A stretch of DNA of 63,491 nucleotides, filler included, from Lenisia limosa (taxonomy: Eukaryota; Protista; Breviatea), in the NCBI GenBank assembly GCA_001655205.1. It is 16 parts of 16 records of this genome, joined end to end, with 100 filler letters (N's around TTAATTAATTAA, not from the genome) between each part and the next. Parts side by side here need not be neighbours in the genome. Positions count along the whole stretch, not along the records: positions 1 to 29,915 come from LPNZ01008654.1; positions 30,016 to 32,722 come from LPNZ01003977.1; positions 32,823 to 33,969 come from LPNZ01006468.1; positions 34,070 to 36,946 come from LPNZ01007852.1; positions 37,047 to 42,600 come from LPNZ01004390.1; positions 42,701 to 45,418 come from LPNZ01009671.1; positions 45,519 to 46,599 come from LPNZ01006791.1; positions 46,700 to 48,491 come from LPNZ01000383.1; 8 more parts are not named here. One strand, written 5' to 3'. Below, piece after piece: positions 1 through 63,491 of this stretch. The notes below the pieces were generated by a model that made no database searches, had not been told where the DNA came from, and saw only the letters and a program-made list of their open reading frames with translations. The position numbers and the translations under genes were made by a program. Each line of letters begins with the position of its first letter. The first letter of the stretch is position 1.

Positions 1-390
1 TAACAAGGGACATTACAGACCTTCGTATGGCAGGGAGTAGTAACAAGGGGCATTACAGACCCTTGGTGTGGCAGGGAATAGTACACAAGGGACATTACAG
101 TACCCTTGGTGCTGCAGGGAATAACAAGGGACATTACAGTACCCTTGGTGTGGCAGGCAAGGGACACTACAGTACCATTGATGTGGCAGTAACAAGGGGC
201 ATTACAGACCTTGGTGTGGCAGGGAGTGGTAACAAGGGACATTACAGTACCCTTGGTGTGGCAGGCAAGGGACACTGTTGCAGGGAGTAACAAGGGGGCA
301 GGAAGGGGCATTACAGTACCCATGGTGTGGCAGGCAGTAACAAGGGACATTACAGTAGTACCTTGGTGTTGCAGGGAGTTACATTTCTCC
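1..390. repeat. Imperfect tandem minisatellite, unit ~30-40 bp (TAACAAGGGACATTACAGTACCCTTGGTGTGGCAGGGAG-like)
   Basis: About 10 degenerate copies with internal deletions are visible directly; ORFs here are just translations of the repeat. Confidence 0.9.
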
Positions 391-800
391 TGGTATAGGA
401 AGTAGTAACAAGAGAAATTGACTGCACGTTCACAGCATACAACAGGAGCTCGCCCCCTTGAGCAGCATGGAGATCAATATGGAGTTGTGTGACACAAAGT
501 GGGCAAGGCAGAGGCAGTGTGCGTGCTGTGCTCAGGTTGTGCTGAAATTGTTCTGTGCACGTCATGGGCACAGGTGGCACATGGAGGGCACATGGACGAA
601 AAAAAAGCAGATATTTCTGTATTTTTTTATGGGCACAAAAAACATATGCTTTAAATAAATATTTTTCGTAAAAATTGTAATATTGTAATTTTGTGTGATA
701 TTGCTTGTTGTGTCCTGCAACCTACGTTAGTTCTTCATCTATTGACGACTGCACTTTTGCTGCCGCCTCTTCGACAATCTGAAACAAGATCTTACCTTCT

Positions 801-3800
801 ATGGATGTGCCTTTCCGAAAGATATGCTGCATAGGGGCTGGGTAGGAGGGAGGGGATTTTGGCTATCAATAGAAATATATGGTTTAATGAGAAAATAGAT
901 GAAGAGCTTGAGAGGATGTTTGTGGCATCTTGTGTTGTTCTTTTTTGTGCTGTAAACATTGTTTTGTACCGTGATTTCAGAAATGTAACACATATAATTA
1001 TCTAGATATGTTGGAGGCTGTACCATGTCAGTGATAGCCAAGGTATGGAGCGAAATTAACGTGGTTGTTACCGATATTAACGCTGATTTGATTGAAAAGT
1101 GGAACAAAGGTGCACCCTTTTTCGAAGAGGTTTGTTGGACTTAATCGCAGAATGCGTATATCCTATGTATTATATTGAATGCAAAAAGGAAGAATTCCGC
1201 AATTCTATTGACAAATTTATTCAACTGTTTGTACTCTAGTGATGTTTTTTTTGACAAGGTAGGGTCTTAAAGAAATGGTATTAACATGCCCTAATCTAAG
1301 CTTCACTACCAATGTTCAAGACGCCATTTCAAATGTGAGGTTATTGGATCTTGGGCTTTTTTGCCCTTTTGATTTAGTTAGAAATGTGTTTCATCCCAAG
1401 TTTAATTTTCCTCAAATTTCTATTTCTCTTTTTTGACATTCAGGCTGACCTAATTTTCATATCCGTTGGAACCCCTACAAAAACATTTGGGCTTGGTGCG
1501 GGTCTAGCTCCCAATCTTTCAGGTCCAGAAAGTGCTGCAGTAGGAGGTTTGGGACAAGAAATGTGTAATCTTCTCTTTCTGACACTCTATATGAAATGCA
1601 GTTGACACCTTTTTTTAGTTAGGAGGATTTTTATTTCATTAGAGGTCAATAGCGTTGTACTCGAATTGCAATTCCATTGTTGTGGAAAAGTCAACAGTCC
1701 CCGTGCATGCTGCTGAAACTATCGGTCAGCTCACGATCAAAGGGATTTCTTTATTTAGTTTGAATTTTTTTTTTTTTTTCGGTTTTTTTTTTCATATCAT
1801 TCTCTTTTTCTTTGTGACATTAATGACATTATCAGAGCGTATTTTGCAGGCCAACAGCTCTGACTATTCTTTTGATGTTTTGAGTAATCCTGAATTTCTC
1901 TCAGAGGGATCAGCAATCAATGACCTTATGGTAAACTTGGGGGTGTCACATTATTTTTTAGATTGAGAGTTTGAAGTCAGATATAACTTCTTTAGACACC
2001 TGACCGAATTTTGATTGGAGGAAAGTCCTCAGAAGCTATGGGTCGTCTAAAAACCCTGTATTCAAGATGGGTAAGCAACTGTAAGAGTTTACTAGCTGAA
2101 TATTTATCTCGTATATTTTCTAGTTATGTCCTTATTCTGTTAACGATATCATTCATTTTCAAATTTAAGTTTATCAATATTTGCGTTAATGTTATTCTAT
2201 TAGCCTTTGATGTCTGCAATTCTAACTCTCTGGCACCTCCTGAATCTGTGGCATAAGACGGATTTAGGGCCTACCTGGGTTATTATGCAGGGGCTATTGT
2301 CCTTATTCATGAATCTAATCCTTGTAGGTATGCTGGGGAGGTACGCAGAAAGCGGTATGCACAGAGTTGTAAGGCAAGTGATTGGTGAATTAATATTCTC
2401 TTATAAGCGTAATGATGTGGACGGCTTCGGATTTTTTTCTCATTGCGTTATATGTCCTTATTCTTTTAGGTTGACTCGAAAAAAGTCATATTTATGAACC
2501 TTTGGTCGGCTGAACTTTCAAAGCTGGCTGCCAATGCCTTTTTAGCCCAGGTTTGTCATGTTCTATCGCACCCTACTATATTATAATTACATACCTTCAT
2601 TAGCTGACCAAATTTTAGAGAGTGTCCTCTATTAACTCTATAAGTCAGCTTTGTGAGGAAACTGGTGCTGATATTGGAGAAGTTGCCCATGCTATTGGTG
2701 AGTTGGTGAGGAGGAACCACAGAAGGAAAGAAGGGTTATTGGAAATCGTTTCCTCGGAACTTAGAATTAACCCATCTCACAAACTAGGTTTGGACTCGCG
2801 AATCGGCTCCAAGTTTCTCCAATCTTCGGTTGGCTTTGGAGGAAGCTGCTTCGGGAAGGACATCAAAGCACTTGTGTATCTGGCCCGCTCGTTTCATCTT
2901 CATGACGTGGCAAATTATTGGAACCAAGTAGGACACCACGTCCACTTTCCTTATTTGGTGGCTCTCAGAATATGTTTAGCAGAACTTCTCTTAGCCCTCC
3001 CTTAGGTTCTCCTCCTTAATGAGAGCCAAAAGAATCGATTTGTTGACCACATAATCAAGGATCTTTTTGGAACCGCGGTTGGAAAGAAAATCCTCGTTTT
3101 AGGCTACTCGTTTAAGAGCCTCACAGGTTTGCACTCAACCCTTCTATCACTATCATCGTCAGTCCAAAAAATTCGGGTGTTTAAAATACTACCTAATGAC
3201 CCAATGGAATCTCTTTCAGTCCCTCTTATAACATCAATATCCTGAGCCCAGGCGTTAAGGCGTTCGTTTTCTCATTTATCAAGGAAATTCTACTTCACCA
3301 GTATATGCGTGACACCTAAATATCCACTCATATTTATTTCTTAGGAGACTGTCGTGAATCGCCTTCTATAGATGTAGTGACAAGGCTTCTTCAAGAACAA
3401 GCACAAGTTGTTGTATTTGACCCCCAAGGTGAGACGGGACAACTTCTTCTTTATTATTAAGTATTGAGTAACAAACAGCTTCACCTTTCAAGAGCCCTTT
3501 TCTAACTCTAAAATCACCAATTCCCCTTTTCTGTTTTATCTCTTTTTTATTCCTTTTTCATTTTACAATTTCTCATAATCTAGTTCCTGAAGATACTATC
3601 CAAAGTAGCATACCCCCCCCTCTCCACCCCCTCCTCTCAATCTCAACCGAGCCTGAAAAGGCAGCCCAAGGGTGTCATGCTATTGTGATTACTGTTGATT
3701 GGCCCCAATTTAAAGAGTTGGATTATGCGTCAATGTTCGATTCCATGATGAAACCTGCATTTTTGTTTGATGGCAGGTAAGGAGATGTACTTTCAATACT

Positions 3801-3925
3801 GATTTCAACTTTGTTAACTTTCGCAATATAGAGGTGGTTTCCAGAGAAATTGACTTTTCAGGAGGGCGTTAAATCACAACCATCTCAGTCTTCTTGGATT
3901 CCAGGTCAGAGTACTAGGCCAATGA
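801..3925 (+). CDS. UGDH: UDP-glucose 6-dehydrogenase, about 14 exons
   Basis: Spliced translation gives [86 protein letters not shown]; GT-AG introns; ATG at 801, TGA at 3923-3925. Confidence 0.95.
2331..2446 (+). repeat. Family D structured interspersed repeat inside a UGDH intron
   Basis: GCAGAAAGCGGTATGCACAGAGTTGTAAGGCAAGTGATTGGTGAATT...ATAAGCGTAATGATGTGGACGGCTTCGG...TCTCATTGC matches copies at 36777-36910, 41686-41825, 48346-48491. Confidence 0.85.
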
Positions 3926-4094
3926 ATATTAAATGTTGCCACGCTGTGAAAGTAAAAACGATTCTCCTTTGCCAATGAAAGTTGTATGTCAGTTTATCAA
4001 GTCTGTTCTGTTTTCTTGTGACTATGTATATCGGCTTTTAATTTTCATATTGGTGTGTAGTTGAGTATATGGGTTTCCATAAGCAAATAACAAC

Positions 4095-5589
4095 CTACAT
4101 TTTCACTAACAGACATCCTTGCTCTGTTAATAAATCTACCAAGCTTTCTCGGGTGGTTTGAGCAACAGAACAAATTTCGTCCAAATGATGTGAACCGTCA
4201 ACCAGCCTGGTTAACTCAACAAAATTAACTTAGCCGCTTCTTCAGGCAGACCAGAAATAACCTGTTTAGCTTCTGGATCATTTACATTACGATCAGGAGG
4301 GAAGGGATATTCATGAATTCGACGGATGAGGCCAAGAAGTATACAAGCGGCGATCATACGAGGTATATCCAGAGTGGATAATAAGGATTCAGAAACGGTG
4401 CGAAGCACTTCCCCAATTGAATTAGTTGAATTTAGAGACGCCAATAATCGGATTAATGAATAAATATCTGGTTCAGGGGCATCTTTTTTTAGAATTACAG
4501 CCAACCTTCTTTTGTGCTAAGATTCAATAAAGTTTCTTTTAATTCAGGATTTGTATTGAGCTTCAGAAACTTAGGAACAATTTCGTAGTAGTTAGTGACT
4601 TGAAAGCAGTCAATCATATCAACCACATTATGTTGCCTTTGTGGTTAACAATAGCAAAAATAAAAAATAATAAGCTCTTTTTCGACTATATAATAAAAAA
4701 GAAAACAGCAAGACAAAAACATCACCAGAATATCAGACTACAAGGTACCCACACCTACATGAGCATCTTAATTGAAGGGATAACTTCTGAGACTTGCAGA
4801 TTAGCTCGTGTGGCTATAGTTGTTATAGGGGTGAAGCCATCGATAAATGGCCAAATCTATGTCAAAAAACAAATTCACATTTTGCACTTCCACAGGAAAC
4901 CGATCTATTTTTGGGGTGTTTGAACATGTCACCACAGGAGCCTAGAGTGTGATTTTAAAATTACAACAGTCCCCAAGAGTAAAGATGAATTACCCCCGAA
5001 GTACTTCAAAAGCATTGATGTGTGAAACATGTTTCAGAAAAGGAGGTAAGTCAGACTTCAACACTTTATCACCTCAATGATTAAAAAGAAATTACAAAAT
5101 TGTGCCTGAAGTGTATTTTGTTTCAGCGATTCCACAATGGAAGATAAATATATCTCAAGGTCAGCTTGTGACATGTTTTTCACACCATTTGATGTTGTCA
5201 ACATTAAAACAGTAATAGTAACTTCGGCTTCTTCAAGTAAGTCGGCAAGGAGCTTTGCAACATAGGTAAACTTTTCGACATGATTTGATGGCTTTACCAA
5301 GAGAATTGTGTTGAAAATCACGATATTTCTTGCATAAGCCTCACTTGTGATCAACACCGGATGACTTACAACAGTAAAGTCATATGCAGGGCGGGTAAGA
5401 AAATGGAACAAACAAGGAAGCGGATTGACCACATAAATTAGGTTTCGGGATGACAAAGTTTGAAAAAGATGAGAATCTTTCATTTGATAAATAGCTGGTC
5501 AAGATAACAGCATACTCAGGGGGATATTGCGCAGTAATTTTTGGTCCAACAGTGTTGTCAAACTCACAAAAGAGAGCCGCATAAATCAT
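4095..5589 (-). CDS. NPRL2: GATOR1 subunit NPRL2/Npr2, multi-exon
   Basis: N-terminus MIYAALFCEFDNTVGPKITAQYP and IPKPNLCG; C-terminal LIRRIHEYP and DGSHHLDEICSV; TAG at 4095-4097. Confidence 0.85.
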
Positions 5590-6460
5590 CTCAAGAGTTT
5601 AGGCCCTAGATCTGAAAAAAAAGTAAAAATTGGAGGCATTTGGGCATTTGTTCCTTCATTTATCAAAAAGCCCCATAAAACAAAAATTATAATAAAAAAA
5701 TGTTCACTGATTATTCCCCTCATACTTAGCACACTCGAAATAGCAACTCAAAAACTACACACTGGCTCTGTTTTTTTGTTTCTGCAAGGGGTGTAATTCA
5801 CTTCCTCATCCAAAATAAGAGTCCCTCAATTGAATGATAGAGTTCGTGATTGATTGTTGGAGAGGGGTATGTGGTGTGAAGAAAAGGGGTTGTCTGGGTA
5901 TATGGGGGGGGGGGCTGCTCCGTTTTCTTTTNNNNNNNNNNNNNNNNNNNNNNNNNNNNNNNNNNNNNNNNNNNNNNNNNNNNNNNNNNNNNNNNNNNNN
6001 NNNNNNNNNNNNNNNNNNNNNNNNNNGCGCAAGCGTTGAGAAAGCGTTGCAGTCAAGTTCAGTAAAGTAATAATCACCCGGGGGAAAATGCGCGCGTGAA
6101 ATTGGCGTTGGCGCTCTGCATCTGACCCGTGCCTCTTGACTCTTGTGCTTTTGTTCTGTGTTGCAAGACGTATTTTCTCCGTATTTTACTTTATCTTTGC
6201 CTTGTTTTGTGTTTGTTCCTATTGCTCTCGCAAAAAGCAAGGCAACTATTTTGCAAAATATTTGCACGACAAATACATGGTCCAATTTGTACCTCTCATT
6301 TTTACAAAAAAATGTCTGTCTGAATGAAACCAAAGCATCATTTGAGAAACTGAGAAAATATTAAATATTTGTACATGAAATAATCTACAATTTTACCAAC
6401 CAATAAAAGAAGAAGAAAAACATGAATGCAAAATATTAAATACAGCAACAATCATCGTCC

Positions 6461-8099
6461 TCACTGCTCAGCAGGAGGGGCAAACCAGGAAACTACCGAA
6501 GAAACCATTGACGCTACACCACCAAAAGACAACAAACTGGGAGGTCCCTCGATCTCGTTGATCACCCTCTCATTTTCTCTCTCAACTTGTGACTTTGTCT
6601 TTGCGTTGTTCTTGACAACCTTCTTTTTCGGCTTCTTCACCTGCTGGGGCTCTGCGGACTTCTTGGCTGCCTTCTCAGCGGCTTGTTGCTTTTCTACTCT
6701 TTCCTTTTTAGTGATTTGGGGGGGTGCAGCCTTCTTCTTCTGTTCCTGTTCCTTGGGCTAGAATGTAAGTGAAAGAAATGCTGTCAAAGCAAAAACAAGG
6801 TTGTGCGAAAGAAGAAAAAAATACAAGGAGAAAACAGTTGGGCAAGAAGTACTCTGCGATTATTATCCGAAAGTCTCAGTACAGGGCAAACCTGGGGAGC
6901 TCTTCCGGGAACAGTCGTCCATTGTGAGGCCTTTCTTCCCTTCTTCTTCTCTTCCGTCACAGCCTTTTCGGTCTTAGAGATACTAGCCTTCTTCTCAGAC
7001 TTCTTCTCCGTGCTGGCGGGGGTAATTTCCTTTGCCTCAACCTTGGGTTCAACCACAGTTTCAGGGGAAGCAGGCTTGACAACCTTCTTGGGGGCAGGGA
7101 CAATGGGTTCAACGACTTTGGCTGACTTGGCAACCTCTGCGAAAGACTTCTTAGAAAACATTGGAGAAATGTCAGAGCTGACAATAGAGCCAATGATTGG
7201 GAAGTCCTCCTCAAAAGAGTGCTTTTTTGGAATAACTGCATCTTCAACTTCTTCCTTCTCTTCCATCACTTCCTTTTCAACAATCACTTCCTTCTTCTCT
7301 TCATGTACTTCTTTTCCCACACATTCTTCCTTTTTCTCTTCAACTAATGGATGTTCTCTGATAGGGAATTCAACCACTGAGTATTCAGCATCTAAGGTTC
7401 AATAAAAAAAAACCAGAAAGAGAATTTTCCTTACCAGTTGGACAGAAAAGTGCAGAGTACTGATAGATATTCATGGATAAAGCGGGCTAAAAAATGAAAT
7501 AAAAAGGGATAGCAAACACTTTGCTTTTGTTCCTTGGGTGTATTTTGCTTTTGTTTCTTTTGTTCCACTGGCTCAGAATTTTCCTCAACTGGTTTTTTCT
7601 CAGTTTCAGCCGATTTTTGAGGAACTACCTTCTCTGTGGCCTGATTCATATTCTCAACGTCTTCCTTCTGAAAAATATTACATGGTATCACTCCATACCT
7701 GGGTAACTGGGGAGGGTTCTACAGGAGCTGCTGTTGAAGGCTTTGGGGAGGGAGTGTTGACTAATATGTAAATGAATATTATTGATCTTTCCAACAAACC
7801 TTCCTTTGTTTGCGAGCAACCTGACAAGTAGAAGTGTTGTGCGAGGCTGAGAGGCTTGAAAGGTGACCAAATAAAAACCAATCTTACTTTTGACATTATT
7901 ATCTATTCAGAAGCTTCTCAATGTGTATATACAATCTATTACTGCACTAACGGACTCCAGTTTGAAAAAGAGAATAGATAGAAATCTTATTTTTTTTTGT
8001 TTTTTTAAGTGAGCTGGATGGATAACTATTTAATTATTTTATCATTTTTCTCACAGTTTTTTCAGTTTTCTCAGCCCTTTTTGGCCTCTTCCAATCCAT
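6461..8099 (-). CDS. Lys/Glu/Pro/Ala-rich low-complexity hypothetical protein, multi-exon
   Basis: Long open exons (6784-7377 ORF; last exon ends ...SWFAPPAEQ-stop at 6461) with GT-AG boundaries; probable ATG at 8099 (MDWKRPKRAEK); no family recognised. Confidence 0.65.
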
Positions 8100-8214
8100 T
8101 AATTCTTTAATCTTTTTTAATACCACCTTGATGAATGGAAACAGGACTCACTCTCTTAAATAGAACTCATCTCCAACCTGTTCACTCTTAAACACCGCTC
8201 CGATTTTGGTCCAG

Positions 8215-10382
8215 ATGGATTCTGATGATTGTTCGTTTGAGGTTATTGTTTTTTTTGTTTTCACCAGGTTTCTGTCTCCTCACAGCTCTTTATCTACCCC
8301 GCTGTCTTAGATTTTTGGCTTGCAGGGAAGTCTGATGATGAAGCATTTACGTTTCTTTCTGGCCGACCAGAGCTTCAGGTCCCCCATGGTGCTCCACCAG
8401 GTAATTCTTGGTTTTGATGCCTTATGTATCAAACAAAATGGATGAACCTTATCTTGTAGAATTCAGTAACACCGAAAAAGTGTCAGCAACGAGTCTATCA
8501 CGAGAGGTTTTTGTTTTGTTTTTCACTCTTAGGTGTCTGATCAATATCATGCACTTCATTTTATAGCTCCAATTTTACAGCATCCTTATGAAATTGCCAA
8601 TCAAGTTTATTTATTTTTTTTCATTTGAATATTTTGGACACAAATCTCAAGGATATTCCATGGTTTGTTGAAAGATACTTTCAGGTTTGCAGCCTGTTCA
8701 ACGGTTTTTTTTTTTGGTTTTTTTTTGTTATATTGAACTGACAAACCAGTTTGACTCCGCTGTTGCTCGAGGGCTTATTGGAAAGAAGTTGAACGCAAAA
8801 CTAAGAAAAGATCTTGGTAAGAGGTGGAGCCTTTTCTATGTGAGAAAGGATTGTTTTTGAGGTAATGATCACATGCATATATACTCTCATTTGCTCTTCT
8901 GGGTAGGTAGGCTAAGGGAGAGCACTGAAATTATAATATATATCATATACTATATACAGTACATATACATATATCAATATTATATAGTTATATAATACAT
9001 TATATCATAGCGATATTCTATATGATTATATGATATGATATATATTTGTATATTATGCATATCTATGACATAATTTGTGTGTATTTGATTTATTATGTAT
9101 GCCCCTAAATGCCTTCCTCAGTATATATAGATATCGATATGCATAATATATATCATTATATATCATAGCTATATCATATACTATATATACTATATACTGT
9201 ACTATATGATATATAATATTCTACTCTATCCAATTTTATGTGATTTGTTCTCTTGGTTATCTTCTAGCTGGATTGTTTTATTGATTTTTCATTTCCATTT
9301 TTGTTTTCCCTTCTGCTCACGTAATGTTAATATTCAGATGATACTGCACATGAAAGTGGGATCCAACTTGTCTCCTGTCAACGCCAGGTGGGGAGTTTCT
9401 TTGCAAGTCCCAAAAATATGGTGGAACACAGCGAAAATAATGTTTTATTCTAAACCATAACTATTAGAGTTACTGATAACATACTATTATTATTAAAATA
9501 TCGATATACTACAGTTAATGCAACCTTATTTTGGAGGATCTCTTACCAATTGTAGTTCGATAATTTTCAACGGATTTTCAATTACATCTACGAATGTGAA
9601 GGAAAAGAGGAGATACACGAGAGCACTTCTCTCGCAGACAAAATCACAGAACACTTTCGTATTCCCTTCTTGCTGGCTAAGTTGTTTTCGATCCATTAAT
9701 CAGACACTATGCCCACGTCATATTCTTCTGTTATAACAAAATTGATTGCACCAGGAAAAAGCTGGAGTTCATGAATTTTGCTGACCTTTCAACTATTGCT
9801 ACTGTTTTAGTTTATTTCTAATTTAGGTGGTATCAGAAGATTGGGTTGACAAAAACTCGCTAGGTCTGGATTTGGATCCAGTTTTTGTGCATAACTTAAG
9901 GGATTTACGGAGCGCCTTGGACGTTCAAATGTTGGATAAATTGAAAGATGAGATTATCAAGAGGTTAATTGTATTCTATCACAAGTGTTGCGAAGAAGTG
10001 CCCAACTGCAATCTTAGAAAACAAGTTGAAACAGCTCTTGAAAAGTAATCTTAATTCCCTTTATCAGATCTCGTAAAACTTGGTTCCAATCTCGAACAAC
10101 CGAAAGAGTTACGTGACTTTGTTACAGATACTATTGATGATGTTGGTGAATTTGCGAAAGAAAAAATGGTTGGCTTTTATTGCTAACATTGTCGCTGGAA
10201 CTTCATCAGATTCAAGCTCTCTTGGAGACAATCTCCTCTGTATTTAAGACTTCCCCCATCATCCCAACTAATGTCAGGAATCAGGTTTTGCTTTTTGTTT
10301 CATTCAGTATTGTTCTTCGTTTACCAAATTCATCACTGGGATCTTTGAAATTTTAACCTCCATTTATACCAGAATTGAATGA
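8215..10382 (+). CDS. FIBP: Acidic FGF intracellular-binding protein homolog
   Basis: Spliced motifs FDSAVARGLIGKKLNAKLRKDLDD, SCQRQFDNFQRIF, YAHVIFFCYNKIDCTRKKLEFMNFAD, LDLDPVFVHNLRDLR match FIBP; TGA at 10380-10382. Confidence 0.85.
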
Positions 10383-10397
10383 GAAAAACGATAGACA

Positions 10398-12055
10398 CTA
10401 CACCAGGCTCTCAGGAGAGACTGTCAAATCATTGTTGAAGCCAGCACGATTCCTCATAATTTCCACCATGTACCACTGCGTTCTTGGAACTATTTGAGTT
10501 AAAATCGAATTCAAAAATATGAAGAAACAAAAAGGTTGTAAACACTATCATTATAAAGGATATTGAATCATCAGCAGCAATACTTGGTTGCATATTATGT
10601 GCAATTATTACATAAAACAATTGATGGCCATATTAATAACTGATGTGATTACACAATACTACCTCAAAACACCCATTCCTCCTCATCCAAAACTCATCCA
10701 GATATATGTGCCACCACCATCAGCAATACTTGGTAGTAGATAATGTGCAATTATTACATAAAACATGAAGGTGATCCATTCACGTTTTTTTTTTTTTTTT
10801 TCCTAATCGGTGAACCCCCAATTTTTTTTTGTAGGATTNNNNNNNNNNNNNNNNNNNNNNNNNNNNNNNNNNNNNNNNNNNNNNNNNNNNNNAGACATCA
10901 TAAACAACATATAAATCGATTTCAGAAAAATCTGACGGTGGGAACATCCTTAAAATCAGCCCGACATTAGCGTGAAGAAGAACGAAAATTGGGATGCATT
11001 CATTTCCCTTGACCCACCAATACACGTATTTTCCGGGCCGTAGGGCTTTGTCGCGTCAACTCGCATAAGGGTAGCAAAATGAAAATCTGAGATAAAATGG
11101 TGAAACTCAACTCTATTGGCTGAACATTAAAAGTTCTTAGAAGAAAAAAAACCAGACTTATCAGTAATACAGCACCACATTACATCAGCAACACTACGAA
11201 TATATGTGATTCATGTTTATCTCCAGTTACCCTTGATGTGATGTTCAAATTTCATGAGGAGTGGTCTCCAAATTTCCTTCAAGGCCGAGGATTTGTGGAA
11301 ATCTTCATTGAAGACCTGATGGAAGAGAAGTAAAACGAAGAAATTAAAATAAAAAGAGTACAAAGGAACTAATCAAGTTTAAACCTGAACCTCCTCACAA
11401 AGAAAGTAAAAAACAAAATTTGATAAAAAAAGGTAAAATAAAGAAAAACAAAAGGTATCAACTCAATTTACTGAGGAATGGAAACCTGCACAATTTTTCA
11501 ATATCTTCAAAATAAAGATCTTTGAAAACGAATGTTATAAAATAAGTGGGGGGGGGGGGNNNNNNNNNNNNNNNNNNNNNNNNNNNNNNNNNNNNNNNNN
11601 NNNNNNNNNNNNNNNNNNNNNNNNNNNNNNNNCTGTTGATATGTTGCATTTCTTTTCACTCTCCTCCTTCTCCCTTACCTTCACGTCCACACTTTTGAAG
11701 TTCTCTTGGAACGCAGCAAGCAAAACATCATCCATTCTGGTGGGTCAGCAAGAAAACTAGAAATGAGAAACAATAACAAAAAAAAACAGGCTGCATTTAA
11801 TAATAAAGTTTAATAAGAGTAGATAAACAGACTTACGGAGTCATAACGAGCTTCTCGCACTTCTGGGTTTTATAGAGGAGTTTGTAATGGCTTTCAGCAA
11901 ATTGTGATGCAGCATGCGCCCAACTCAGTTCAACATCCTCAGCTACATGGTGACAACACAGCTTTTATCAAACCGTTAGTATAGTTCTTTCCTTGTTCTT
12001 CTGCAAGTTTGGCTTCTTCACGAGAGAGGGGAGAGGCGGCATTGATTCTGCTCAT
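10398..12055 (-). CDS. PBDC1: Polysaccharide biosynthesis domain-containing protein 1 (YPL225W-like)
   Basis: EDVELSWAHAASQFAESHYKLL, KEIWRPLLMKFE, DFHFATLMRVDATKPYGPENT, VPRTQWYMVEIMRNRAGFN; ATG at 12055, TAG at 10398-10400. Confidence 0.85.
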
Positions 12056-12432
12056 TCTTTGGGTCGGAGAAAAGTGCTTATTCTTCTCAATAAATCTTCA
12101 CTAAACTGCTAATTTATCTTTTAGCCACTCACTCACACTCAATATATTCACTGAAGAGGCCTCCAAATGGATTTTTTTCATTTTTAGGTCGGAGTCGGAG
12201 TAACGAACCCCCAGAATAAGGAAATATAAGTCTGTGCTTTTTGCCTTCTTTCTTTTCATCAGCTCTCCAGGCCCTCTATGTCCATGCATAACAACACAAA
12301 AACACCAACCAAAAAACACATCACCAACGCCACCTTACCTTTGAGAATATTTGATTTTGTGTGGAATGCAGTCGCTTATTCCACACCTCTAGCTCACAAT
12401 ACTTGTTAGCCGCACAAAAACCAGACTTTAAT

Positions 12433-15400
12433 ATGGATATAAGGCCTGGCTCTGCAATTTCAGACGTTGAATCGTCGATTAAGTCTTTGGAGTTCTCACT
12501 TGAGGAGGTTGGAACACTATCTACGCCTTCTCTTTAACATTTTTATTCATATAACCTAGGAATTATTTATAGCAATCGAGAACAATGCCGAAGCATCACA
12601 GATCGCCTCTTTGCTGAAGACGGGAGCAGACCCTAATGCCACTCTCATTGATGGAAGGACACCCCTTCATAGGGCTATTGAAATGGTTGGGGCTTATGAC
12701 CTTTTTGCCTTCCTCATTTCTTTTTCATGACACCCACCAACCTGCATTATATTTCACAAATCATGTAATTCTCTTCCCATTTTATGATACATATCATATT
12801 GAACAACATACACTTAATGGTGAGCATTTTCTTCTTTCTTCAATTAAAAAAACTACTCTTTCTGAATGGATTCTGAGGGCCTGGATATTAGTTATCACTC
12901 CATCAATCAGCTTAGAGGGGTTTCAGATTCACGTTCATTTCACCTTTTCATTGCTGACCTACCTGCATTATATTTCACATATCATGTAATAGCGGTTGAA
13001 AGTTATTTATTCTCTTCTCATATACGTCCTCGTTCCTGTGTCTCTCATTTGATATTTTATAAACAACTGATTGCCGTATGTTGACTTCATGGATTTGCTT
13101 TGCTTACAGTTGCAGGGTGGCCACCAAACAGTTGGCCTGCTCTGCGTTGGTGGCGCTGACGCCTCAAAAATGGACTCGCGGGGGCAAAACGCTTTGCATT
13201 TGGCTGTTCGACTCGGACAGGAGCGATCCACAAATGCATTACTTGAATTTTCCGGTGAGGGTAATTTTGTTTTGATTACAAAGTCTGATTATTTTGCTTG
13301 TCAAAAGGGATATACACTACTAGATCTTATTTTGCTCTTTTTTTTTCAACTACTTGACATTTTAGATGTGGATGTGTCAGCGCGAGTGTTTGACCTCTAC
13401 GATTCACCATTGCTTGTAGCCATTCAAGAAAACAAGCCAAGCATCGCCGAAAAACTCCGTAAGTTGTTTTACTCTCGTGGCGTAATTTGATACCCCTAAT
13501 GGGCCTGTATTAATACAGTTTTAGTGGCAGCTGGGGCTGATCCGAACCAAAGATCTCGACTTGGTGTTGTAGGTATGTTGTTTGTACAGTATTATTTTGT
13601 ATGTCTGGGAGATACAACTATACCTTCCTATATCAACAGATTAGTGATAAAAAACCACCTTTTTGGCTTATCATTCTTTTCTGATTTCATTGTTGAAAGG
13701 AAGAAGGGTAGTGGTCAAAAGAACTCTACTCCTTTCTTTATTGAATTCTTGACATTACAACTTAGGAATGACAGCATTGCATTTTGCTGTTTCTAAAGGC
13801 CTTGAGGGTTTGATACCACTTTTGATTAATGCTGGGTTGGTGGGTATATTCAGGTGACAAAAACAATTGAGAGATGCATGAGCGATACCAATGTTCGATC
13901 GGTTCTGTTTATGGTTTTAGTGCAATGATAGAAGCCTGCAATGAATGGGGTGAAACTGCCTTACACCTTGCTGCAGCTGATGTGAGATGAGGGACCAGTG
14001 GAGTATTGTGTGTTTGGAGTCTCAAGCACATAGTACTACTTGGTGTGTTTGGAGTCTCAAGCACACTTGGGGGTTTGGGAAGAGCGGGAATAATTTTTAG
14101 CGTTATATGACGAATGGGAAGTTACTAATCCGGCATGATAATACAAAATGAACATAACGTCTCATTTGCCTCAAATATATCTGCTCTTCTTTTCTGATTT
14201 CTACGTACAATCTAAGTCATTAATTGATTTGTTTTCCAGGGGAGCGACATGGAAATTGACGAGCTGATAGCGCAAGGCGCTGACGTTGACGCAACCGACT
14301 TTAAAGGACGAACCCCGCTTCATCGCGCTGTGGTTAATGTTGACCCTGCTGCTGTGGTTGCCTTATTAGGTAAATAGAGTGGCGTTTGCCTTATTTGGTA
14401 GTTTGTGGTGTATTTTATGAAAGAACAAAATCCGTAATAATCAATAACTCTTCAGCTGCCGGCGCCGTGACAGGATTGACAGACAACTCCGGGCACTCTG
14501 CACTGCAGATCGCGGTCAAATTAGGCCATATCGCTATCATCGATCAGCTGATTAATGCTGGTGGGATGGGTGGGGAATGTGTGCACTGTCAAGTTGCAAC
14601 CAGGGCTCAAATATGTAATAGTATGTCTATGTGATATGAATTAGTGAATAATACAACCTCTGACTTGAAAGGTACCGATCTTGATATGAAAGACTCCAAT
14701 GGGCAGACTGCGTGTCACCATGGTAAGGGTATTGAGTGATAAAGATATGGGGTTTCATCTTTTTTTTTCTTAACTAGGTGAGGCTTTGTATTGGGGGTTC
14801 TTAACTAGGTGAGGCTTTGTATTGGGGGTTCTTAATTATTGGGAGTTTTCAGACGGTCTAATATACCAATACGAGCGTGTGACACCATACGCATCATCGT
14901 TTTAATGGTTTTAGCGGCCTTTTCTGGTAAGCCAGCCGTTTTGAGTGTTTTACTACAAAACGGCGCTAGTGCCAATAGTCGTGACGCTTCAGGGTCCAAG
15001 CCATGTCATTTGGGTGGGGGGGGGGGGNNNNNNNNNNNNNNNNNNNNNNNNNNNNNNNNNNNNNNNNNNNNNNNNNNNNNCACCTCAATTAAGGAAGGAC
15101 ACGGTCCAGTATTCTTTCAGAACCTGAATATATGTATTATGCATTCGTCCTCTGCCTCCATTTATTTTTAAGCTGCTTCACTGAAACAACCTTTTATTAC
15201 CACGTTATATTTTACGATATCAGCTGCAGCAAAGGGCCATGTGGACTGTTTGAAGATTCTTGCAGCGGCCGGAGCCGACCTCTGCTCCAAAAACCAGAAG
15301 GGCCAGATGCCAATTGAGGTGGCAAAAGTTGCCGGGAGGGGGTGCTGTTATGAATGGTTTTTGTTTTGAGTTTGTCTTCTTATATTTCCAGCTTAACAAA

Positions 15401-18400
15401 TGTGCACCGTCAGTGATCTCGTTCCTTCGGACTTACCAAGACAAAAAGTCCCTTAGTGCGGCTTATGGAGTAGGCAGCAAGTTTTCTTGGTTGTTATTTT
15501 TAACATTTTCATTAACCCCGTACCACCACCCACCACTCCCATAGCCAATCAACATGAGTTTTTTTGACAGCTTTCTTCCTTGCCCTTCTCCTCCCAGAGT
15601 CGACTAACCTGGTCTTTATGTTTTGTATTAATTTAACCCCCATGTATGTTACAGTTTTTAGCCAATAGAGTTTATTATTATTATTATCAATATCAATTTT
15701 ATTTTGTTTCATACATTCCCATTTCACTTCCCTAGAAGACAAGAACTCCCACTTCTCGATCTTCCCCCCGTCCAAGAACAGCACCTATGAAGTGGGCGGG
15801 GGAATTGAATTGATCAAAAAGGGATTTTTTACCCGTGATTGAGAAAACTCGAGATGAACAGGCAATGTAGTATAATATATGATATCATATATAATTATAT
15901 ATGATATATATAATATATTATATATGTATAGCCGTATGATATGCTCCTCTCTCCTTCATCTCTCCCATCTCCCTCGCCCCTTCACCCTTCCGCTCCCCAT
16001 TTATCCAAAATTATCATTAACAAATAGCGGAGTTGACAGTTTTAGTAAATATGTTGAGTTTGGGCTTGAACAGACCCGAAAACGAGCTCAGAAAGCAAAG
16101 GAAATTTCAGACTCCTCCAAGTCAAGGTCCGCACTACTCTCTGATACTTCCTGTCGTAAACAGGTGGGTTGGCGGAGTGAGAGAAAAGAAGGGTACCTTC
16201 ACGTTCCTAACAAGGAAGTGGGGGCGGAGTAAAACTGCCATGCGTATAATCTGTCATACGTGTTTTTTACCAGTCACTTCTTTACTCGTACAGCCCTGTC
16301 GCAACCCCCAGAAGAAATCCCTGCTTACTGACGAGTCAACAATGCGAATGGTTCGTACCGTGGTTATGAAGATTTTCATATTTACCACCGTGGTTATGAA
16401 GAAGGTGCCCATCTCCCCCTCCAATATTGTCAGCCGACAGAGTTAATTTTGGGTTTTTTGTTTCATAAATTTTTCCAATTTTACCCCCCCCCCCNNNNNN
16501 NNNNNNNNNNNNNNNNNNNNNNNNNNNNNNNNNNNNNNNNNNNNNNNNNNNNNNNNNNNNNNNNNNNNNNNNNNNNNNNNNNAGGAACTTCTCTCCCACC
16601 TCTCTCGCCTCAACTCTCCCCCAGGTATCCATTTAATACTTCCTCAACCAGCATTTGTTATCCCTCTTTTTTCACTGTGTGATCTTGAAGAGGTACTCCG
16701 AGACCATCTTCACGCGAAGCCCACGCGCAGCGTATGAGAGGCATCCAATCCACCCCGTATATTCAGAAACCTAATACCCCTACCCCTCTTCCCGCTGGCA
16801 TTACAAGCCCCAATCGACCAAGTACTGCCCCAAATAGAAATAAAAGGTTGGGGTTTTGTGTTTTATCCAGCTACAATGCTCAACGACAGGAACCTTCGTG
16901 TAATCCTTCATTCCCCCCACTTTAATTGTTCGTTCTCTCATACGAGTGTGTGTTGCCTGCATTAGTATCGTCACAGTGTGTGTTGCCTGCATTAGTATCG
17001 TCATGCATTAGTATCGTCACAGTGTGTGTTGCCTGCATTAGTATCGTCACAGTGTGTGTTGCCTGCATTAGTATCGTCACGGTTCAGAATATCATCAGCC
17101 CAATCCTCTCGTCCTTCGTCCCAACGGACGTCAAGGAACTCAAAACTCTCACAGGTACGCTGCTTTTTCTCAAACAAGGACAATTATTATTTGCTAGTTT
17201 TACACTTAATTGTGTTGTTTCAATTAGTGTCATATAAGAAGATAATATAAAAAAAAGTTAATTTAGATTTAATTTCACATTTATTTTTGTGTTTCCAAGA
17301 AACTAGAATGTGAAAACAACACATAAACGAAATTGATAAGGTGATATCTTGTAAATATTTGGATTCATTTTTCACCCGCTCTCCCCCAGAGTGCATACAG
17401 CCCTCACATGGGTACGCCACCGGCATATCGTCCACGCACAACGTCGGGTCGTGTCCTGTTCTCAGCCTCGCCAGCCTCGCCAAGCCGCCATCTCAGGCTC
17501 AATAACACCGACCCAGGTGGGGATGACTCCATTCATTGCCGTTGCTGTGACATTTTGTCGTATTTTGATTGGTGATAATTTATCCAAACAGGGTCAGGAC
17601 CGGTGGCTGGTACGGAACATGCAGTGCTTGCACAGGGTGGGTTTCCATAATAAAACTTCGGTCTTGACAACTTTTCGTTTGCTCCTCAGTATTAACACTC
17701 AGACTTTCGAGGAGACTATCGATTTATCTAAATGGCATTAAGCCAAAAAAGTTACTATATTAGGCAGTCCTGCCCGACCCGGGGTGCGTGGCAAGCCGCC
17801 ACTGGAAACTGTTGTGAGTTCGGCCGTAATTGGTCCGACGGATGTGGTGACTGCCAGTTATGGCAACTTAAGGCTGCATCAAGACTTGGGAGAGGAGAGT
17901 GATAGGTTGGGAAGATTTCAAATCTGTAACAATGAGGATTGTCAATGTAATTAACTCTTCTTAATGATCTTCCACATTCTCACATTCTATGGTGTCATAC
18001 CTATACAATCATACCATACAACAGCCTTCCATTCAGCTCGGATAAACCACAAAAAGAACCGAAACTGAGCTTAATCTGTGTGATTTTTATAAAAACAATT
18101 ATTTTAAACATAAGAGAGCAATGTGATAATCATATTGATCAAAATCTTCTTAAGTTTTAGTACAAAGTAGTTCAAAAGGTGATGTAACCGAAACTTTTTG
18201 CTCAGATATCCGTGATAATTTTCTGTGTTGGCATCCTGCTTTAACTCATCAGGTCGATTTCAGCTCCACCCGATGATCGTATTTTATCTCGTGATTCCTC
18301 TGCATCTTCTGTATCTCCACATGGCCTTGAACACAAGCCTGCTTTCAATCAAGCTTCCGAAGCTTCCGATAATGAGCTGGACCGGTTGTCTGCACCGGAC

Positions 18401-21270
18401 ATTTCAGATGATGATGATGAGAGATTGCAGAATGGTTGGAAGGATTCTTTATGAGGACAAACACGTCCTAGATACTTTAAAAGCAAAACTACCTTATAAA
18501 CGAATGTAGTATTGTAGACATTTTGTTACACCTTTTATTTACCCCCCTAACCAGAAACAGATCTCAACATTAGTCCGGAGAACTCACCATGTCATCATTC
18601 ACCTCTCTCCGCCACCCTACCTGAATCCATGGCCTCACTGGACCTCAACCCTAGACCGACTCGAAAGTGGGACGGCTTTTTTACTCTTATAATGTAATGG
18701 TACCTTGTGTATAAGTATGGGTGTGTGTGGGGGGGGTGGATGTATATGGCTATGTATGTATCTCCGCTGTATTTCAGTCCTCACAACGCAGCCCCCCAGA
18801 AGCCCCCCNNNNNNNNNNNNNNNNNNNNNNNNNNNNNNNNNNNNNNNNNNNNNNNNNNNNTTATGAGCTTGCTGCAAAAGGTGAGGCGATTCAATTCCAA
18901 TTAGGAAGAAGGGAATTTCGGATGTGGTCGGGGCTAACTCTCCAGACAAATCACCTTCTACCACCAGTCTCCCCGTGAGCGTTGCTTCGTCCACCACCAT
19001 CCCCATGCACCCTTCTCTCTCCCTCAGATCCATGCCAAGTCCCAGGGTGGGCGTTTACGCACTACTGCTTGAATTTTCATTGTATAAACCCCTCATTATC
19101 TATTCCAAATCCCTCAACATTGAATCTATTCCGTCGTCACTTCCGACAGCCGAACCGACGATCCCCTTCACAAGCCTCCCTTCCCGCCTCAGTTACTTCT
19201 GAGTTACGGCAAGGTTGGTCCTAAAAGATTGCATAAAAACACTAGTGTTGCATCTCTGATTTTTTCTGTTATGGATAGAACATGTGATATTTGTTCCCAT
19301 ATCAACCTTATATTGGTTTTTGTTTCATTATTTTGTTTTATTGGACTGGTCTTTCGTCTTTCAATGTGTTGCTTTTTCAAACCCGTGATACGTTTCAAGA
19401 TTTTGAGTTTATAAATGTCGCNNNNNNNNNNNNNNNNNNNNNNNNNNNNNNNNNNNNNNNNNNNNNNNNNNNNNNNNNNNNNNNNNNNNNNNNNNNNNNN
19501 NNNNNNNNNCTCGAAGTTCCCTTTCTGGTCAGCCTTCTGGACGTGACGGTTCGCAGATTTGTGTTTATGAAGGCTTAAAAAGAGTGAATTGATCATACAT
19601 CTTCATACATGTATGGACATGTTTCATATAATACATATCATATAGTATATGATATGATATAATAGTATAGTATACTTTTTCGAACCAAAAGTGATGCCTA
19701 AGTATTGATATTGTATATCATATGATATACTACATGTACTATAATATCTATATGATGAGTCATACTCTCGTACCCTCGTTCACTTCTCCAGAGCAAAACT
19801 CTTCAAGTTGCTCTCATGCGTCAGAAGACTTAACAGGATTATTGAAACAGGCTAAAAATCCGAAGAACATTGATACCAATGTTGTAGCCCACCCCTCAGT
19901 GGTAGAAGGTCCCCTTTTGTCTCCACAGGGTTAGTATATCGATATATTACTCTATATACATAGTATATTATTTACAAAAGAAGTTGAATACCACGTGCCA
20001 TTATAACTCGTGCTCTTCAGTTGAAGAAATACGTTTTCAATTTAATCCCCTACTTGACAAATGGGGGTTATCTTGAGTATTACATTAAGACTTACGTCTC
20101 ATAGGTCAAGCCACACCTGCTGCTTCATCTCATGCCTACGGTGGGGAGTCTTCTACATCCATCCCATCAATGCATGCAGTATCGGGAGAGTCTCTTCCAG
20201 GGTTCCAGGAGTTCAGGTCGGAAGATGTTTTTTTAGCTTCTGCCAAACGCGCTGACCCATCCAGAGAGCCAGAATCCGAGCCCTGTATTTCAGATGATGA
20301 TGCTTCAGAGGCTCTTTCTTCCAGTAGATCCTCATCATTAAACCCAATTGTGGGTTGATGGGAGCAATTGAGACTGTTCCACCAGGACATATGACTTAGT
20401 TTATCTCTTTACGATATTAGGATGATACTGCAGCGTCAGAGTCGCAAATTTTCACGCCCCCCTCTGAGCGAAATCTTGTGAGACCAAGTGACACGCGTCC
20501 GCTTTCTGCCCGCTCTCCCACTGCTAGTATGTTCTGATATTAGTCCCCCCCCCCCCNNNNNNNNNNNNNNNNNNNNNNNNNNNNNNNNNNNNNNNNNNNN
20601 NNNNNNNNNNNNNNNNNNTTGTCTTTTATCACTTCATATCAGCACCATCTTGTCTTATTGTCAAACTTCATTCTTCAGGTCCACCCTTTCACGCAAGGGT
20701 CAGTGTAGATTTTGTTGAAAACGTCTCCTCTTCCGACTCTCTCAATAACCCTTCTTCAACTGAAGAGCGTGAAAACCTTAAGGGTAGGGTGGGGTGTAAG
20801 TTATCCACGTTTCCATTTTATCATTTCAACTTGAGTATTGGATGCAAATTTTCATGTTTTTTTTCCTCGGATATTTTCATGTTTTTTTTTGTATTTTTTT
20901 TTACCTAAATTTCTTTTACCCCCCCCCCCTACAGGTACACATTTGAACACGGAGATAGAACCAAGAAGTTCAATGAAACCTGAAGACCATGAACCAACTG
21001 GAGAACATATCACGTTTGCTGCACAGAATGATGAAGTGGGGGTGGGGAGTTCTCTTGATAAACATAGAAATTTCAATTACTCTTTAATTTCCTTCCCAAT
21101 TCTTGAAAGAATAATATGACCAACATTATCAAATTGCCATTGCACCGCCACGCTCCAGGGTGCCACAACACCTTTTTCTCCCACATTTGCCCAAATTCTT
21201 TTTACCAATGAATCCCTCTGGGTATGTTATTGTCTTTTCAATCCCACAGATGTCTTTTGTCTTTATTTAA
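12433..21270 (+). CDS. Ankyrin-repeat protein with long Ser/Pro-rich C-terminal region (many exons; C-terminal joining tentative)
   Basis: ANK motifs GADPNATLIDGRTPLHRAI, GQNALHLAV, GADVDATDFKGRTPLHRAV, GHSALQIAV; downstream S/P-rich exons can be joined in frame (e.g. 17905 to 18026); it could be two genes splitting near 17954. Confidence 0.7.
16945..17080. repeat. Intronic 30-bp tandem repeat (AGTGTGTGTTGCCTGCATTAGTATCGTCAC) x4 plus one partial unit
   Basis: Near-identical contiguous units with no spacers. Confidence 0.95.
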
Positions 21271-21490
21271 CCTACCCCCGCACTCCAATAGAAAATAATT
21301 GTCACTTCTAGTTTTCCCACCCTGAAGAGTCCACTCCAAGCCTTGCTAGTCTAGCCTCCACCTAACTATTATTTTTTCATTTTCTTATTGTTTGTATTGT
21401 AGTTTCTAGGGTTACTTTATTGTATTTATCATATACTATCTAATATATCTCTTCCTCAAAAGACGTCTTTTGTTAACAAAACACTGAATA

Positions 21491-21813
21491 ACTGTATTGA
21501 TTGAGTAAACTTCTTCATGATTATAATATTACATTAAAACTACTATTAGTGTCAAAATGTTTAAAGGAGATGAACTGCTGGGAACATCTTTGTCTTATAA
21601 GAAAAGCAATTTCAAGCTCTTGAATCTGTTTTTCTTCGATAGAACAACTGTATTGATTGAGTAAACTTCTTCAAGATTAAATAATATTACATTAAATAAA
21701 ACTACTATTAGTGTCAAAATGTTTAAAGGAGATGAACTAACTGCTGAGAACATCTTTGTCTTATAAGAAAAGCAATTTCAAGCTCATGAATTTGTTTTTC
21801 TTTGATAGAACAA
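21491..21813. repeat. ~160-bp tandem duplication covering the stop codon and 3' UTR of the USP gene
   Basis: 21491-21645 and 21646-21813 align with a few substitutions and indels. Confidence 0.9.
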
Positions 21814-24440
21814 CAAATAGCCGCATTCTGAAGAGGCTTGTTCCTGAAAACGGTCAAAACTTGTCCTCAATGTCATACAGTAAATATCATATAAACACTT
21901 TTTTTTTTTATTTAACTTGAAATAGGAAAGCCAGTACAAATTGAAACAGGAAGGGTGGAAATATCAATAATGAACGATTGATAACAGTTCAAAAAGACTT
22001 GTTTTTGAAATGTCTCTACTTTCATACATGTGTTGAACCGAAGAACGACCGAACTTCTGTCTGATTGATCTCCTGAAAAAAGTGAACAAATTGAAGTCAC
22101 ACATGAAAATCAATTTGTGATCACTTAATCAAAGAGATTGTTCTTTCACAAACCTTTACGAAATTATCATCAAACAAAAACCAGCTGTCTCCGCTCTTGG
22201 CAACACACACGTAGTGTCCAACCTATAAAAAATTAGAAAACTCAATCTAATTGAGGTGGAGGACTGGAAAAGATGAAACGTAGCAATCAGCTCCACATCA
22301 TTATCACTCCCAAGAGAATGTAAAGGGCAATATTTGCAAAAAAAAAAATACGTAATCCAAAAAGACATCAAATATGAACAGAATCATGAGGGTCAGGCGG
22401 GAACGCCAATAAATAATGACCATATTGTACCACAAAATTTCTTCCACCAGACACACAGTTGTGCTTGATCCAATGTGTACAACTACTGCGAACAATTCGA
22501 AGGAAGAATCGTTTTCATTGTCTTTCTCTGAGTGCTACATAATAAAATTAATTAAGAATCCGCAATAAGAAGAGGAACCCAAAATACCACCTCTCCCACA
22601 GAAACTGGTATTTTTAGTTCAAAAGGGTAGGTAACTCTGTCACTGACTTTCCGAAGATGAAAATGAGACTCATGATACTTAAAACGCTTCAAGTGGATCT
22701 GAGGGATTAATAACGCCTATTCAAGAAAGGACAAGCCCTGACTCGTATCATTAGAAACTTAAAATACAATCTGAAACATCATGTCTTCAAACTCTTCTTT
22801 ACAGCACTTCCATGGATTATTACACTACTCCTTACGCAGAGAACTTCAGGAAGACTAGAGATCTTTAACCTGAAAGTTGAGAAGCCTGGTGAATCTAATC
22901 TGTACTGACACCACCCCAATCTTGATACACTTTTCGTCAAAATTAGGACTTGCTATGTGGGGATGCACAGTACCATTACAAACCTTTTCTCGGCATTGGT
23001 GAGCTCCTCACAACTGTCACAGAAAAATTGATTTTTCTTGTCCAGTACTTCGACGTTGGAGAAGTTTCGCAGACAGGCAGTGACAGAGGTATTGGGTCCA
23101 ACCTACGGAGTTATAAGAGGGAGGGGTAAAAATAAGAAGGCAGGGGGTGATGGCAAAATATCATTCACTTACCTCTAAACTTAGCTCTAAAAATTTCTCT
23201 TTTCGAAGAGTTAACTAAATCAGTCAAAAAAGAGAGAAAACAAAACAAAATACACTAGTACCGCTCATCTTGCCCCCTCCTCCCAAATACCGAATCACAC
23301 TTGAGACAAAGCGTTTCATTGATAAGAACACCTTCAAATAAGTCGCTTAAACTCTCTACAGAGGTGAATCATCTTTACATTATAGAGTAGGGTTCACTTT
23401 AACTTCAATCTTGTTATTTTACGAGTTTTTTGGAACAAAGGAAGTTGTCAAAAAGAGTCCTTTTTCCAGACACCTTTTTCGGTTTCATTATCTGTCGAGA
23501 TGTTTCCAGTCTGCTTGTCTTCAGTGGTGGTACCTTCCATATCTTTCACTGTTTCGGATGATGTTTCTTCAGTTTCCTTTTCAGTGGTCACCTTCTGTTC
23601 TTTTTTCTGCATTGTTGCCTCTCCAACTACCTAAATCGAGAATGAATAAGATTGTCATAGAAAGTAACAAATTGAAAACTCAATCCACGAACAATAAGAA
23701 CACACAAATGAAAGAATTGGATGCACATACATGTATATATTAATAAAAAATAAACTTCATTAAAAATATCGAGGAATTCATCGCAAACGTTCAGAATATA
23801 ATTGAGAAACTCATGGGCATCATGGTGGATATTCGGTCGAAATTGGGGCGTTTCCTTCTTCAATCTGTAGATAAACCTGAAAGATGACAAGAAGACAAGC
23901 AATATTTGATTCAATATAGCATCTGTGAGTAAAAACAGCGCATTACCAACTTTTTAGGGCTTACAGAACCTGACTTTTGTCTCAAAGCCATCTTGATAGT
24001 AAGAAGGTCATAAAAGAGAAATATGACTTAAATGGCATGCATAGGAAGCCAGCCCCGTCCTACCTGGGTATATAACTCGACAAGGGAGTTAAATATCAAC
24101 TGGTCGCTTGTTGAAGGCTTAATCGGACAGTTGTATGCCAAAACAGCATCCCTGATCATTATCAGTACTTTTCACGACAATGTAAAAGGGCCCGTACGAG
24201 GTAGTCAATAGCAATAGCACAAATAACTACCTAAAGATCTCAGCATGATACAACGCCTGAAGTACACTGTTACAGTAACAGACACTACCAAACTACAAGG
24301 TTACATAAATATCAAAAATAGCTCTTAATCCCAACATTATCAAGTCCAATGTGTAACTCTGATGATACTTCAATATTAACAGGCTCGTCCGTGAGAGCCT
24401 GGCTTTTCTTCCGCTTATCTCGAGACACGTTACCTCCCAT
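21784..24440 (-). CDS. Ubiquitin-specific protease, USP12/USP46-like, multi-exon
   Basis: MGGNVS start; FGSVCYCNSVLQALY (Cys box), HHDAHEFLNYILN, TSVTACLRNFSNVE, HLKRFKY, FAVVVHIG, GHYVCVAK..WFLFDD (His box), SECGYLLFYQ; TGA at 21784-21786. Confidence 0.9.
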
Positions 24441-24998
24441 TGCTTCCTAAATCCTGTCAAATGTGGATTGAAAAGGTGAGTTATGCGTAAATGATAGTAA
24501 AGACAAGATACAAGAAGCAAACTTGTTTTCTGAAACACAAAAAGAAGTGGAACAAGGCAACATTAAAAAAGACACAATTCTACCACCAGTGAGTTAGGGT
24601 AATAACAGGATTGCAATAGAAAGAAAGGGGAATGTCAAAACTGAATCTTACTCGAAAGTAAAAGAGGCAAGTTTACAAGATTGAAGACAAGTAATCTAAC
24701 TTCTCTTTAACCTGTTTTAGCCTTTGACTATCCTATTATCTAATCAGTATCTCATTATCTATCTACAGTACAGAAGTAACGAGTTCCATATGCAGTACAT
24801 GTCGATTTTGATCTTTGATCGATCACGGTGTGCCCTGCTGTTGCCCTACCCAGCCCAAGCGCCCAACCTGCCCTGCCCACACAGCTCCTGCCCTCCCCCT
24901 CCCTCTCAGTCCCCCAATCCATCAGCATCAGCCAGTACACACCTGCCTCAACACACGGTCATTTGACACAGCTGCATTCATCAGACGTCTTAAGACTA

Positions 24999-27900
24999 AT
25001 GTCGTCGACACTGCGGGCCCATGACTTTAAAGAGTTTCACACCGCTGCTGATAACGTTTGTGGGAAATTGAAGTGATATCTAAGGGGATCTCACTATTAT
25101 TAACACAGTGTTCAAAGTGAATCGAATCGTTATCGATTCTATCATCATCGCTGTCATTATCCTTTACCAAATCATGAGAATGTTGAAAACTAGGTTTATC
25201 ATTGAGCATATGGCCGCGCACGTTATTCGTTCGTTCAGAGCACTGTTTAACATTGAGAATTTATGATGTATCCCTTCCAGATTTACATTTTCACAATCTG
25301 TCTAGCGCAATGAGAGACAGGTTCACGCCAAAAACGTGAGGAGGGACAAGAGGATCGCGCTTCTTCAGGCTCGGCGTCTCCCTGCCTCTGATGCCGCAGC
25401 TAAAAAACGTGGGGTGGGTGAGATGCAGCAGCTAAAAATGTGGGTGAGATGTTGAAGGTATCTATTGAATTCTCCTAAGGTTGCCTCTCATGTTTTCTAG
25501 TTTTTTATCTAGTTTTTGAATAAAATGGTACTGTCTCACAATTTTTCAGAATACACCAAAGAAAGCATTATTGAGGCTGTCAGCTCTCTCAAAGTTGGCT
25601 TTGGCTACTTTGATCTGAAACTGTTTTCAGCAGTACGGATACCTCAAACATGTACAACATCTAACTTTTTTTTTTATCAATTTCCAAATGAATGCGAAAA
25701 TAACACAATTACCCCTTAACGTTGTGTTTTCTTGTTTTACTTCCAAGACAGGCAGTTCGAGACTTGCAGCACTCGAGTATTTAGTTGATGCCTCGTCTTA
25801 CAATTATGAGACAATGGGTTGGATCGGACATCCAGGAGCAATGGTGAGTGGGTTGTATTAAGGCAAGGACGAGAATACAAGGGTAAAAAAAAATATGTTT
25901 ATTATAAGGTTGTACCAGCTAAATTGCTCACAAATGTTTGATAAGTCTTTCTTTTCCTGAAAATTTAGTCTAACATTCTGGGGTGTTTGACCTGCTCTGA
26001 CCCAATAGCGGTTCTTGGCGCAGTAAGTCTTCTCACAAGTGGGAAGGGCACGATATCAGTACTATCATCATATATATGTAGAAATAAAAAGGTTGTATCC
26101 GGCCGAAGCCGTCCACACNNNNNNNNNNNNNNNNNNNNNNNNNNNNNNNNNNNNNNNNNNNNNNNNNNNNNNNNNNNNNNNNNNNNNNNNNNNNNNNNNN
26201 NNNNNNNNNNNNNNNNNNNNNNNNNNNNNNNCATGTGGTCCGCAAAACGCAGTTTCCATTGCAGCTGCTGCAATTCCAAATTTTCCCATTTTAATGCAGT
26301 CAAATCATGAGGTATTGCTGGTTCCATTTTGTCATTCTATGAAGTGGGTCTCAACCATATCCTTGTCCAAGTGTTTGAAGTTTCAAGAAAGTGATTGTTG
26401 ATTAGAACAAAGTGTTCCCTTCAAAAAAATGGAGAGTTTATAATTATTTTTTTGATAATTGATAGAACTGCTTTTTACACCCAGACGACACGTGAACGCG
26501 CAGCGTGGTCTGTTGGGAACATTGCCGTTGGAAGTCGACAATATCGACGGAAACTTGCGGCTAATTCCATAATCCCCATATTGACTGAGCTACTTTTGAA
26601 GGATCCTGTAAGTGGTGGTGTATACTTTCATGCTTTCCTTGAGATGCTGTTGTATCATTCAGTGGTCCTGAGGGAAATGGTGAAGGGGATGGGGCTTGAA
26701 TTTTTGTTGAGGCCCTTGCTTAGGGTCCCACCTGAACATGAGCGATTATATCATGATAAGTCGACCGATTTTCCTTGGGAAATCATAGAGCAAATCGGTC
26801 AAGACTTATCCTGGTCACTATATATTAGTATATGATATAGTATATTATATGATAAATATCATATATTATCATCAAATATGTATGTATATCAGTGAGAAAT
26901 TTTGTGTGGGTGTCATTTTTCTTCAGTTATTGTTACAATGATCCTGAATTATCAAAACATATTCAAGGTGTCATGATCTTCAGTTTGTCCAAATGATCTT
27001 ACTCCAGGCAATAACATTTTGGTCGAAATTTACCATTCAGGTTTGTAGTGGTACAGCATCTTTTGCACTCTCAGCGATGACTAAAGGTGGAGTAAACCCT
27101 GAAAAATTTCATACGTGGGTTATTTTTGGATTCTATTCGGGCGTTATCATTTTTATTATTCTTTCAGACCTGAAATGTATTCGGCCCTTCACTCTCATTT
27201 GTCTTGCAAGGTTTGTCTTGGAATTGACGTTTTCTTGTCTCTTTCCTCACTCGATCTGTTTTTAAAACAAGATTTTGGAAAGGGCTCAGACGGCTTTAAT
27301 ACATTTTCGTCTTCAATCCCCATTTCTTCGTTCTCATTTCTCTATTTTATCTACCTTCACAATCAAACATCATCAATATATTGTTGTCACTCTTCACAAT
27401 TCTTTTTCTTGATCACCCAAGCTTCCGATTTCACGTGTTTAGAACCCTTCCATTGATGCATTGTGGCTGATCTCTGAGTTGGTCAATTTAGGACCACAAT
27501 TTGCGACTGCCTTAGCTGAAAAGGGCATAATAGTAGGCTTTTGAAATTATTGCTTTTCTCACATTAACATCAAACTTTTACTCACGATCGTATTGTATTT
27601 AAATATAATGCTACATATTGTTTGTCTTCACCTTCTAGGATGCCGTAAAACCATTCTCCTCCCCCAACGCAATGATTGTAACGCTCAGAATTCTTGGCCA
27701 TGCTCTCTGCTACACGGTTGGCGTAATGAATATGGTAACATTTTCTAAATTGTTGAATATAATCTTTTAGGATGCGCATCCTGTATATCTCAACCCTCAG
27801 TCACTATCAGTTTGCCTTCAGAGCCTCATGCAACAGGACCAGTAAGTGGGGCATGATTGCGTTTTAGTGGGTCAACAAACGAGATGATACTGGTGTTGCA

Positions 27901-28613
27901 AATTGAGTGAGGATTATATCTCTCATCATTTAGTTTGTTCCTGAGAGGTGATGCACTTTTTGTAATAAACCAGCTCTTTGGAAGGTTTGCGAAATGATAT
28001 TTTCATAACTTCAAATGCAACTGTATTAATTTTGTTCAGATCTCTTGTGCTCCCTTCTTCCATTCCCAGTCTACTTGAAGCCCTATTGGTGCTCTCCAAA
28101 ACAGAAAACACAAGCATTGTCATTTGGAGAGAGGTTTGTTGGTTTATGCTTTTCTCATTTGCAACATCCCTCATGCATGTTAGAATGGTAGTACTAATAA
28201 CTAGGTTGCCCTCATCATTTCTGCGGTCACAACCTTTCAAGAGGGGCGCAATTTACTCTCCTGCACGCTTTCAGCGTCCCCTCTCAAAGGGATCATCTTC
28301 TCCCTAACAAGAATGCTCAGTTGGCTGCCTTCCCCATTTTTCATGGAAACTTGAATTATACTTCTTGCAATACTACTCATTATGGTGTATATTGTGATAT
28401 ATCCAGACGCCAGATCTGGGGATTGCGCTCAAGCTGCCATTATTTGCTTCTCTCAACTTCTCAAGTATCCTGAGGTTTGTCTGTGCGTTGATTCGAATTT
28501 CTCATGACATTTGAACCATTTCACTATTCTAGACTGCAATATTAGTAGATGAAAAGGCACGGAGCAACTTGTCCACAGCTATACAAAAATGGAAGGAAAC
28601 TCCCAATGGATGA
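24999..28613 (+). CDS. Importin-alpha-family ARM-repeat protein, TMCO6-like
   Basis: IBB-like RNERQVHAKNVRRDKRIALLQARR; ARM motif ERAAWSVGNIAVGSRQYRRKLAANSIIPILTELL then GTASFALSAM; TGA at 28611-28613. Confidence 0.7.
26753..26820. mobile_element. Family C short palindromic MITE-like element (intronic)
   Basis: GATAAGTCGACCGATT...AATCGGTCAAGACTTATCCTGGTCACTA; related copies at 37664-37796 and 59273-59328. Confidence 0.7.
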
Positions 28614-28777
28614 AGCAACAGAAACTGACAATTATTTGTCAATTCTGGATTATTTCTTCTGTTGACACTTATTTCAATTTCACCATGAGATGATCATATA
28701 GTTGCCGTTCTGACAAAGTCCAAGTGTAGCTAGTGAAGAAAGTACTATCCACAGAAATAAAAGAGGGAATAAGCGTT

Positions 28778-29895
28778 TTAGTTCTTATTGAGCTCAAAGT
28801 ACTTCTTGTCACACTACATAATGAAGGTATATCCCTAAGATATTGTTGAACAGTGAGGTTTGAGGAAATTTCAGACAAATGATATTAAAAGAAAACCCGC
28901 AAACCTTGGTTTCTCCATTGATGAAGCGATAGATGTAACAGGTCACACTTGTGTCGTGGAGTTGGAGGATAATAAAACTTGGGGGTGCTGCAGCACCTCT
29001 AAATGGGGGGTAAAAAAAATACAATAATAAAATTGAGAATTAATTCAATACTATCTTCTCCATTTAAGCAGGTTATAAAATTGAAATCTAGCTCTATTGA
29101 AGGACAAAAAGAAACGTGCGTGACATGAATTTTCTGGAATTGAAACAATATCATTATATACTACATGTATACATGCATATAGCAATGAGAAATAAAAAAT
29201 AAGGCTGTATCTGACCGAAGCCGTCCACATCACGCTTATCAAGAGATATTGGAATACTATATTATATTATATCACACAAATGATATTATCATCATGTACA
29301 TATTATGTAAATGATACATATTATTGTATTATTTATATCACAGTAATATAGAAAGTATCAAGATGATATGAGAGTTATTATGTTGGTGGGGAGCATTCTT
29401 CCAAGATCTTCACTAAAGTATCAGTATTAACCTGATGGGTGCGCCAGTAATGGAACCTGGGGACACGACAATCTTCCCTGCTTGAGCAGACAGTCTCATT
29501 GTTGATGATCCTGGGGGAGGGGGAGTAAAATTGGAAAATTTACGAACAAAAGGGGAGAAAAACGAAGGAAATTCAAAAGGAAATAAAGCACAAGAAGCAT
29601 GTTCCCTTTCATTAGTAACCAGACTTGGAAAAGTGAAGTACACTGAGCAGTACAAATAACAACAATAATAAAAACTGTTTAGTGACTTTTGTTGCCCCCC
29701 CCCCCTCCAAACCAGTTACAAGAATGTCAACATCCATTTCACGAAGGACACCCCATGCACTAAACTGGTAACAAAAACCCAACAAGGTTATTTATACTAC
29801 ATCACATGTAACAAGTATAACATATGTATAGATAATATGATATTATGTGATAATGTATATCACACCGTCCAAATATCTGTGAATTTTCCTCTATC
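28778..29895 (-). CDS. VPS29: Retromer subunit VPS29, 3' part (5' end cut by contig end)
   Basis: LREMDVDILVTG, KIVVSPGSITGAP, PSFIILQLHDTSVTCYIYRFINGETK, then CDKKYFE; TAA at 28778-28780. Confidence 0.8.
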
Positions 29896-29915
29896 TGTGA
29901 AAACAAGCCAAATGA

Positions 29916-30015
29916 NNNNNNNNNNNNNNNNNNNNNNNNNNNNNNNNNNNNNNNNNNNNTTAATTAATTAANNNNNNNNNNNNNNNNNNNNNNNNNNNNN
30001 NNNNNNNNNNNNNNN
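29916..30015. other. Artificial contig linker (N run + TTAATTAATTAA + N run); 15 copies in the window
   Basis: Same 100-nt construct near 29960, 32767, 34014, 36991, 42645, 45463, 46645, 48536, 49987, 51169, 55811, 56928, 58199, 60149, 61276; the 12-mer has stops in all six frames. Confidence 0.97.
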
Positions 30016-32430
30016 ATCATCTAACCCCCAGCCAACATCATCACATAAGCTGCACTTGTACCCGGTGTAGCCATCAGCACATTCCGAGTCCCCTGAGCAG
30101 GCGGCCGCTAAAGGACACTCGAGGAAGATTGGCGCTGTGAATGTCAGGAAAAAAAGGGAATTCACGGCATAAGCAGGTCCAATTATCAGCGACAGGGTGG
30201 ACAATGATATTTGTCGTATGAACCCTACGGCTCCTGGAATAAGAAAACTGAAACCGTTTTCTCAAGAAGGTAAAAAAATCTCAATAGCAGCCCTCCCCCC
30301 CCTAACTTGAGCTATTATCTGTCACCGACTCAAAGAAACCTGGCGAGGCGCTTGGGGGTGTTTCCACTGGCAATCTTGAAAGTCATCCGAGCAAAAAAAA
30401 AAGAAGGGATACAAAAAGTTAATACATAAGAACAAAAGAATTGTCAAAAAAAAAAAAAACAGAAGCAATAAGGGCTCTTAGAAGAGGCAAGGGTTATCAC
30501 CAGCCTACCCGTTGGCATCAAGCTTGCCTCCATTGCAATATGCTCCAAAAGGGCACGCGGAACAGCTTCCAGAAGAGTCGCGATAGAAATCTCTGAAACA
30601 GTCACTTTCTCATTTATTAACAACAATAGAGTTTTTACGAAAGTTTATCTGAGCAGAAATAGTAAAAAAAAAAACCTAAAATAATTTATGCTTGATGTAG
30701 TTTCATAGGTCGACAAAGTCATCAAAAAGATATTCACAATATGGTAATTAAAATAACGCTTATTTAGATCGCGGCGTGTGGTATCTGAAACACAAGGTGA
30801 GATTCAACAAAGATCAGCCTACACTTCACAAAGGCATTCAGAAGCCGAAGTGGCTCCAGTGATAATAGTAGCGCTATNNNNNNNNNNNNNNNNNNNNNNN
30901 NNNNNNNNNNNNNNNNNNNNNNNNNNNNNNNNNNNNNNNNNNNNNNNNNNNNNNNNNNNNNNNNNNNNNNNNNNNNNAAATTTTGAAAAAAGTAAAAGTC
31001 ATGATTTCTGTTTTTTTGGAGCACTACAACATATTACACTCATCAACCTACAAAAAATGAATATTGAGCAAAAAAAAATAAATACATTTCACTCACCCCA
31101 GACACCTTACAAGCCTCCGTAGCAGCATGGTCTTTATACGTGCCCTGTCTACACCATTCACATGGGGCATCTGTGAGGTCCAAGTCTGAACCATTATTAT
31201 CATGCCAAAGACAGAGGTATTTAGAGTGGAGGTAACTATGTTATTATCTAGTTGTCGCAGATGCAATAATCATTATTAATCATCATAAAAACTGGGAAAA
31301 CAAAACAAAAGACACCTTGCTAACCTATTCCTGTGCCAGCAATGCAAACGCATATTACTTCCCCTGCACTGCCGCTTTCAATGGGCGTTTCTCTATAATG
31401 TTAGCCAATTAGAATGCGTCTTTTTAATGAGACTAATGACACTTCCGCATGTTTCAAAAATTTCAACGCATTCTCATTAGAAATAAAAAAATAAAAAAAT
31501 TCCGACCCATATTACGCTCCTTTTCAACCATTTGTTATCAAAAGAACAGCCCCCCCCCCCAAACAAGTCAACACAGTGACATTGGTCGTCAGAAACAGCC
31601 GCTGCAACGTCCGTGATTCTTCTCAGTCCACAGTATTGGCAGAAAGCGGACGGAGTAAACGCAAATGGTTGATAATAGTTCCTAAGAAAAGTGAACAACT
31701 CTCACAAGTGGCAAATTCATCCATCATAAACAAAAGTAGAAATACGCGGCCCCATACTTCGGGCATGGAGTGCACGATATCTTTTCATTGGAAATGTCAA
31801 AGACCCATCCCGCGGGACAGCCGCAGCTATCAGTGGAGCTTCGGAGAGGGAAGCCAAAATCCTAAATTGTGAATTATGGTTCAACGTAGAGATTCGTTTT
31901 TGAGAAAAGAACTGATCAGTTTTGGAGGTTTAGGAACTTAAAAAGTAAACGCCTTGAATATCAAGAAAAGTTGAAGTAAACATCACCGACATACCAAATT
32001 ATCGCCAGAGGAAACAGGAATGAGGGTGGGCGGGCAATAACATGTACTGAAATCGCGGGTTGAATTAAGTCGGGTGAAATCCACTCCGGGCCATACCTAG
32101 GAGTTAAAACGGAAAGGTTACTTTGGGATAAATTGAAGTAAATATGTAATCATTTTTTATATTTATGCATTCAAGAATATCCATTCATAACCATGTTATT
32201 GTTGTTGTGTAGATGTTTTTCACTTGTTGTATATCGCATGACCATCTGGCTACGGAATTTACATTGCATCAAAATTCATGATGACAACATATGATACAAT
32301 ATCAAATTTACATGTGTCAGAGCCACTGTCATAATGTTTGTTTAAAAGCGAACCACCCACCTCTTGCATTGTCGTTGAAATGGTTCCATCAGCAATCGCA
32401 CTTGAAAGAGTTGTCTAAAAGATTTGAGAT
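30016..32430 (-). CDS. Cys-rich extracellular or membrane protein fragment (GCC2/GCC3, ephrin-receptor-like repeats)
   Basis: Exons translate to CGCPAGWVF..SCTPCP, CEWCRQGTYKDH..ACK, TGATSASECLC, CSACPFGAYCNGG, CPLAAACSGDSECADGYTGYKCSLCD. Confidence 0.75.
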
Positions 32431-32867
32431 GTCCTTCAAAACGAATAAACAAAAAAAACAAAAAAAAAATGAAAGAGAGAAGAGCAGGAAAATCCCTAGA
32501 AAAATAGGCATGTTAGAGAAGATTCGAAAGAGAGATGATTGAAGTAATGATTGTTGTTTCTAAACCCTTATCAGGGATTCTCTGTGAATTCTATTGACAA
32601 AGGGAGAATTTTCTCCTGAAATTAACAAAAGAAGTGAGGAGCAAAAGCCACCATTGATGTTCATATGCTCCCGAACAAAAACTGTGACGGTTTTGAAAAA
32701 CTGTGACGGTTATGAAATATGCNNNNNNNNNNNNNNNNNNNNNNNNNNNNNNNNNNNNNNNNNNNNTTAATTAATTAANNNNNNNNNNNNNNNNNNNNNN
32801 NNNNNNNNNNNNNNNNNNNNNNACATTGACACACTTAGTTTAACGTCCCTCCTTACTGGATTTAGGA

Positions 32868-33693
32868 ATGACACTCGAATCTGGTACCGAACTGGTGCTT
32901 TGTTTGGAGGTGGGTTGGGGGGTACGCCATATCATATGTACATATGCAGATGTTGTTAGTTTTCTCCTTTTTAGATTTTCCTTTACTGGTGTCCTTAATT
33001 CTCCTAAACAGATAAGTTATATGTGTAAATTGTCATTTAATTTTATCTATTGAGAGAGATTGTCTTCGTTTAGATTCTCAGTTATTTTCCTTGAACTGTG
33101 TTAGGTTCTTTTCTACTCTCCTTAACCATTTTTAGACATTCCTGAACCATTTTTTGATATTCCTTAACCATTTTTAGACATTCCTTTACCATTTTTTGAT
33201 ATGCCTTAACTTATGTTTAGATTCTCTTCAAAATTGCCGACATTGCGCATCTGCTGAAGAGCGTGAGTCTCACAACAAATTGGACAAATGTGAGGGGGGT
33301 GGGGGGTACAATAAAATGAAAAATGCTGCGGGCTTCATACTGTTTGCCAATTTAAACACCAACTGAAACCCCTTAAAGCAGGCCAAAAGCAGATATTTTG
33401 CGTGCCATTTTTTAGTGGCCGAATGCTCCTTTTGCTTTTGGTTCGCTTTAAATAGGTTGAGATGAGAAGAAAAACAAGGTTGTATCTGACAAAGCCGTCC
33501 ACAGCATCACGCTTAGAGATATTGGAATCCAGTCGACAAATTTAAAGAAATACCCTTAGTTTAGCATCCAGCCTAGGAATTTGACCGTCCAGCGTATTTC
33601 CGAGGAGTTTTTCAACCAAGGCGATCGTGAGAAGTTCTTGATGCTCCCTCTGTCACCCTTCATGGACCGAGACACTGCCGATACCGCCAAAAG
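32868..33693 (+). CDS. Class I cyclic-nucleotide phosphodiesterase, catalytic-domain fragment
   Basis: KIADIAHLLK...NWTN then RISEEFFNQGDREK..LPLSPFMDR. Confidence 0.9.
33373..33451. mobile_element. Short inverted-repeat element bounded by TTAA (family G, single clear copy)
   Basis: TTAAAGCAGGCCAAAAGCA ... TGCTTTTGGTTCGCTTTAA (16/19 inverted match). Confidence 0.45.
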
Positions 33694-34268
33694 NNNNNNN
33701 NNNNNNNNNNNNNNNNNNNNNNNNNNNNNNNNNNNNNNNNNNNNNNNNNNNNNNNNNNNNNNNNNNNNNNNNNNNNNNNNNNNNNNNNNNNNNNNNNNNN
33801 NNNATCTTTTTTGTAGTGAGATGTGATTGAGGGAGAAAGGGAAATGGGGGTAATGATGGGGAGGACCTGGGGAGTAAAACGAAGGAAATGTCGATGTATT
33901 ATTAATTGGTGGATGAGTAGGGGTTTCGTAGGCATGATTAATTGAAGTATTTATTATTATTATTATTATNNNNNNNNNNNNNNNNNNNNNNNNNNNNNNN
34001 NNNNNNNNNNNNNTTAATTAATTAANNNNNNNNNNNNNNNNNNNNNNNNNNNNNNNNNNNNNNNNNNNNTTACGATCCCAAAACAGACGGGTTTTTCAAT
34101 AGTATAAAGTCTTAGTTCTTTTGGCCTCTCGAGGTCCACTATTTATCCAATTCAGTCCATTTTCATTTTTTGCTTCCCCCCAAAAGTCTTGGAATTATAT
34201 AATAACAAAATAGCAATTTTTGCAGAAAATGAGATTATTATTCAGTCTCCTTCTTACCCCCCCCCCCA

Positions 34269-36746
34269 GGGTGGCGATGGTGTTTCGCTGGATTAGGGGC
34301 TCGAACCCTGAAAATTGNNNNNNNNNNNNNNNNNNNNNNNNNNNNNNNNNNNNNNNNNNNNNNAGCATTTCTAATGCGACTGTTTATTTTATTGTTCTTT
34401 GTTTTGTTTCCCGTATGGTACTGTTTCCTATTGTATAATATATGAGTTTCTTTCCCGATCTGCAATGTTCTCGGTTCTCGAGCTGTTATCTGAAATACCA
34501 TGAACTCAAACTCGAGTGCTTGGGGTTAATTATATTTCAGTGATCATGTGTTCAAGGGTACCCCCATGTTAATCGAATATTTATTTCCAATTTCCAAAGA
34601 ACAAACTATGTGATAATCTAGTCAAAATATAGTGCCATTTGAACAAGATAATGTTTAACGAACGTGTATTAATCGGTACAATGTCCTAAACAGCAATACA
34701 TAATGAGTAGCCGAAAGCCTTTCCATACGCCTGGAAAGCGCTTTGGCCAGCGGGAGAACAAGGTTGATGCTCAAAAAGTAGTGTTTCATGAGTTGGATGA
34801 GGACTTACACCTTTTAGTGGAGCTATATTGAGAAACTCTGGGACCCTGACGACATCTATTCAGAGTTCAGCCCTTTACTTGAGAGTAAGTCATGACAATA
34901 GTGGATTAGGACATACTAATACCCCTTCTAGATGATAATCGTCGGACTGTTCTCGCTTATCGTCTCCTTGACAGGCTTCTCTGCGTCTCTTACGCTCAAA
35001 TTGAGGCAGAGTTTCCGATGTAAGCCACCTAATTTTAGTTTCAGTCTTATCGTGCAGTAAACGTGGAGCTAGTCCCAATATGACCAAGTTCATTGAGAGT
35101 CCAGGTTAGTGCTCTTGAACCAATATTTGCAGCCATAAATGATATTGTGGAGTTTGAGAGGATATAAACTTGAAGTTATATGCAACCCCAAGGGACAGAA
35201 AGTCGTTCATGTGGAAATCACGGAGAGGGTACTTTCCCAAGTTTCCCTTTTTCCATGTTTACATTGTTTCAATCATTTTGTTCATTACCAGGGTTTCTTC
35301 TTTTAAATTTTCTGTTATCTGCGTATGCTTGGTCAATATGAGGGCTTGCGTTTGTATAACAGTGATATTTATATCATAGGTTATCTCAACAACATTTCTA
35401 AACAATACTCTTCTGATGTAAAGTGTCTGCCTTTCCAACCCACGTTCATGGCCCAGATAGCTGTTTTTCATATATTCCTCTTTACCTTTTATATAATATA
35501 TGATATATGATATAATATATTTGTTTCACCCCCCTCGCTGGAGTGCTGGGATGCGGTGCTGCNNNNNNNNNNNNNNNNNNNNNNNNNNNNNNNNNNNNNN
35601 NNNNNNNNNNNNNTCAAAATTTTCCAATTTTACTCCACAGGCATAGTGGATCTTCTTCTAGGACTGGTCTACCGGATAGATCCCGAGATCCCACATCCCA
35701 CTTGTCTCCCAACCCCCCAGCTTATGGATGCGATCAAAATGAAGGGTTGGCGAGTGGGGTGTTTAGATATCTGTTACTGGGCCTATCAAAACCGAGTGTT
35801 TAAAGAAAACCTCGGAGTGTAAGGATTTTCCCATGTTTTTGGGTTTAGATGCGGGCCAATTTTGACCAAAATTCATGGATTGTGGGTTCAGTTAAAGGTT
35901 ACGTAAAATGTGTCCGGTTTAGGTGCTAGCTGAGTCTGGGTAAGGGTTCCTAATTGTTGACAATAATCTTTTCATGTTATTTTCGGAGCTAGGTGAGTAA
36001 TAATATTAGTATTAAATATCTCAGATAAATCGATTTTAAGCTCATATTCTGAAACGTCATATTTGGAAATAGTCCTATTCCCCAATGAGCATGCAATGCT
36101 GACGGCTTGGCATATTACAACCAAATTTGAAATCGACATGGTGATAATGATTCTCCATCTCTAACTGTTAAATATCTTTGATGGTTTAAAAAAAACATAA
36201 AAAAATGGTGATAATATTGGGCAGATTTTGTAGACTAAATATTCAGTGACTTAACCGACAATATCAGGTTTTCAGTAACAATAATCGATTAAGACTTATA
36301 ACTAGGGCTTACCTACAGTCCCAAAAGGGCTGAACTCCTACTATATTTCAATATCTCTTATAAGCGTGAATGTGTGGACGGCTTCGGCCAGATACATCCT
36401 TATTATTATTTCTCATTGCTTTATACCCCCCCATACTATTCCTCATCCCCTTCAGAAGGCCTCCTCCCCCCAATGCCAACAGACGACTGGGCAACCTGTA
36501 GTGTGCAGGCGTTTCAAGCATCTCGGCAGGGNNNNNNNNNNNNNNNNNNNNNNNNNNNNNNNNNNNNNNNNNNNNTCACCAATATACAAAGTCTATTGTA
36601 TCAAAAGAAGAGTCAATTTCAGAAATCAAGGAAATTAATGCACACTTTTTAAGTCACAGAATGGTATATCATACATATTTGAGGTAGCGACTTTTCGTAA
36701 AGTATACACTAAGGTTTCACTAAGGGGTAGGGTGCTGGCCTCCAAG
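34269..36746 (+). CDS. Multi-exon hypothetical fragment, weakly SAPS/PP6-regulatory-like
   Basis: Open GT-AG exons (WSYIEKLWDPDDIYSEFSPLLE, RTVLAYRLLDRLL, AGIVDLLLGLVYRIDPE); family resemblance is from memory only. Confidence 0.45.
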
Positions 36747-36776
36747 AAGGTACTATGTATATTATACAACCTTATC

Positions 36777-36910
36777 TGCTGCGGAGGCACACAGAAAGCT
36801 GTGTGCTCAGAGTTATAAGGCAAATGATTGGGTGAATTACTATTATACTAGATAGGCGTGATAGTGTGGAGAGCTTCGGCCAGATACAACCTTATTTATT
36901 TCTCATTGCT
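36777..36910 (+). repeat. Family D repeat, near full length
   Basis: GGAGGCACACAGAAAGCTGTGTGC...GAGTTATAAGGCAAATGATTGGGTGAATT...GCTTCGGCCAGATACAACC...TTTCTCATTGCT. Confidence 0.9.
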
Positions 36911-37047
36911 GTATGTATATATAGTGAAAAAGGGGGGGGGGGGTATNNNNNNNNNNNNNNNNNNNNNNNNNNNNNNNNNNNNNNNNNNNNTTAATTAATT
37001 AANNNNNNNNNNNNNNNNNNNNNNNNNNNNNNNNNNNNNNNNNNNNG

Positions 37048-38879
37048 TACACCTGGGTGACTTTGACAATGCCGGGGTCCTGGTGTGGAATCGTGGGGGG
37101 GGGGGTCCTTTTAAAAACTGTGCGGGAGTTAAGGACTTACAACATTACATAGGAATACAAATACATCCGCGTTAAGTCCTGACATGGATATTGAGCTTTA
37201 TCTTTAGTTAATCGTGTCAGGACTTATCGTGTCAGTAGATACATGTATATACAATAGTTTTAGAAGCAGAAGTGTGTTCAACAACAGTTTTATTTCAAGG
37301 TGTGCACTCAGAATCTCAAACCATAACAAAGTAACTCATCAACAACCATTACCTCCCTTTTGAGGGAATAAAACAGGTAGTATAGTATATGATATTTAAA
37401 AAACAACATTAAGTAAAAACTGTAAATTTAATCACCTAGTTTCGACAAGTGCTACGACAGCTTTGAAACAAACCGTTACATCCCAAACTGCCGAGGTGAG
37501 GGGGGGGGGNNNNNNNNNNNNNNNNNNNNNNNNNNNNNNNNNNNNNNNNNNNNNNNNNNNNNNNNNNNNNNNNNNNNNNNNNNNNNNNNNNNNNNNNNNN
37601 NNNNNNNNNNNNNNNNNNNNNNNNNNNNNNNNNNNNNNNNNNNNNNNNNCATTGAGAGTATACGGTGACCGGGATAAGTCTTGATCAATTTTCCTCGGGA
37701 AATCATATAGTGTAGTATAGTATATACAGGGATAAGTCTTGACCAATTTGCTATGGTTTCCGAAGAAAAATCGGTCAAGACTTATCCCGGTGAATACATA
37801 GGTATGTATTATTGCCCCCATTTCGCCCTATCATTTCCCTGCTTAACCGAGCGAAGGGTGTCGTAGAAATCGAGGTGGACGCCCATAGTACGAGCCAGCC
37901 CTCTGCAGTCTTTTGGTGCCAAGACCGCATCTATACTGCGGGAACTGACGGGTGGGGAGGGGATATCATGTGATATGATATAGTACATTTTGGGCTTCAC
38001 TTCGGTTCGAAAAAAGACTGAAATTCTCGATAAATTCTTGAAAACTTGTGTTGTTAGCCAACAGAGTTGATTTTGGGGCTATTTTAATTTCATAAATTGT
38101 TCAGTTTTACGTGCTTGTTGATTGTTTTTTGTTTTGTGTTTGTTTAGAGCTTATTCGGTTCATGATTAGTAGCTTTACGCAAATATTCTTCATCGAAATT
38201 TCCTTAGTNNNNNNNNNNNNNNNNNNNNNNNNNNNNNNNNNNNNNNNNNNNNNNNNNNNNNNNNNNNNNNNNNNNNNNNNNNNNNNNNNNNNNNNNNNNG
38301 CGAGCCCCTCCGACAAGCCGCGAGCATTCCCAGCTCAAACGTCAGCTGTTCATTCCATTTCGTGAGAGGGGGGGGGGGGTGTCACAAAGAGGGTCACGAT
38401 ATCATATCACTCAATATTCTCATATTCCTCAATATCCCTATCTGTAATGCTTCCCTACGTCCCATAAAACTGAATTTCTCGATAAATCGTCGCTAAACAT
38501 AGATACTTTACCCATCTACATCAATATTCACACTAAGGCTTCAGTCCGAAAAAGACTGGTAAAATGTCGAATTTTTTTGAGGATCTATCGAGAAATTCAG
38601 TCTTTTTGGGACCGTAGGGAAGACCTATTCTCATCTCCCCCCTTCAACAAAAAAGTCGATTTGCCCCTATCGGCCTATAAGTCGGCTTCTGCGAGATACT
38701 TATTTTTATTTCTCATTGCTATGTATGCATATATATTGATATCTATATATAATTATATACTATTAGATACTATTCTTTACTGTACATAATATATTATACT
38801 ATTATAAACTATACTATTATATATGATATAAGTCGTTCTTCATAATGCTGTTGAACCAGCAATATTCTCTCTCTCTCTC

Positions 38880-38910
<31 letters not shown>

Positions 38911-41900
38911 CTCTCTCTTTCTCTCTCTTTCTCTCTCTTTCTCTCTCTTTCTCTCTCTTCCCACACACACACCATTATTCACCACCAGCAATATTCTCAT
39001 CATCACCCAGAACTTTTGCCGACTCTGACGTCATCGCTCTGGGCTGCGGAAGTGGCAAAACCGTCTTGGTGTCAAAAGACTCCGGCCTAGTTGGTTTTTG
39101 GTTTTTCATTCCCCTGTGTGGACGGCTTTGGTTTCTTGTTTTATTTTTATTCTGGTGTTTTTTGTTTTGTTTTGTTTTTTTGTTAAGTCCTATTTTGAGA
39201 TGAACCACTGTTGAAACTTACCAAATAAGGCAACCGCGGAAATCCATAACTCCGACTCCACGAAGGCCGTTAGTTTCCTCAATCCGAAAAACAGTAGGCA
39301 AAGTCTCAAAGTGCCCCCCACCCCACATGCATGCCAGACAAGTTGTAATGGGTGGAGGGGGGAGAACGTAAAAACGAAGTTAATTATGATGATGAGGAGA
39401 AACGTTTGTTTCCTCATCACAGGGGTGTGTGGGAGAAATCGGAAAATTATGAAACAAAACAACATAAAAAAGAAGCCCAAAATCAACTTTTTTGGGCATC
39501 CCTACGATCCCCAAAAAAGAATGAATTTCTCGATAAAATCTTGATAAATATCGACATGTTACCGGCCTTTTTCGGACCATAGGAAGCTCCTAATTATAGC
39601 TATAACCACACCATGATGACTTGGTGAATTAATGTTTTACTATTATCTAATATCTCTTAAAGCGTGATGGCGTGGACNNNNNNNNNNNNNNNNNNNNNNN
39701 NNNNNNNNNNNNNNNNNNNNNNNNNNNNNNNNNNNNNNNNNNNNNNNNNNNNNNAATTTCATATAACTATAACCACCATAGTCACGACAGCTTCCGGTTC
39801 CGATCTGAAGAACTGGTCAATCCAAGACGTCACCAATACGCAAGAGACAACGTGGGGTGATGCGGTCCTATTTTGATCACAATTGAATAAGAAAATCATA
39901 CTATATTAAATAAATCAAGAATACATTGGGATACCATACCATAAATATCGCGGAGCCTCTTCCCCTGAGCACCATAAAAACAGCGCAAAACAGGCTGGAT
40001 TTGATATATTATATGTAGGGCTTCCTAAGGTCCCATAAAAGACCGAATATCTCGATAAATCCTCGATAAATATCTATATTTAAACGGTTATTTTCGTACC
40101 CAAGTGAAGCTTTAATTATATGAACTTATCCCCCTCCCCCCAATAGGAAAGTCACGCTTTTGACCGCAACACCGGACTCGGTAATTACCGTCAACGTTGA
40201 TGGGGAAATTGCTGTACGTTCCCTGGACATGCTTGAAGACGTCAGTGTAGTTCATGAGGGTGGGGTGGGGGGGTAAAATGGAAAATTTATGAAACAAAAA
40301 AGCCCAAAAGCAACTCTGTTAGCTGACAACGTACAAGGGTTGAGAACAACAAAACAAATGTAACAATTGTCTAAAGAGGATTTTGGGTTTTTGTTGTTCC
40401 TTTTTTTAAGACTCTGCGATTAATAGTAACAATACTGTTTCGATTTGAAGTGATAGATGAATTCTTCAAGAGAAATGTTCTGTAAAAGAAACCTGGGGGG
40501 GGGGGTACTTTTACATCTGATAAGTAACTTTTAATAAATATATACACTGTATATCTATATATTGTACTAGATAATACTTCTGAATCTTATTTTCAATTAA
40601 TTCCTTCAAATATATTGCCCAACATTTTTCTCCCCCTCCCCTCATCATTTTTATTCCATTTTTACTCCTCCCTCATAAATGTTCCATTTTAATTTCTCAA
40701 GGCAAGTCATATCCCATCGCACTGGCATCTTTAGCTCAGAAAGTGCTGGTAGCTTTCGCCAACAAAACTCTGGTGGAAATGACCGTGGTGAATGGACAAG
40801 TGGGGGGAGTGTTGGAAAAGTGCGAAATAAAAAACAAGGTTGAATCTGGCCGAAGCCGTCCAGTCCATACCATCACACTTCTCAGAGATATTTTTGTAAT
40901 ATAATTTTAATTCCCCCCCATCATTTGCCTTGCAACTGCACACAGCTTTCTGTGTGCCCCTAATTCTAATAATCTTACTTTGAATTCTTATATCTTATTT
41001 CATGTAATCCAATTTTTACCCGTCAAAGGCCTCAGAAATCAAGACGACGGCACAGTCGAAGTCCTTCATTGCCATTACCCCAGTAACGTCTGGCTTTGTT
41101 GCAGCTGACCAGAGTGGTGCTATTTACGTTGGAGGGAGGAGGGCAGAATATTTTTTATTAAACTTTCCTTCATTTTACCCCATTATTTTATTTTTTCTTT
41201 CATAAATAATTTCCTTTACCGAGTGATGGGATGCGGTGCTGCAGAAGCGACTGACCTGGGGTTTTTTTGTTTCTTTGTTACCCTCGTTCAAATTTTTCAA
41301 AGTTTCCTTCACCCCTCTCCAGATTAATGAAAATAAGATTGGGCAAGTGTCGGGAATAGTTTCAAAACTAGCAGTCTCCAAGGATGGTGAGTTTGGGGAT
41401 GTGTAGTTTTTTGTTGTTATTGTTGTTGTTGTTGTTGGTAGGGCTTCCCTACGGTCCCAAAATAGACTGAATTTTTCGATAAATCCTCGAAAACTATCGC
41501 TATTTTACCGGGGGTTTTTTGAACAGAAGTAAAGCTCTAATTGTTGGGGAGGGGATGTGTTCTCATCACTTCGTATGATCTATAGGGCTTCCCTACAGTC
41601 GAAAAAGACCGTCAAAATATCGATATTTATCGAGGATTTATCGAGAAATTCAGTCTATTTTGGGACCGTAGGGAAGCCCTAATGACTGTTGAGGCATCTA
41701 GAAAGCTGTGTGTACAGAGGTGTAAGGCAAATAATTGGGTACATTAATATTATTTTAATTCAATATCTCACATAGCGTGATAGTGTGGAACTAGATACAA
41801 CCTTTGTTTTTATTTCTCATTGCTTTCTATGATATATTACACTATTAAATCGAAACCCCATTTCTTTTCCAAAGCTTTATTAGTACTAATATATAAAGAG

Positions 41901-42511
41901 ACAAACTGCATTTCTTCCTCTCCTCTCATCCTTTCAGAAAGCTTGATTGTGGCGTGTGCACCGACAGGGGTAACCCTCTTCACCAAAGGCGAAAATTGGA
42001 CCGCTTCTGTGGTGAGGGGGTATTGGACTGGGTTTTGTTAAATCGAAAATTAATATATCTTGTATGGCTTTATATTCGTTACGTAGTTCTCATCTCTACG
42101 TATCCCCATATTCCCTGATAATATCATAATGATTCTTTTGATCAAAATAATTCGTAATAATTATTTCAGCTAAAAGAAATTCCTAATATTTTTTCAGATT
42201 TGTGGACGTGGAGAGTGTGAGCGAAAGAACCCTCCTCTTAACAAACAACTTACTAAGTACCCAAGCACAGCGGCTGCATTTGCTGCTAATAACCAGGTGG
42301 GTTGAAAGAGATAGTCATAAGCCAGCATAATGATATTTTATGAAAAACAAATCGGAAATATCATTACAAACAAAAGATTTGTAACAATGGTAACATTCAC
42401 TTCGATTCACGGTGTTGGCTTGTTTTTTTACAAAAAGAGAAAGCTCACCCCTCTTCAGTACTTGTATCTGGCAGGTGATAAGGAAGCTGCAGTTGTGACC
42501 CTTGAAAATGG
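37048..42511 (+). CDS. WD40 beta-propeller protein fragment, divergent WDR1/AIP1-like
   Basis: About 12 exons: AVFWCQDRIYTAGTDG, DVIALGCGSGKTVLV, VTTASGSDLKNWSI, VITVNVDGEIAVRS, FVAADQSGAIY, VSKLAVSKDESLIVAC; blade order recalls WDR1. Confidence 0.6.
37664..37796. mobile_element. Family C MITE-like element plus an adjacent partial copy
   Basis: CAGGGATAAGTCTTGACC...GGTCAAGACTTATCCCGG (37727-37790), preceded by a partial left end at 37664. Confidence 0.75.
38534..38627. mobile_element. Family A MITE (B-type ends, reversed core)
   Basis: Shared core and right end TTTTGGGACCGTAGGGAAGACCTA. Confidence 0.8.
38866..38959. repeat. Intronic (TC/TCTT)n pyrimidine microsatellite
   Basis: Direct inspection. 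Confidence 0.95.
39492..39592. mobile_element. Family A MITE (B-type ends)
   Basis: GGGCATCCCTACGATCC...core...TTCGGACCATAGGAAGCTCCTA. Confidence 0.75.
40016..40114. mobile_element. Family A hAT-type MITE with perfect 8-bp TSD
   Basis: TAGGGCTTCC...GTGAAGCTTTA flanked by ATTATATG on both sides (40008-40015, 40115-40122). Confidence 0.9.
40260..40328 (-). repeat. Family E element, inverted, forming the 5' end of an intron
   Basis: Donor GT at 40260 followed by GGGGTGGGGGGTAAAATGGAAAATTTATGAAACAAAAAAGCCCAAAAGCAACTCTGTTAGCTGAC, the reverse complement of the E 3' block. Confidence 0.8.
40821..40960 (-). repeat. Family D repeat, reverse orientation
   Basis: AAGGTTGAATCTGGCCGAAGCCGTCCA...ATCATTTGCCTTGCAACTGCACACAGCTTTCTGTGTGCC. 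Confidence 0.9.
41439..41539. mobile_element. Family A hAT-type MITE, hybrid ends
   Basis: B-type left TIR, A-type right TIR; flanks GTTGTTGG / ATTGTTGG (7/8). Confidence 0.88.
41583..41681. mobile_element. Family A hAT-type MITE (B/B ends)
   Basis: TAGGGCTTCCCTAC...GTAGGGAAGCCCTA; degenerate flanks ATGATCTA / ATGACTGT. Confidence 0.88.
41686..41825 (+). repeat. Family D repeat
   Basis: GAGGCATCTAGAAAGCTGTGTGTACAGAGGTGTAAGGCAAAT...AGATACAACC...TTTCTCATTGCT. Confidence 0.85.
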
Positions 42512-42700
42512 GTATGTTGGGGAGAGAGATCGAAATGTATTTCTTACAAAACCAACTGAGTTGGGGTTTTTTTTTTTTGTTTTTTTTTCCATAAATGTGC
42601 NNNNNNNNNNNNNNNNNNNNNNNNNNNNNNNNNNNNNNNNNNNNTTAATTAATTAANNNNNNNNNNNNNNNNNNNNNNNNNNNNNNNNNNNNNNNNNNNN

Positions 42701-45181
42701 AGGATCATGTCTCGTCTTTGTTGAGCGGCACGAATCCTGCGATATGCTGAAGGAGCGCCTGGCCTTGGCCGGCTACAAGAGCTGCAAGGTTATCCATGGT
42801 GGAATGGTGAGGGGTGTAGCTTTACTTTGGTTCGGAAAAAACCGGGGAAATATCGATAGTTTTCGAGGATTTATTGAGAAATTCCGTCTTTTTTGTTGCT
42901 GTTGATTAGGGGGATATTTGTTCATTTCCGACCCGCTCTTGTTATTTGTTCATTTCCGACCCGCTCTTGTTATTNNNNNNNNNNNNNNNNNNNNNNNNNN
43001 NNNNNNNNNNNNNNNNNNNNNNNNNNNNNNNNNNNNNNNNNNNNNNNNNNNNNNNNNNNNNNNNNNNNNNNNNNNNNNNNNNNNNNNNNNNNNNNNNNNN
43101 NNNNNNNNNNNNNNNNNNNNNNNNNNNNNNNNNNNNNNNNNNNNNNNNNNNNNNNNNNNNNNNNNNNNNNNNNNNNNNNNNNNNNNNNNNNNNNNNNNNN
43201 NNNNNNNNNNNNNNNNNNNNNNNNNNNNNNNNNNNNGCCAACAGAGTTGTTTTTGGGCTTTTTTATTTTATATATGTATTTTCTAATTTCCCCCCAGGAG
43301 CAAGGAGACAGGGACCAGGCCCTAGTGGACTTCAAGAACGGGACCTTCAACATCCTCATTGCCACCTCCGTCTGTGCTCGTGGACTTCACGTCGATAACC
43401 TCAAGCTTGTCGTCAATTACAACGCGCCGTCCCATTACGAGGTCTGCTAAGTTATGGCTATAATTATTATCATTTCATATGTATCTGGGGAGTATGTGGA
43501 AAGCTGTGTACACAGAGTTAACATATTTAGGCGAATTACTTTAATCATAATATGACCTGTACTACGTCCATTAAAATTTGACAAAATATGACCATTTTAG
43601 CATACTATGACACTTTAGCGTATTAAGTTGACAATTGCATGGGACTACATGCATCAAATTATTGACATAATATGACATTTCAGGACTATTACATCATTAT
43701 ATGACATTTCAGGACTACGTGCATCGAGTTGGTCGAACTGGCCGTGCGGGTAATAAGGGAACCGCCGTCACCATCTTGACTGGTTGGAGGGGGGAGGTTT
43801 ATTATTTCTCGTCAATGACCATACTGAATTTATATGATACTATAATCCAATATAAGCGTGATATTGTGGACGGCTTCAGCCTACAACTTATTTTTTTATT
43901 TATCATTGCTACTATGACCATTATACACAAAATTGGTTATAAAGCAATATGATTAAGGCTTCATTTCGGTTCGAAAACAAGACAAAAATTCTCGATTTCT
44001 TCAGAAAAATCTATTTTTTTTATTGGTCTTTTTCGGACAAATTGAAGCCCTAAATAAGATAACCAAACCCCCCACTCACCCCCTCAATCTACCTACTTCG
44101 TTAACTCGAATAGCGGAGGACGCTGCACTGGCGGCTGACCTCGAAATGGCCTTGGAGCGCAGTGGTACCACATGCCCCGAGGAAATCAAAGATTTGGCTA
44201 AACGTGGGGGGGGGGGGGNNNNNNNNNNNNNNNNNNNNNNNNNNNNNNNNNNNNNNNNNNNNNNNNNNNNNNNNNNNNNNNNNNNNNNNNNNNNNNNNNN
44301 NNNNNNNNNNNNNNNNNNNNNNNNNNNNNNNNNNNNNNNNNNNNNNNNNNNNNNNNNNNNNGACATCATATTATGATAATCCTAGTTTCAATAGAGACTT
44401 TACTACAAAAAAAAAAACTATATTACATACATAGTATATCATATATTACACATGATGATGATCCTTGTTTCAATGGGGACTTTACTGCCAACAACAATAT
44501 TACATATGATAATACTAGTTTTAGATAATCCCATTTAGCGAATTTCACTGTCCTTAGAATTCTCCATTCAGCAACGCCTTGGAGTGGTGCATCGGTTCAA
44601 CGGTTTCAGTGGAAAGGGCTTCAAGTTCGACAAGGAGGAAGCCAACGCCAAGATGCGGGAGAGGAATGCTACTATGGTGGTATGCTTGTTGTGTGTGTTT
44701 TGTACATATCTCCAGGGCTTCACTTCGGTTCGAAAAAAGACTGAATTTTTCGATAAATCCTCGAAAACTATTGATATTTTACCGATCTTTTTCGAACAGA
44801 AGTGAAGCCCTGCATATCTCCCTTCTGATATGTTCCGTGCAATTAAAATATAAATATCTCAGGAGAAACCTGATACTTTAAGAATTTCCTCAAATAATTA
44901 ATTTCACGGAGCCCTGTCTTATCCGATCTTTTTACTCCAAAGCAAAGCTCATATATTTCAGCATTACCCCCCCCCCCNNNNNNNNNNNNNNNNNNNNNNN
45001 NNNNNNNNNNNNNNNNNNNNNNNNNNNNNNNNNNNNNNNNNNNNNNNNNNNNNNNNNNNNNNNNNNNNNNNNNNNNNNNNNNNNNNNNNNNNNNNNNNNN
45101 NNNNNNNNNNNNNGGAGGACGAGGAACCAGCTGCCGTTGAGGAAGAAGAAGACTCAGGCAAGAAGAAGTACCGCTTTGGTG
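42701..45181 (+). CDS. DDX46: DEAD-box RNA helicase DDX46/Prp5, helicase-C and C-terminal fragment
   Basis: [65 protein letters not shown], and the Prp5-typical [10 protein letters not shown]. Confidence 0.9.
43954..44052. mobile_element. Family A hAT-type MITE
   Basis: TAAGGCTTCATTTCGGTTCG...TGAAGCCCTA; flanks AATATGAT / AATAAGAT (7/8). Confidence 0.88.
44713..44812. mobile_element. Family A hAT-type MITE with perfect 8-bp TSD (reference copy)
   Basis: CAGGGCTTCACTTCGGTTCGAAAAA...TTTTTCGAACAGAAGTGAAGCCCTG flanked by CATATCTC on both sides. Confidence 0.93.
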
Positions 45182-45676
45182 GTATTGATGATGCGGATTG
45201 TGGTATGTATGGTTGATGATGATGCGGATTGCTGATGACAAATGTGATGTTTTTGGGTGTTGTTGTTGTTGATGATGATGGTATTGTTGTTGTTGTTGAT
45301 GATGTTGTTGTTGTTAATGTTCTTGATGATGACACTGTAGAGTGTTGACGTTATTAGCGATTTGGGCTTTTTTTTTTTGTTTCATAAATGGTCTATCCTT
45401 CCTTTCCCATTTTTACTANNNNNNNNNNNNNNNNNNNNNNNNNNNNNNNNNNNNNNNNNNNNTTAATTAATTAANNNNNNNNNNNNNNNNNNNNNNNNNN
45501 NNNNNNNNNNNNNNNNNNCTGGGCTTTGTTTGTTTTTTTGTTATCAGCCCTTGTGTCTTTTCAGCCAACAGAGTTGATTTAGGTTTTGTATTTTGTTTCA
45601 AATATTTTCCAATTTTACCCCCCCCCCCTTCTGCTAAGATGTCCTCCCCCCTCTCATTTCATTATGACGCATTTAG

Positions 45677-46259
45677 GACGATCCAGCAGAACACTTTCAC
45701 AACACTTGAGTCTTGGGCTGGTATCGTTTATAGGTGGGCTTATTATGGGTGTTTAGGGATTATTATTTATTCAAAGAATCGAATATCATTTGAAGTAGGA
45801 CTACGTGCAATCTTGGAATTATTATTTTGAAAATTTAGAGGTACATGGTCATATTCAAATATCATATCGATATATACTATCTGAAATGGAAACCATATTT
45901 CAGACTTTAATTTCAAATTTTGCAGATGATTTTCTCAAATATTGATAGCACGTATCCCGTTCTCAAGGAACATATGAAAGAGATCCTCCCGATCTTACCA
46001 TTTCAGGACCAAAGTGGAGGGCGTGACGGAAGTAGCTCGGTTAGCTTCCGAAGCTGCCGATTGCCGCCAGCAGCTCCTCCATGAAATTCGAATTGAACAC
46101 GGCTTGATTGTTGTCGATGACGACGCTCCAGTGATCCCCATCCTACCCACCCCGCGACCCGAAGCTGCGGAGTTGCCGAGAGAATCGTTGTTGCTTAGTG
46201 AGCTGTTAGAGGAGGTTGTTGGCCAGAGCCTCGAGGACTATGTTGTTCCCGACTTCTAG
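45677..46259 (+). CDS. Last exons of an unidentified gene
   Basis: GC-rich open exon 46009-46259 (…VTEVARLASEAADCRQQLLHEIRIEHG…VVPDF-stop) after an AG acceptor. Confidence 0.55.
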
Positions 46260-46352
46260 TTTGTACGTTGTTTGTATTTTATGCACGTTGGTTTGTCCCA
46301 TGTTGGAACCGGATGAGGAACTTTGTGCATCAAACTGGAGAATAGTCTAAAT

Positions 46353-46490
46353 CTACCAGTAGCCTCTGTAATTCCTTGCACTCTTCTTACAAGCCACCAC
46401 GTTGTCAAATATAGAAGCTTCAATAAAATTCTCCAAGAAATCGAATACAGAGGAAACAGGTAACCTATGACAGTGGTGACGATGACCCTC
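46353..46490 (-). CDS. Putative last exon of a convergent unidentified gene
   Basis: Open frame …LPVSSVFDFLENFIEASIFDNVVACKKSARNYRGYW-stop preceded on the minus strand by an E-type intron end and AG. Confidence 0.4.
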   Translation of the reverse strand, partial: EGHRHHCHRLPVSSVFDFLENFIEASIFDNVVACKKSARNYRGYW

Positions 46491-46733
46491 CTATGGCGGT
46501 TAGAATGAGGGGGGATTGGAATATGAAACACAAAAACCCAAATCAACTCTGTTAGGGAAATTATTGAAACGTAAAATTGGAAATTTCAATAGATTATTGN
46601 NNNNNNNNNNNNNNNNNNNNNNNNNNNNNNNNNNNNNNNNNNNTTAATTAATTAANNNNNNNNNNNNNNNNNNNNNNNNNNNNNNNNNNNNNNNNNNNNG
46701 TTTCAAAAGTTTTCCAATTTTACTCCGCCACAG

Positions 46734-48296
46734 GTACGCTCGTACGTTGACGGACACACGATCTTCCAACTAGACCCCGAAGACGCTCTTGAGAAGCTTA
46801 ATGAGGTGGGTGATGGAATATATAGGGCTTCACTTCGGTTCAAAAAAAAGAGACTATATTTCTCGATCGAACTGAAGTGAAGTCATAGGAATGAGTTGGT
46901 TGGGACACTTACTTGGGGTTATGGGTCCCGCATTGGCCACATTACTCCACATTACGCCCCCTTTCTATTATTTTCCATTTCTACGTAACCTCATCCGATA
47001 CAACCGCCTGTTTTTTTTTGTAGTTTCAGATTATTCGTTTCGTGATTAATACCTTTACGCCAGTATTCTTCATCGAAATTTCCTTCATTTACCTCATATC
47101 AACCCCTCAAGCTCCCCCTTTTGCTCTTCCTTAGCAACAATAGTAGTTTTCGCGGATTCTTTTTTCGAACTGAAGTGAAGCCCTAATTATAGTATTATAT
47201 TTCGATTATATTAACATATTTACTCCTAAAATTCCAGGGACTCTCCGTTTGCCAGTCCCTGAAGGCCTCGTTTGACGTCACCCGCGCCCAGGTGAGAACC
47301 ATCATAGTTGAATTTGGGCCTTTTTGTGTCACAGTCTCCAATTTTACTTCCCCTCTTGTGTTTAAAGCCAACAGTTGATTTTGGGCATTTTTTTATCACA
47401 AATTCTCCAAGGAGTGATGGGATGCNNNNNNNNNNNNNNNNNNNNNNNNNNNNNNNNNNNNNNNNNNNNNNNNNNNNNNNNNNNNNNNNNNNNNNNNNNN
47501 NNNNNNNNNNNNNNNNNNNNNNNNNNNNNNNNNNNNNNNNNNNNNNNNNNNNNNNNNNNNNNNNNNNNNNTAAAATATCGATAGCTTTCGATTTATCGAG
47601 AAATTCAGTCTTTTTTTCGAACCGAAGCGAGGTGAAGTCCTACTAATCACTACAGGTTAATGCCGACCCGAACCTCCAACCCTGGCTGTTCGAACCTGCC
47701 GCAGTCTTCGGCCGCCTGGACCTACTCGCCAGTCACCTTGAAGACTGCAGGTGGGATAAAGGGCAAGGGGGGACTCAAAAAGGGGAGTGCCTTGACTTGT
47801 CCTAGCATTTAGATGATTACATCCTACCATTTACAGGGTACTTCAACATTCGTGCTAACTCTCTAGGGACTTGGTTCAGACCAATGTTGAGTTCCGCAAA
47901 TTGGAGCGTATTGAGATCGGAGGCCCCAAGGTGCGACAAGGTTTCATTTCACGTTTTTTTTATACCCTCTTTTGTAGTCAACAGTGTCGATTTTCGTCTT
48001 TTTTTATTTGAAGATTTTTCAAATTTTATCATTGCCTTGTGCCAATAGGTTGATTTTTGCCTTTTTTTTTGTTTCATAAATTTTTAATTTACCCCCCTCC
48101 TCCTCCTCCTCAGGGTCACGTGCTCTCTGCAAACCTGGCAACAGTCTACGAGGAGTTCGTTTCTGCCGCCGCCGTATTTCGGTCTCTCTCCTACGACCCC
48201 CTGGAGCCCGAAAGTACAGAGTTTGCGTCTCAGTACGCGCACTTTACGCGCGTGATCGAAGATCTTGACCTCAGAATCTCGGCTATTTTGGTTCAT
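46734..48296 (+). CDS. Axonemal outer-arm dynein heavy chain (beta/DNAH9-11-17-like), N-terminal stem (DHC_N1) fragment
   Basis: Five in-phase exons: LDPEDALEKL, PWLFEPAAVFGRLD, VEFRKLERIEIGGPKG, VYEEF..SYDPLEPESTEF..IEDLDLRISAIL. Confidence 0.9.
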
Positions 48297-48345
48297 GTTG
48301 GGGGGGGGGGTAGAAATGGAGAATTTTCATTATACTATATATCAC

Positions 48346-48491
48346 TGAGAGATAAAAACTTTGTTTGCATCTGGCCGAAGCCGTCCACACCGTAACGCTT
48401 ATGAGAGATATTGCATTATAGTATAATATTGATTCACCCAATCATTTGCCTTACAACTCTGTGCACACAGCTTTCTGCGTGCCTCCCCAGC
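48346..48491 (-). repeat. Family D repeat, near full length, reverse orientation
   Basis: ATCTGGCCGAAGCCGTCCACAC...CACCCAATCATTTGCCTTACAACTCTGTGCACACAGCTTTCTGCGTGCCTCCCCAGC. Confidence 0.92.
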
Positions 48492-48755
48492 NNNNNNNNN
48501 NNNNNNNNNNNNNNNNNNNNNNNNNNNNNNNNNNNTTAATTAATTAANNNNNNNNNNNNNNNNNNNNNNNNNNNNNNNNNNNNNNNNNNNNGAGGTAAAA
48601 GGGGGAGGGAGGGTTTGTATGCAACGAAGGGAAGATATAGTATATCTAAGGCTTCACTTCGGTTCGAAAAATACTGGTAAAACATCGATAGCTTTCGAGA
48701 ATTTGTCGAGAAATTCAGTCAGAAAAGGGTTCTATCAATGCGATCCCTCTCCCAC

Positions 48756-49543
48756 GTCTTCCGAAGGGACGTAAGCGACGTCAGCAAAGAAGCAGTCGCT
48801 TGCTGGACATGGTTTTCCTTCCTCGTCTTCTGGCTGTGGGGGGGGGGGGGNNNNNNNNNNNNNNNNNNNNNNNNNNNNNNNNNNNNNNNNNNNNNNNNNN
48901 NNNNNNNNNNNNNNNNNNNNNNNNNNNNNNNNNNNNNNNNNNNNNNNNNNNNNNNNNNNNNNNNNNNNNNNNNNNNNNNNNNNNNNNNNNNNNNNNNNNN
49001 NNNNNNNNNNNNNNNNNNNNNNNNNNNNNNNNNNNNNNCAAGCCACATTATGGCGTCGGCAAAGGACCGAAGCGATTCCAGGCTTGCTGCAAGGACGGAC
49101 CGAGTTGTCGCCTAAAGAGCGTGACATGGGGAGGGGGGGTAATTATCCCTCAACCTGTAACTAATGTAATAGAATAAAACCGCTTTCCAAGAAAGGAAAA
49201 CATGATGTGGCTCCTTAAAAAAACGTCTGTAGTTGCAAAAATAAACACTTTCTTTTTTTAATTTTGTTTAGAAAAATACCACTTTCATCACTTGATATTT
49301 TTAAACTACAGACGCGCCACCCCCTTTTTAAATGAGCCCATAGAGCCCCCAGAGGTGTTCGGAGGGAGACCCTTCTGTAACATTTTTCGGAGACCAGCTT
49401 TGAAACGGCTTATAATTATATCATACTATTTCTCTTGTCAAAAACCCACCTTATGGCTGTCGGCGAGGGGAGACAGGAGAGAGATCATGTTAGAGATGAG
49501 ACCCTCCGCCTCCGGACCGATATGGACAGCAGATCCCAGCGAA
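48756..49543 (-). CDS. Helical/HEAT-like protein fragment (possibly the middle of CAND1)
   Basis: Exons SLGSAVHIGPEAEGLISNMISLLSPLADSHK, ATTRSVLAASLESLRSFADAIMW, QKTRKENHVQQATASLLTSLTSLRK with GT-AG ends. Confidence 0.45.
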
Positions 49544-50258
49544 NNNNNNNNNNNNNNNNNNNNNNNNNNNNNNNNNNNNNNNNNNNNNNNNNNNNNNNNN
49601 NNNNNNNNNNNNNNNNNNNNNNNNNNNTTGTTCTGGGGGAGATATATCAAATCATAATGGGGAGGGGGGTTTACATACTACATGTAATTATATGCATATC
49701 TTATATGAGATATGATATAATCATATGACATCAGAGTAAATAATACAGTAGTGTAACTACATAAGGGTGCTTGTGTGGGTGAAAAGTGAGATACACATAT
49801 GAAGCCCTTGTACTTGAACAATATGAAATAAAAAATCAGGATGAACAATAGACATTCAACGATCTTGTGTCAAATTCACACATCTGTAAATCTGTTGGAT
49901 TCATTATAGTTTATTGTTCTCAAATTATTTATTCAATATTCANNNNNNNNNNNNNNNNNNNNNNNNNNNNNNNNNNNNNNNNNNNNTTAATTAATTAANN
50001 NNNNNNNNNNNNNNNNNNNNNNNNNNNNNNNNNNNNNNNNNNAAAGGAAATTTCGATGAAGCATTGGGAGTTATTCTATACTACTTTAGAAAATAGATTG
50101 AAGGTAGAGATAGATACCCCACCCTTTACATTATTTATATCTAGCGCTTACATCGGCTCCAAAAAAGAATGAATTTCTCGATAAATCCTCGAAAATCATC
50201 GATATTTTACCGGGTATTTTTCGAACCGAAGTGAAGCCCGAATCACCCCCCCCCCCAC

Positions 50259-50732
50259 CTTTACCCAGGATATCGATGAAGGCGGCGGCGGCGTTGATGG
50301 CCGAGGTCCGCTGGTTCTGTCCAGCCTTACCTTCGGGGGACCTGGGGGGGGGGTAAAATTGGAAAAGTTGTGAAACAAAAAAAAAGCCCAAAATCAGTCA
50401 CGGGGTAAAGGAACTGGGAATTTCAAATTGTATCAACAAATATTTCAAAGACAATACAATTGAAGGTAGTGTGTTCGGCAATTTGTTAATGGTATCCTTA
50501 TGTATAAATTTGTTTCCCAAGATTTATAATGTTTATTATTATTCTTGTCAAAAAAAGATCTAACACCGGGGCAAATATTGCCCGGGTGGAGCGGTAAACA
50601 ATACCATTGACGGTCGGTAGTGTGTTTTAACATTGAGGGGCTAACATTAACAAGGTAGTGGTAGGATCAAACAAGAACCCACCTAAAAAGGATTCTGAGG
50701 GCCGAGTCCATAAGCAGGTTGAAGACCGACGT
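50259..50732 (-). CDS. Helical/HEAT-like protein fragment (possibly the middle of CAND1)
   Basis: Two in-phase exons: TSVFNLLMDSALRILFRSPEGKAGQNQRTSAINAAAAFIDILGK. Confidence 0.45.
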
Positions 50733-50989
50733 CTGCAACCGTGAGAATAATTCAATCCAATATGATACGTAAGAATGTTAAAAGGGACAATAATTTATAT
50801 GTCGGATTAAAAATATGAAGACATTTCAAATGTGCCACATTAATATAAGTATTAATCAAATACGATTTGCCATATAACGAACGTGAGGATAATCCCCAGT
50901 ATAGTCAACTTGTGTTGGACTAGGGGGGTCAAGCTCCCAGTAAAACACATGAAAAATATGGGGGAGGAGTGTAAAATGATGCTTAGAAC

Positions 50990-51088
50990 TAGGGTTTCAC
51001 TTTGGTTGGGAAAAAAAAATGAATTTATCGATAAATCTTCGAAAATTAACGATATTTTACCGGTTTTCCGAACCGAAGTGAAGCCCTA
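50990..51088. mobile_element. Family A hAT-type MITE
   Basis: TAGGGTTTCACTTTGG...CCGAAGTGAAGCCCTA; flanks CTTAGAAC / CCTAGAAT (6/8). Confidence 0.87.
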
Positions 51089-51225
51089 CCTAGAATGCAA
51101 AATGCCGCATCCCCCCCCCCCCCGNNNNNNNNNNNNNNNNNNNNNNNNNNNNNNNNNNNNNNNNNNNNTTAATTAATTAANNNNNNNNNNNNNNNNNNNN
51201 NNNNNNNNNNNNNNNNNNNNNNNNC

Positions 51226-54200
51226 CACGAAGCAGACACAGAGGAGTGTTCCGCATTTGTTGCCATTGCCGATAGCATCGCCGCCCTCACCAGGGACTTC
51301 CAGACCCCGAGCTACAGCAATGGTGAGGCCGGAAATGAACTGAACTGAACTGAACTGAACTGAATTTCGATTTATTGGTGTCATATTTTATAAATATCTC
51401 ATTTTCCGTTTCTCACGCTAGCAGAACTCGGTAATCTCCTCTCCCCCGCTCTGAAGCTCGCAGCCAACGGTTCGTCCCAGCTCTTCTCCCTCGCAAAGGT
51501 GGGTAAGATGGATACTCAAATTCCTGCTTAATTTGGTACCGACCAATCATAATTGTCGCCCCCCCCCCCACCGCTGGAGTGATGGGATGCGGTGCTGCAG
51601 AAGCGATTGACCGGGCTTTGTTAACTCTCATGGTTGTTGTCAGCAACAGAGTTAATTTTGGGCTTTTTTGTTTTGTAAATTTTCCAATTTTACCCCCTTC
51701 CCTCTTAGATGTTTGCCCCGGTCGCGTCCTTCCCGAAGTGCAAGGAGTCCCTGGCGTTCTGCTCCAAGTCCGTGCTAGAGGCCTCCGCTGAAATCATCGC
51801 CATGGCCAAGAAGGGTGGTGTTGATGCCACTATTTTCAGTACCCTGTCTAGCACTCATAGGTGAGAAGGGATGAGATATTGGTGATTTGTTGGAATTATG
51901 TTTTTATACTTTGTCCAAGTGTTTAACTATCATATGGTTTTATTGGACGAGATTAATATGGTGCAAAGATGGTTTAGTATTGTTGGTGTTGGGGATCGGA
52001 ATATGTTGTTTTTGGTGTTGGTGGAGGACTTTGGGTGTTTTATTGGTATTATTCTTTTTTTATTTTGTCGAAAAGGGCTTAAATAGTATATCAGAGTGGG
52101 CTTCCCATTTTGACGGTCTTTTTCGGACCGAGGGAAGACCTACATATAGTGTTGACGAGATTTTTATGGTTCAAAGATGCTTTAATGGTATTGTTGGTAT
52201 TGGAGATCGAAAAATGTTGTTTTTGGTGTTGGTGGTTTCTATTTGGCACTTTTTTTTGCTATATGATAGGTATTGCTTGTTTTGTTGTGTTGTTTATATT
52301 GCTTGTTTACCTTGATTGTTTTTTGGAGTTTCTGATATTCATCTTCAAAATTTCCTTCATTTTACTCCCTCCAGCAACCTGACCACGAAAATGTCGAGCC
52401 TCCTTGTGGCCTTCGACCGTCTGGCAAAGTTCAGCGTTCTTGACTTCAAGCCCAAAATCGAAGCTGCTGTGTCACAGGTGAGAGATGGGAGAACTGTGTA
52501 TCCTCGAACCTTACTATCTGATGCGGTGCTACAGAAGCGNNNNNNNNNNNNNNNNNNNNNNNNNNNNNNNNNNNNNNNNNNNNNNTGGGTTTTTTTGTTT
52601 CATAAATTTCCAATTTTAATTACCTCCCCTCCCCAGGCCTTCATCCTCCTCTCCACACTGCACAAGCTGCTGAGCGAAGGCGATAAGAACCCCATTCTCA
52701 TGTCAGCCAAGTCTCTTGGCGCTGAAATCCAAAAACTGGCGCGTGTTGGGAGAAAGGTGGGAGAGGACAAAAAGAAGCTGCACTTTGCTTTGCTTTGCAC
52801 CCATCTTCGTTTTACTGAGTTATGTACAGGGGTTTACAGTCCGAAAAAGACTGAGTTTCTTGATTAATCCTCGATAAATATCGATTTTTTAAGGGCTTTT
52901 TCAGACCGTAGGGAAGCCCTAGTTTTGCATGTTCTTCCCCCCGTGTTATTGTAAAACAACCATCTTCTTTCTTTACTACCGATTATACTATGGTTGTTAA
53001 CAACCCCCCGCCCTTTTACTATGTTGCTCTCTTTCCTCCCTCATTTTATAGGTTGCTACTGCCGATCCGGACCCGGACGTGTCACTGCAGTTCCGCCTTG
53101 CCTTGAAGTCTCTTTACTTGGCTATTTCAACCTTCCTGAAGGTACGGGGGGGGGGGGGNNNNNNNNNNNNNNNNNNNNNNNNNNNNNNNNNNNNNNNNNN
53201 NNNNNNNNNNNNNNNNNNNNNNNNNNNNNNNNNNNNNNNTATTCTGGGTAATGAATTATGAGAAAATCATTACTACCATCACCAAAACGACTGAGTTTCT
53301 TGATTCTTTTCGAATCGATATGAATTATTTCCGGACTTTTTCGGACTGAATTGAAGCCCCACTCATAACCAATCAAATATTTGACATGATCACACAATAA
53401 TAAAAAACAAATATTCCTCAGTGTAAGGTACTATGCATTTGCTAATACTTTACAGGGGCTGTCAGCTGCCGCCAAGGAGCCAACCTTCACTGTACCCGCC
53501 ACCCTGGCTCAGAGTGTGACCGCGTTGAAACACTCCGTCTTTACCTTCCAAGTGGGGGGGGGGGGCGTTGCAGAAAGACCGTACTATTTGGCCGATTTCC
53601 ATTTTAGGCAAGTCATATTCCCAAATTTCTTTTTCGGCTAGGTGAAATAATCCCATATATGTATTTCCCTTTCCAGGCTAGTAATACTCCAAAATTTCCA
53701 TTGGTAGGTAATATCCCTACCTTTAGCATTGGAATCAAGCGATATGTGTCCAAACTTCCATTTTAGGACTTTATTCACCACTCTAGGCTATCATGTCTGG
53801 TGTCAACAGCAAATGGGCGCTTATCAACGTGGGAGGTGAAAAACAACTAAAAAAAAAATAATTCAAAAACTGAAAATAAACTAAAAATTAACTTAAAATT
53901 AAAAATAAACTAAAAATTAACTTAAAATTAAAAATTAACTAAAAATTAACTAAAAAACCACATCATATTTACGATTTTAGTCATTTGATATGAAGCAAAC
54001 CACGCCCTACCTCGAAGCCGCTCTCAAGGAGAACGTTGCTGTATGAGGGAGGGGGTACCATTATAAGTTATTATATTTTGCAACATCCCCCGCCGCGCCC
54101 CCTCTTGATGATAGGATGCGCTGCAAGCAATTGGCTGTTTTTTTGTTTTCAAAACTCGTGTGCTGTCAGTTTGTGATTTCTTGTTTCAAAATTTTTCCAA

Positions 54201-55766
54201 TTTTACTCCCCCTCCCCCTAAATTTTGAATTTATGCCGCCCAGAACGCAGACGTCTGCTACGCGGCACATACCGACCTGAAGGAACAAACAGAGTCTATG
54301 GCTATCAGACCATTTGACCTGGCTGAGCTGGCAAGTGGTGTGGGGGGATTGAATAGAGAGAGAGAGAGCTACAACTTTGTTATATTTCTCATTGCTATCA
54401 ATAGGAAATAATATCTACTATGTGTAACCTCCCCCCTTTATGGATTTTTGGCTTCGTGATTAGTACCTTTACGCAAATATTTATTCTTCATCGAATTCTT
54501 CTTCGTTTATCCCCCCCCCCCCCCCNNNNNNNNNNCGGTATTCAATGCGACAACATTCCTTGAGAAGGCCCAAGTCACCCTGCAAGGCACAGGCAAGGCC
54601 GTCAAGAGAGACTTGACCAAGTATTGGGGGTTTTCTGAACAAGAGAAATTAAATACATTAGAAATCTAGGGAAGTGGGGGGGGGGGGGCTTTCACAATTC
54701 TAATNNNNNNNNNNNNNNNNNNNNNNNNNNNNNNNNNNNNNNNNNNNNNNNNNNNNNNNNNNNNNNNNNNNNNNNNNNNNNNNNNNNNNNNNNNNNNNNN
54801 NNNNNNTGGATATTAGAGTGTCTGGGAGAGGGTTCTCGTTATAAATTTTCCGACTTCTCATTTTGAAATTTATTTTTATAATAACTGCACAGAGCCCAAC
54901 GTATTTCCCATTTTCACAGATTGATACAGAAACCCGGATACCACAGGTCTTTTGCCAATGACTGCGCGGACCTTTCCAATCAATATGATAATATATCATA
55001 TGCAGAAATGTCTAGCAATGATAAATAAAAAAACAGAGTTATATCTGATAGAAAATATACTTCTTTCACATTCCTAACATAGTATTCCATCTTATTCCAT
55101 CTTAGGTCATTTGCCGATGTCTGCGCGGACCTTTCCAAGGCCGTGGCCGAGGCCGTCAAGGCCAACCCCCTTGTCGAGATTCACACCATCTCTGCTGCTA
55201 TCTCGTGGGGAGAGGTGTTTTTTGTTTGTTTTTTTAGCATGAGAAGTAATATATGATGAATCTAAGGAAACTTTTTTTCATAAATTTTTCAAGTTTCCCC
55301 CGATACAGTGCTGCAGAAGTGACCGGTCTGGGCCTTTTTTTTGTTTTGTTGTTATCAACCCTCGTGTGTTATCAGCCAACAGAGTTGATTTTGGGCTTTT
55401 TTTATCTTAAATTTTCCAATTTTACCCCCCCCCCCCNNNNNNNNNNNNNNNNNNNNNNNNNNNNNNNNNNNNNNNNNNNNNNNNNNNNNNNNNNNTCTCT
55501 GAAAATTCGAGTTCCGTAGCTGAGGGAAACTACTTCATGATGGCAGGCAACTTGTTGACATCTATCAACTCTCTTCACCAAGTGGGGCACGTTGTGCTTT
55601 ATTATATTGATAAAATATCTATTTTTAATCAATGGATTTGTTTTTGGTATCCCTATGTATTCGTATGTTTTAGATATTTTTATGCATATCTTTCCAATTT
55701 TACTTCCCTAGTCACTTTGTTCGATGTCGAAGGCAGCTGTTGTTGGTAACATTCAAGGCCTCATTA
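51226..55766 (+). CDS. Large Ala/Leu/Ser-rich helical-bundle protein fragment, talin-rod/vinculin-like
   Basis: About 14 in-phase exons giving ~400 aa of amphipathic helices, e.g. ILMSAKSLGAEIQKLARVATADPDPDVSLQFRLALKSLYLAISTFLKGLSAAAKEP; family call is by pattern only. Confidence 0.55.
51337..51365. repeat. (CTGAA)n microsatellite in a ~100-nt intron
   Basis: Direct inspection. Confidence 0.9.
51571..51707 (+). repeat. Family E element, most complete copy, forming an intron 3' end
   Basis: CGCTGGAGTGATGGGATGCGGTGCTGCAGAAGCG...CAGCAACAGAGTTAATTTTGGGCTTTTTTG...TTTCCAATTTTACCCCC..CTTAG abutting an exon. Confidence 0.88.
52827..52921. mobile_element. Family A hAT-type MITE (B-type)
   Basis: Core plus AGACCGTAGGGAAGCCCTA; flanks GTTATGTA / GTTTTGCA (6/8). 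Confidence 0.82.
53850..53958. repeat. A-rich intronic tandem repeat (AAAATTAACT/AAAATAAACT units)
   Basis: Direct inspection. Confidence 0.85.
54446..54525 (+). repeat. Family F intron-3'-end element
   Basis: GCTTCGTGATTAGTACCTTTACGCAAATATT..CTTCATCGAATTCTTCTTCGTTTATCCCCCC; copies at 38148, 47028, 52328, 58430, 58552. Confidence 0.85.
55305..55436 (+). repeat. Family E element at an intron 3' end
   Basis: GTGCTGCAGAAGTGACCGG...ATCAACCCTCGTGTGTTATCAGCCAACAGAGTTGATTTTGGGC...TTTCCAATTTTACCCCCCCC. Confidence 0.88.
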
Positions 55767-55872
55767 NNNNNNNNNNNNNNNNNNNNNNNNNNNNNNNNNN
55801 NNNNNNNNNNTTAATTAATTAANNNNNNNNNNNNNNNNNNNNNNNNNNNNNNNNNNNNNNNNNNNNTAATAC

Positions 55873-56591
55873 CATCCTCCCACCAGACACATCTCCGGCG
55901 TCTCTGAAAGGCGCAGCGATTGCAAGGTCTTGGTAGCCGTCCTTGTTGATGTCTCCTGAGGAGTGTTAGTTCCTTGAATTGCGAGGATCATATTGCACCC
56001 CCCCCCCTTCTTTTTCCCAGGGCTTTACTATCGAAAAATTCAGTCTTTTTTTTTGAACCGAAGTGAAGCCCTAGTTATATACCACCCCGCGCCATACCCA
56101 GACAGATCATATTGTAGCCGAAGAAAGAGCCGACTTTGTCACCTTCAAGAGACCATGAAACTTCCCTACTTGGCTGGCCTGGGGGAGAGGTAAATTGGAA
56201 TAATAAAGAAAAAAAGCCCAAAATTAACAAGAAATGTCAAATGTGTATGTTTTATTGGTACTACCATCCTTCCTATGTTGTAACCAATCCCCCAACCGAA
56301 GGGCCCCTGGAGTCCGTAATAGGCATACACCTTTCCAGAGTCGCGGATGTCACCACTGGAAGGTCAGAAAGGAACTTAAAACATTTATTGATTTGTTTTT
56401 TAATTATTTCTTGAGGACCAATTGGCAATTTCTAAAAAAAAAAACATCAGAGCTACATAATATATCATATGTATAATATGTACATGTATGTGTACCTTAT
56501 TCAAATACTTGGGCTTAATGAACAAAAGCAAAGTCCTACCTGTAATAAGGGGCTGAGACGAACACTTCGGGCGTTCCATCACCGTTCATAT
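55873..56591 (-). CDS. FG-GAP repeat (integrin-alpha-type beta-propeller) protein fragment
   Basis: DMNGDGTPEVFVSAPY, SGKVYAYYG, WSLEGDKVGSFFGYNM, GDINKDGYQDLAIAAPF..GGRM across four exons. Confidence 0.88.
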
Positions 56592-57048
56592 CTACAGCAT
56601 TAAAAAGGGATAAGTTATCTACAGCATTAAATAAGAGATAAGGTTACCCACAGTGTACGAGAAACATCGCTATTATCAATCTCGGTTTGTTTCGGACCAT
56701 TACTATGACATATTATGCCACTTTTATCCTTCTTCTACCCTCGAGTATCCACTTGTTATATTTCTTCACTTTATACCATCATATCATATAACCAGTCTGA
56801 TACATAACCTTAAGCCATGTTTTAATAGTAGTTAGCCCCATTTTTAACAACTCATCGCTTCATATACTACCCCGTTTTCACCANNNNNNNNNNNNNNNNN
56901 NNNNNNNNNNNNNNNNNNNNNNNNNNNTTAATTAATTAANNNNNNNNNNNNNNNNNNNNNNNNNNNNNNNNNNNNNNNNNNNNGTAAGGCAAATGATTGG
57001 GTGAGCTAATATTTTTGATATTTCTCATTGCTATACAGATATCATATG

Positions 57049-57143
57049 TAGGGTTCACGACAGTCCGAAAAAGACCGGTAAAATATCGATAGTTATGGAG
57101 GTTTTATCGAAAAAAATCCGTTTTTTGGGACCTTAGGGAAGGT
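57049..57143. mobile_element. Family A MITE (B-type, degenerate)
   Basis: TAGGGTTCACGACAGTCCGAAAAAGACCGGTAAAATATCGAT...GGGACCTTAGGGAAGG. Confidence 0.75.
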
Positions 57144-57462
57144 ATTGCCAAATTTGGAGTATGATATGATACATAATATTTATCATTGATATTTTCATGT
57201 GTCTATATCATCTATCGATATCGATATGTTTCGTTGTATGTGTTGAAAATACAACCTCAATAAACTTATATTTTAGATGGGGGGTTCAACCTCAATAAAC
57301 TTATATTTTAGATGGGGGGTAGTTTGATGCTCTTCTACGTGATACGGTCGCAGCTTCTGCGGACGTTTTCAATGATTACGCAACGCCAACGCGCAGTATG
57401 TGGTGTGGCGTGATTATGTCTATACCAACATGTACATATGATATGATATACCGTATTAGTAT

Positions 57463-57818
57463 TAGGGTGCCGTGCAATTAATTGAAAGCGACAATTAGTT
57501 GGCAATTAATTGCAATTAATTTTTTCAACTCTTTTTTTCATAACTGCTAATCGACAATTAATTCAAACAAATCCGTATTTTTCGCTGGGCATAATCTTTG
57601 TTATTGACATTGATCCTTGTGAAGCCCTGTTTTTTTTGTTTTTTGAAGATACTATGTCGTCAAACAACTCAAAGTCGGTATTTTCAATCATACTGTTGTC
57701 AATTTGGAGAATGATGGTGCAATTTAATTGGCCATTAGATGGTAATTATTAATTGGTAATTAATTGGTAATTAATTGGTAATTAATTGCAGGAATTAATA
57801 GCAATTAATTGTAACCTA
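57463..57818. mobile_element. ~356-bp hAT-like non-autonomous element with AATTAATTG subterminal repeats
   Basis: Starts TAGGGTG, ends AACCTA; clustered AATTAATTG(G) motifs at both ends; flanks ATTAGTAT / ATTAGTTA (6/8). Confidence 0.55.
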
Positions 57819-58254
57819 ATTAGTTACATAGTAGAGTATATCAGATCATATACTTTTAGGACTTCACTTCGGTGCGGAAAAAAAAGACGTTATTTTTCGA
57901 TAAATCTTCAGAAATTATCTATATTTAACCCGTATTTTTCGAACTTGTAATAGACACACCCAGAATCGTAGGTTCAGATTGGAATTACGATACCTGGGAA
58001 TATATAGTTATCAAAATCATAGGTTGGAATTGAAACTAAGGAGCGCATATGTGGCGATTTTGTAATTCAGTCAGCTTAAAAAGGGATGGTGAAAATACCC
58101 ATTTTTTGATGTGCAGATTTCGGGTTAATCCTAAATAGGGCCGAAAAAATACCANNNNNNNNNNNNNNNNNNNNNNNNNNNNNNNNNNNNNNNNNNNNTT
58201 AATTAATTAANNNNNNNNNNNNNNNNNNNNNNNNNNNNNNNNNNNNNNNNNNNN

Positions 58255-60004
58255 CTTCGATCAACTCGGACAGTGTTCTGTGTCGATGGTTCTCGCTCCT
58301 GTCTGCTGAGGCTGCTCTGAAGCATTTCGTGGGCGCGGGAGGGGGGTAATTGCTATTCCCTAATCTCCTAGTTGGGCTGATCGTGTTTGTTATTGCTTGC
58401 TTTTTTTTTGTTTTGCTTATTTGGAGTTTCAGATTATTTGGTTCGTGATTAGTACATTTACGGCAATATTCTTCATCGAATTTTCTTCGTTTTACTCCGC
58501 CCTCCCGCAAGTTCTTTGATTGTTTTTTTTTTTTAATTTTGGGATTTTACAATATTCGGTTTGTGATTAGTACCTTTTAGGCTATTCTTCAAATAATTTG
58601 CCATTTTAACTCAACCACCTCCACCCCCTTCNNNNNNNNNNNNNNNNNNNNNNNNNNNNNNNNNNNNNNNNNNNNNNNNNNNNNNNNNNNNNNNNNNNNN
58701 NNNNNNNNNNNNNNNNNNNNNNNNNNNNNNNNNNNNNNNNNNNNNNNNNATCTTGAGCCAGACTATCAAGGCTTCTATCAAACGCCCAGTATGGGGGGTG
58801 TTAAGAGGGTTTATTGGGGGTATATCATATATTTGTTTAGTGGTTTTAGAAAAGTTTTTTTTTTATTGAAATAGGAGGTGTTAATTTGACATATTAGGAC
58901 TCCCTTATTATATTAGGAAACTCCCACTTACCATATTAGGAACTTGTGAAGGAGGTTCAGTTCGGCCCTTTCAAACGCATAGTTGACGATGGGCTTGAGG
59001 TATGCTGAGTAATATCTCCACACCTCCCCCAACGACTATCACCAGTTTATATTAGTGGCTTGTTTGTATTCCATTTTCTTTTTAGTCTTCCACAAATATA
59101 TCTTTCTGATTTCACTCCACCATAGTCGCGTGAGAATGCGTACACACTCCTTGGGGCCTTAGTAGACAGCAATGTTCCGCTCGACAAGCTGGATGGCCTT
59201 ACTAAATGCCTGATTAACGGGCTTCAAGATGTGAATGGTGGGTGGAGGGGGCCCCTCCAAACGCATGCACTAAGGGATAAGCCTTGACCGATTGATTTCC
59301 CAAGGAAAATCGGTTAAGCCTTATATCGATATATGTTGGAGTGGGGGGGGGGGGTCAAGNNNNNNNNNNGACGGGTTCCTTTACTTAGAGAGGACAGATT
59401 CAAGTCTTTTTGTTTTTCTATTTTACCGTTTTGTGGTTATCAACCCTCATGTGTTGCTTGCCAACAGAGTTGATTTTGGGGTTTTTTTATTCATAAATTT
59501 TCCTATTTTACCCCCCCCCCCCCAGAAATTGCTCTGAATTGTCTGCGCATTTTCCGCAGAGTCGCCAAGGTTGATGCCTCGNNNNNNNNNNNNNNNNNNN
59601 NNNNNNNNNNNNNNNNNNNNNNNNNNNNNNNNNNNNNNNNNNNNNNNNNNNNNNNNNNNNNNNNNNNNNNNNNNNNNNNNNNNNNNNNGTGAAGGAATGT
59701 TATTATTGCTCAAAGTGGAAGTGTAGGGATTTTTTTGATATTACTATTTTTTGATGGGGGAGGGATTACAATGTGCTTTTTGAGATTCATCATCATCAGG
59801 ATAACCACCACTTTCATCATCATCACCATCAACATCACCAACAACCATCACCTCTTTTTTTTTTGAACACCGGCGATTTAATTTATCATAACTATTAGCG
59901 AAAGGAAGGCAAATATAACTTTTAACTCCTCAGACTCGAAGAACCTCAGTGTGTGTCTCAAGACCATCATCAACCGCAAAGCGAAGGAGAGCGATAGTGA
60001 AGAG
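58255..60004 (+). CDS. CAND1: Cullin-associated NEDD8-dissociated protein 1, C-terminal fragment
   Basis: ELVKEVQFGPFKRIVDDGLESRENAYTLL..LINGLQD and LKTIINRKAKES match the CAND1 C-terminus (EVEMGPFKHTVDDGL). Confidence 0.88.
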
Positions 60005-60204
60005 GTGGGGGAGTGATTGTTTGTTTTTTTAAAAAAATAAATCAATTCTTCGACTTAGAAACTTCCTTATTTGACCTTTTGGGGGTTTTATTTTTGTTTC
60101 ATACNNNNNNNNNNNNNNNNNNNNNNNNNNNNNNNNNNNNNNNNNNNNTTAATTAATTAANNNNNNNNNNNNNNNNNNNNNNNNNNNNNNNNNNNNNNNN
60201 NNNN

Positions 60205-60297
60205 GATAAGAGATATTTGATAATAGTATAGTACTAATTCACCCAATCATTTGCATTACAACTCTGTGCACACAGCTTTCCCTGTGCCTCCCCAGCA
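60205..60297 (-). repeat. Family D repeat, partial
   Basis: CACCCAATCATTTGCATTACAACTCTGTGCACACAGCTTTCCCTGTGCCTCCCAGC. Confidence 0.85.
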
Positions 60298-60316
60298 AGT
60301 CGTAATATAAACCTAC

Positions 60317-60697
60317 CGAAATAGTGGCCTGGGGAGTAGCAGTTCCCAAACGAATGAGCACGTCTGTGGGGTCAAAAGGAAGGAAGAAAATGTCAAAGAA
60401 ATAGACAAACCAATAAAATGATCCACAATGAAGGAGACAACCCAATAAAATGATCAATGAAACTTAGTTTTCCAAATGAGGATGGAAAGATTACGGAAAT
60501 GTTAGATGAGGGGGGTGGTGGGTTAATTGCTTCAAGAAAATGATGGTGATAGAGGGAAGGAACAAAAATAATGACAAAAAGGGAAGGAAAAATGGCATAA
60601 AGTAAAAAAAAAGAAATATCCATTTTGACCAACCTTTGTTGTTGGTGGTCATGCTCCACGAAACGGCTCCGAATTCGTTTAAAGCCGTCTCTTCGTT
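60317..60697 (-). CDS. Two short exons of an unidentified gene
   Basis: AG/GT-bounded open segments NEETALNEFGAVS and DVLIRLGTATPQATIS. Confidence 0.35.
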
Positions 60698-60752
60698 CTA
60701 AAAATATTTATAAAATCAATATGCATATTTTTTCTCTTGTCAAAAAAGCAAA

Positions 60753-60850
60753 TAAAGCTTCACTTTCGGTTCTGAAACACCTGTAAAATATCGATATTTA
60801 TCGAGGATTAAGGATTCAGTCTCTTTTGGAACCGAAAATGAAGCTCTTTA
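60753..60850. mobile_element. Family A MITE (degenerate)
   Basis: TAAAGCTTCACTTTCGGTTC...GAACCGAAAATGAAGCTCTTTA with the shared core. Confidence 0.78.
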
Positions 60851-61157
60851 AAACAAATCAAAGAATAATGAAGTATCCCCATGTATTTATTTGTTTCCCG
60901 AGATTTCTAATGTAGTATAATATTTCTCTTGTACCAAAAAAATACCGTTGAGACTGAGAAGACGGCAAAAGACGTTTCCTCATCTTCCAAAATCTAAAAG
61001 TCAATAATAAAAAAAAATCTTCGGATATCCATAAAATGACATGGGATTCCCATGTACATCCACAAACCGCCCATAACATCTCATAACATCCCATCCAAAA
61101 GAATTGATACTATCCAAAATCGCCAACTACTTTCCACAACAGTGAATATTACGGCGA

Positions 61158-61231
61158 AACAATCAATAATATCCCAAAACAATCAATAATATCCCAAAAC
61201 AATAAAGAATATCCCAAAACAATCAAGAATA
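61158..61231. repeat. 20-bp tandem repeat (AAACAATCAATAATATCCCA-like) about x4
   Basis: Direct inspection. Confidence 0.9.
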
Positions 61232-61691
61232 NNNNNNNNNNNNNNNNNNNNNNNNNNNNNNNNNNNNNNNNNNNNTTAATTAATTAANNNNNNNNNNNNN
61301 NNNNNNNNNNNNNNNNNNNNNNNNNNNNNNNTATTGTGGATGTACATTTTTTGATATACTTTCCGATATACTATTATTTGATATGATGGATAAAAATGAT
61401 GATAACTTGCATTAGACAATGAAAGAATAAATTGGGACAATCCGATCATGATGAATAGGAACTAGATAAGAAAAATGACAAAAGCAATACATGAAAGCTG
61501 TATGATTTCCCCTTGATCATTACATGAAGGACATAAGACAAAACAATTAGACAATCAAAAAAACAAGATGGACCTTATTCACAATTTCCCTTGATCATAA
61601 ATATGAACAGTACATAATAATCTGCATGACTTCCCTTGATCATATAAAATGAAAAAAATAAGACAAACAAAAGGAGCTACACAAGTGGCAC

Positions 61692-63491
61692 GATTTCCCT
61701 TGAGCCGACAATGACGGTGACTGACACGTCATTTTCAGGCCCAATAGCACCTTGAGTGTCTTTCTGGCAGGGGGGGGGGGGGGGNNNNNNNNNNNNNNNN
61801 NNNNNNNNNNNNNNNNNNNNNNNNNNNNNNNNNNNNNNNNNNNNNNNNNNNNNNNNNNNNNNNNNNNNNNNNNNNNNNNNNNNNNNNNNNATGAAACTGA
61901 GATGAGGCAAAAGAAAAAAAAGAAGAAGCTGTCTCTGGGGAGCGAGGGAAATGCGAAGGAAAAACAAATTAGTGTCTTTTTCTGGGGGAAGGAAGAAAGA
62001 GATCATATTCGCCCCTACACTTCGGCCAATCGACTTGGAATTCCCTTGTATTATTTGGATAAAAAATTTTCTTCCGATTTCCATATACTTAATCCCATGT
62101 CAATGCGTCCATAGTTTAGTCTCTCTTCTGTATAGCCCCCCATATAGTACTCCCATACCATTACAGGCCCCATGTTAAAGAGGTCTTGGGGCTCGGCTGT
62201 TCCGGCAACCACCCGGCACTATGATGTCATTTTGAAATGTTATAAAAAAGTAATAAAAAGTCATAGGGGGGACCTCCGCTCGTAAGCAAGTGGATAATCA
62301 CCCTTGATATATATTTGATATGCTAAAACATACCCCCATTATCCATTTACTCCATCTTCCCCGCTTACGTAAGCAAGACGATCATCACCCTTGATGTAGT
62401 TGGCGTTAACGGAATTTGCTCCAGAAAGTGTGTTCATCCAATTGGAGCCGTAGAGCAGTTGCTGAGTGGTGAGTAGGGTTTCACTTCGGTCCGAAAAAGG
62501 TCGGTAAACTATCGAAACATGTCGATGATTTATCGAGAAATTCAGCCATTGATGAATCACAGTGAAGCCCCAGGGATGCGGGGCTATGTTGTTTATAATC
62601 TTTAGAGGATGAGGAATGGGTAAAACAGAATATCCCACCCCCCAACATTGTTACCGGACTGGGGGGCAGTGGTGACAGTCCACAAGTGCAGCAAGACGCC
62701 GTTCATGTACAGAGAAATCTGAATGTGTTATTATAAAGCTTGGTTATAATGAAATGTGGCTAGGTTATAATGAAATCTAAATATAGCTATGTCACTGATA
62801 AGCTGAGTCCAATCTTAGCAAGTTACTAAAGCTGGGTCATTACAGTGTTATTGTAAAGCTGGGTCATTAGTCAGTAGAACCCACCGTTTGCCCGTCAATT
62901 TGAATTATGCCATGGGTCCATGTATCCAGATAGGCAATATCTAAAAAATAAGTATCCAAATTAGGCATTACATAAAAATAATAAGCAGCAAAAAATAATA
63001 TCTGGGGAATAAGTACCTAGTTTATGGTATCCCTATGTATTTATTTGTTACCTTTGATTTCAAATATATGAGATATATATTATTTCTCTTGTTCAAAAAA
63101 AAGAGACAATATCTCAATAATAAGCATCTAAATACTATCTCCCCCAAGATATGATATATTATATATACTATATATTTCGCCCCACAAGACCGACCGCAGG
63201 AAGCAGAGCTGGTGTAATAATCATCGGCGGAATAGAGCTGAAAAGTTCCCTAAATACGTGAGCTAAACCACAATGTGCCCTAAATCTGATTGATAAACTG
63301 CGCTGTATTACATAGTATGATATAGTCATATATCATATGATATGATACAATATAAAAAAAAATTCAGCCCTATGATTAGTTTTCGATCCCCCCAACACCA
63401 CCGCCCATCAACATAAGATGAACACAAGCCCACCGCCTGGCATCTGATGATGAAGTTGAATTTGTACGATGACGACCGCGACGAGAAATAT
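61692..63491 (-). CDS. LamG/concanavalin-like domain protein fragment (exon phases partly uncertain)
   Basis: In-phase exons DTWTHGIIQIDGQT + ISLYMNGVLL fit the LamG WxH..DG..LYxNG motif. Confidence 0.6.
62474..62572. mobile_element. Family A MITE lying just inside a minus-strand 3' splice site
   Basis: TAGGGTTTCACTTCGGTCCG...core...AGTGAAGCCCCA. Confidence 0.8.

Follow-up and report, generated by a model that had tools for sequence, protein, structure and literature searches.

A dispersed repeat at the 3' ends of unrelated introns in Lenisia limosa, probably copied into existing introns rather than building them

In the window analyzed here, a stretch of 63,491 nucleotides from Lenisia limosa, the 3' ends of many unrelated introns share a repeat of about 140 bases, here called family E. 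Its copies are biased toward the 3' terminus and the sense orientation of introns, have a fixed 3' end and variable 5' truncation, occur in tandem, and are preceded by unrelated host sequence on the 5' side. The explanation that we prefer, to which we give a probability of about 55%, is that E is a non-autonomous repeat that was copied into C-runs at the ends of pre-existing introns and that it is not an intron builder. E likely supplies the branch region and the pyrimidine tract of its host introns. An earlier note on this DNA had proposed that E is a mobile element that creates introns or donates their ends. A dispersed, mobile-type repeat at the 3' ends of introns in unrelated genes was indeed found, and it most likely donates their branch region and pyrimidine tract; intron creation is not supported in the window.

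RESULTS

The window consists of 16 scaffolds joined through an artificial spacer (N44-12nt-N44), so the host genes in it are not neighbors. It was searched with an E profile of 145 columns, whose seeds were mostly tail-bearing copies, a possible source of 3' bias. There were 30 matches at an expect value of ≤1 and 24 at ≤0.01 (best, 123 bits), against a noise level of at most 9 bits over 20 local shuffles and no match in the reversed sequence. The copies are diverged, as the earlier note had said: their median identity to the consensus is 91%, and the best long pairs are 87-91% identical. Copies in the same gene are no closer to each other than copies in different genes (median similarity, 0.86 in both), so E did not spread by local duplication within genes, which we rejected as the source of the copies. 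In the sequencing data, two runs of one study (a DNA run and an RNA run), E reads are extremely deep in the DNA run, a summed depth that is not a copy number. Exact E patterns gave three matches in metagenomes, all of them isolated 20-mers without E flanks, and none in viral contigs or prokaryote genomes.

All 13 places listed in the earlier note carry E at the positions given there and in the orientation of their host gene, according to the profile. Several lie directly at acceptors: core and tail in the DDX46 intron 42807-43297 (43237-43295, plus strand); middle, core, tail, and C-run in the CAND1 intron 59238-59525 (59428-59522, plus; 87 bits); the core end and tail in intron 50682-50342 (50344-50396, minus) and in the FG-GAP intron 56296-56179 (56182-56228, minus), where a TGAC motif and a tract resembling ordinary 3' ends lie upstream; and a head, a gap, and an E tail in intron 52478-52636 (52519-52633, plus). 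Two are fragmentary, namely, a tail of 36 nt (29515-29550) in the VPS29-like gene (within 29513-29550, minus; acceptor of intron 29712-29511), with a family C-like tail upstream, and a head and tail astride an assembly gap in the SAPS-like gene (35536-35636, plus; acceptor of intron 35105-35640), with a C-run before the head. The copies at 16424, 52518, and 55305 adjoin gaps; the first, a 5'-truncated copy with core, tail, and C-run (16424-16494, plus; 64 bits), has a C-rich tract upstream and enters the gap, with the AG on the far side. A copy with its core deleted (54106-54217, plus; 74 bits) also follows a C-rich tract and lies 26 nt before the AG of intron 54041-54243, and a core with a short tail (46510-46555, minus) lies about 19 nt before an AG of a minus-strand exon.

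Sense copies beyond this listing were found at 11070-11187 (minus; old and near full length, 10 nt before the AG of intron 11230-11060; 16 bits, 76% to the consensus), 15595-15731 (plus; old, 4 nt before the AG of intron 15470-15735 of the ankyrin-repeat gene; 14 bits), 38045-38110 (plus; core and tail, with half of a family B MITE on one side and a family C copy on the other; 44 bits), 41221-41311 (within 41219-41311, plus; head and middle with the core deleted and an E-like tail upstream, 11 nt before the AG of intron 41128-41322; 62 bits), 45519-45628 (plus; middle, core, and tail at a scaffold start, with the next modeled AG 48 nt on; 86 bits), 46700-46730 (plus; tail at a dynein acceptor, scaffold start), 47299-47425 (plus; tandem pieces head to tail in the order core-tail, core-tail, head, 6 nt after a dynein donor), 47966-48027 (within 47966-48100, plus; two tandem core-tail units in dynein intron 47931-48113, ending 14 nt short of its AG), and 55272-55301 (within 55272-55436, plus; a tail followed by a near-full E at 55302-55436 with a C-run that extends into a gap; the donor is at 55205; 123 bits). 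At the acceptor of intron 55582-55711, a short tail resembling that of E (55690-55711, plus) falls below the profile threshold, and a weak antisense candidate at 48300-48367 (8.7 bits) is inside the shuffle range.

We modeled 67 GT-AG introns in 11 genes of the window, 63 of the introns from reading-frame continuity and not from RNA. E is present in 16 of the 67. An RNA contig confirms intron 51499-51708 of the talin-like gene, with the predicted GT and AG used in splicing; this intron contains a full-length E (51572-51701, plus), its last 137 nt being E and its first 73 nt being unrelated host sequence that ends in a C-run. E ends at most 30 nt from the AG in 12 of the 16 E introns, compared with 2 of 18 cases for control repeats (family A, 1/7; family B, 1/11); a second count gave 12/15 acceptor-proximal cases for E versus 2/18 for the controls (Fisher p=9e-5). 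The position at or near the acceptor described in the earlier note holds for most E introns, with exceptions at 47299-47425 (230 nt before the AG) and 38045-38110 (mid-intron), and the random placement that it had named as evidence against its proposal was not found. Intron phases (E, 9/5/1; non-E, 23/16/11) show no clear bias.

Orientation is strongly but not absolutely biased, with 21 sense copies, 2 antisense copies, and 1 unassigned (p=7e-5). The copies listed earlier follow the strand of the gene, as had been claimed; two others are antisense within a plus-strand gene. In one (40262-40359, minus; 84 bits), the C-run makes up the G-run behind the donor GT at 40260; in the other, a core with tail (39422-39495, minus; 25 bits), a donor-like GT at 39425 falls together with the G-rich end. 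The strand of this gene (37047-42600) was set by reading frame and splice scores, at 40262 by a stop-free 8-exon frame (18/16/0 stops) together with splice-site scores, and no credible homologue of the gene was found, only chance matches to PAS and Ig-like repeats.

Could such a pattern arise if E inserted at random and selection spared only the sense copies at acceptors? This would account for the few antisense copies despite common G-runs, and the introns are short (median of 130 nt when repeat free), so any insertion falls near an end. Nevertheless, we consider this explanation quite improbable: the position of E within the host remainder is not uniform (KS p=3e-5, 14 introns), and repeats A and B occupy the middle of introns in 16 of 18 cases (both orientations for A, 10:4). 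As such insertions are tolerated, selection should not clear E from the middle of introns. In mammals, moreover, it is beside exons that selection depletes transposable elements (PMC3088655).

Database searches supported the host labels DDX46, dynein heavy chain, FG-GAP, and CAND1 (TIP120); single-exon searches gave no such support for the talin-like, SAPS-like, and VPS29 labels, and the ankyrin-repeat label is putative, coming from repeats read in a joined translation. The exons on either side of the DDX46 E intron join without a gap against homologues, and those around dynein intron 47931-48113 are contiguous (433-453 and 454-513) in PDB 7kzm_B; the CAND1 and VPS29 exons had no PDB match. 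Conversion of an upstream exon into intron by E insertion was rejected, as no residues are lost at DDX46 or dynein.

The two ends of E behave differently. Every one of the 22 ungapped 3' ends extends at least to column 128 of the profile, and 5 of 20 ungapped 5' ends reach column 12 or earlier; the upstream head that the earlier note had called frequent thus exists, but only in these 5 of the 20 copies. Tail-to-head joints occur at 41219, 47411, and 55302 in the window and also in DNA-run contigs. On a matrix built from non-E 3' ends, the 22 nt before E (5' borders set by eye) score 1.4, compared with 1.8 for true ends and -3.6 for intron interiors (14 versus 312 windows for pre-E and interior sequence, p=2e-5), a score that is inflated because several of these tracts are decayed E or C tails. 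At least five C's are present in the last 12 nt before E in 8/14 copies, compared with 6% of interior windows, and C-rich runs flank E on both sides in 8/14 copies, with no unique duplicated word. The motif T[AGT]AC, which the E tail contains, occurs in the last 40 nt of 37/51 non-E introns versus 55/184 interior windows. E introns begin with the same G-rich donor as non-E introns, and a G is present at +5 in 60 of 66 introns.

Published Introner screens demand similarity up to both splice boundaries (PMC9860276 and PMC12130899). E is a multicopy family in introns at unrelated loci, and it may be a true or decayed Introner whose donor-like full copies create introns in exons, the window holding only old or nested copies. 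The genes are very intron rich (the 1.4-kb UGDH reading frame is split by 13 introns, and internal exons have a median length of 84 nt), the sense bias is strong, and the E head is G rich like the local donor context. In addition, 82 DNA-run contigs stop matching exactly at 51572, the head, and their consensus there is weak, with GTA as its last letters (agreement, 0.45). For 2 RNA-run contigs, the letters directly ahead of the head are AG-GT (agreement, 0.63). Both sets of loose ends fit whole-intron E copies elsewhere, and their letters would yield a GTNNG donor, but the consensus is weak and drawn from unrelated flanks. We find this explanation rather unlikely, as the first 40 nt are alike in only 2/105 pairs of E introns, compared with 33/78 pairs for the last 40 nt, and in none of the 16 does similarity extend to both boundaries. 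No intron is E from end to end (greatest cover, 69%), unrelated host sequence is present at the 5' side of every one, copies with a head start at least 41 nt after the donor, no AG directly precedes the head in the copies inspected, and none of the 13 UGDH introns carries E. The exon-junction duplications for which the earlier note had suggested looking are absent, junction repeats being the same at E introns as at non-E introns (3.40 versus 3.43), and a search for terminal inverted repeats found no pairing of ends specific to the intron (p=0.17). We also considered, and dropped, the possibility that the inverted repeats of one element survive as relics in the G-rich starts and C-rich ends, given no within-intron correlation (rho 0.08) and no matched pairing. 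The sequence before E scores like a true 3' end, which indirectly suggests secondary insertion into an older intron. Because similarity stops short of one boundary, an older-looking 3' end lies upstream, and an antisense copy sits at a donor, E does not appear to be an intron creator here.

It is also unlikely, in our view, that E is a much-copied repair template, with breaks at C or G runs filled by microhomology-primed synthesis from the C-run of another intron, so that whatever lies upstream of that run, E or the similar family C, is copied to a variable length. The same polarity, C-run flanks, and tandems and the absence of flanking duplications, inverted repeats, and a promoter are all predicted by such a process; family C is equally sense biased (6/6), and E, C, and their tails are interleaved at 29515-29580, 38045-38209, and 41150-41311. 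The sharp common 5' border shared by the 82 contigs at 51572 and the very high copy number instead favor a discrete element, and the likeness between the tails of E and C, seen by eye, is not significant against block shuffles (p=0.25).

DISCUSSION

If E is a repeat copied into C-runs, as we prefer to think, copying would start at the C-run end by target-primed synthesis, in the way that SINEs ride on a non-LTR retrotransposon, and synthesis would often halt early, leaving variable 5' truncation. With a C-run as the presumed target, copies are expected in acceptor tracts, behind older copies as tandems, and in donor G-runs on the other strand; the antisense copy at 40262, whose C-run is the donor G-run, was counted for such targeting. 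The old tract would be displaced upstream, its AG lost to the new end, and insertions at acceptors may be tolerated because E carries its own TTTTAC and C-run. Antisense insertions at donors would mostly be removed. In non-E introns, the sense strand has more G-runs than C-runs of at least 5 (23 versus 13). With targeting alone, antisense copies should therefore be far commoner than the 2 observed, and an extra asymmetry is assumed. No partner element or reverse transcriptase was found in the open reading frames scanned in the window (36 in one scan, 31 in another), and no empty site without E was observed.

A more tentative reading is that E is a mobile 3'-splice-signal cassette that homes to acceptor C-tracts and replaces the branch site and tract without adding introns. 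As part of it, such a cassette could conceivably reach up to a quarter of the introns in repeat-rich genes, and perhaps, through rare exonic insertions that use the donor-like 5' end, E represents a step on the way to an Introner.

As a rule, transposable elements are depleted beside exons (PMC3088655). Repeats shared by introns are usually classed as Introners or neutral passengers; E is neither: it clusters in the part of the intron under the strongest constraint, where it probably works. If this is true genome-wide, a repeat can homogenize and replace constitutive 3' splice signals at scale, and E would offer a testable intermediate between passenger and Introner and would point to a class that Introner screens, by their design, leave out. 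A search of the open-licence literature with a few wordings returned no paper on such a family.

Like Introners (Gozashti 2022, PMC9860276; Gozashti 2025, PMC12130899; Roy 2020, bioRxiv 2020.10.14.339549), E is multicopy across the introns of unrelated genes, oriented with the gene, and reaches the 3' splice site. The screens in these studies discard cases like E as secondary insertions. E differs from Introners in that only one of the two boundaries shows similarity, each acceptor copy has unrelated host sequence upstream, junction duplications and terminal inverted repeats are absent, and antisense copies exist.

Targeting of simple repeats or microsatellites is known for the non-LTR elements Waldo, Mino, Kibi, Koshi, and Dong, the MINE-1 Helitron, and the Micron MITE (PMC3812793), and E resembles these in its presumed insertion into a simple repeat. 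In contrast to them, E would target a single-nucleotide repeat, the C-run, at the same sites as splice tracts, and it is 140 nt long and non-coding, with no partner enzyme in the open reading frames scanned. Non-LTR elements have a fixed 3' end with 5' truncation, as in E, and the combination expected of a SINE or non-LTR element, a fixed 3' end, a simple tail, and variable 5' truncation, is seen here (22/22 versus 5/20, with seed bias possible). A Pol III-type head (tRNA, 5S, or 7SL) was not detected, with no Rfam match at an expect value of ≤1 and no tRNA, a search that a decayed head would escape. Rfam returned only weak miRNA-like matches, on family B hairpins.

MITE features are lacking in E: its aligned copies show no inverted ends, and it does not fold stably (z -1.3 to +2.1 over 8 strands, not above shuffles on either strand). 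Family B, a MITE, has terminal inverted repeats, flanking duplications of 7-9 nt in 3 of the 11 copies checked, and no 3' bias, so such structures are detectable in this window. E is like family B and other intron-resident MITEs in probably being a secondary insertion into introns; unlike family B, it has neither inverted repeats nor a unique flanking duplication, and it shows a strong 3' and sense bias. Non-autonomous Helitrons have a 5' TC, a 3' CTRR, and a subterminal hairpin; in E there is no hairpin above shuffles, and a CTAG end is present only at 15735 and 55711. In antisense Alu exonization, a pyrimidine tract and the context of an acceptor come from a short repeat, as they probably do in E introns. 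Alu gives rise to new exons, mostly alternative ones, within long introns, whereas E is found at the acceptors of coding exons that are conserved and leaves the protein unchanged.

RESULTS

E, a repeat of about 140 nt, had been described in an earlier note as the 3' end of introns in unrelated genes. Fuzzy matching, a repeat finder, and self-BLAST recovered it at every place listed there and extended the family beyond that listing. A profile of 11 seed copies and 145 columns, running from a G-rich head through a T-rich middle, a core, and a tail with TTTTAC at its end to a C-run, gave 30 matches in the window at E≤1, the best at 123 bits; 20 local shuffles reached at most 9 bits, and the reversed window gave no match. 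The 24 matches at E≤0.01 are 76 to 97% identical to the consensus (median, 91%), and the closest pairs over at least 60 nt are 87 to 91% identical. Four of these matches lie in the single 29.9-kb scaffold, which carries compact genes, and 20 in the 15 repeat-rich scaffolds of 1 to 5.5 kb. Fifteen artificial spacers at 29916-61331 (each two blocks of 44 N around 12 nt that carry stop codons in every frame) link the unrelated scaffolds, and 13 of the 31 remaining gaps adjoin a G- or C-run of at least 5.

Two public runs of one study, both in the form of contigs, contain the stretch: X1, a DNA run of unrecorded kind (87% of sampled words), from which the assembly may derive, and X2, a polyA RNA run (9%). 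On the 4.5-kb scaffold at 51225-55766, 9,509 of 195,906 X1 contigs could be placed. In the E core, depth sums to 561,650, versus 14 to 39 for long single-copy contigs; this figure is not a copy number, as overlapping short contigs inflate it. It nevertheless suggests that copies of E number at least in the hundreds and probably in the thousands.

We modelled 67 GT-AG introns by hand, using as the criterion that exons join in a stop-free frame. The analyses of donor and acceptor composition, scores upstream of E, T[AGT]AC frequency, junction repeats, end pairing, and G- and C-runs used an earlier set of 66 introns, which included two erroneous SAPS-like models and omitted one junction without an AG. 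For UGDH and DDX46, alignment of the joined exons to homologues runs across the junctions, and of the two dynein exons flanking an E intron, one matches residues 433-453 of PDB 7kzm_B (at only E=1.6) and the other the adjoining residues 454-513. RNA contigs confirmed four introns in the one stretch compared with RNA (51323-51424, 52757-53051, 54621-55105, and the E intron 51499-51708), and the other 63 are predictions from reading-frame continuity. The window is eukaryotic, and the presence of an axonemal dynein heavy chain indicates that the organism is flagellated.

Across the window, a G-rich stretch follows the donor in about half of the introns (32/66), equally often with and without E; donor position +5 is G in 60/66, and +3, +4, and +6 are loose. 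C-rich acceptors are found in 10/50 introns without E versus 9/16 with it. A tandem TAG-CAG acceptor lies at 51419-51424, its second AG being used in the RNA contig, and in one DDX46 intron a tandem duplication of the acceptor region (43665-43720) leaves two similar AG sites spaced about 30 nt. The intron at 53834-53967 is almost entirely an 11/18-nt A-rich minisatellite. The UDP-glucose dehydrogenase gene (801-3926) has 13 short, unrelated introns, none with E. The named matches of one of its exons, among the 120 listed, are bacterial, nearly all from Bacteroidota; under a bacterial origin of the gene, every one of the 13 introns would be a gain.

E is present in 16 of the 67 introns, 15 times in sense and once in antisense relative to the host gene. 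Its 3' end lies no more than 30 nt from the AG in 12/16, compared with 1/7 and 1/11 for the control repeat families A and B; two of the other four lose the E end to an assembly gap or the score threshold. The proposal that E is oriented with its host gene stands as a strong bias (21 of all 24 matches in sense; P=7e-5; family A, 10 to 4) and not as a rule, as two copies are antisense and one is unassigned. In the antisense copy at 40262-40359 (84 bits), the C-run corresponds, on the host strand, to the G-run after the donor at 40260. The host gene is on the plus strand, where one frame through eight joined exons has 0 stops (the two others have 16 and 18), and this donor ranks second among all GT dinucleotides of the scaffold by a matrix trained on other genes; searches confirmed no homologue of this gene.

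The 3' tail is kept in all 22 copies with an ungapped 3' side, and the 5' ends are scattered, being full in only 5/20. The 22 nt preceding E score 1.4, versus 1.8 for genuine intron ends and -3.6 for interiors (P=2e-5), in a test of 14 of the 17 E sites (the three omitted having a gap, a 7-nt remainder, or a mid-intron position). The upstream flank is C-rich in 8/14, and at 56229 an ordinary TGAC motif and tract stand directly ahead of E. Heads follow a C-run at 35536, 51572, and 54106 and an E tail at 41219, 47411, and 55302; such tail-to-head joints also occur elsewhere, in X1 contigs. Where E ends 2 to 14 nt before the AG, at least the last 40 bases of the intron are E, so that its pyrimidine tract, and probably its branch point, derives from E. 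The motif T[AGT]AC, carried by the E tail, occurs in the last 40 nt of 37/51 non-E introns versus 55/184 interior windows.

Family B, a MITE located mid-intron, is palindromic, about 100 nt long, and bounded by TAGGG-like ends (44713-44811, 40016-40113, 41438-41539, and about 20 more). Three of 11 copies checked have flanking duplications of 9, 8, and 7 nt, which we take to resemble those of hAT elements. Family A is an intronic repeat of about 150 nt with 15 matches in both orientations (2332-2447, 36778-36911, 40820-40960, 41686-41825, 48343-48491, and others); one end, read on the other strand, is a C-run plus AG. Family C has six matches, all sense (including 38119-38209, 47007-47100, 52287-52372, 54438-54523, and 58403-58626), several ending at acceptors. 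Its tail looks like that of E, a likeness that is not significant, and it is possibly a sister family.

DISCUSSION

E had been put forward as an Introner-like candidate, a mobile element that creates introns or donates their 3' end. Introner screens by Gozashti and colleagues exclude secondary insertions by demanding that similarity extend to both splice boundaries (PMC9860276; PMC12130899). Among E introns, 33/78 pairs are alike over the last 40 nt and 2/105 over the first 40 nt, the latter under the chance rate. E covers 5 to 69% of the intron and starts 41 to 436 nt past the donor, except for one tandem (+6) and the antisense copy (+2). Junction repeats are no longer than the short ones at non-E introns, pairing between the two ends of one intron does not exceed that between ends of different introns, and no unusual folding of E was found. 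With similarity missing at the 5' boundary, partial cover, and no junction or pairing signal, E in this window falls outside the working definition of an Introner. Two weak leads favour whole-intron copies elsewhere. In 82 X1 contigs the match breaks off exactly at the head, and the majority consensus of these contigs is AT-rich with GTA at its end (agreement, 0.45); two X2 contigs end in AG-GT before the head (agreement, 0.63, as expected of two unrelated sequences). Either ending would yield a GTNNG donor like those found locally. The sharp border at the head argues that E is a discrete element.

We propose that copying of E would start at a C-run, run from the 3' end of E, and often stop early; such a start would land E in acceptor tracts, behind older copies, and, in antisense, in donor G-runs. 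This one rule would cover the fixed 3' end, scattered 5' ends, upstream C-runs, tandems, and antisense donor copy. However, non-E introns hold 23 G-runs versus 13 C-runs, so pure targeting predicts more antisense copies, and the rule has to be supplemented by selection or by a mechanism with a strand bias. Neither a Pol III-type head on E (Rfam and tRNA searches) nor a partner enzyme (scanned ORFs of the window) was found, and retroposition is therefore indistinguishable from repair-templated copying.

E is best classed among intron-resident mobile repeats, as a new variant taking over 3' splice tracts, and not among Introners; of the original suggestion, a mobile-type repeat forming intron 3' ends is retained, but intron creation is not borne out in this window. 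The literature searched gave no description of a repeat occupying intron 3' ends in this way, although Introner survey supplements could list the organism, and the parts consulted of a review of transposon-derived introns (PMC11282704) hold no such case. Amoebophrya introners carry inverted and direct repeats at both ends, unlike E (PMC7789003). In mammals, transposable elements are depleted next to exons, the opposite of the E pattern (PMC3088655). Alu resembles E in donating a pyrimidine tract, but E does so at acceptors of conserved coding exons. Closest to how E works are nonautonomous elements that target simple repeats, a targeting known for Waldo, Mino, Kibi, Koshi, Dong, MINE-1, and Micron (PMC3812793).

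Follow-up and report, generated by a model that had tools for sequence, protein, structure and literature searches.

A spliced intron of Lenisia limosa begins with an antisense copy of an abundant short repeat and may carry transposon-derived splice signals

Results

A gene with very short exons and dense introns

We analyzed a window of 63,491 nucleotides (filler included) made up of 16 joined parts of the Lenisia limosa assembly GCA_001655205.1, and concentrated on the readable piece at positions 37047-42600 (LPNZ01004390.1), which is eukaryotic DNA with a G+C content of about 38% and contains three assembly gaps. On the plus strand of this piece lies a gene with very short exons, seven of which, when joined at GT..AG boundaries, give an unbroken frame of 200 amino acids (Table 1). 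The exons measure 54-113 nt, and the gene therefore carries an intron for roughly every 86 nt of coding sequence, a very dense arrangement that is in line with large-scale intron gain. The genome appears to be unannotated, because none of its proteins was found in the collections that we searched. When we compared exon 2 with 1.84 billion representative proteins using phmmer, the only match was a spurious one to a bacterial PAS histidine kinase, and single-exon searches of Pfam (six exons) and the PDB (three exons) returned nothing. By language-model comparison, exon 2 resembles beta-propeller families (0.87-0.89). We take a beta-propeller-like product as a lead only, and the label of 'WD gene' that the first-pass annotation had attached to this locus appears plausible.

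Table 1. Features of the host gene, the intron 40260-40701 and the copies of repeat E (positions along the window)
Feature	Position	Strand	Basis or remark
Exons of the gene	40147-40259, 40702-40799, 41029-41127, 41323-41386, 41938-42011, 42198-42296, 42459-42511/2	+	Frame analysis
Upstream exon	40147-40259	+	Single-copy; ends ...CATGAGG; frame analysis and unraised DNA-contig depth
Intron	40260-40701	+	442 nt, GT..AG, phase 1 (split codon G|GC); open 200-aa frame and RNA contig match starting at 40701/40702
Downstream exon	40702-40799	+	RNA contig match 40701-40799, 0 differences
Next intron	40800-41028	+	Donor GTGGGGGGAG; repeat F (40822-40880) after the G-run; RNA contig end at 40799 and depth arithmetic
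Antisense E copy at the donor	40260-40330	-	blastn and alignments; highest abundance in the core 35-nt unit 40267-40301
Donor GT fused to G-run (GTGGGGTGGGGGGG)	40260-40273	+	13-mer also on the minus strand, 39314-39326
Degenerate sense copy, inner part of E	40371-40398	+	blastn 81% over 31 nt, marginal; pairs with 40289-40309
Internal G11 module (CCTG11TACTTTTAC)	40488-40513	+	88% identity with 37088-37113, a site with its G-run after a likely donor
Degenerate sense copies of the E terminus, two in tandem	40645-40691	+	Period 28; 40673-40691 is the 18/19 inverted-repeat partner of 40274-40292
Acceptor AG	40700-40701	+	Outside the repeat, 9 nt past the last E-like base
Forward reference copy of E ('E block' of the first-pass annotation)	38050-38110	+	84% over 61 nt, E-value 4e-11; ends TTTTAC without a C-run
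Antisense E copy	39422-39469	-	77% over 48 nt; G-rich stretch before the copy; part of the piece without a gene model
Clear sense E copies	41151-41181, 41191-41220	+
Sense E-family copy reaching the AG of intron 41128-41322	41221-41322	+	Alignment with a longer left part; ends ..TTCACCCCTCTCCAG
Further marginal E copies	41259-41273, 42554-42596, 40802-40834

The intron at 40260-40701 is spliced

The intron has its GT at 40260-40261 and starts with GTGGGGT, a run of seven Gs and TAAAATGGAAAATTTATGAAAC; the first-pass annotation had typed this start one G short, which is of no consequence. We compared one DNA-like run and one polyA RNA run from the same organism with the piece; the DNA run is probably the sample behind the assembly itself and is thus not independent. 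One polyA-RNA contig of 156 nt matched 40701-40799 without a mismatch, and the 27 and 30 letters left over from this contig map elsewhere. The RNA depth per bin allows these to be followed: a depth of 0.17 in bin 40610-40704 corresponds to four letters at depth 4, a depth of 4.0 fills 40705-40799, and a depth of 1.26 in bin 40990-41084 corresponds to the 30 letters, which thus fall near the exon start at 41029. For the 27 letters, the depth table is compatible with the end of the upstream exon. Base 40701 is a G and so is the last exon base, 40259, and the RNA match therefore fits the junction 40259|40702.

Both the acceptor 40701|40702 and the next donor, at 40800, are supported by RNA. An in-frame alternative donor at 40839, with the exon ending at 40838, was ruled out because the RNA contig ends before the donor at 40800. 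The donor junction 40259|40260 is placed by frame consistency, the RNA view covering the acceptor side; use of the other nearby GTs (40265-40266 or 40273-40274) as donor would break the frame. The splice assumed in the first-pass annotation is thus supported by RNA at its acceptor and by the reading frame at its donor, and 40260-40701 is a genuine spliced GT..AG intron.

The intron starts with an antisense copy of repeat E

The first 71 nt of the intron are the reverse complement of a short repeat, E, as the first-pass annotation had stated for the very start of the intron; against the forward copy at 38050-38110 the identity is 84% over 61 nt. In the blastn comparison the similarity to E ends at the exon boundary, position 40260. 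The donor itself belongs to sequence that recurs: the 13-mer GTGGGGTGGGGGG, which includes the GT, is found again exactly on the other strand, and a search with this 13-mer gave six matches at up to two mismatches, against 0.07 expected.

Sense copies of the same repeat occur towards the other end of the intron. Forward E-terminus motifs precede the AG, as the first-pass annotation had noticed, with TTCCATTTTTACTCCTCCC at 40655-40673 and TTCCATTTTAATTTCTC at 40682-40698. Of the two tandem degenerate fragments, the first (40645-40671) is weaker than the second (40673-40691). A longer sense copy makes up the last ~100 nt of a neighboring intron, 41128-41322, and continues up to its end, ..TTCACCCCTCTCCAG|. 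The earlier proposal that one repeat family is read antisense at a donor and in sense at an acceptor is therefore borne out, by the start of 40260-40701 on the one hand and by 41221-41322, which runs to the AG, and the fragments of 19-28 nt at 40645-40691 on the other.

E does not fill the intron, which is a mosaic of at least four repeat modules. The piece also holds other abundant modules, namely a palindromic element of about 100 nt, P (41439-41681, with four further copies), a family F (40822-40880, matched by the reverse complement of 41760-41830, with an opposite-strand similarity of z 12) and a hairpin repeat at 37668-37791. Rfam gave only sub-threshold miRNA-like matches, on the hairpin repeats. 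Metagenome scans with E and with the module 41221-41264 gave 0 matches, and a search of sequencing runs with E returned only the same organism.

Repeat E is present in thousands of genomic copies

We estimated the abundance of E from summed DNA-contig depths; these are not clean copy counts, and our statements on copy number are to be read accordingly. On 2.8 kb of the piece lie 9,653 DNA contigs. The summed depth in bin 40230-40324 is 66,960, against 20-38 for single-copy DNA, or about 3,000-fold over the core of E, and the depth in the exon bin 40135-40229 is 3.5, not raised as it is in the repeats. The depth of the stretch peaks at 174,423 in bin 41180-41274, which overlaps the sense E-family copy 41221-41322, and 41465-41654 reaches 130,000-170,000. 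The DNA contigs also contain joints, leading from 40301 to several other modules and from 40301 back to 40267, a distance of 35 nt. The latter joint indicates that the core 35-nt unit (G7 TAAAATGGAAAATTTATGAAACAAAAAA) also occurs in tandem elsewhere in the genome. Several short modules are thus very abundant in the genome, and E, with thousands of copies, is among them.

The ends of the intron form a short inverted repeat

The first-pass annotation described the two ends of the intron as loosely inverted, and this held when we compared them: 18 of the 19 bases of 40274-40292 are the same in the reverse complement of 40673-40691, and among 2000 shuffles only 2 scored as well. Though short, the inverted repeat is real, and it is offset by 4 nt, its arms being separated from the 5' and 3' splice sites by 14 nt and 10 nt, respectively. 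The predicted fold of the whole intron has an energy of -103 kcal/mol (z -2.3), and in both its MFE and centroid structures the first 24 nt pair with 40654-40676. Pairing the first 35 nt with the last 80 nt gives a predicted duplex of -32.3 kcal/mol (z -2.5), compared to -12.7 for interior windows. Within the 5' part, 40289-40309 pairs with 40379-40397 in the MFE and centroid structures, so that 40260 to about 40410 looks like a foldback (MITE-like) unit with arms made of E. Across introns, specific end pairing exceeded that of shuffles in just two of seven, and on average an intron paired no better with its own 3' end than with the 3' ends of other introns (-20.9 vs -18.6 kcal/mol). A general role for pairing between G-run and C-run ends is therefore unsupported.

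These comparisons bear on whether the likeness of the intron ends is a coincidence of composition, in which starts that are G-rich and then A/T-rich would resemble, by chance low-complexity similarity, the inverse of ends that are rich in T and C. Such a coincidence would agree with a 3' match of only 19 nt, with the weak E scores, dependent on the G- or C-run, of most other intron ends, and with the small mean difference between own-end and foreign-end pairing. We nevertheless regard it as very improbable: the 5' match extends over 61-71 nt at 84-100% identity (E-value 4e-11, z 23-30), which largely refutes chance for that end, the 18/19 repeat is rarely equalled by shuffled sequence, and the depth of E is thousands of times that of single-copy DNA.

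We also looked for a target-site duplication (TSD). In register, with each position p at the junctions compared to p+442, we found only GG, at 40259-60 and 40701-02, and for the next intron (40800-41028) nothing matched. Models with a TSD of AG or AGG were rejected, because splicing would then add a base to the mRNA and the frame would not be restored. In addition, a palindromic element that begins with GT must end with AC, and the AG of this intron was therefore recruited from outside the repeat. The earlier suggestion that a TIR transposon is itself the intron is thus no more than a possible reading: the 5' end is a full copy of E, but the 3' part holds a fragment, the TSD amounts to GG, the interior is a mosaic and the AG is external.

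G-runs follow every donor of the gene, and E is found at one of them

The first-pass annotation had further offered E as the explanation for the G-run/C-run architecture of the introns. The architecture itself is real in the introns of this gene. GGG occurs within the first 16 nt of all 8 donors, against 13% of interior windows (p 9e-8), GGGG occurs in six of these eight, and positions +3 to +20 are 51% G. CCC is present at -20 to -3 of 4 out of 7 acceptors (p 0.012), and a C-run is absent from all donors. E is not, however, what explains it. Once the E reference is stripped of its homopolymer, a single donor out of the eight is a clear copy of E (40260, z 23-30); the 3' end of the same intron scores modestly (z 3.7-5.6), and every other intron end has a z of at most 4. 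The G-run donors at 40800 (RNA-supported, followed by F) and at 37093, 37952 and 38364 (likely donors) adjoin repeat modules other than E. We therefore conclude that E conforms to the architecture rather than explaining it: a G-run after the GT is a general donor feature in this gene, which the E terminus fits and does not account for. Reading the donor at 40800 as a diverged antisense E was dropped as well (z 0.9-3.8, with F as the neighboring repeat).

We observed no end-to-end similarity between the introns of the gene (8 introns), the only significant pairs being due to P and F, and a similarity seen by eye between 40260-40701 and 42297-42458 was not significant. Of 8 E-family matches within the modelled introns, about 3-4 share the orientation of the matching splice site and have a run-side terminus no more than 15 nt away from it, where about 0.4 would be expected (binomial 0.006-0.0004, for a match list that is hand-picked and partly marginal).

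G-runs in an assembly may also be artefacts, here poly-G read tails from two-colour sequencing chemistry that were carried into the contigs. One G10 run (37500-37509) does adjoin an N gap, and the only DNA run that we found is probably the assembly's own sample, as such an artefact would allow. The runs are, however, short (5-12 nt) and lie inside contigs, donors lack C-runs, and the RNA contig stops immediately before GTGGGGGG at 40800. Moreover, 7 of the 9 G-runs of at least 5 nt follow a GT, three of them at donors of the modelled gene and four at likely unmodelled donors upstream. Because of this association with GT, and because one such donor is confirmed by RNA, chance similarity and poly-G artefact are both unlikely, and we give the artefact hardly any credence.

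Discussion

Origin of the intron

With modest confidence, we favor the reading that 40260-40701 carries transposon-derived splice signals and is an introner-like intron assembled largely from short, very abundant MITE-like repeat modules. Because the E terminus begins right where the exon ends, both the donor GT and the G-rich stretch that follows consist of repeat sequence. An E-family foldback unit would make up the 5' ~150 nt of the intron, with its outer terminus (the G-run and TAAAATGGAAAAT...) placed antisense at this boundary. At the 3' end, the two degenerate sense termini (TTCCATTTTAC and pyrimidines) may provide a branch-site-like TTTAC and a pyrimidine tract, with the AG coming from outside the repeat; that a sense terminus near the acceptors of both 40260-40701 and 41128-41322 supplies these two signals is the best-supported account of those intron ends. 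Pairing of the inverted termini might then bring the two splice sites together, and the element would leave the mRNA as an intron, or as part of one, as is the case for introners and other transposon-derived introns. From this reading we infer that E is mobile and that its terminus is recognised by the spliceosome. Whether the insertion of E created the intron, as opposed to remodelling an older one, is a separate matter, and creation by E seems to us a possibility that falls somewhat short of probable.

The main competitor is an old intron with a generic GT and G-run at one end and a C-run and AG at the other, which MITE families (E, P, F and the G11 module) colonised later. E would have arrived at +1 either through an insertion preference for G/C homopolymers or through a shift of the splice site to the repeat's own GT. 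Several observations agree with such a history: G-runs follow 8 of 8 donors and E is present at only one, different repeats adjoin the G-run at 40800, 37093, 37952 and 38364, the forward copy at 38050-38110 lacks a C-run and the run may thus not be obligatory in E, the TSD search yielded only GG and the introns are not alike end to end, and a mosaic of at least four modules fits repeated secondary insertion as well. Yet the tandem 35-nt unit in other genomic copies includes the G7 run, the donor 13-mer with its GT recurs exactly elsewhere, the acceptor of another intron (41128-41322) is also reached by a sense E-family copy, and an insertion exactly at +1 with splicing kept is improbable unless it was targeted. 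We consider later colonisation of an old intron a reasonable alternative that is on balance doubtful.

The reading with transposon-derived signals could be extended to most introns here, if these were made by foldback MITE families that share homopolymer termini, which read as a G-run or as a C-run depending on the strand. Given inverted termini, either orientation of insertion would read as GT and G-run at the 5' end and as C-run (and AG) at the 3' end. Every copy landing in an exon might then be spliceable, which would produce both the extreme intron density of this gene (one per about 86 coding nt) and its unusual GTGGGG-type donors. We deem this extension unlikely.

Wider interest

Among the routes to rapid intron gain, the generation of introns by transposons has the best support. 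At this locus, one repeat terminus serves as a donor in one orientation and as an acceptor-proximal tract in the other. If this pattern is true genome-wide, it would represent a further, possibly orientation-independent introner system, and a natural case for how the spliceosome reads donors composed of GT and a G-run. If it fails genome-wide, the locus is an intron crowded with MITEs. Introners are already well described, and what is less familiar is a homopolymer G-run at nearly every donor with several unrelated repeats adjoining it; the G-run donor pattern, rather than E, is thus the point of wider interest.

Relation to known systems

Gozashti et al. (2022) catalogued 548 introner families from 175 genomes (PMC9860276); further ones followed in 2025 (PMC12130899), and the subject has been reviewed (PMC11282704). 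Transposon-generated introns are seen in about 5% of the genomes surveyed, very few of them animals (PMC9860276), and the hosts include Micromonas pusilla (with IE families), Aureococcus, Symbiodinium, Chrysochromulina, Acanthoeca and others (PMC9860276; PMC12130899; PMC11282704). The intron described here resembles them in that a short, non-autonomous and very high-copy element lies exactly at an exon-intron boundary, carrying a splice site and TIRs (18/19). As with introners, the similarity to E stops at the exon, summed depth indicates many genomic copies, and the host gene (40147-42511/2) is very intron-dense. It differs in that published families consist of introns alike end to end, whereas here only one end is a full copy and several repeat families are combined. 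Within this piece (8 introns), none of the others resembles it end to end, as the published search for introners would require. The TSD search for 40260-40701, which gave only GG, is a further difference, and a pattern of TIRs without a TSD has been reported for introners of Acanthoeca sp. (PMC9860276). In the introner papers cited here we found no description of G-run/C-run termini.

Pairing of the intron ends through TIRs is shared with the non-canonical introns of the larvacean Fritillaria borealis and the nonconventional introns of euglenids, for both of which an origin from MITEs has been proposed (PMC11282704). Those introns are mostly non-GT/AG and have no pyrimidine tract, whereas 40260-40701 is a canonical GT..AG intron with a pyrimidine-rich 3' end. 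The packing of several short, palindromic, high-copy families into the introns of this gene is also reminiscent of ordinary MITE insertions into existing introns, as in rice (PMC3278479). A secondary insertion is, however, not expected to give the donor dinucleotide or to stop at the exon boundary.

Two features of vertebrate introns offer a last comparison. G triplets just downstream of the 5' splice site act as intronic splicing enhancers in short vertebrate introns, and the ends of teleost introns can pair through (GT)n and (AC)n tracts. The present gene shares with these the G-runs just after the 5' splice site and the complementary intron ends; here, however, the runs are homopolymers of up to 12 Gs fused to the GT, and specific pairing is seen in two of seven introns.

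Splice sites and exon structure of the host gene

The gene that carries the antisense E-derived donor (the host gene; + strand, 40147-42512) is split into exons of just 54-113 nt, with an intron density of about one per 86 nt of coding sequence. Its exons end without the usual AG consensus ahead of GT (AC, GG, AA, AC, TG, TG, AG, GG). In intron 40800-41028, a copy of repeat family F starts about 20 nt past the G-run donor, and the repeat-derived sequence directly 3' of this RNA-supported donor (40800-40838) is open in the host-gene frame as far as 40839, where a second in-frame GT is found. This GT offers a ready-made alternative donor, and its use would lengthen the coding sequence by 13 codons. 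At each of the four likely donors upstream, a stop-free stretch ends and a different repeat module follows; at one of them, a G10 run adjoins an assembly gap.

Coordinates of likely donors and repeats
Feature	Position	Description
Four further likely donors, upstream	37093, 37496, 37952, 38364	GT or GTGAG, then 4-12 G
Hairpin repeat	37668-37791	40-nt arms, 85% complementary, ACCGGGATAAGTCTTGA...
AT-rich TATAC-type repeat	38744-38821	adjoins the microsatellite
CT-rich microsatellite, 10-nt period	38866-38959	(TCTTTCTCTC) x 9.4, 94% matches
Repeat family F	40822-40880 vs 41760-41830 (opposite strands); also 38700-38727, 39640-39680	GAAATAAAAACAAGGTTGAATCTGG...CCATACCATCAC
Element P	41439-41681; also 37989-38046, 38439-38627, 39495-39598, 40010-40120	palindromic, MITE-like

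Repeat elements

Element P has the termini TAGGGCTTCCCTACGG...CCGTAGGGAAGCCCTA and arms of 80 nt that are 89% complementary. Its summed DNA depth (DNA-contig depths added per bin) is 130,000-170,000, and other genomic copies are frequently joined directly to the abundant short repeat E. The highest summed depth of the stretch (174,423) falls on module 41221-41264, within the sense E-family copy that reaches the AG of intron 41128-41322. Several polyA-RNA contigs carry this module at their extreme ends; in one contig of 1,577 nt, for example, it occupies positions 7-43. Contig breakage at the repeat is the likeliest cause of this placement, which may instead reflect a transcribed or leader-like role of the module. 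The hairpin repeat is most likely simply a MITE hairpin; its Rfam match to MIR2670 is sub-threshold (40.9 bits, gathering threshold 117).
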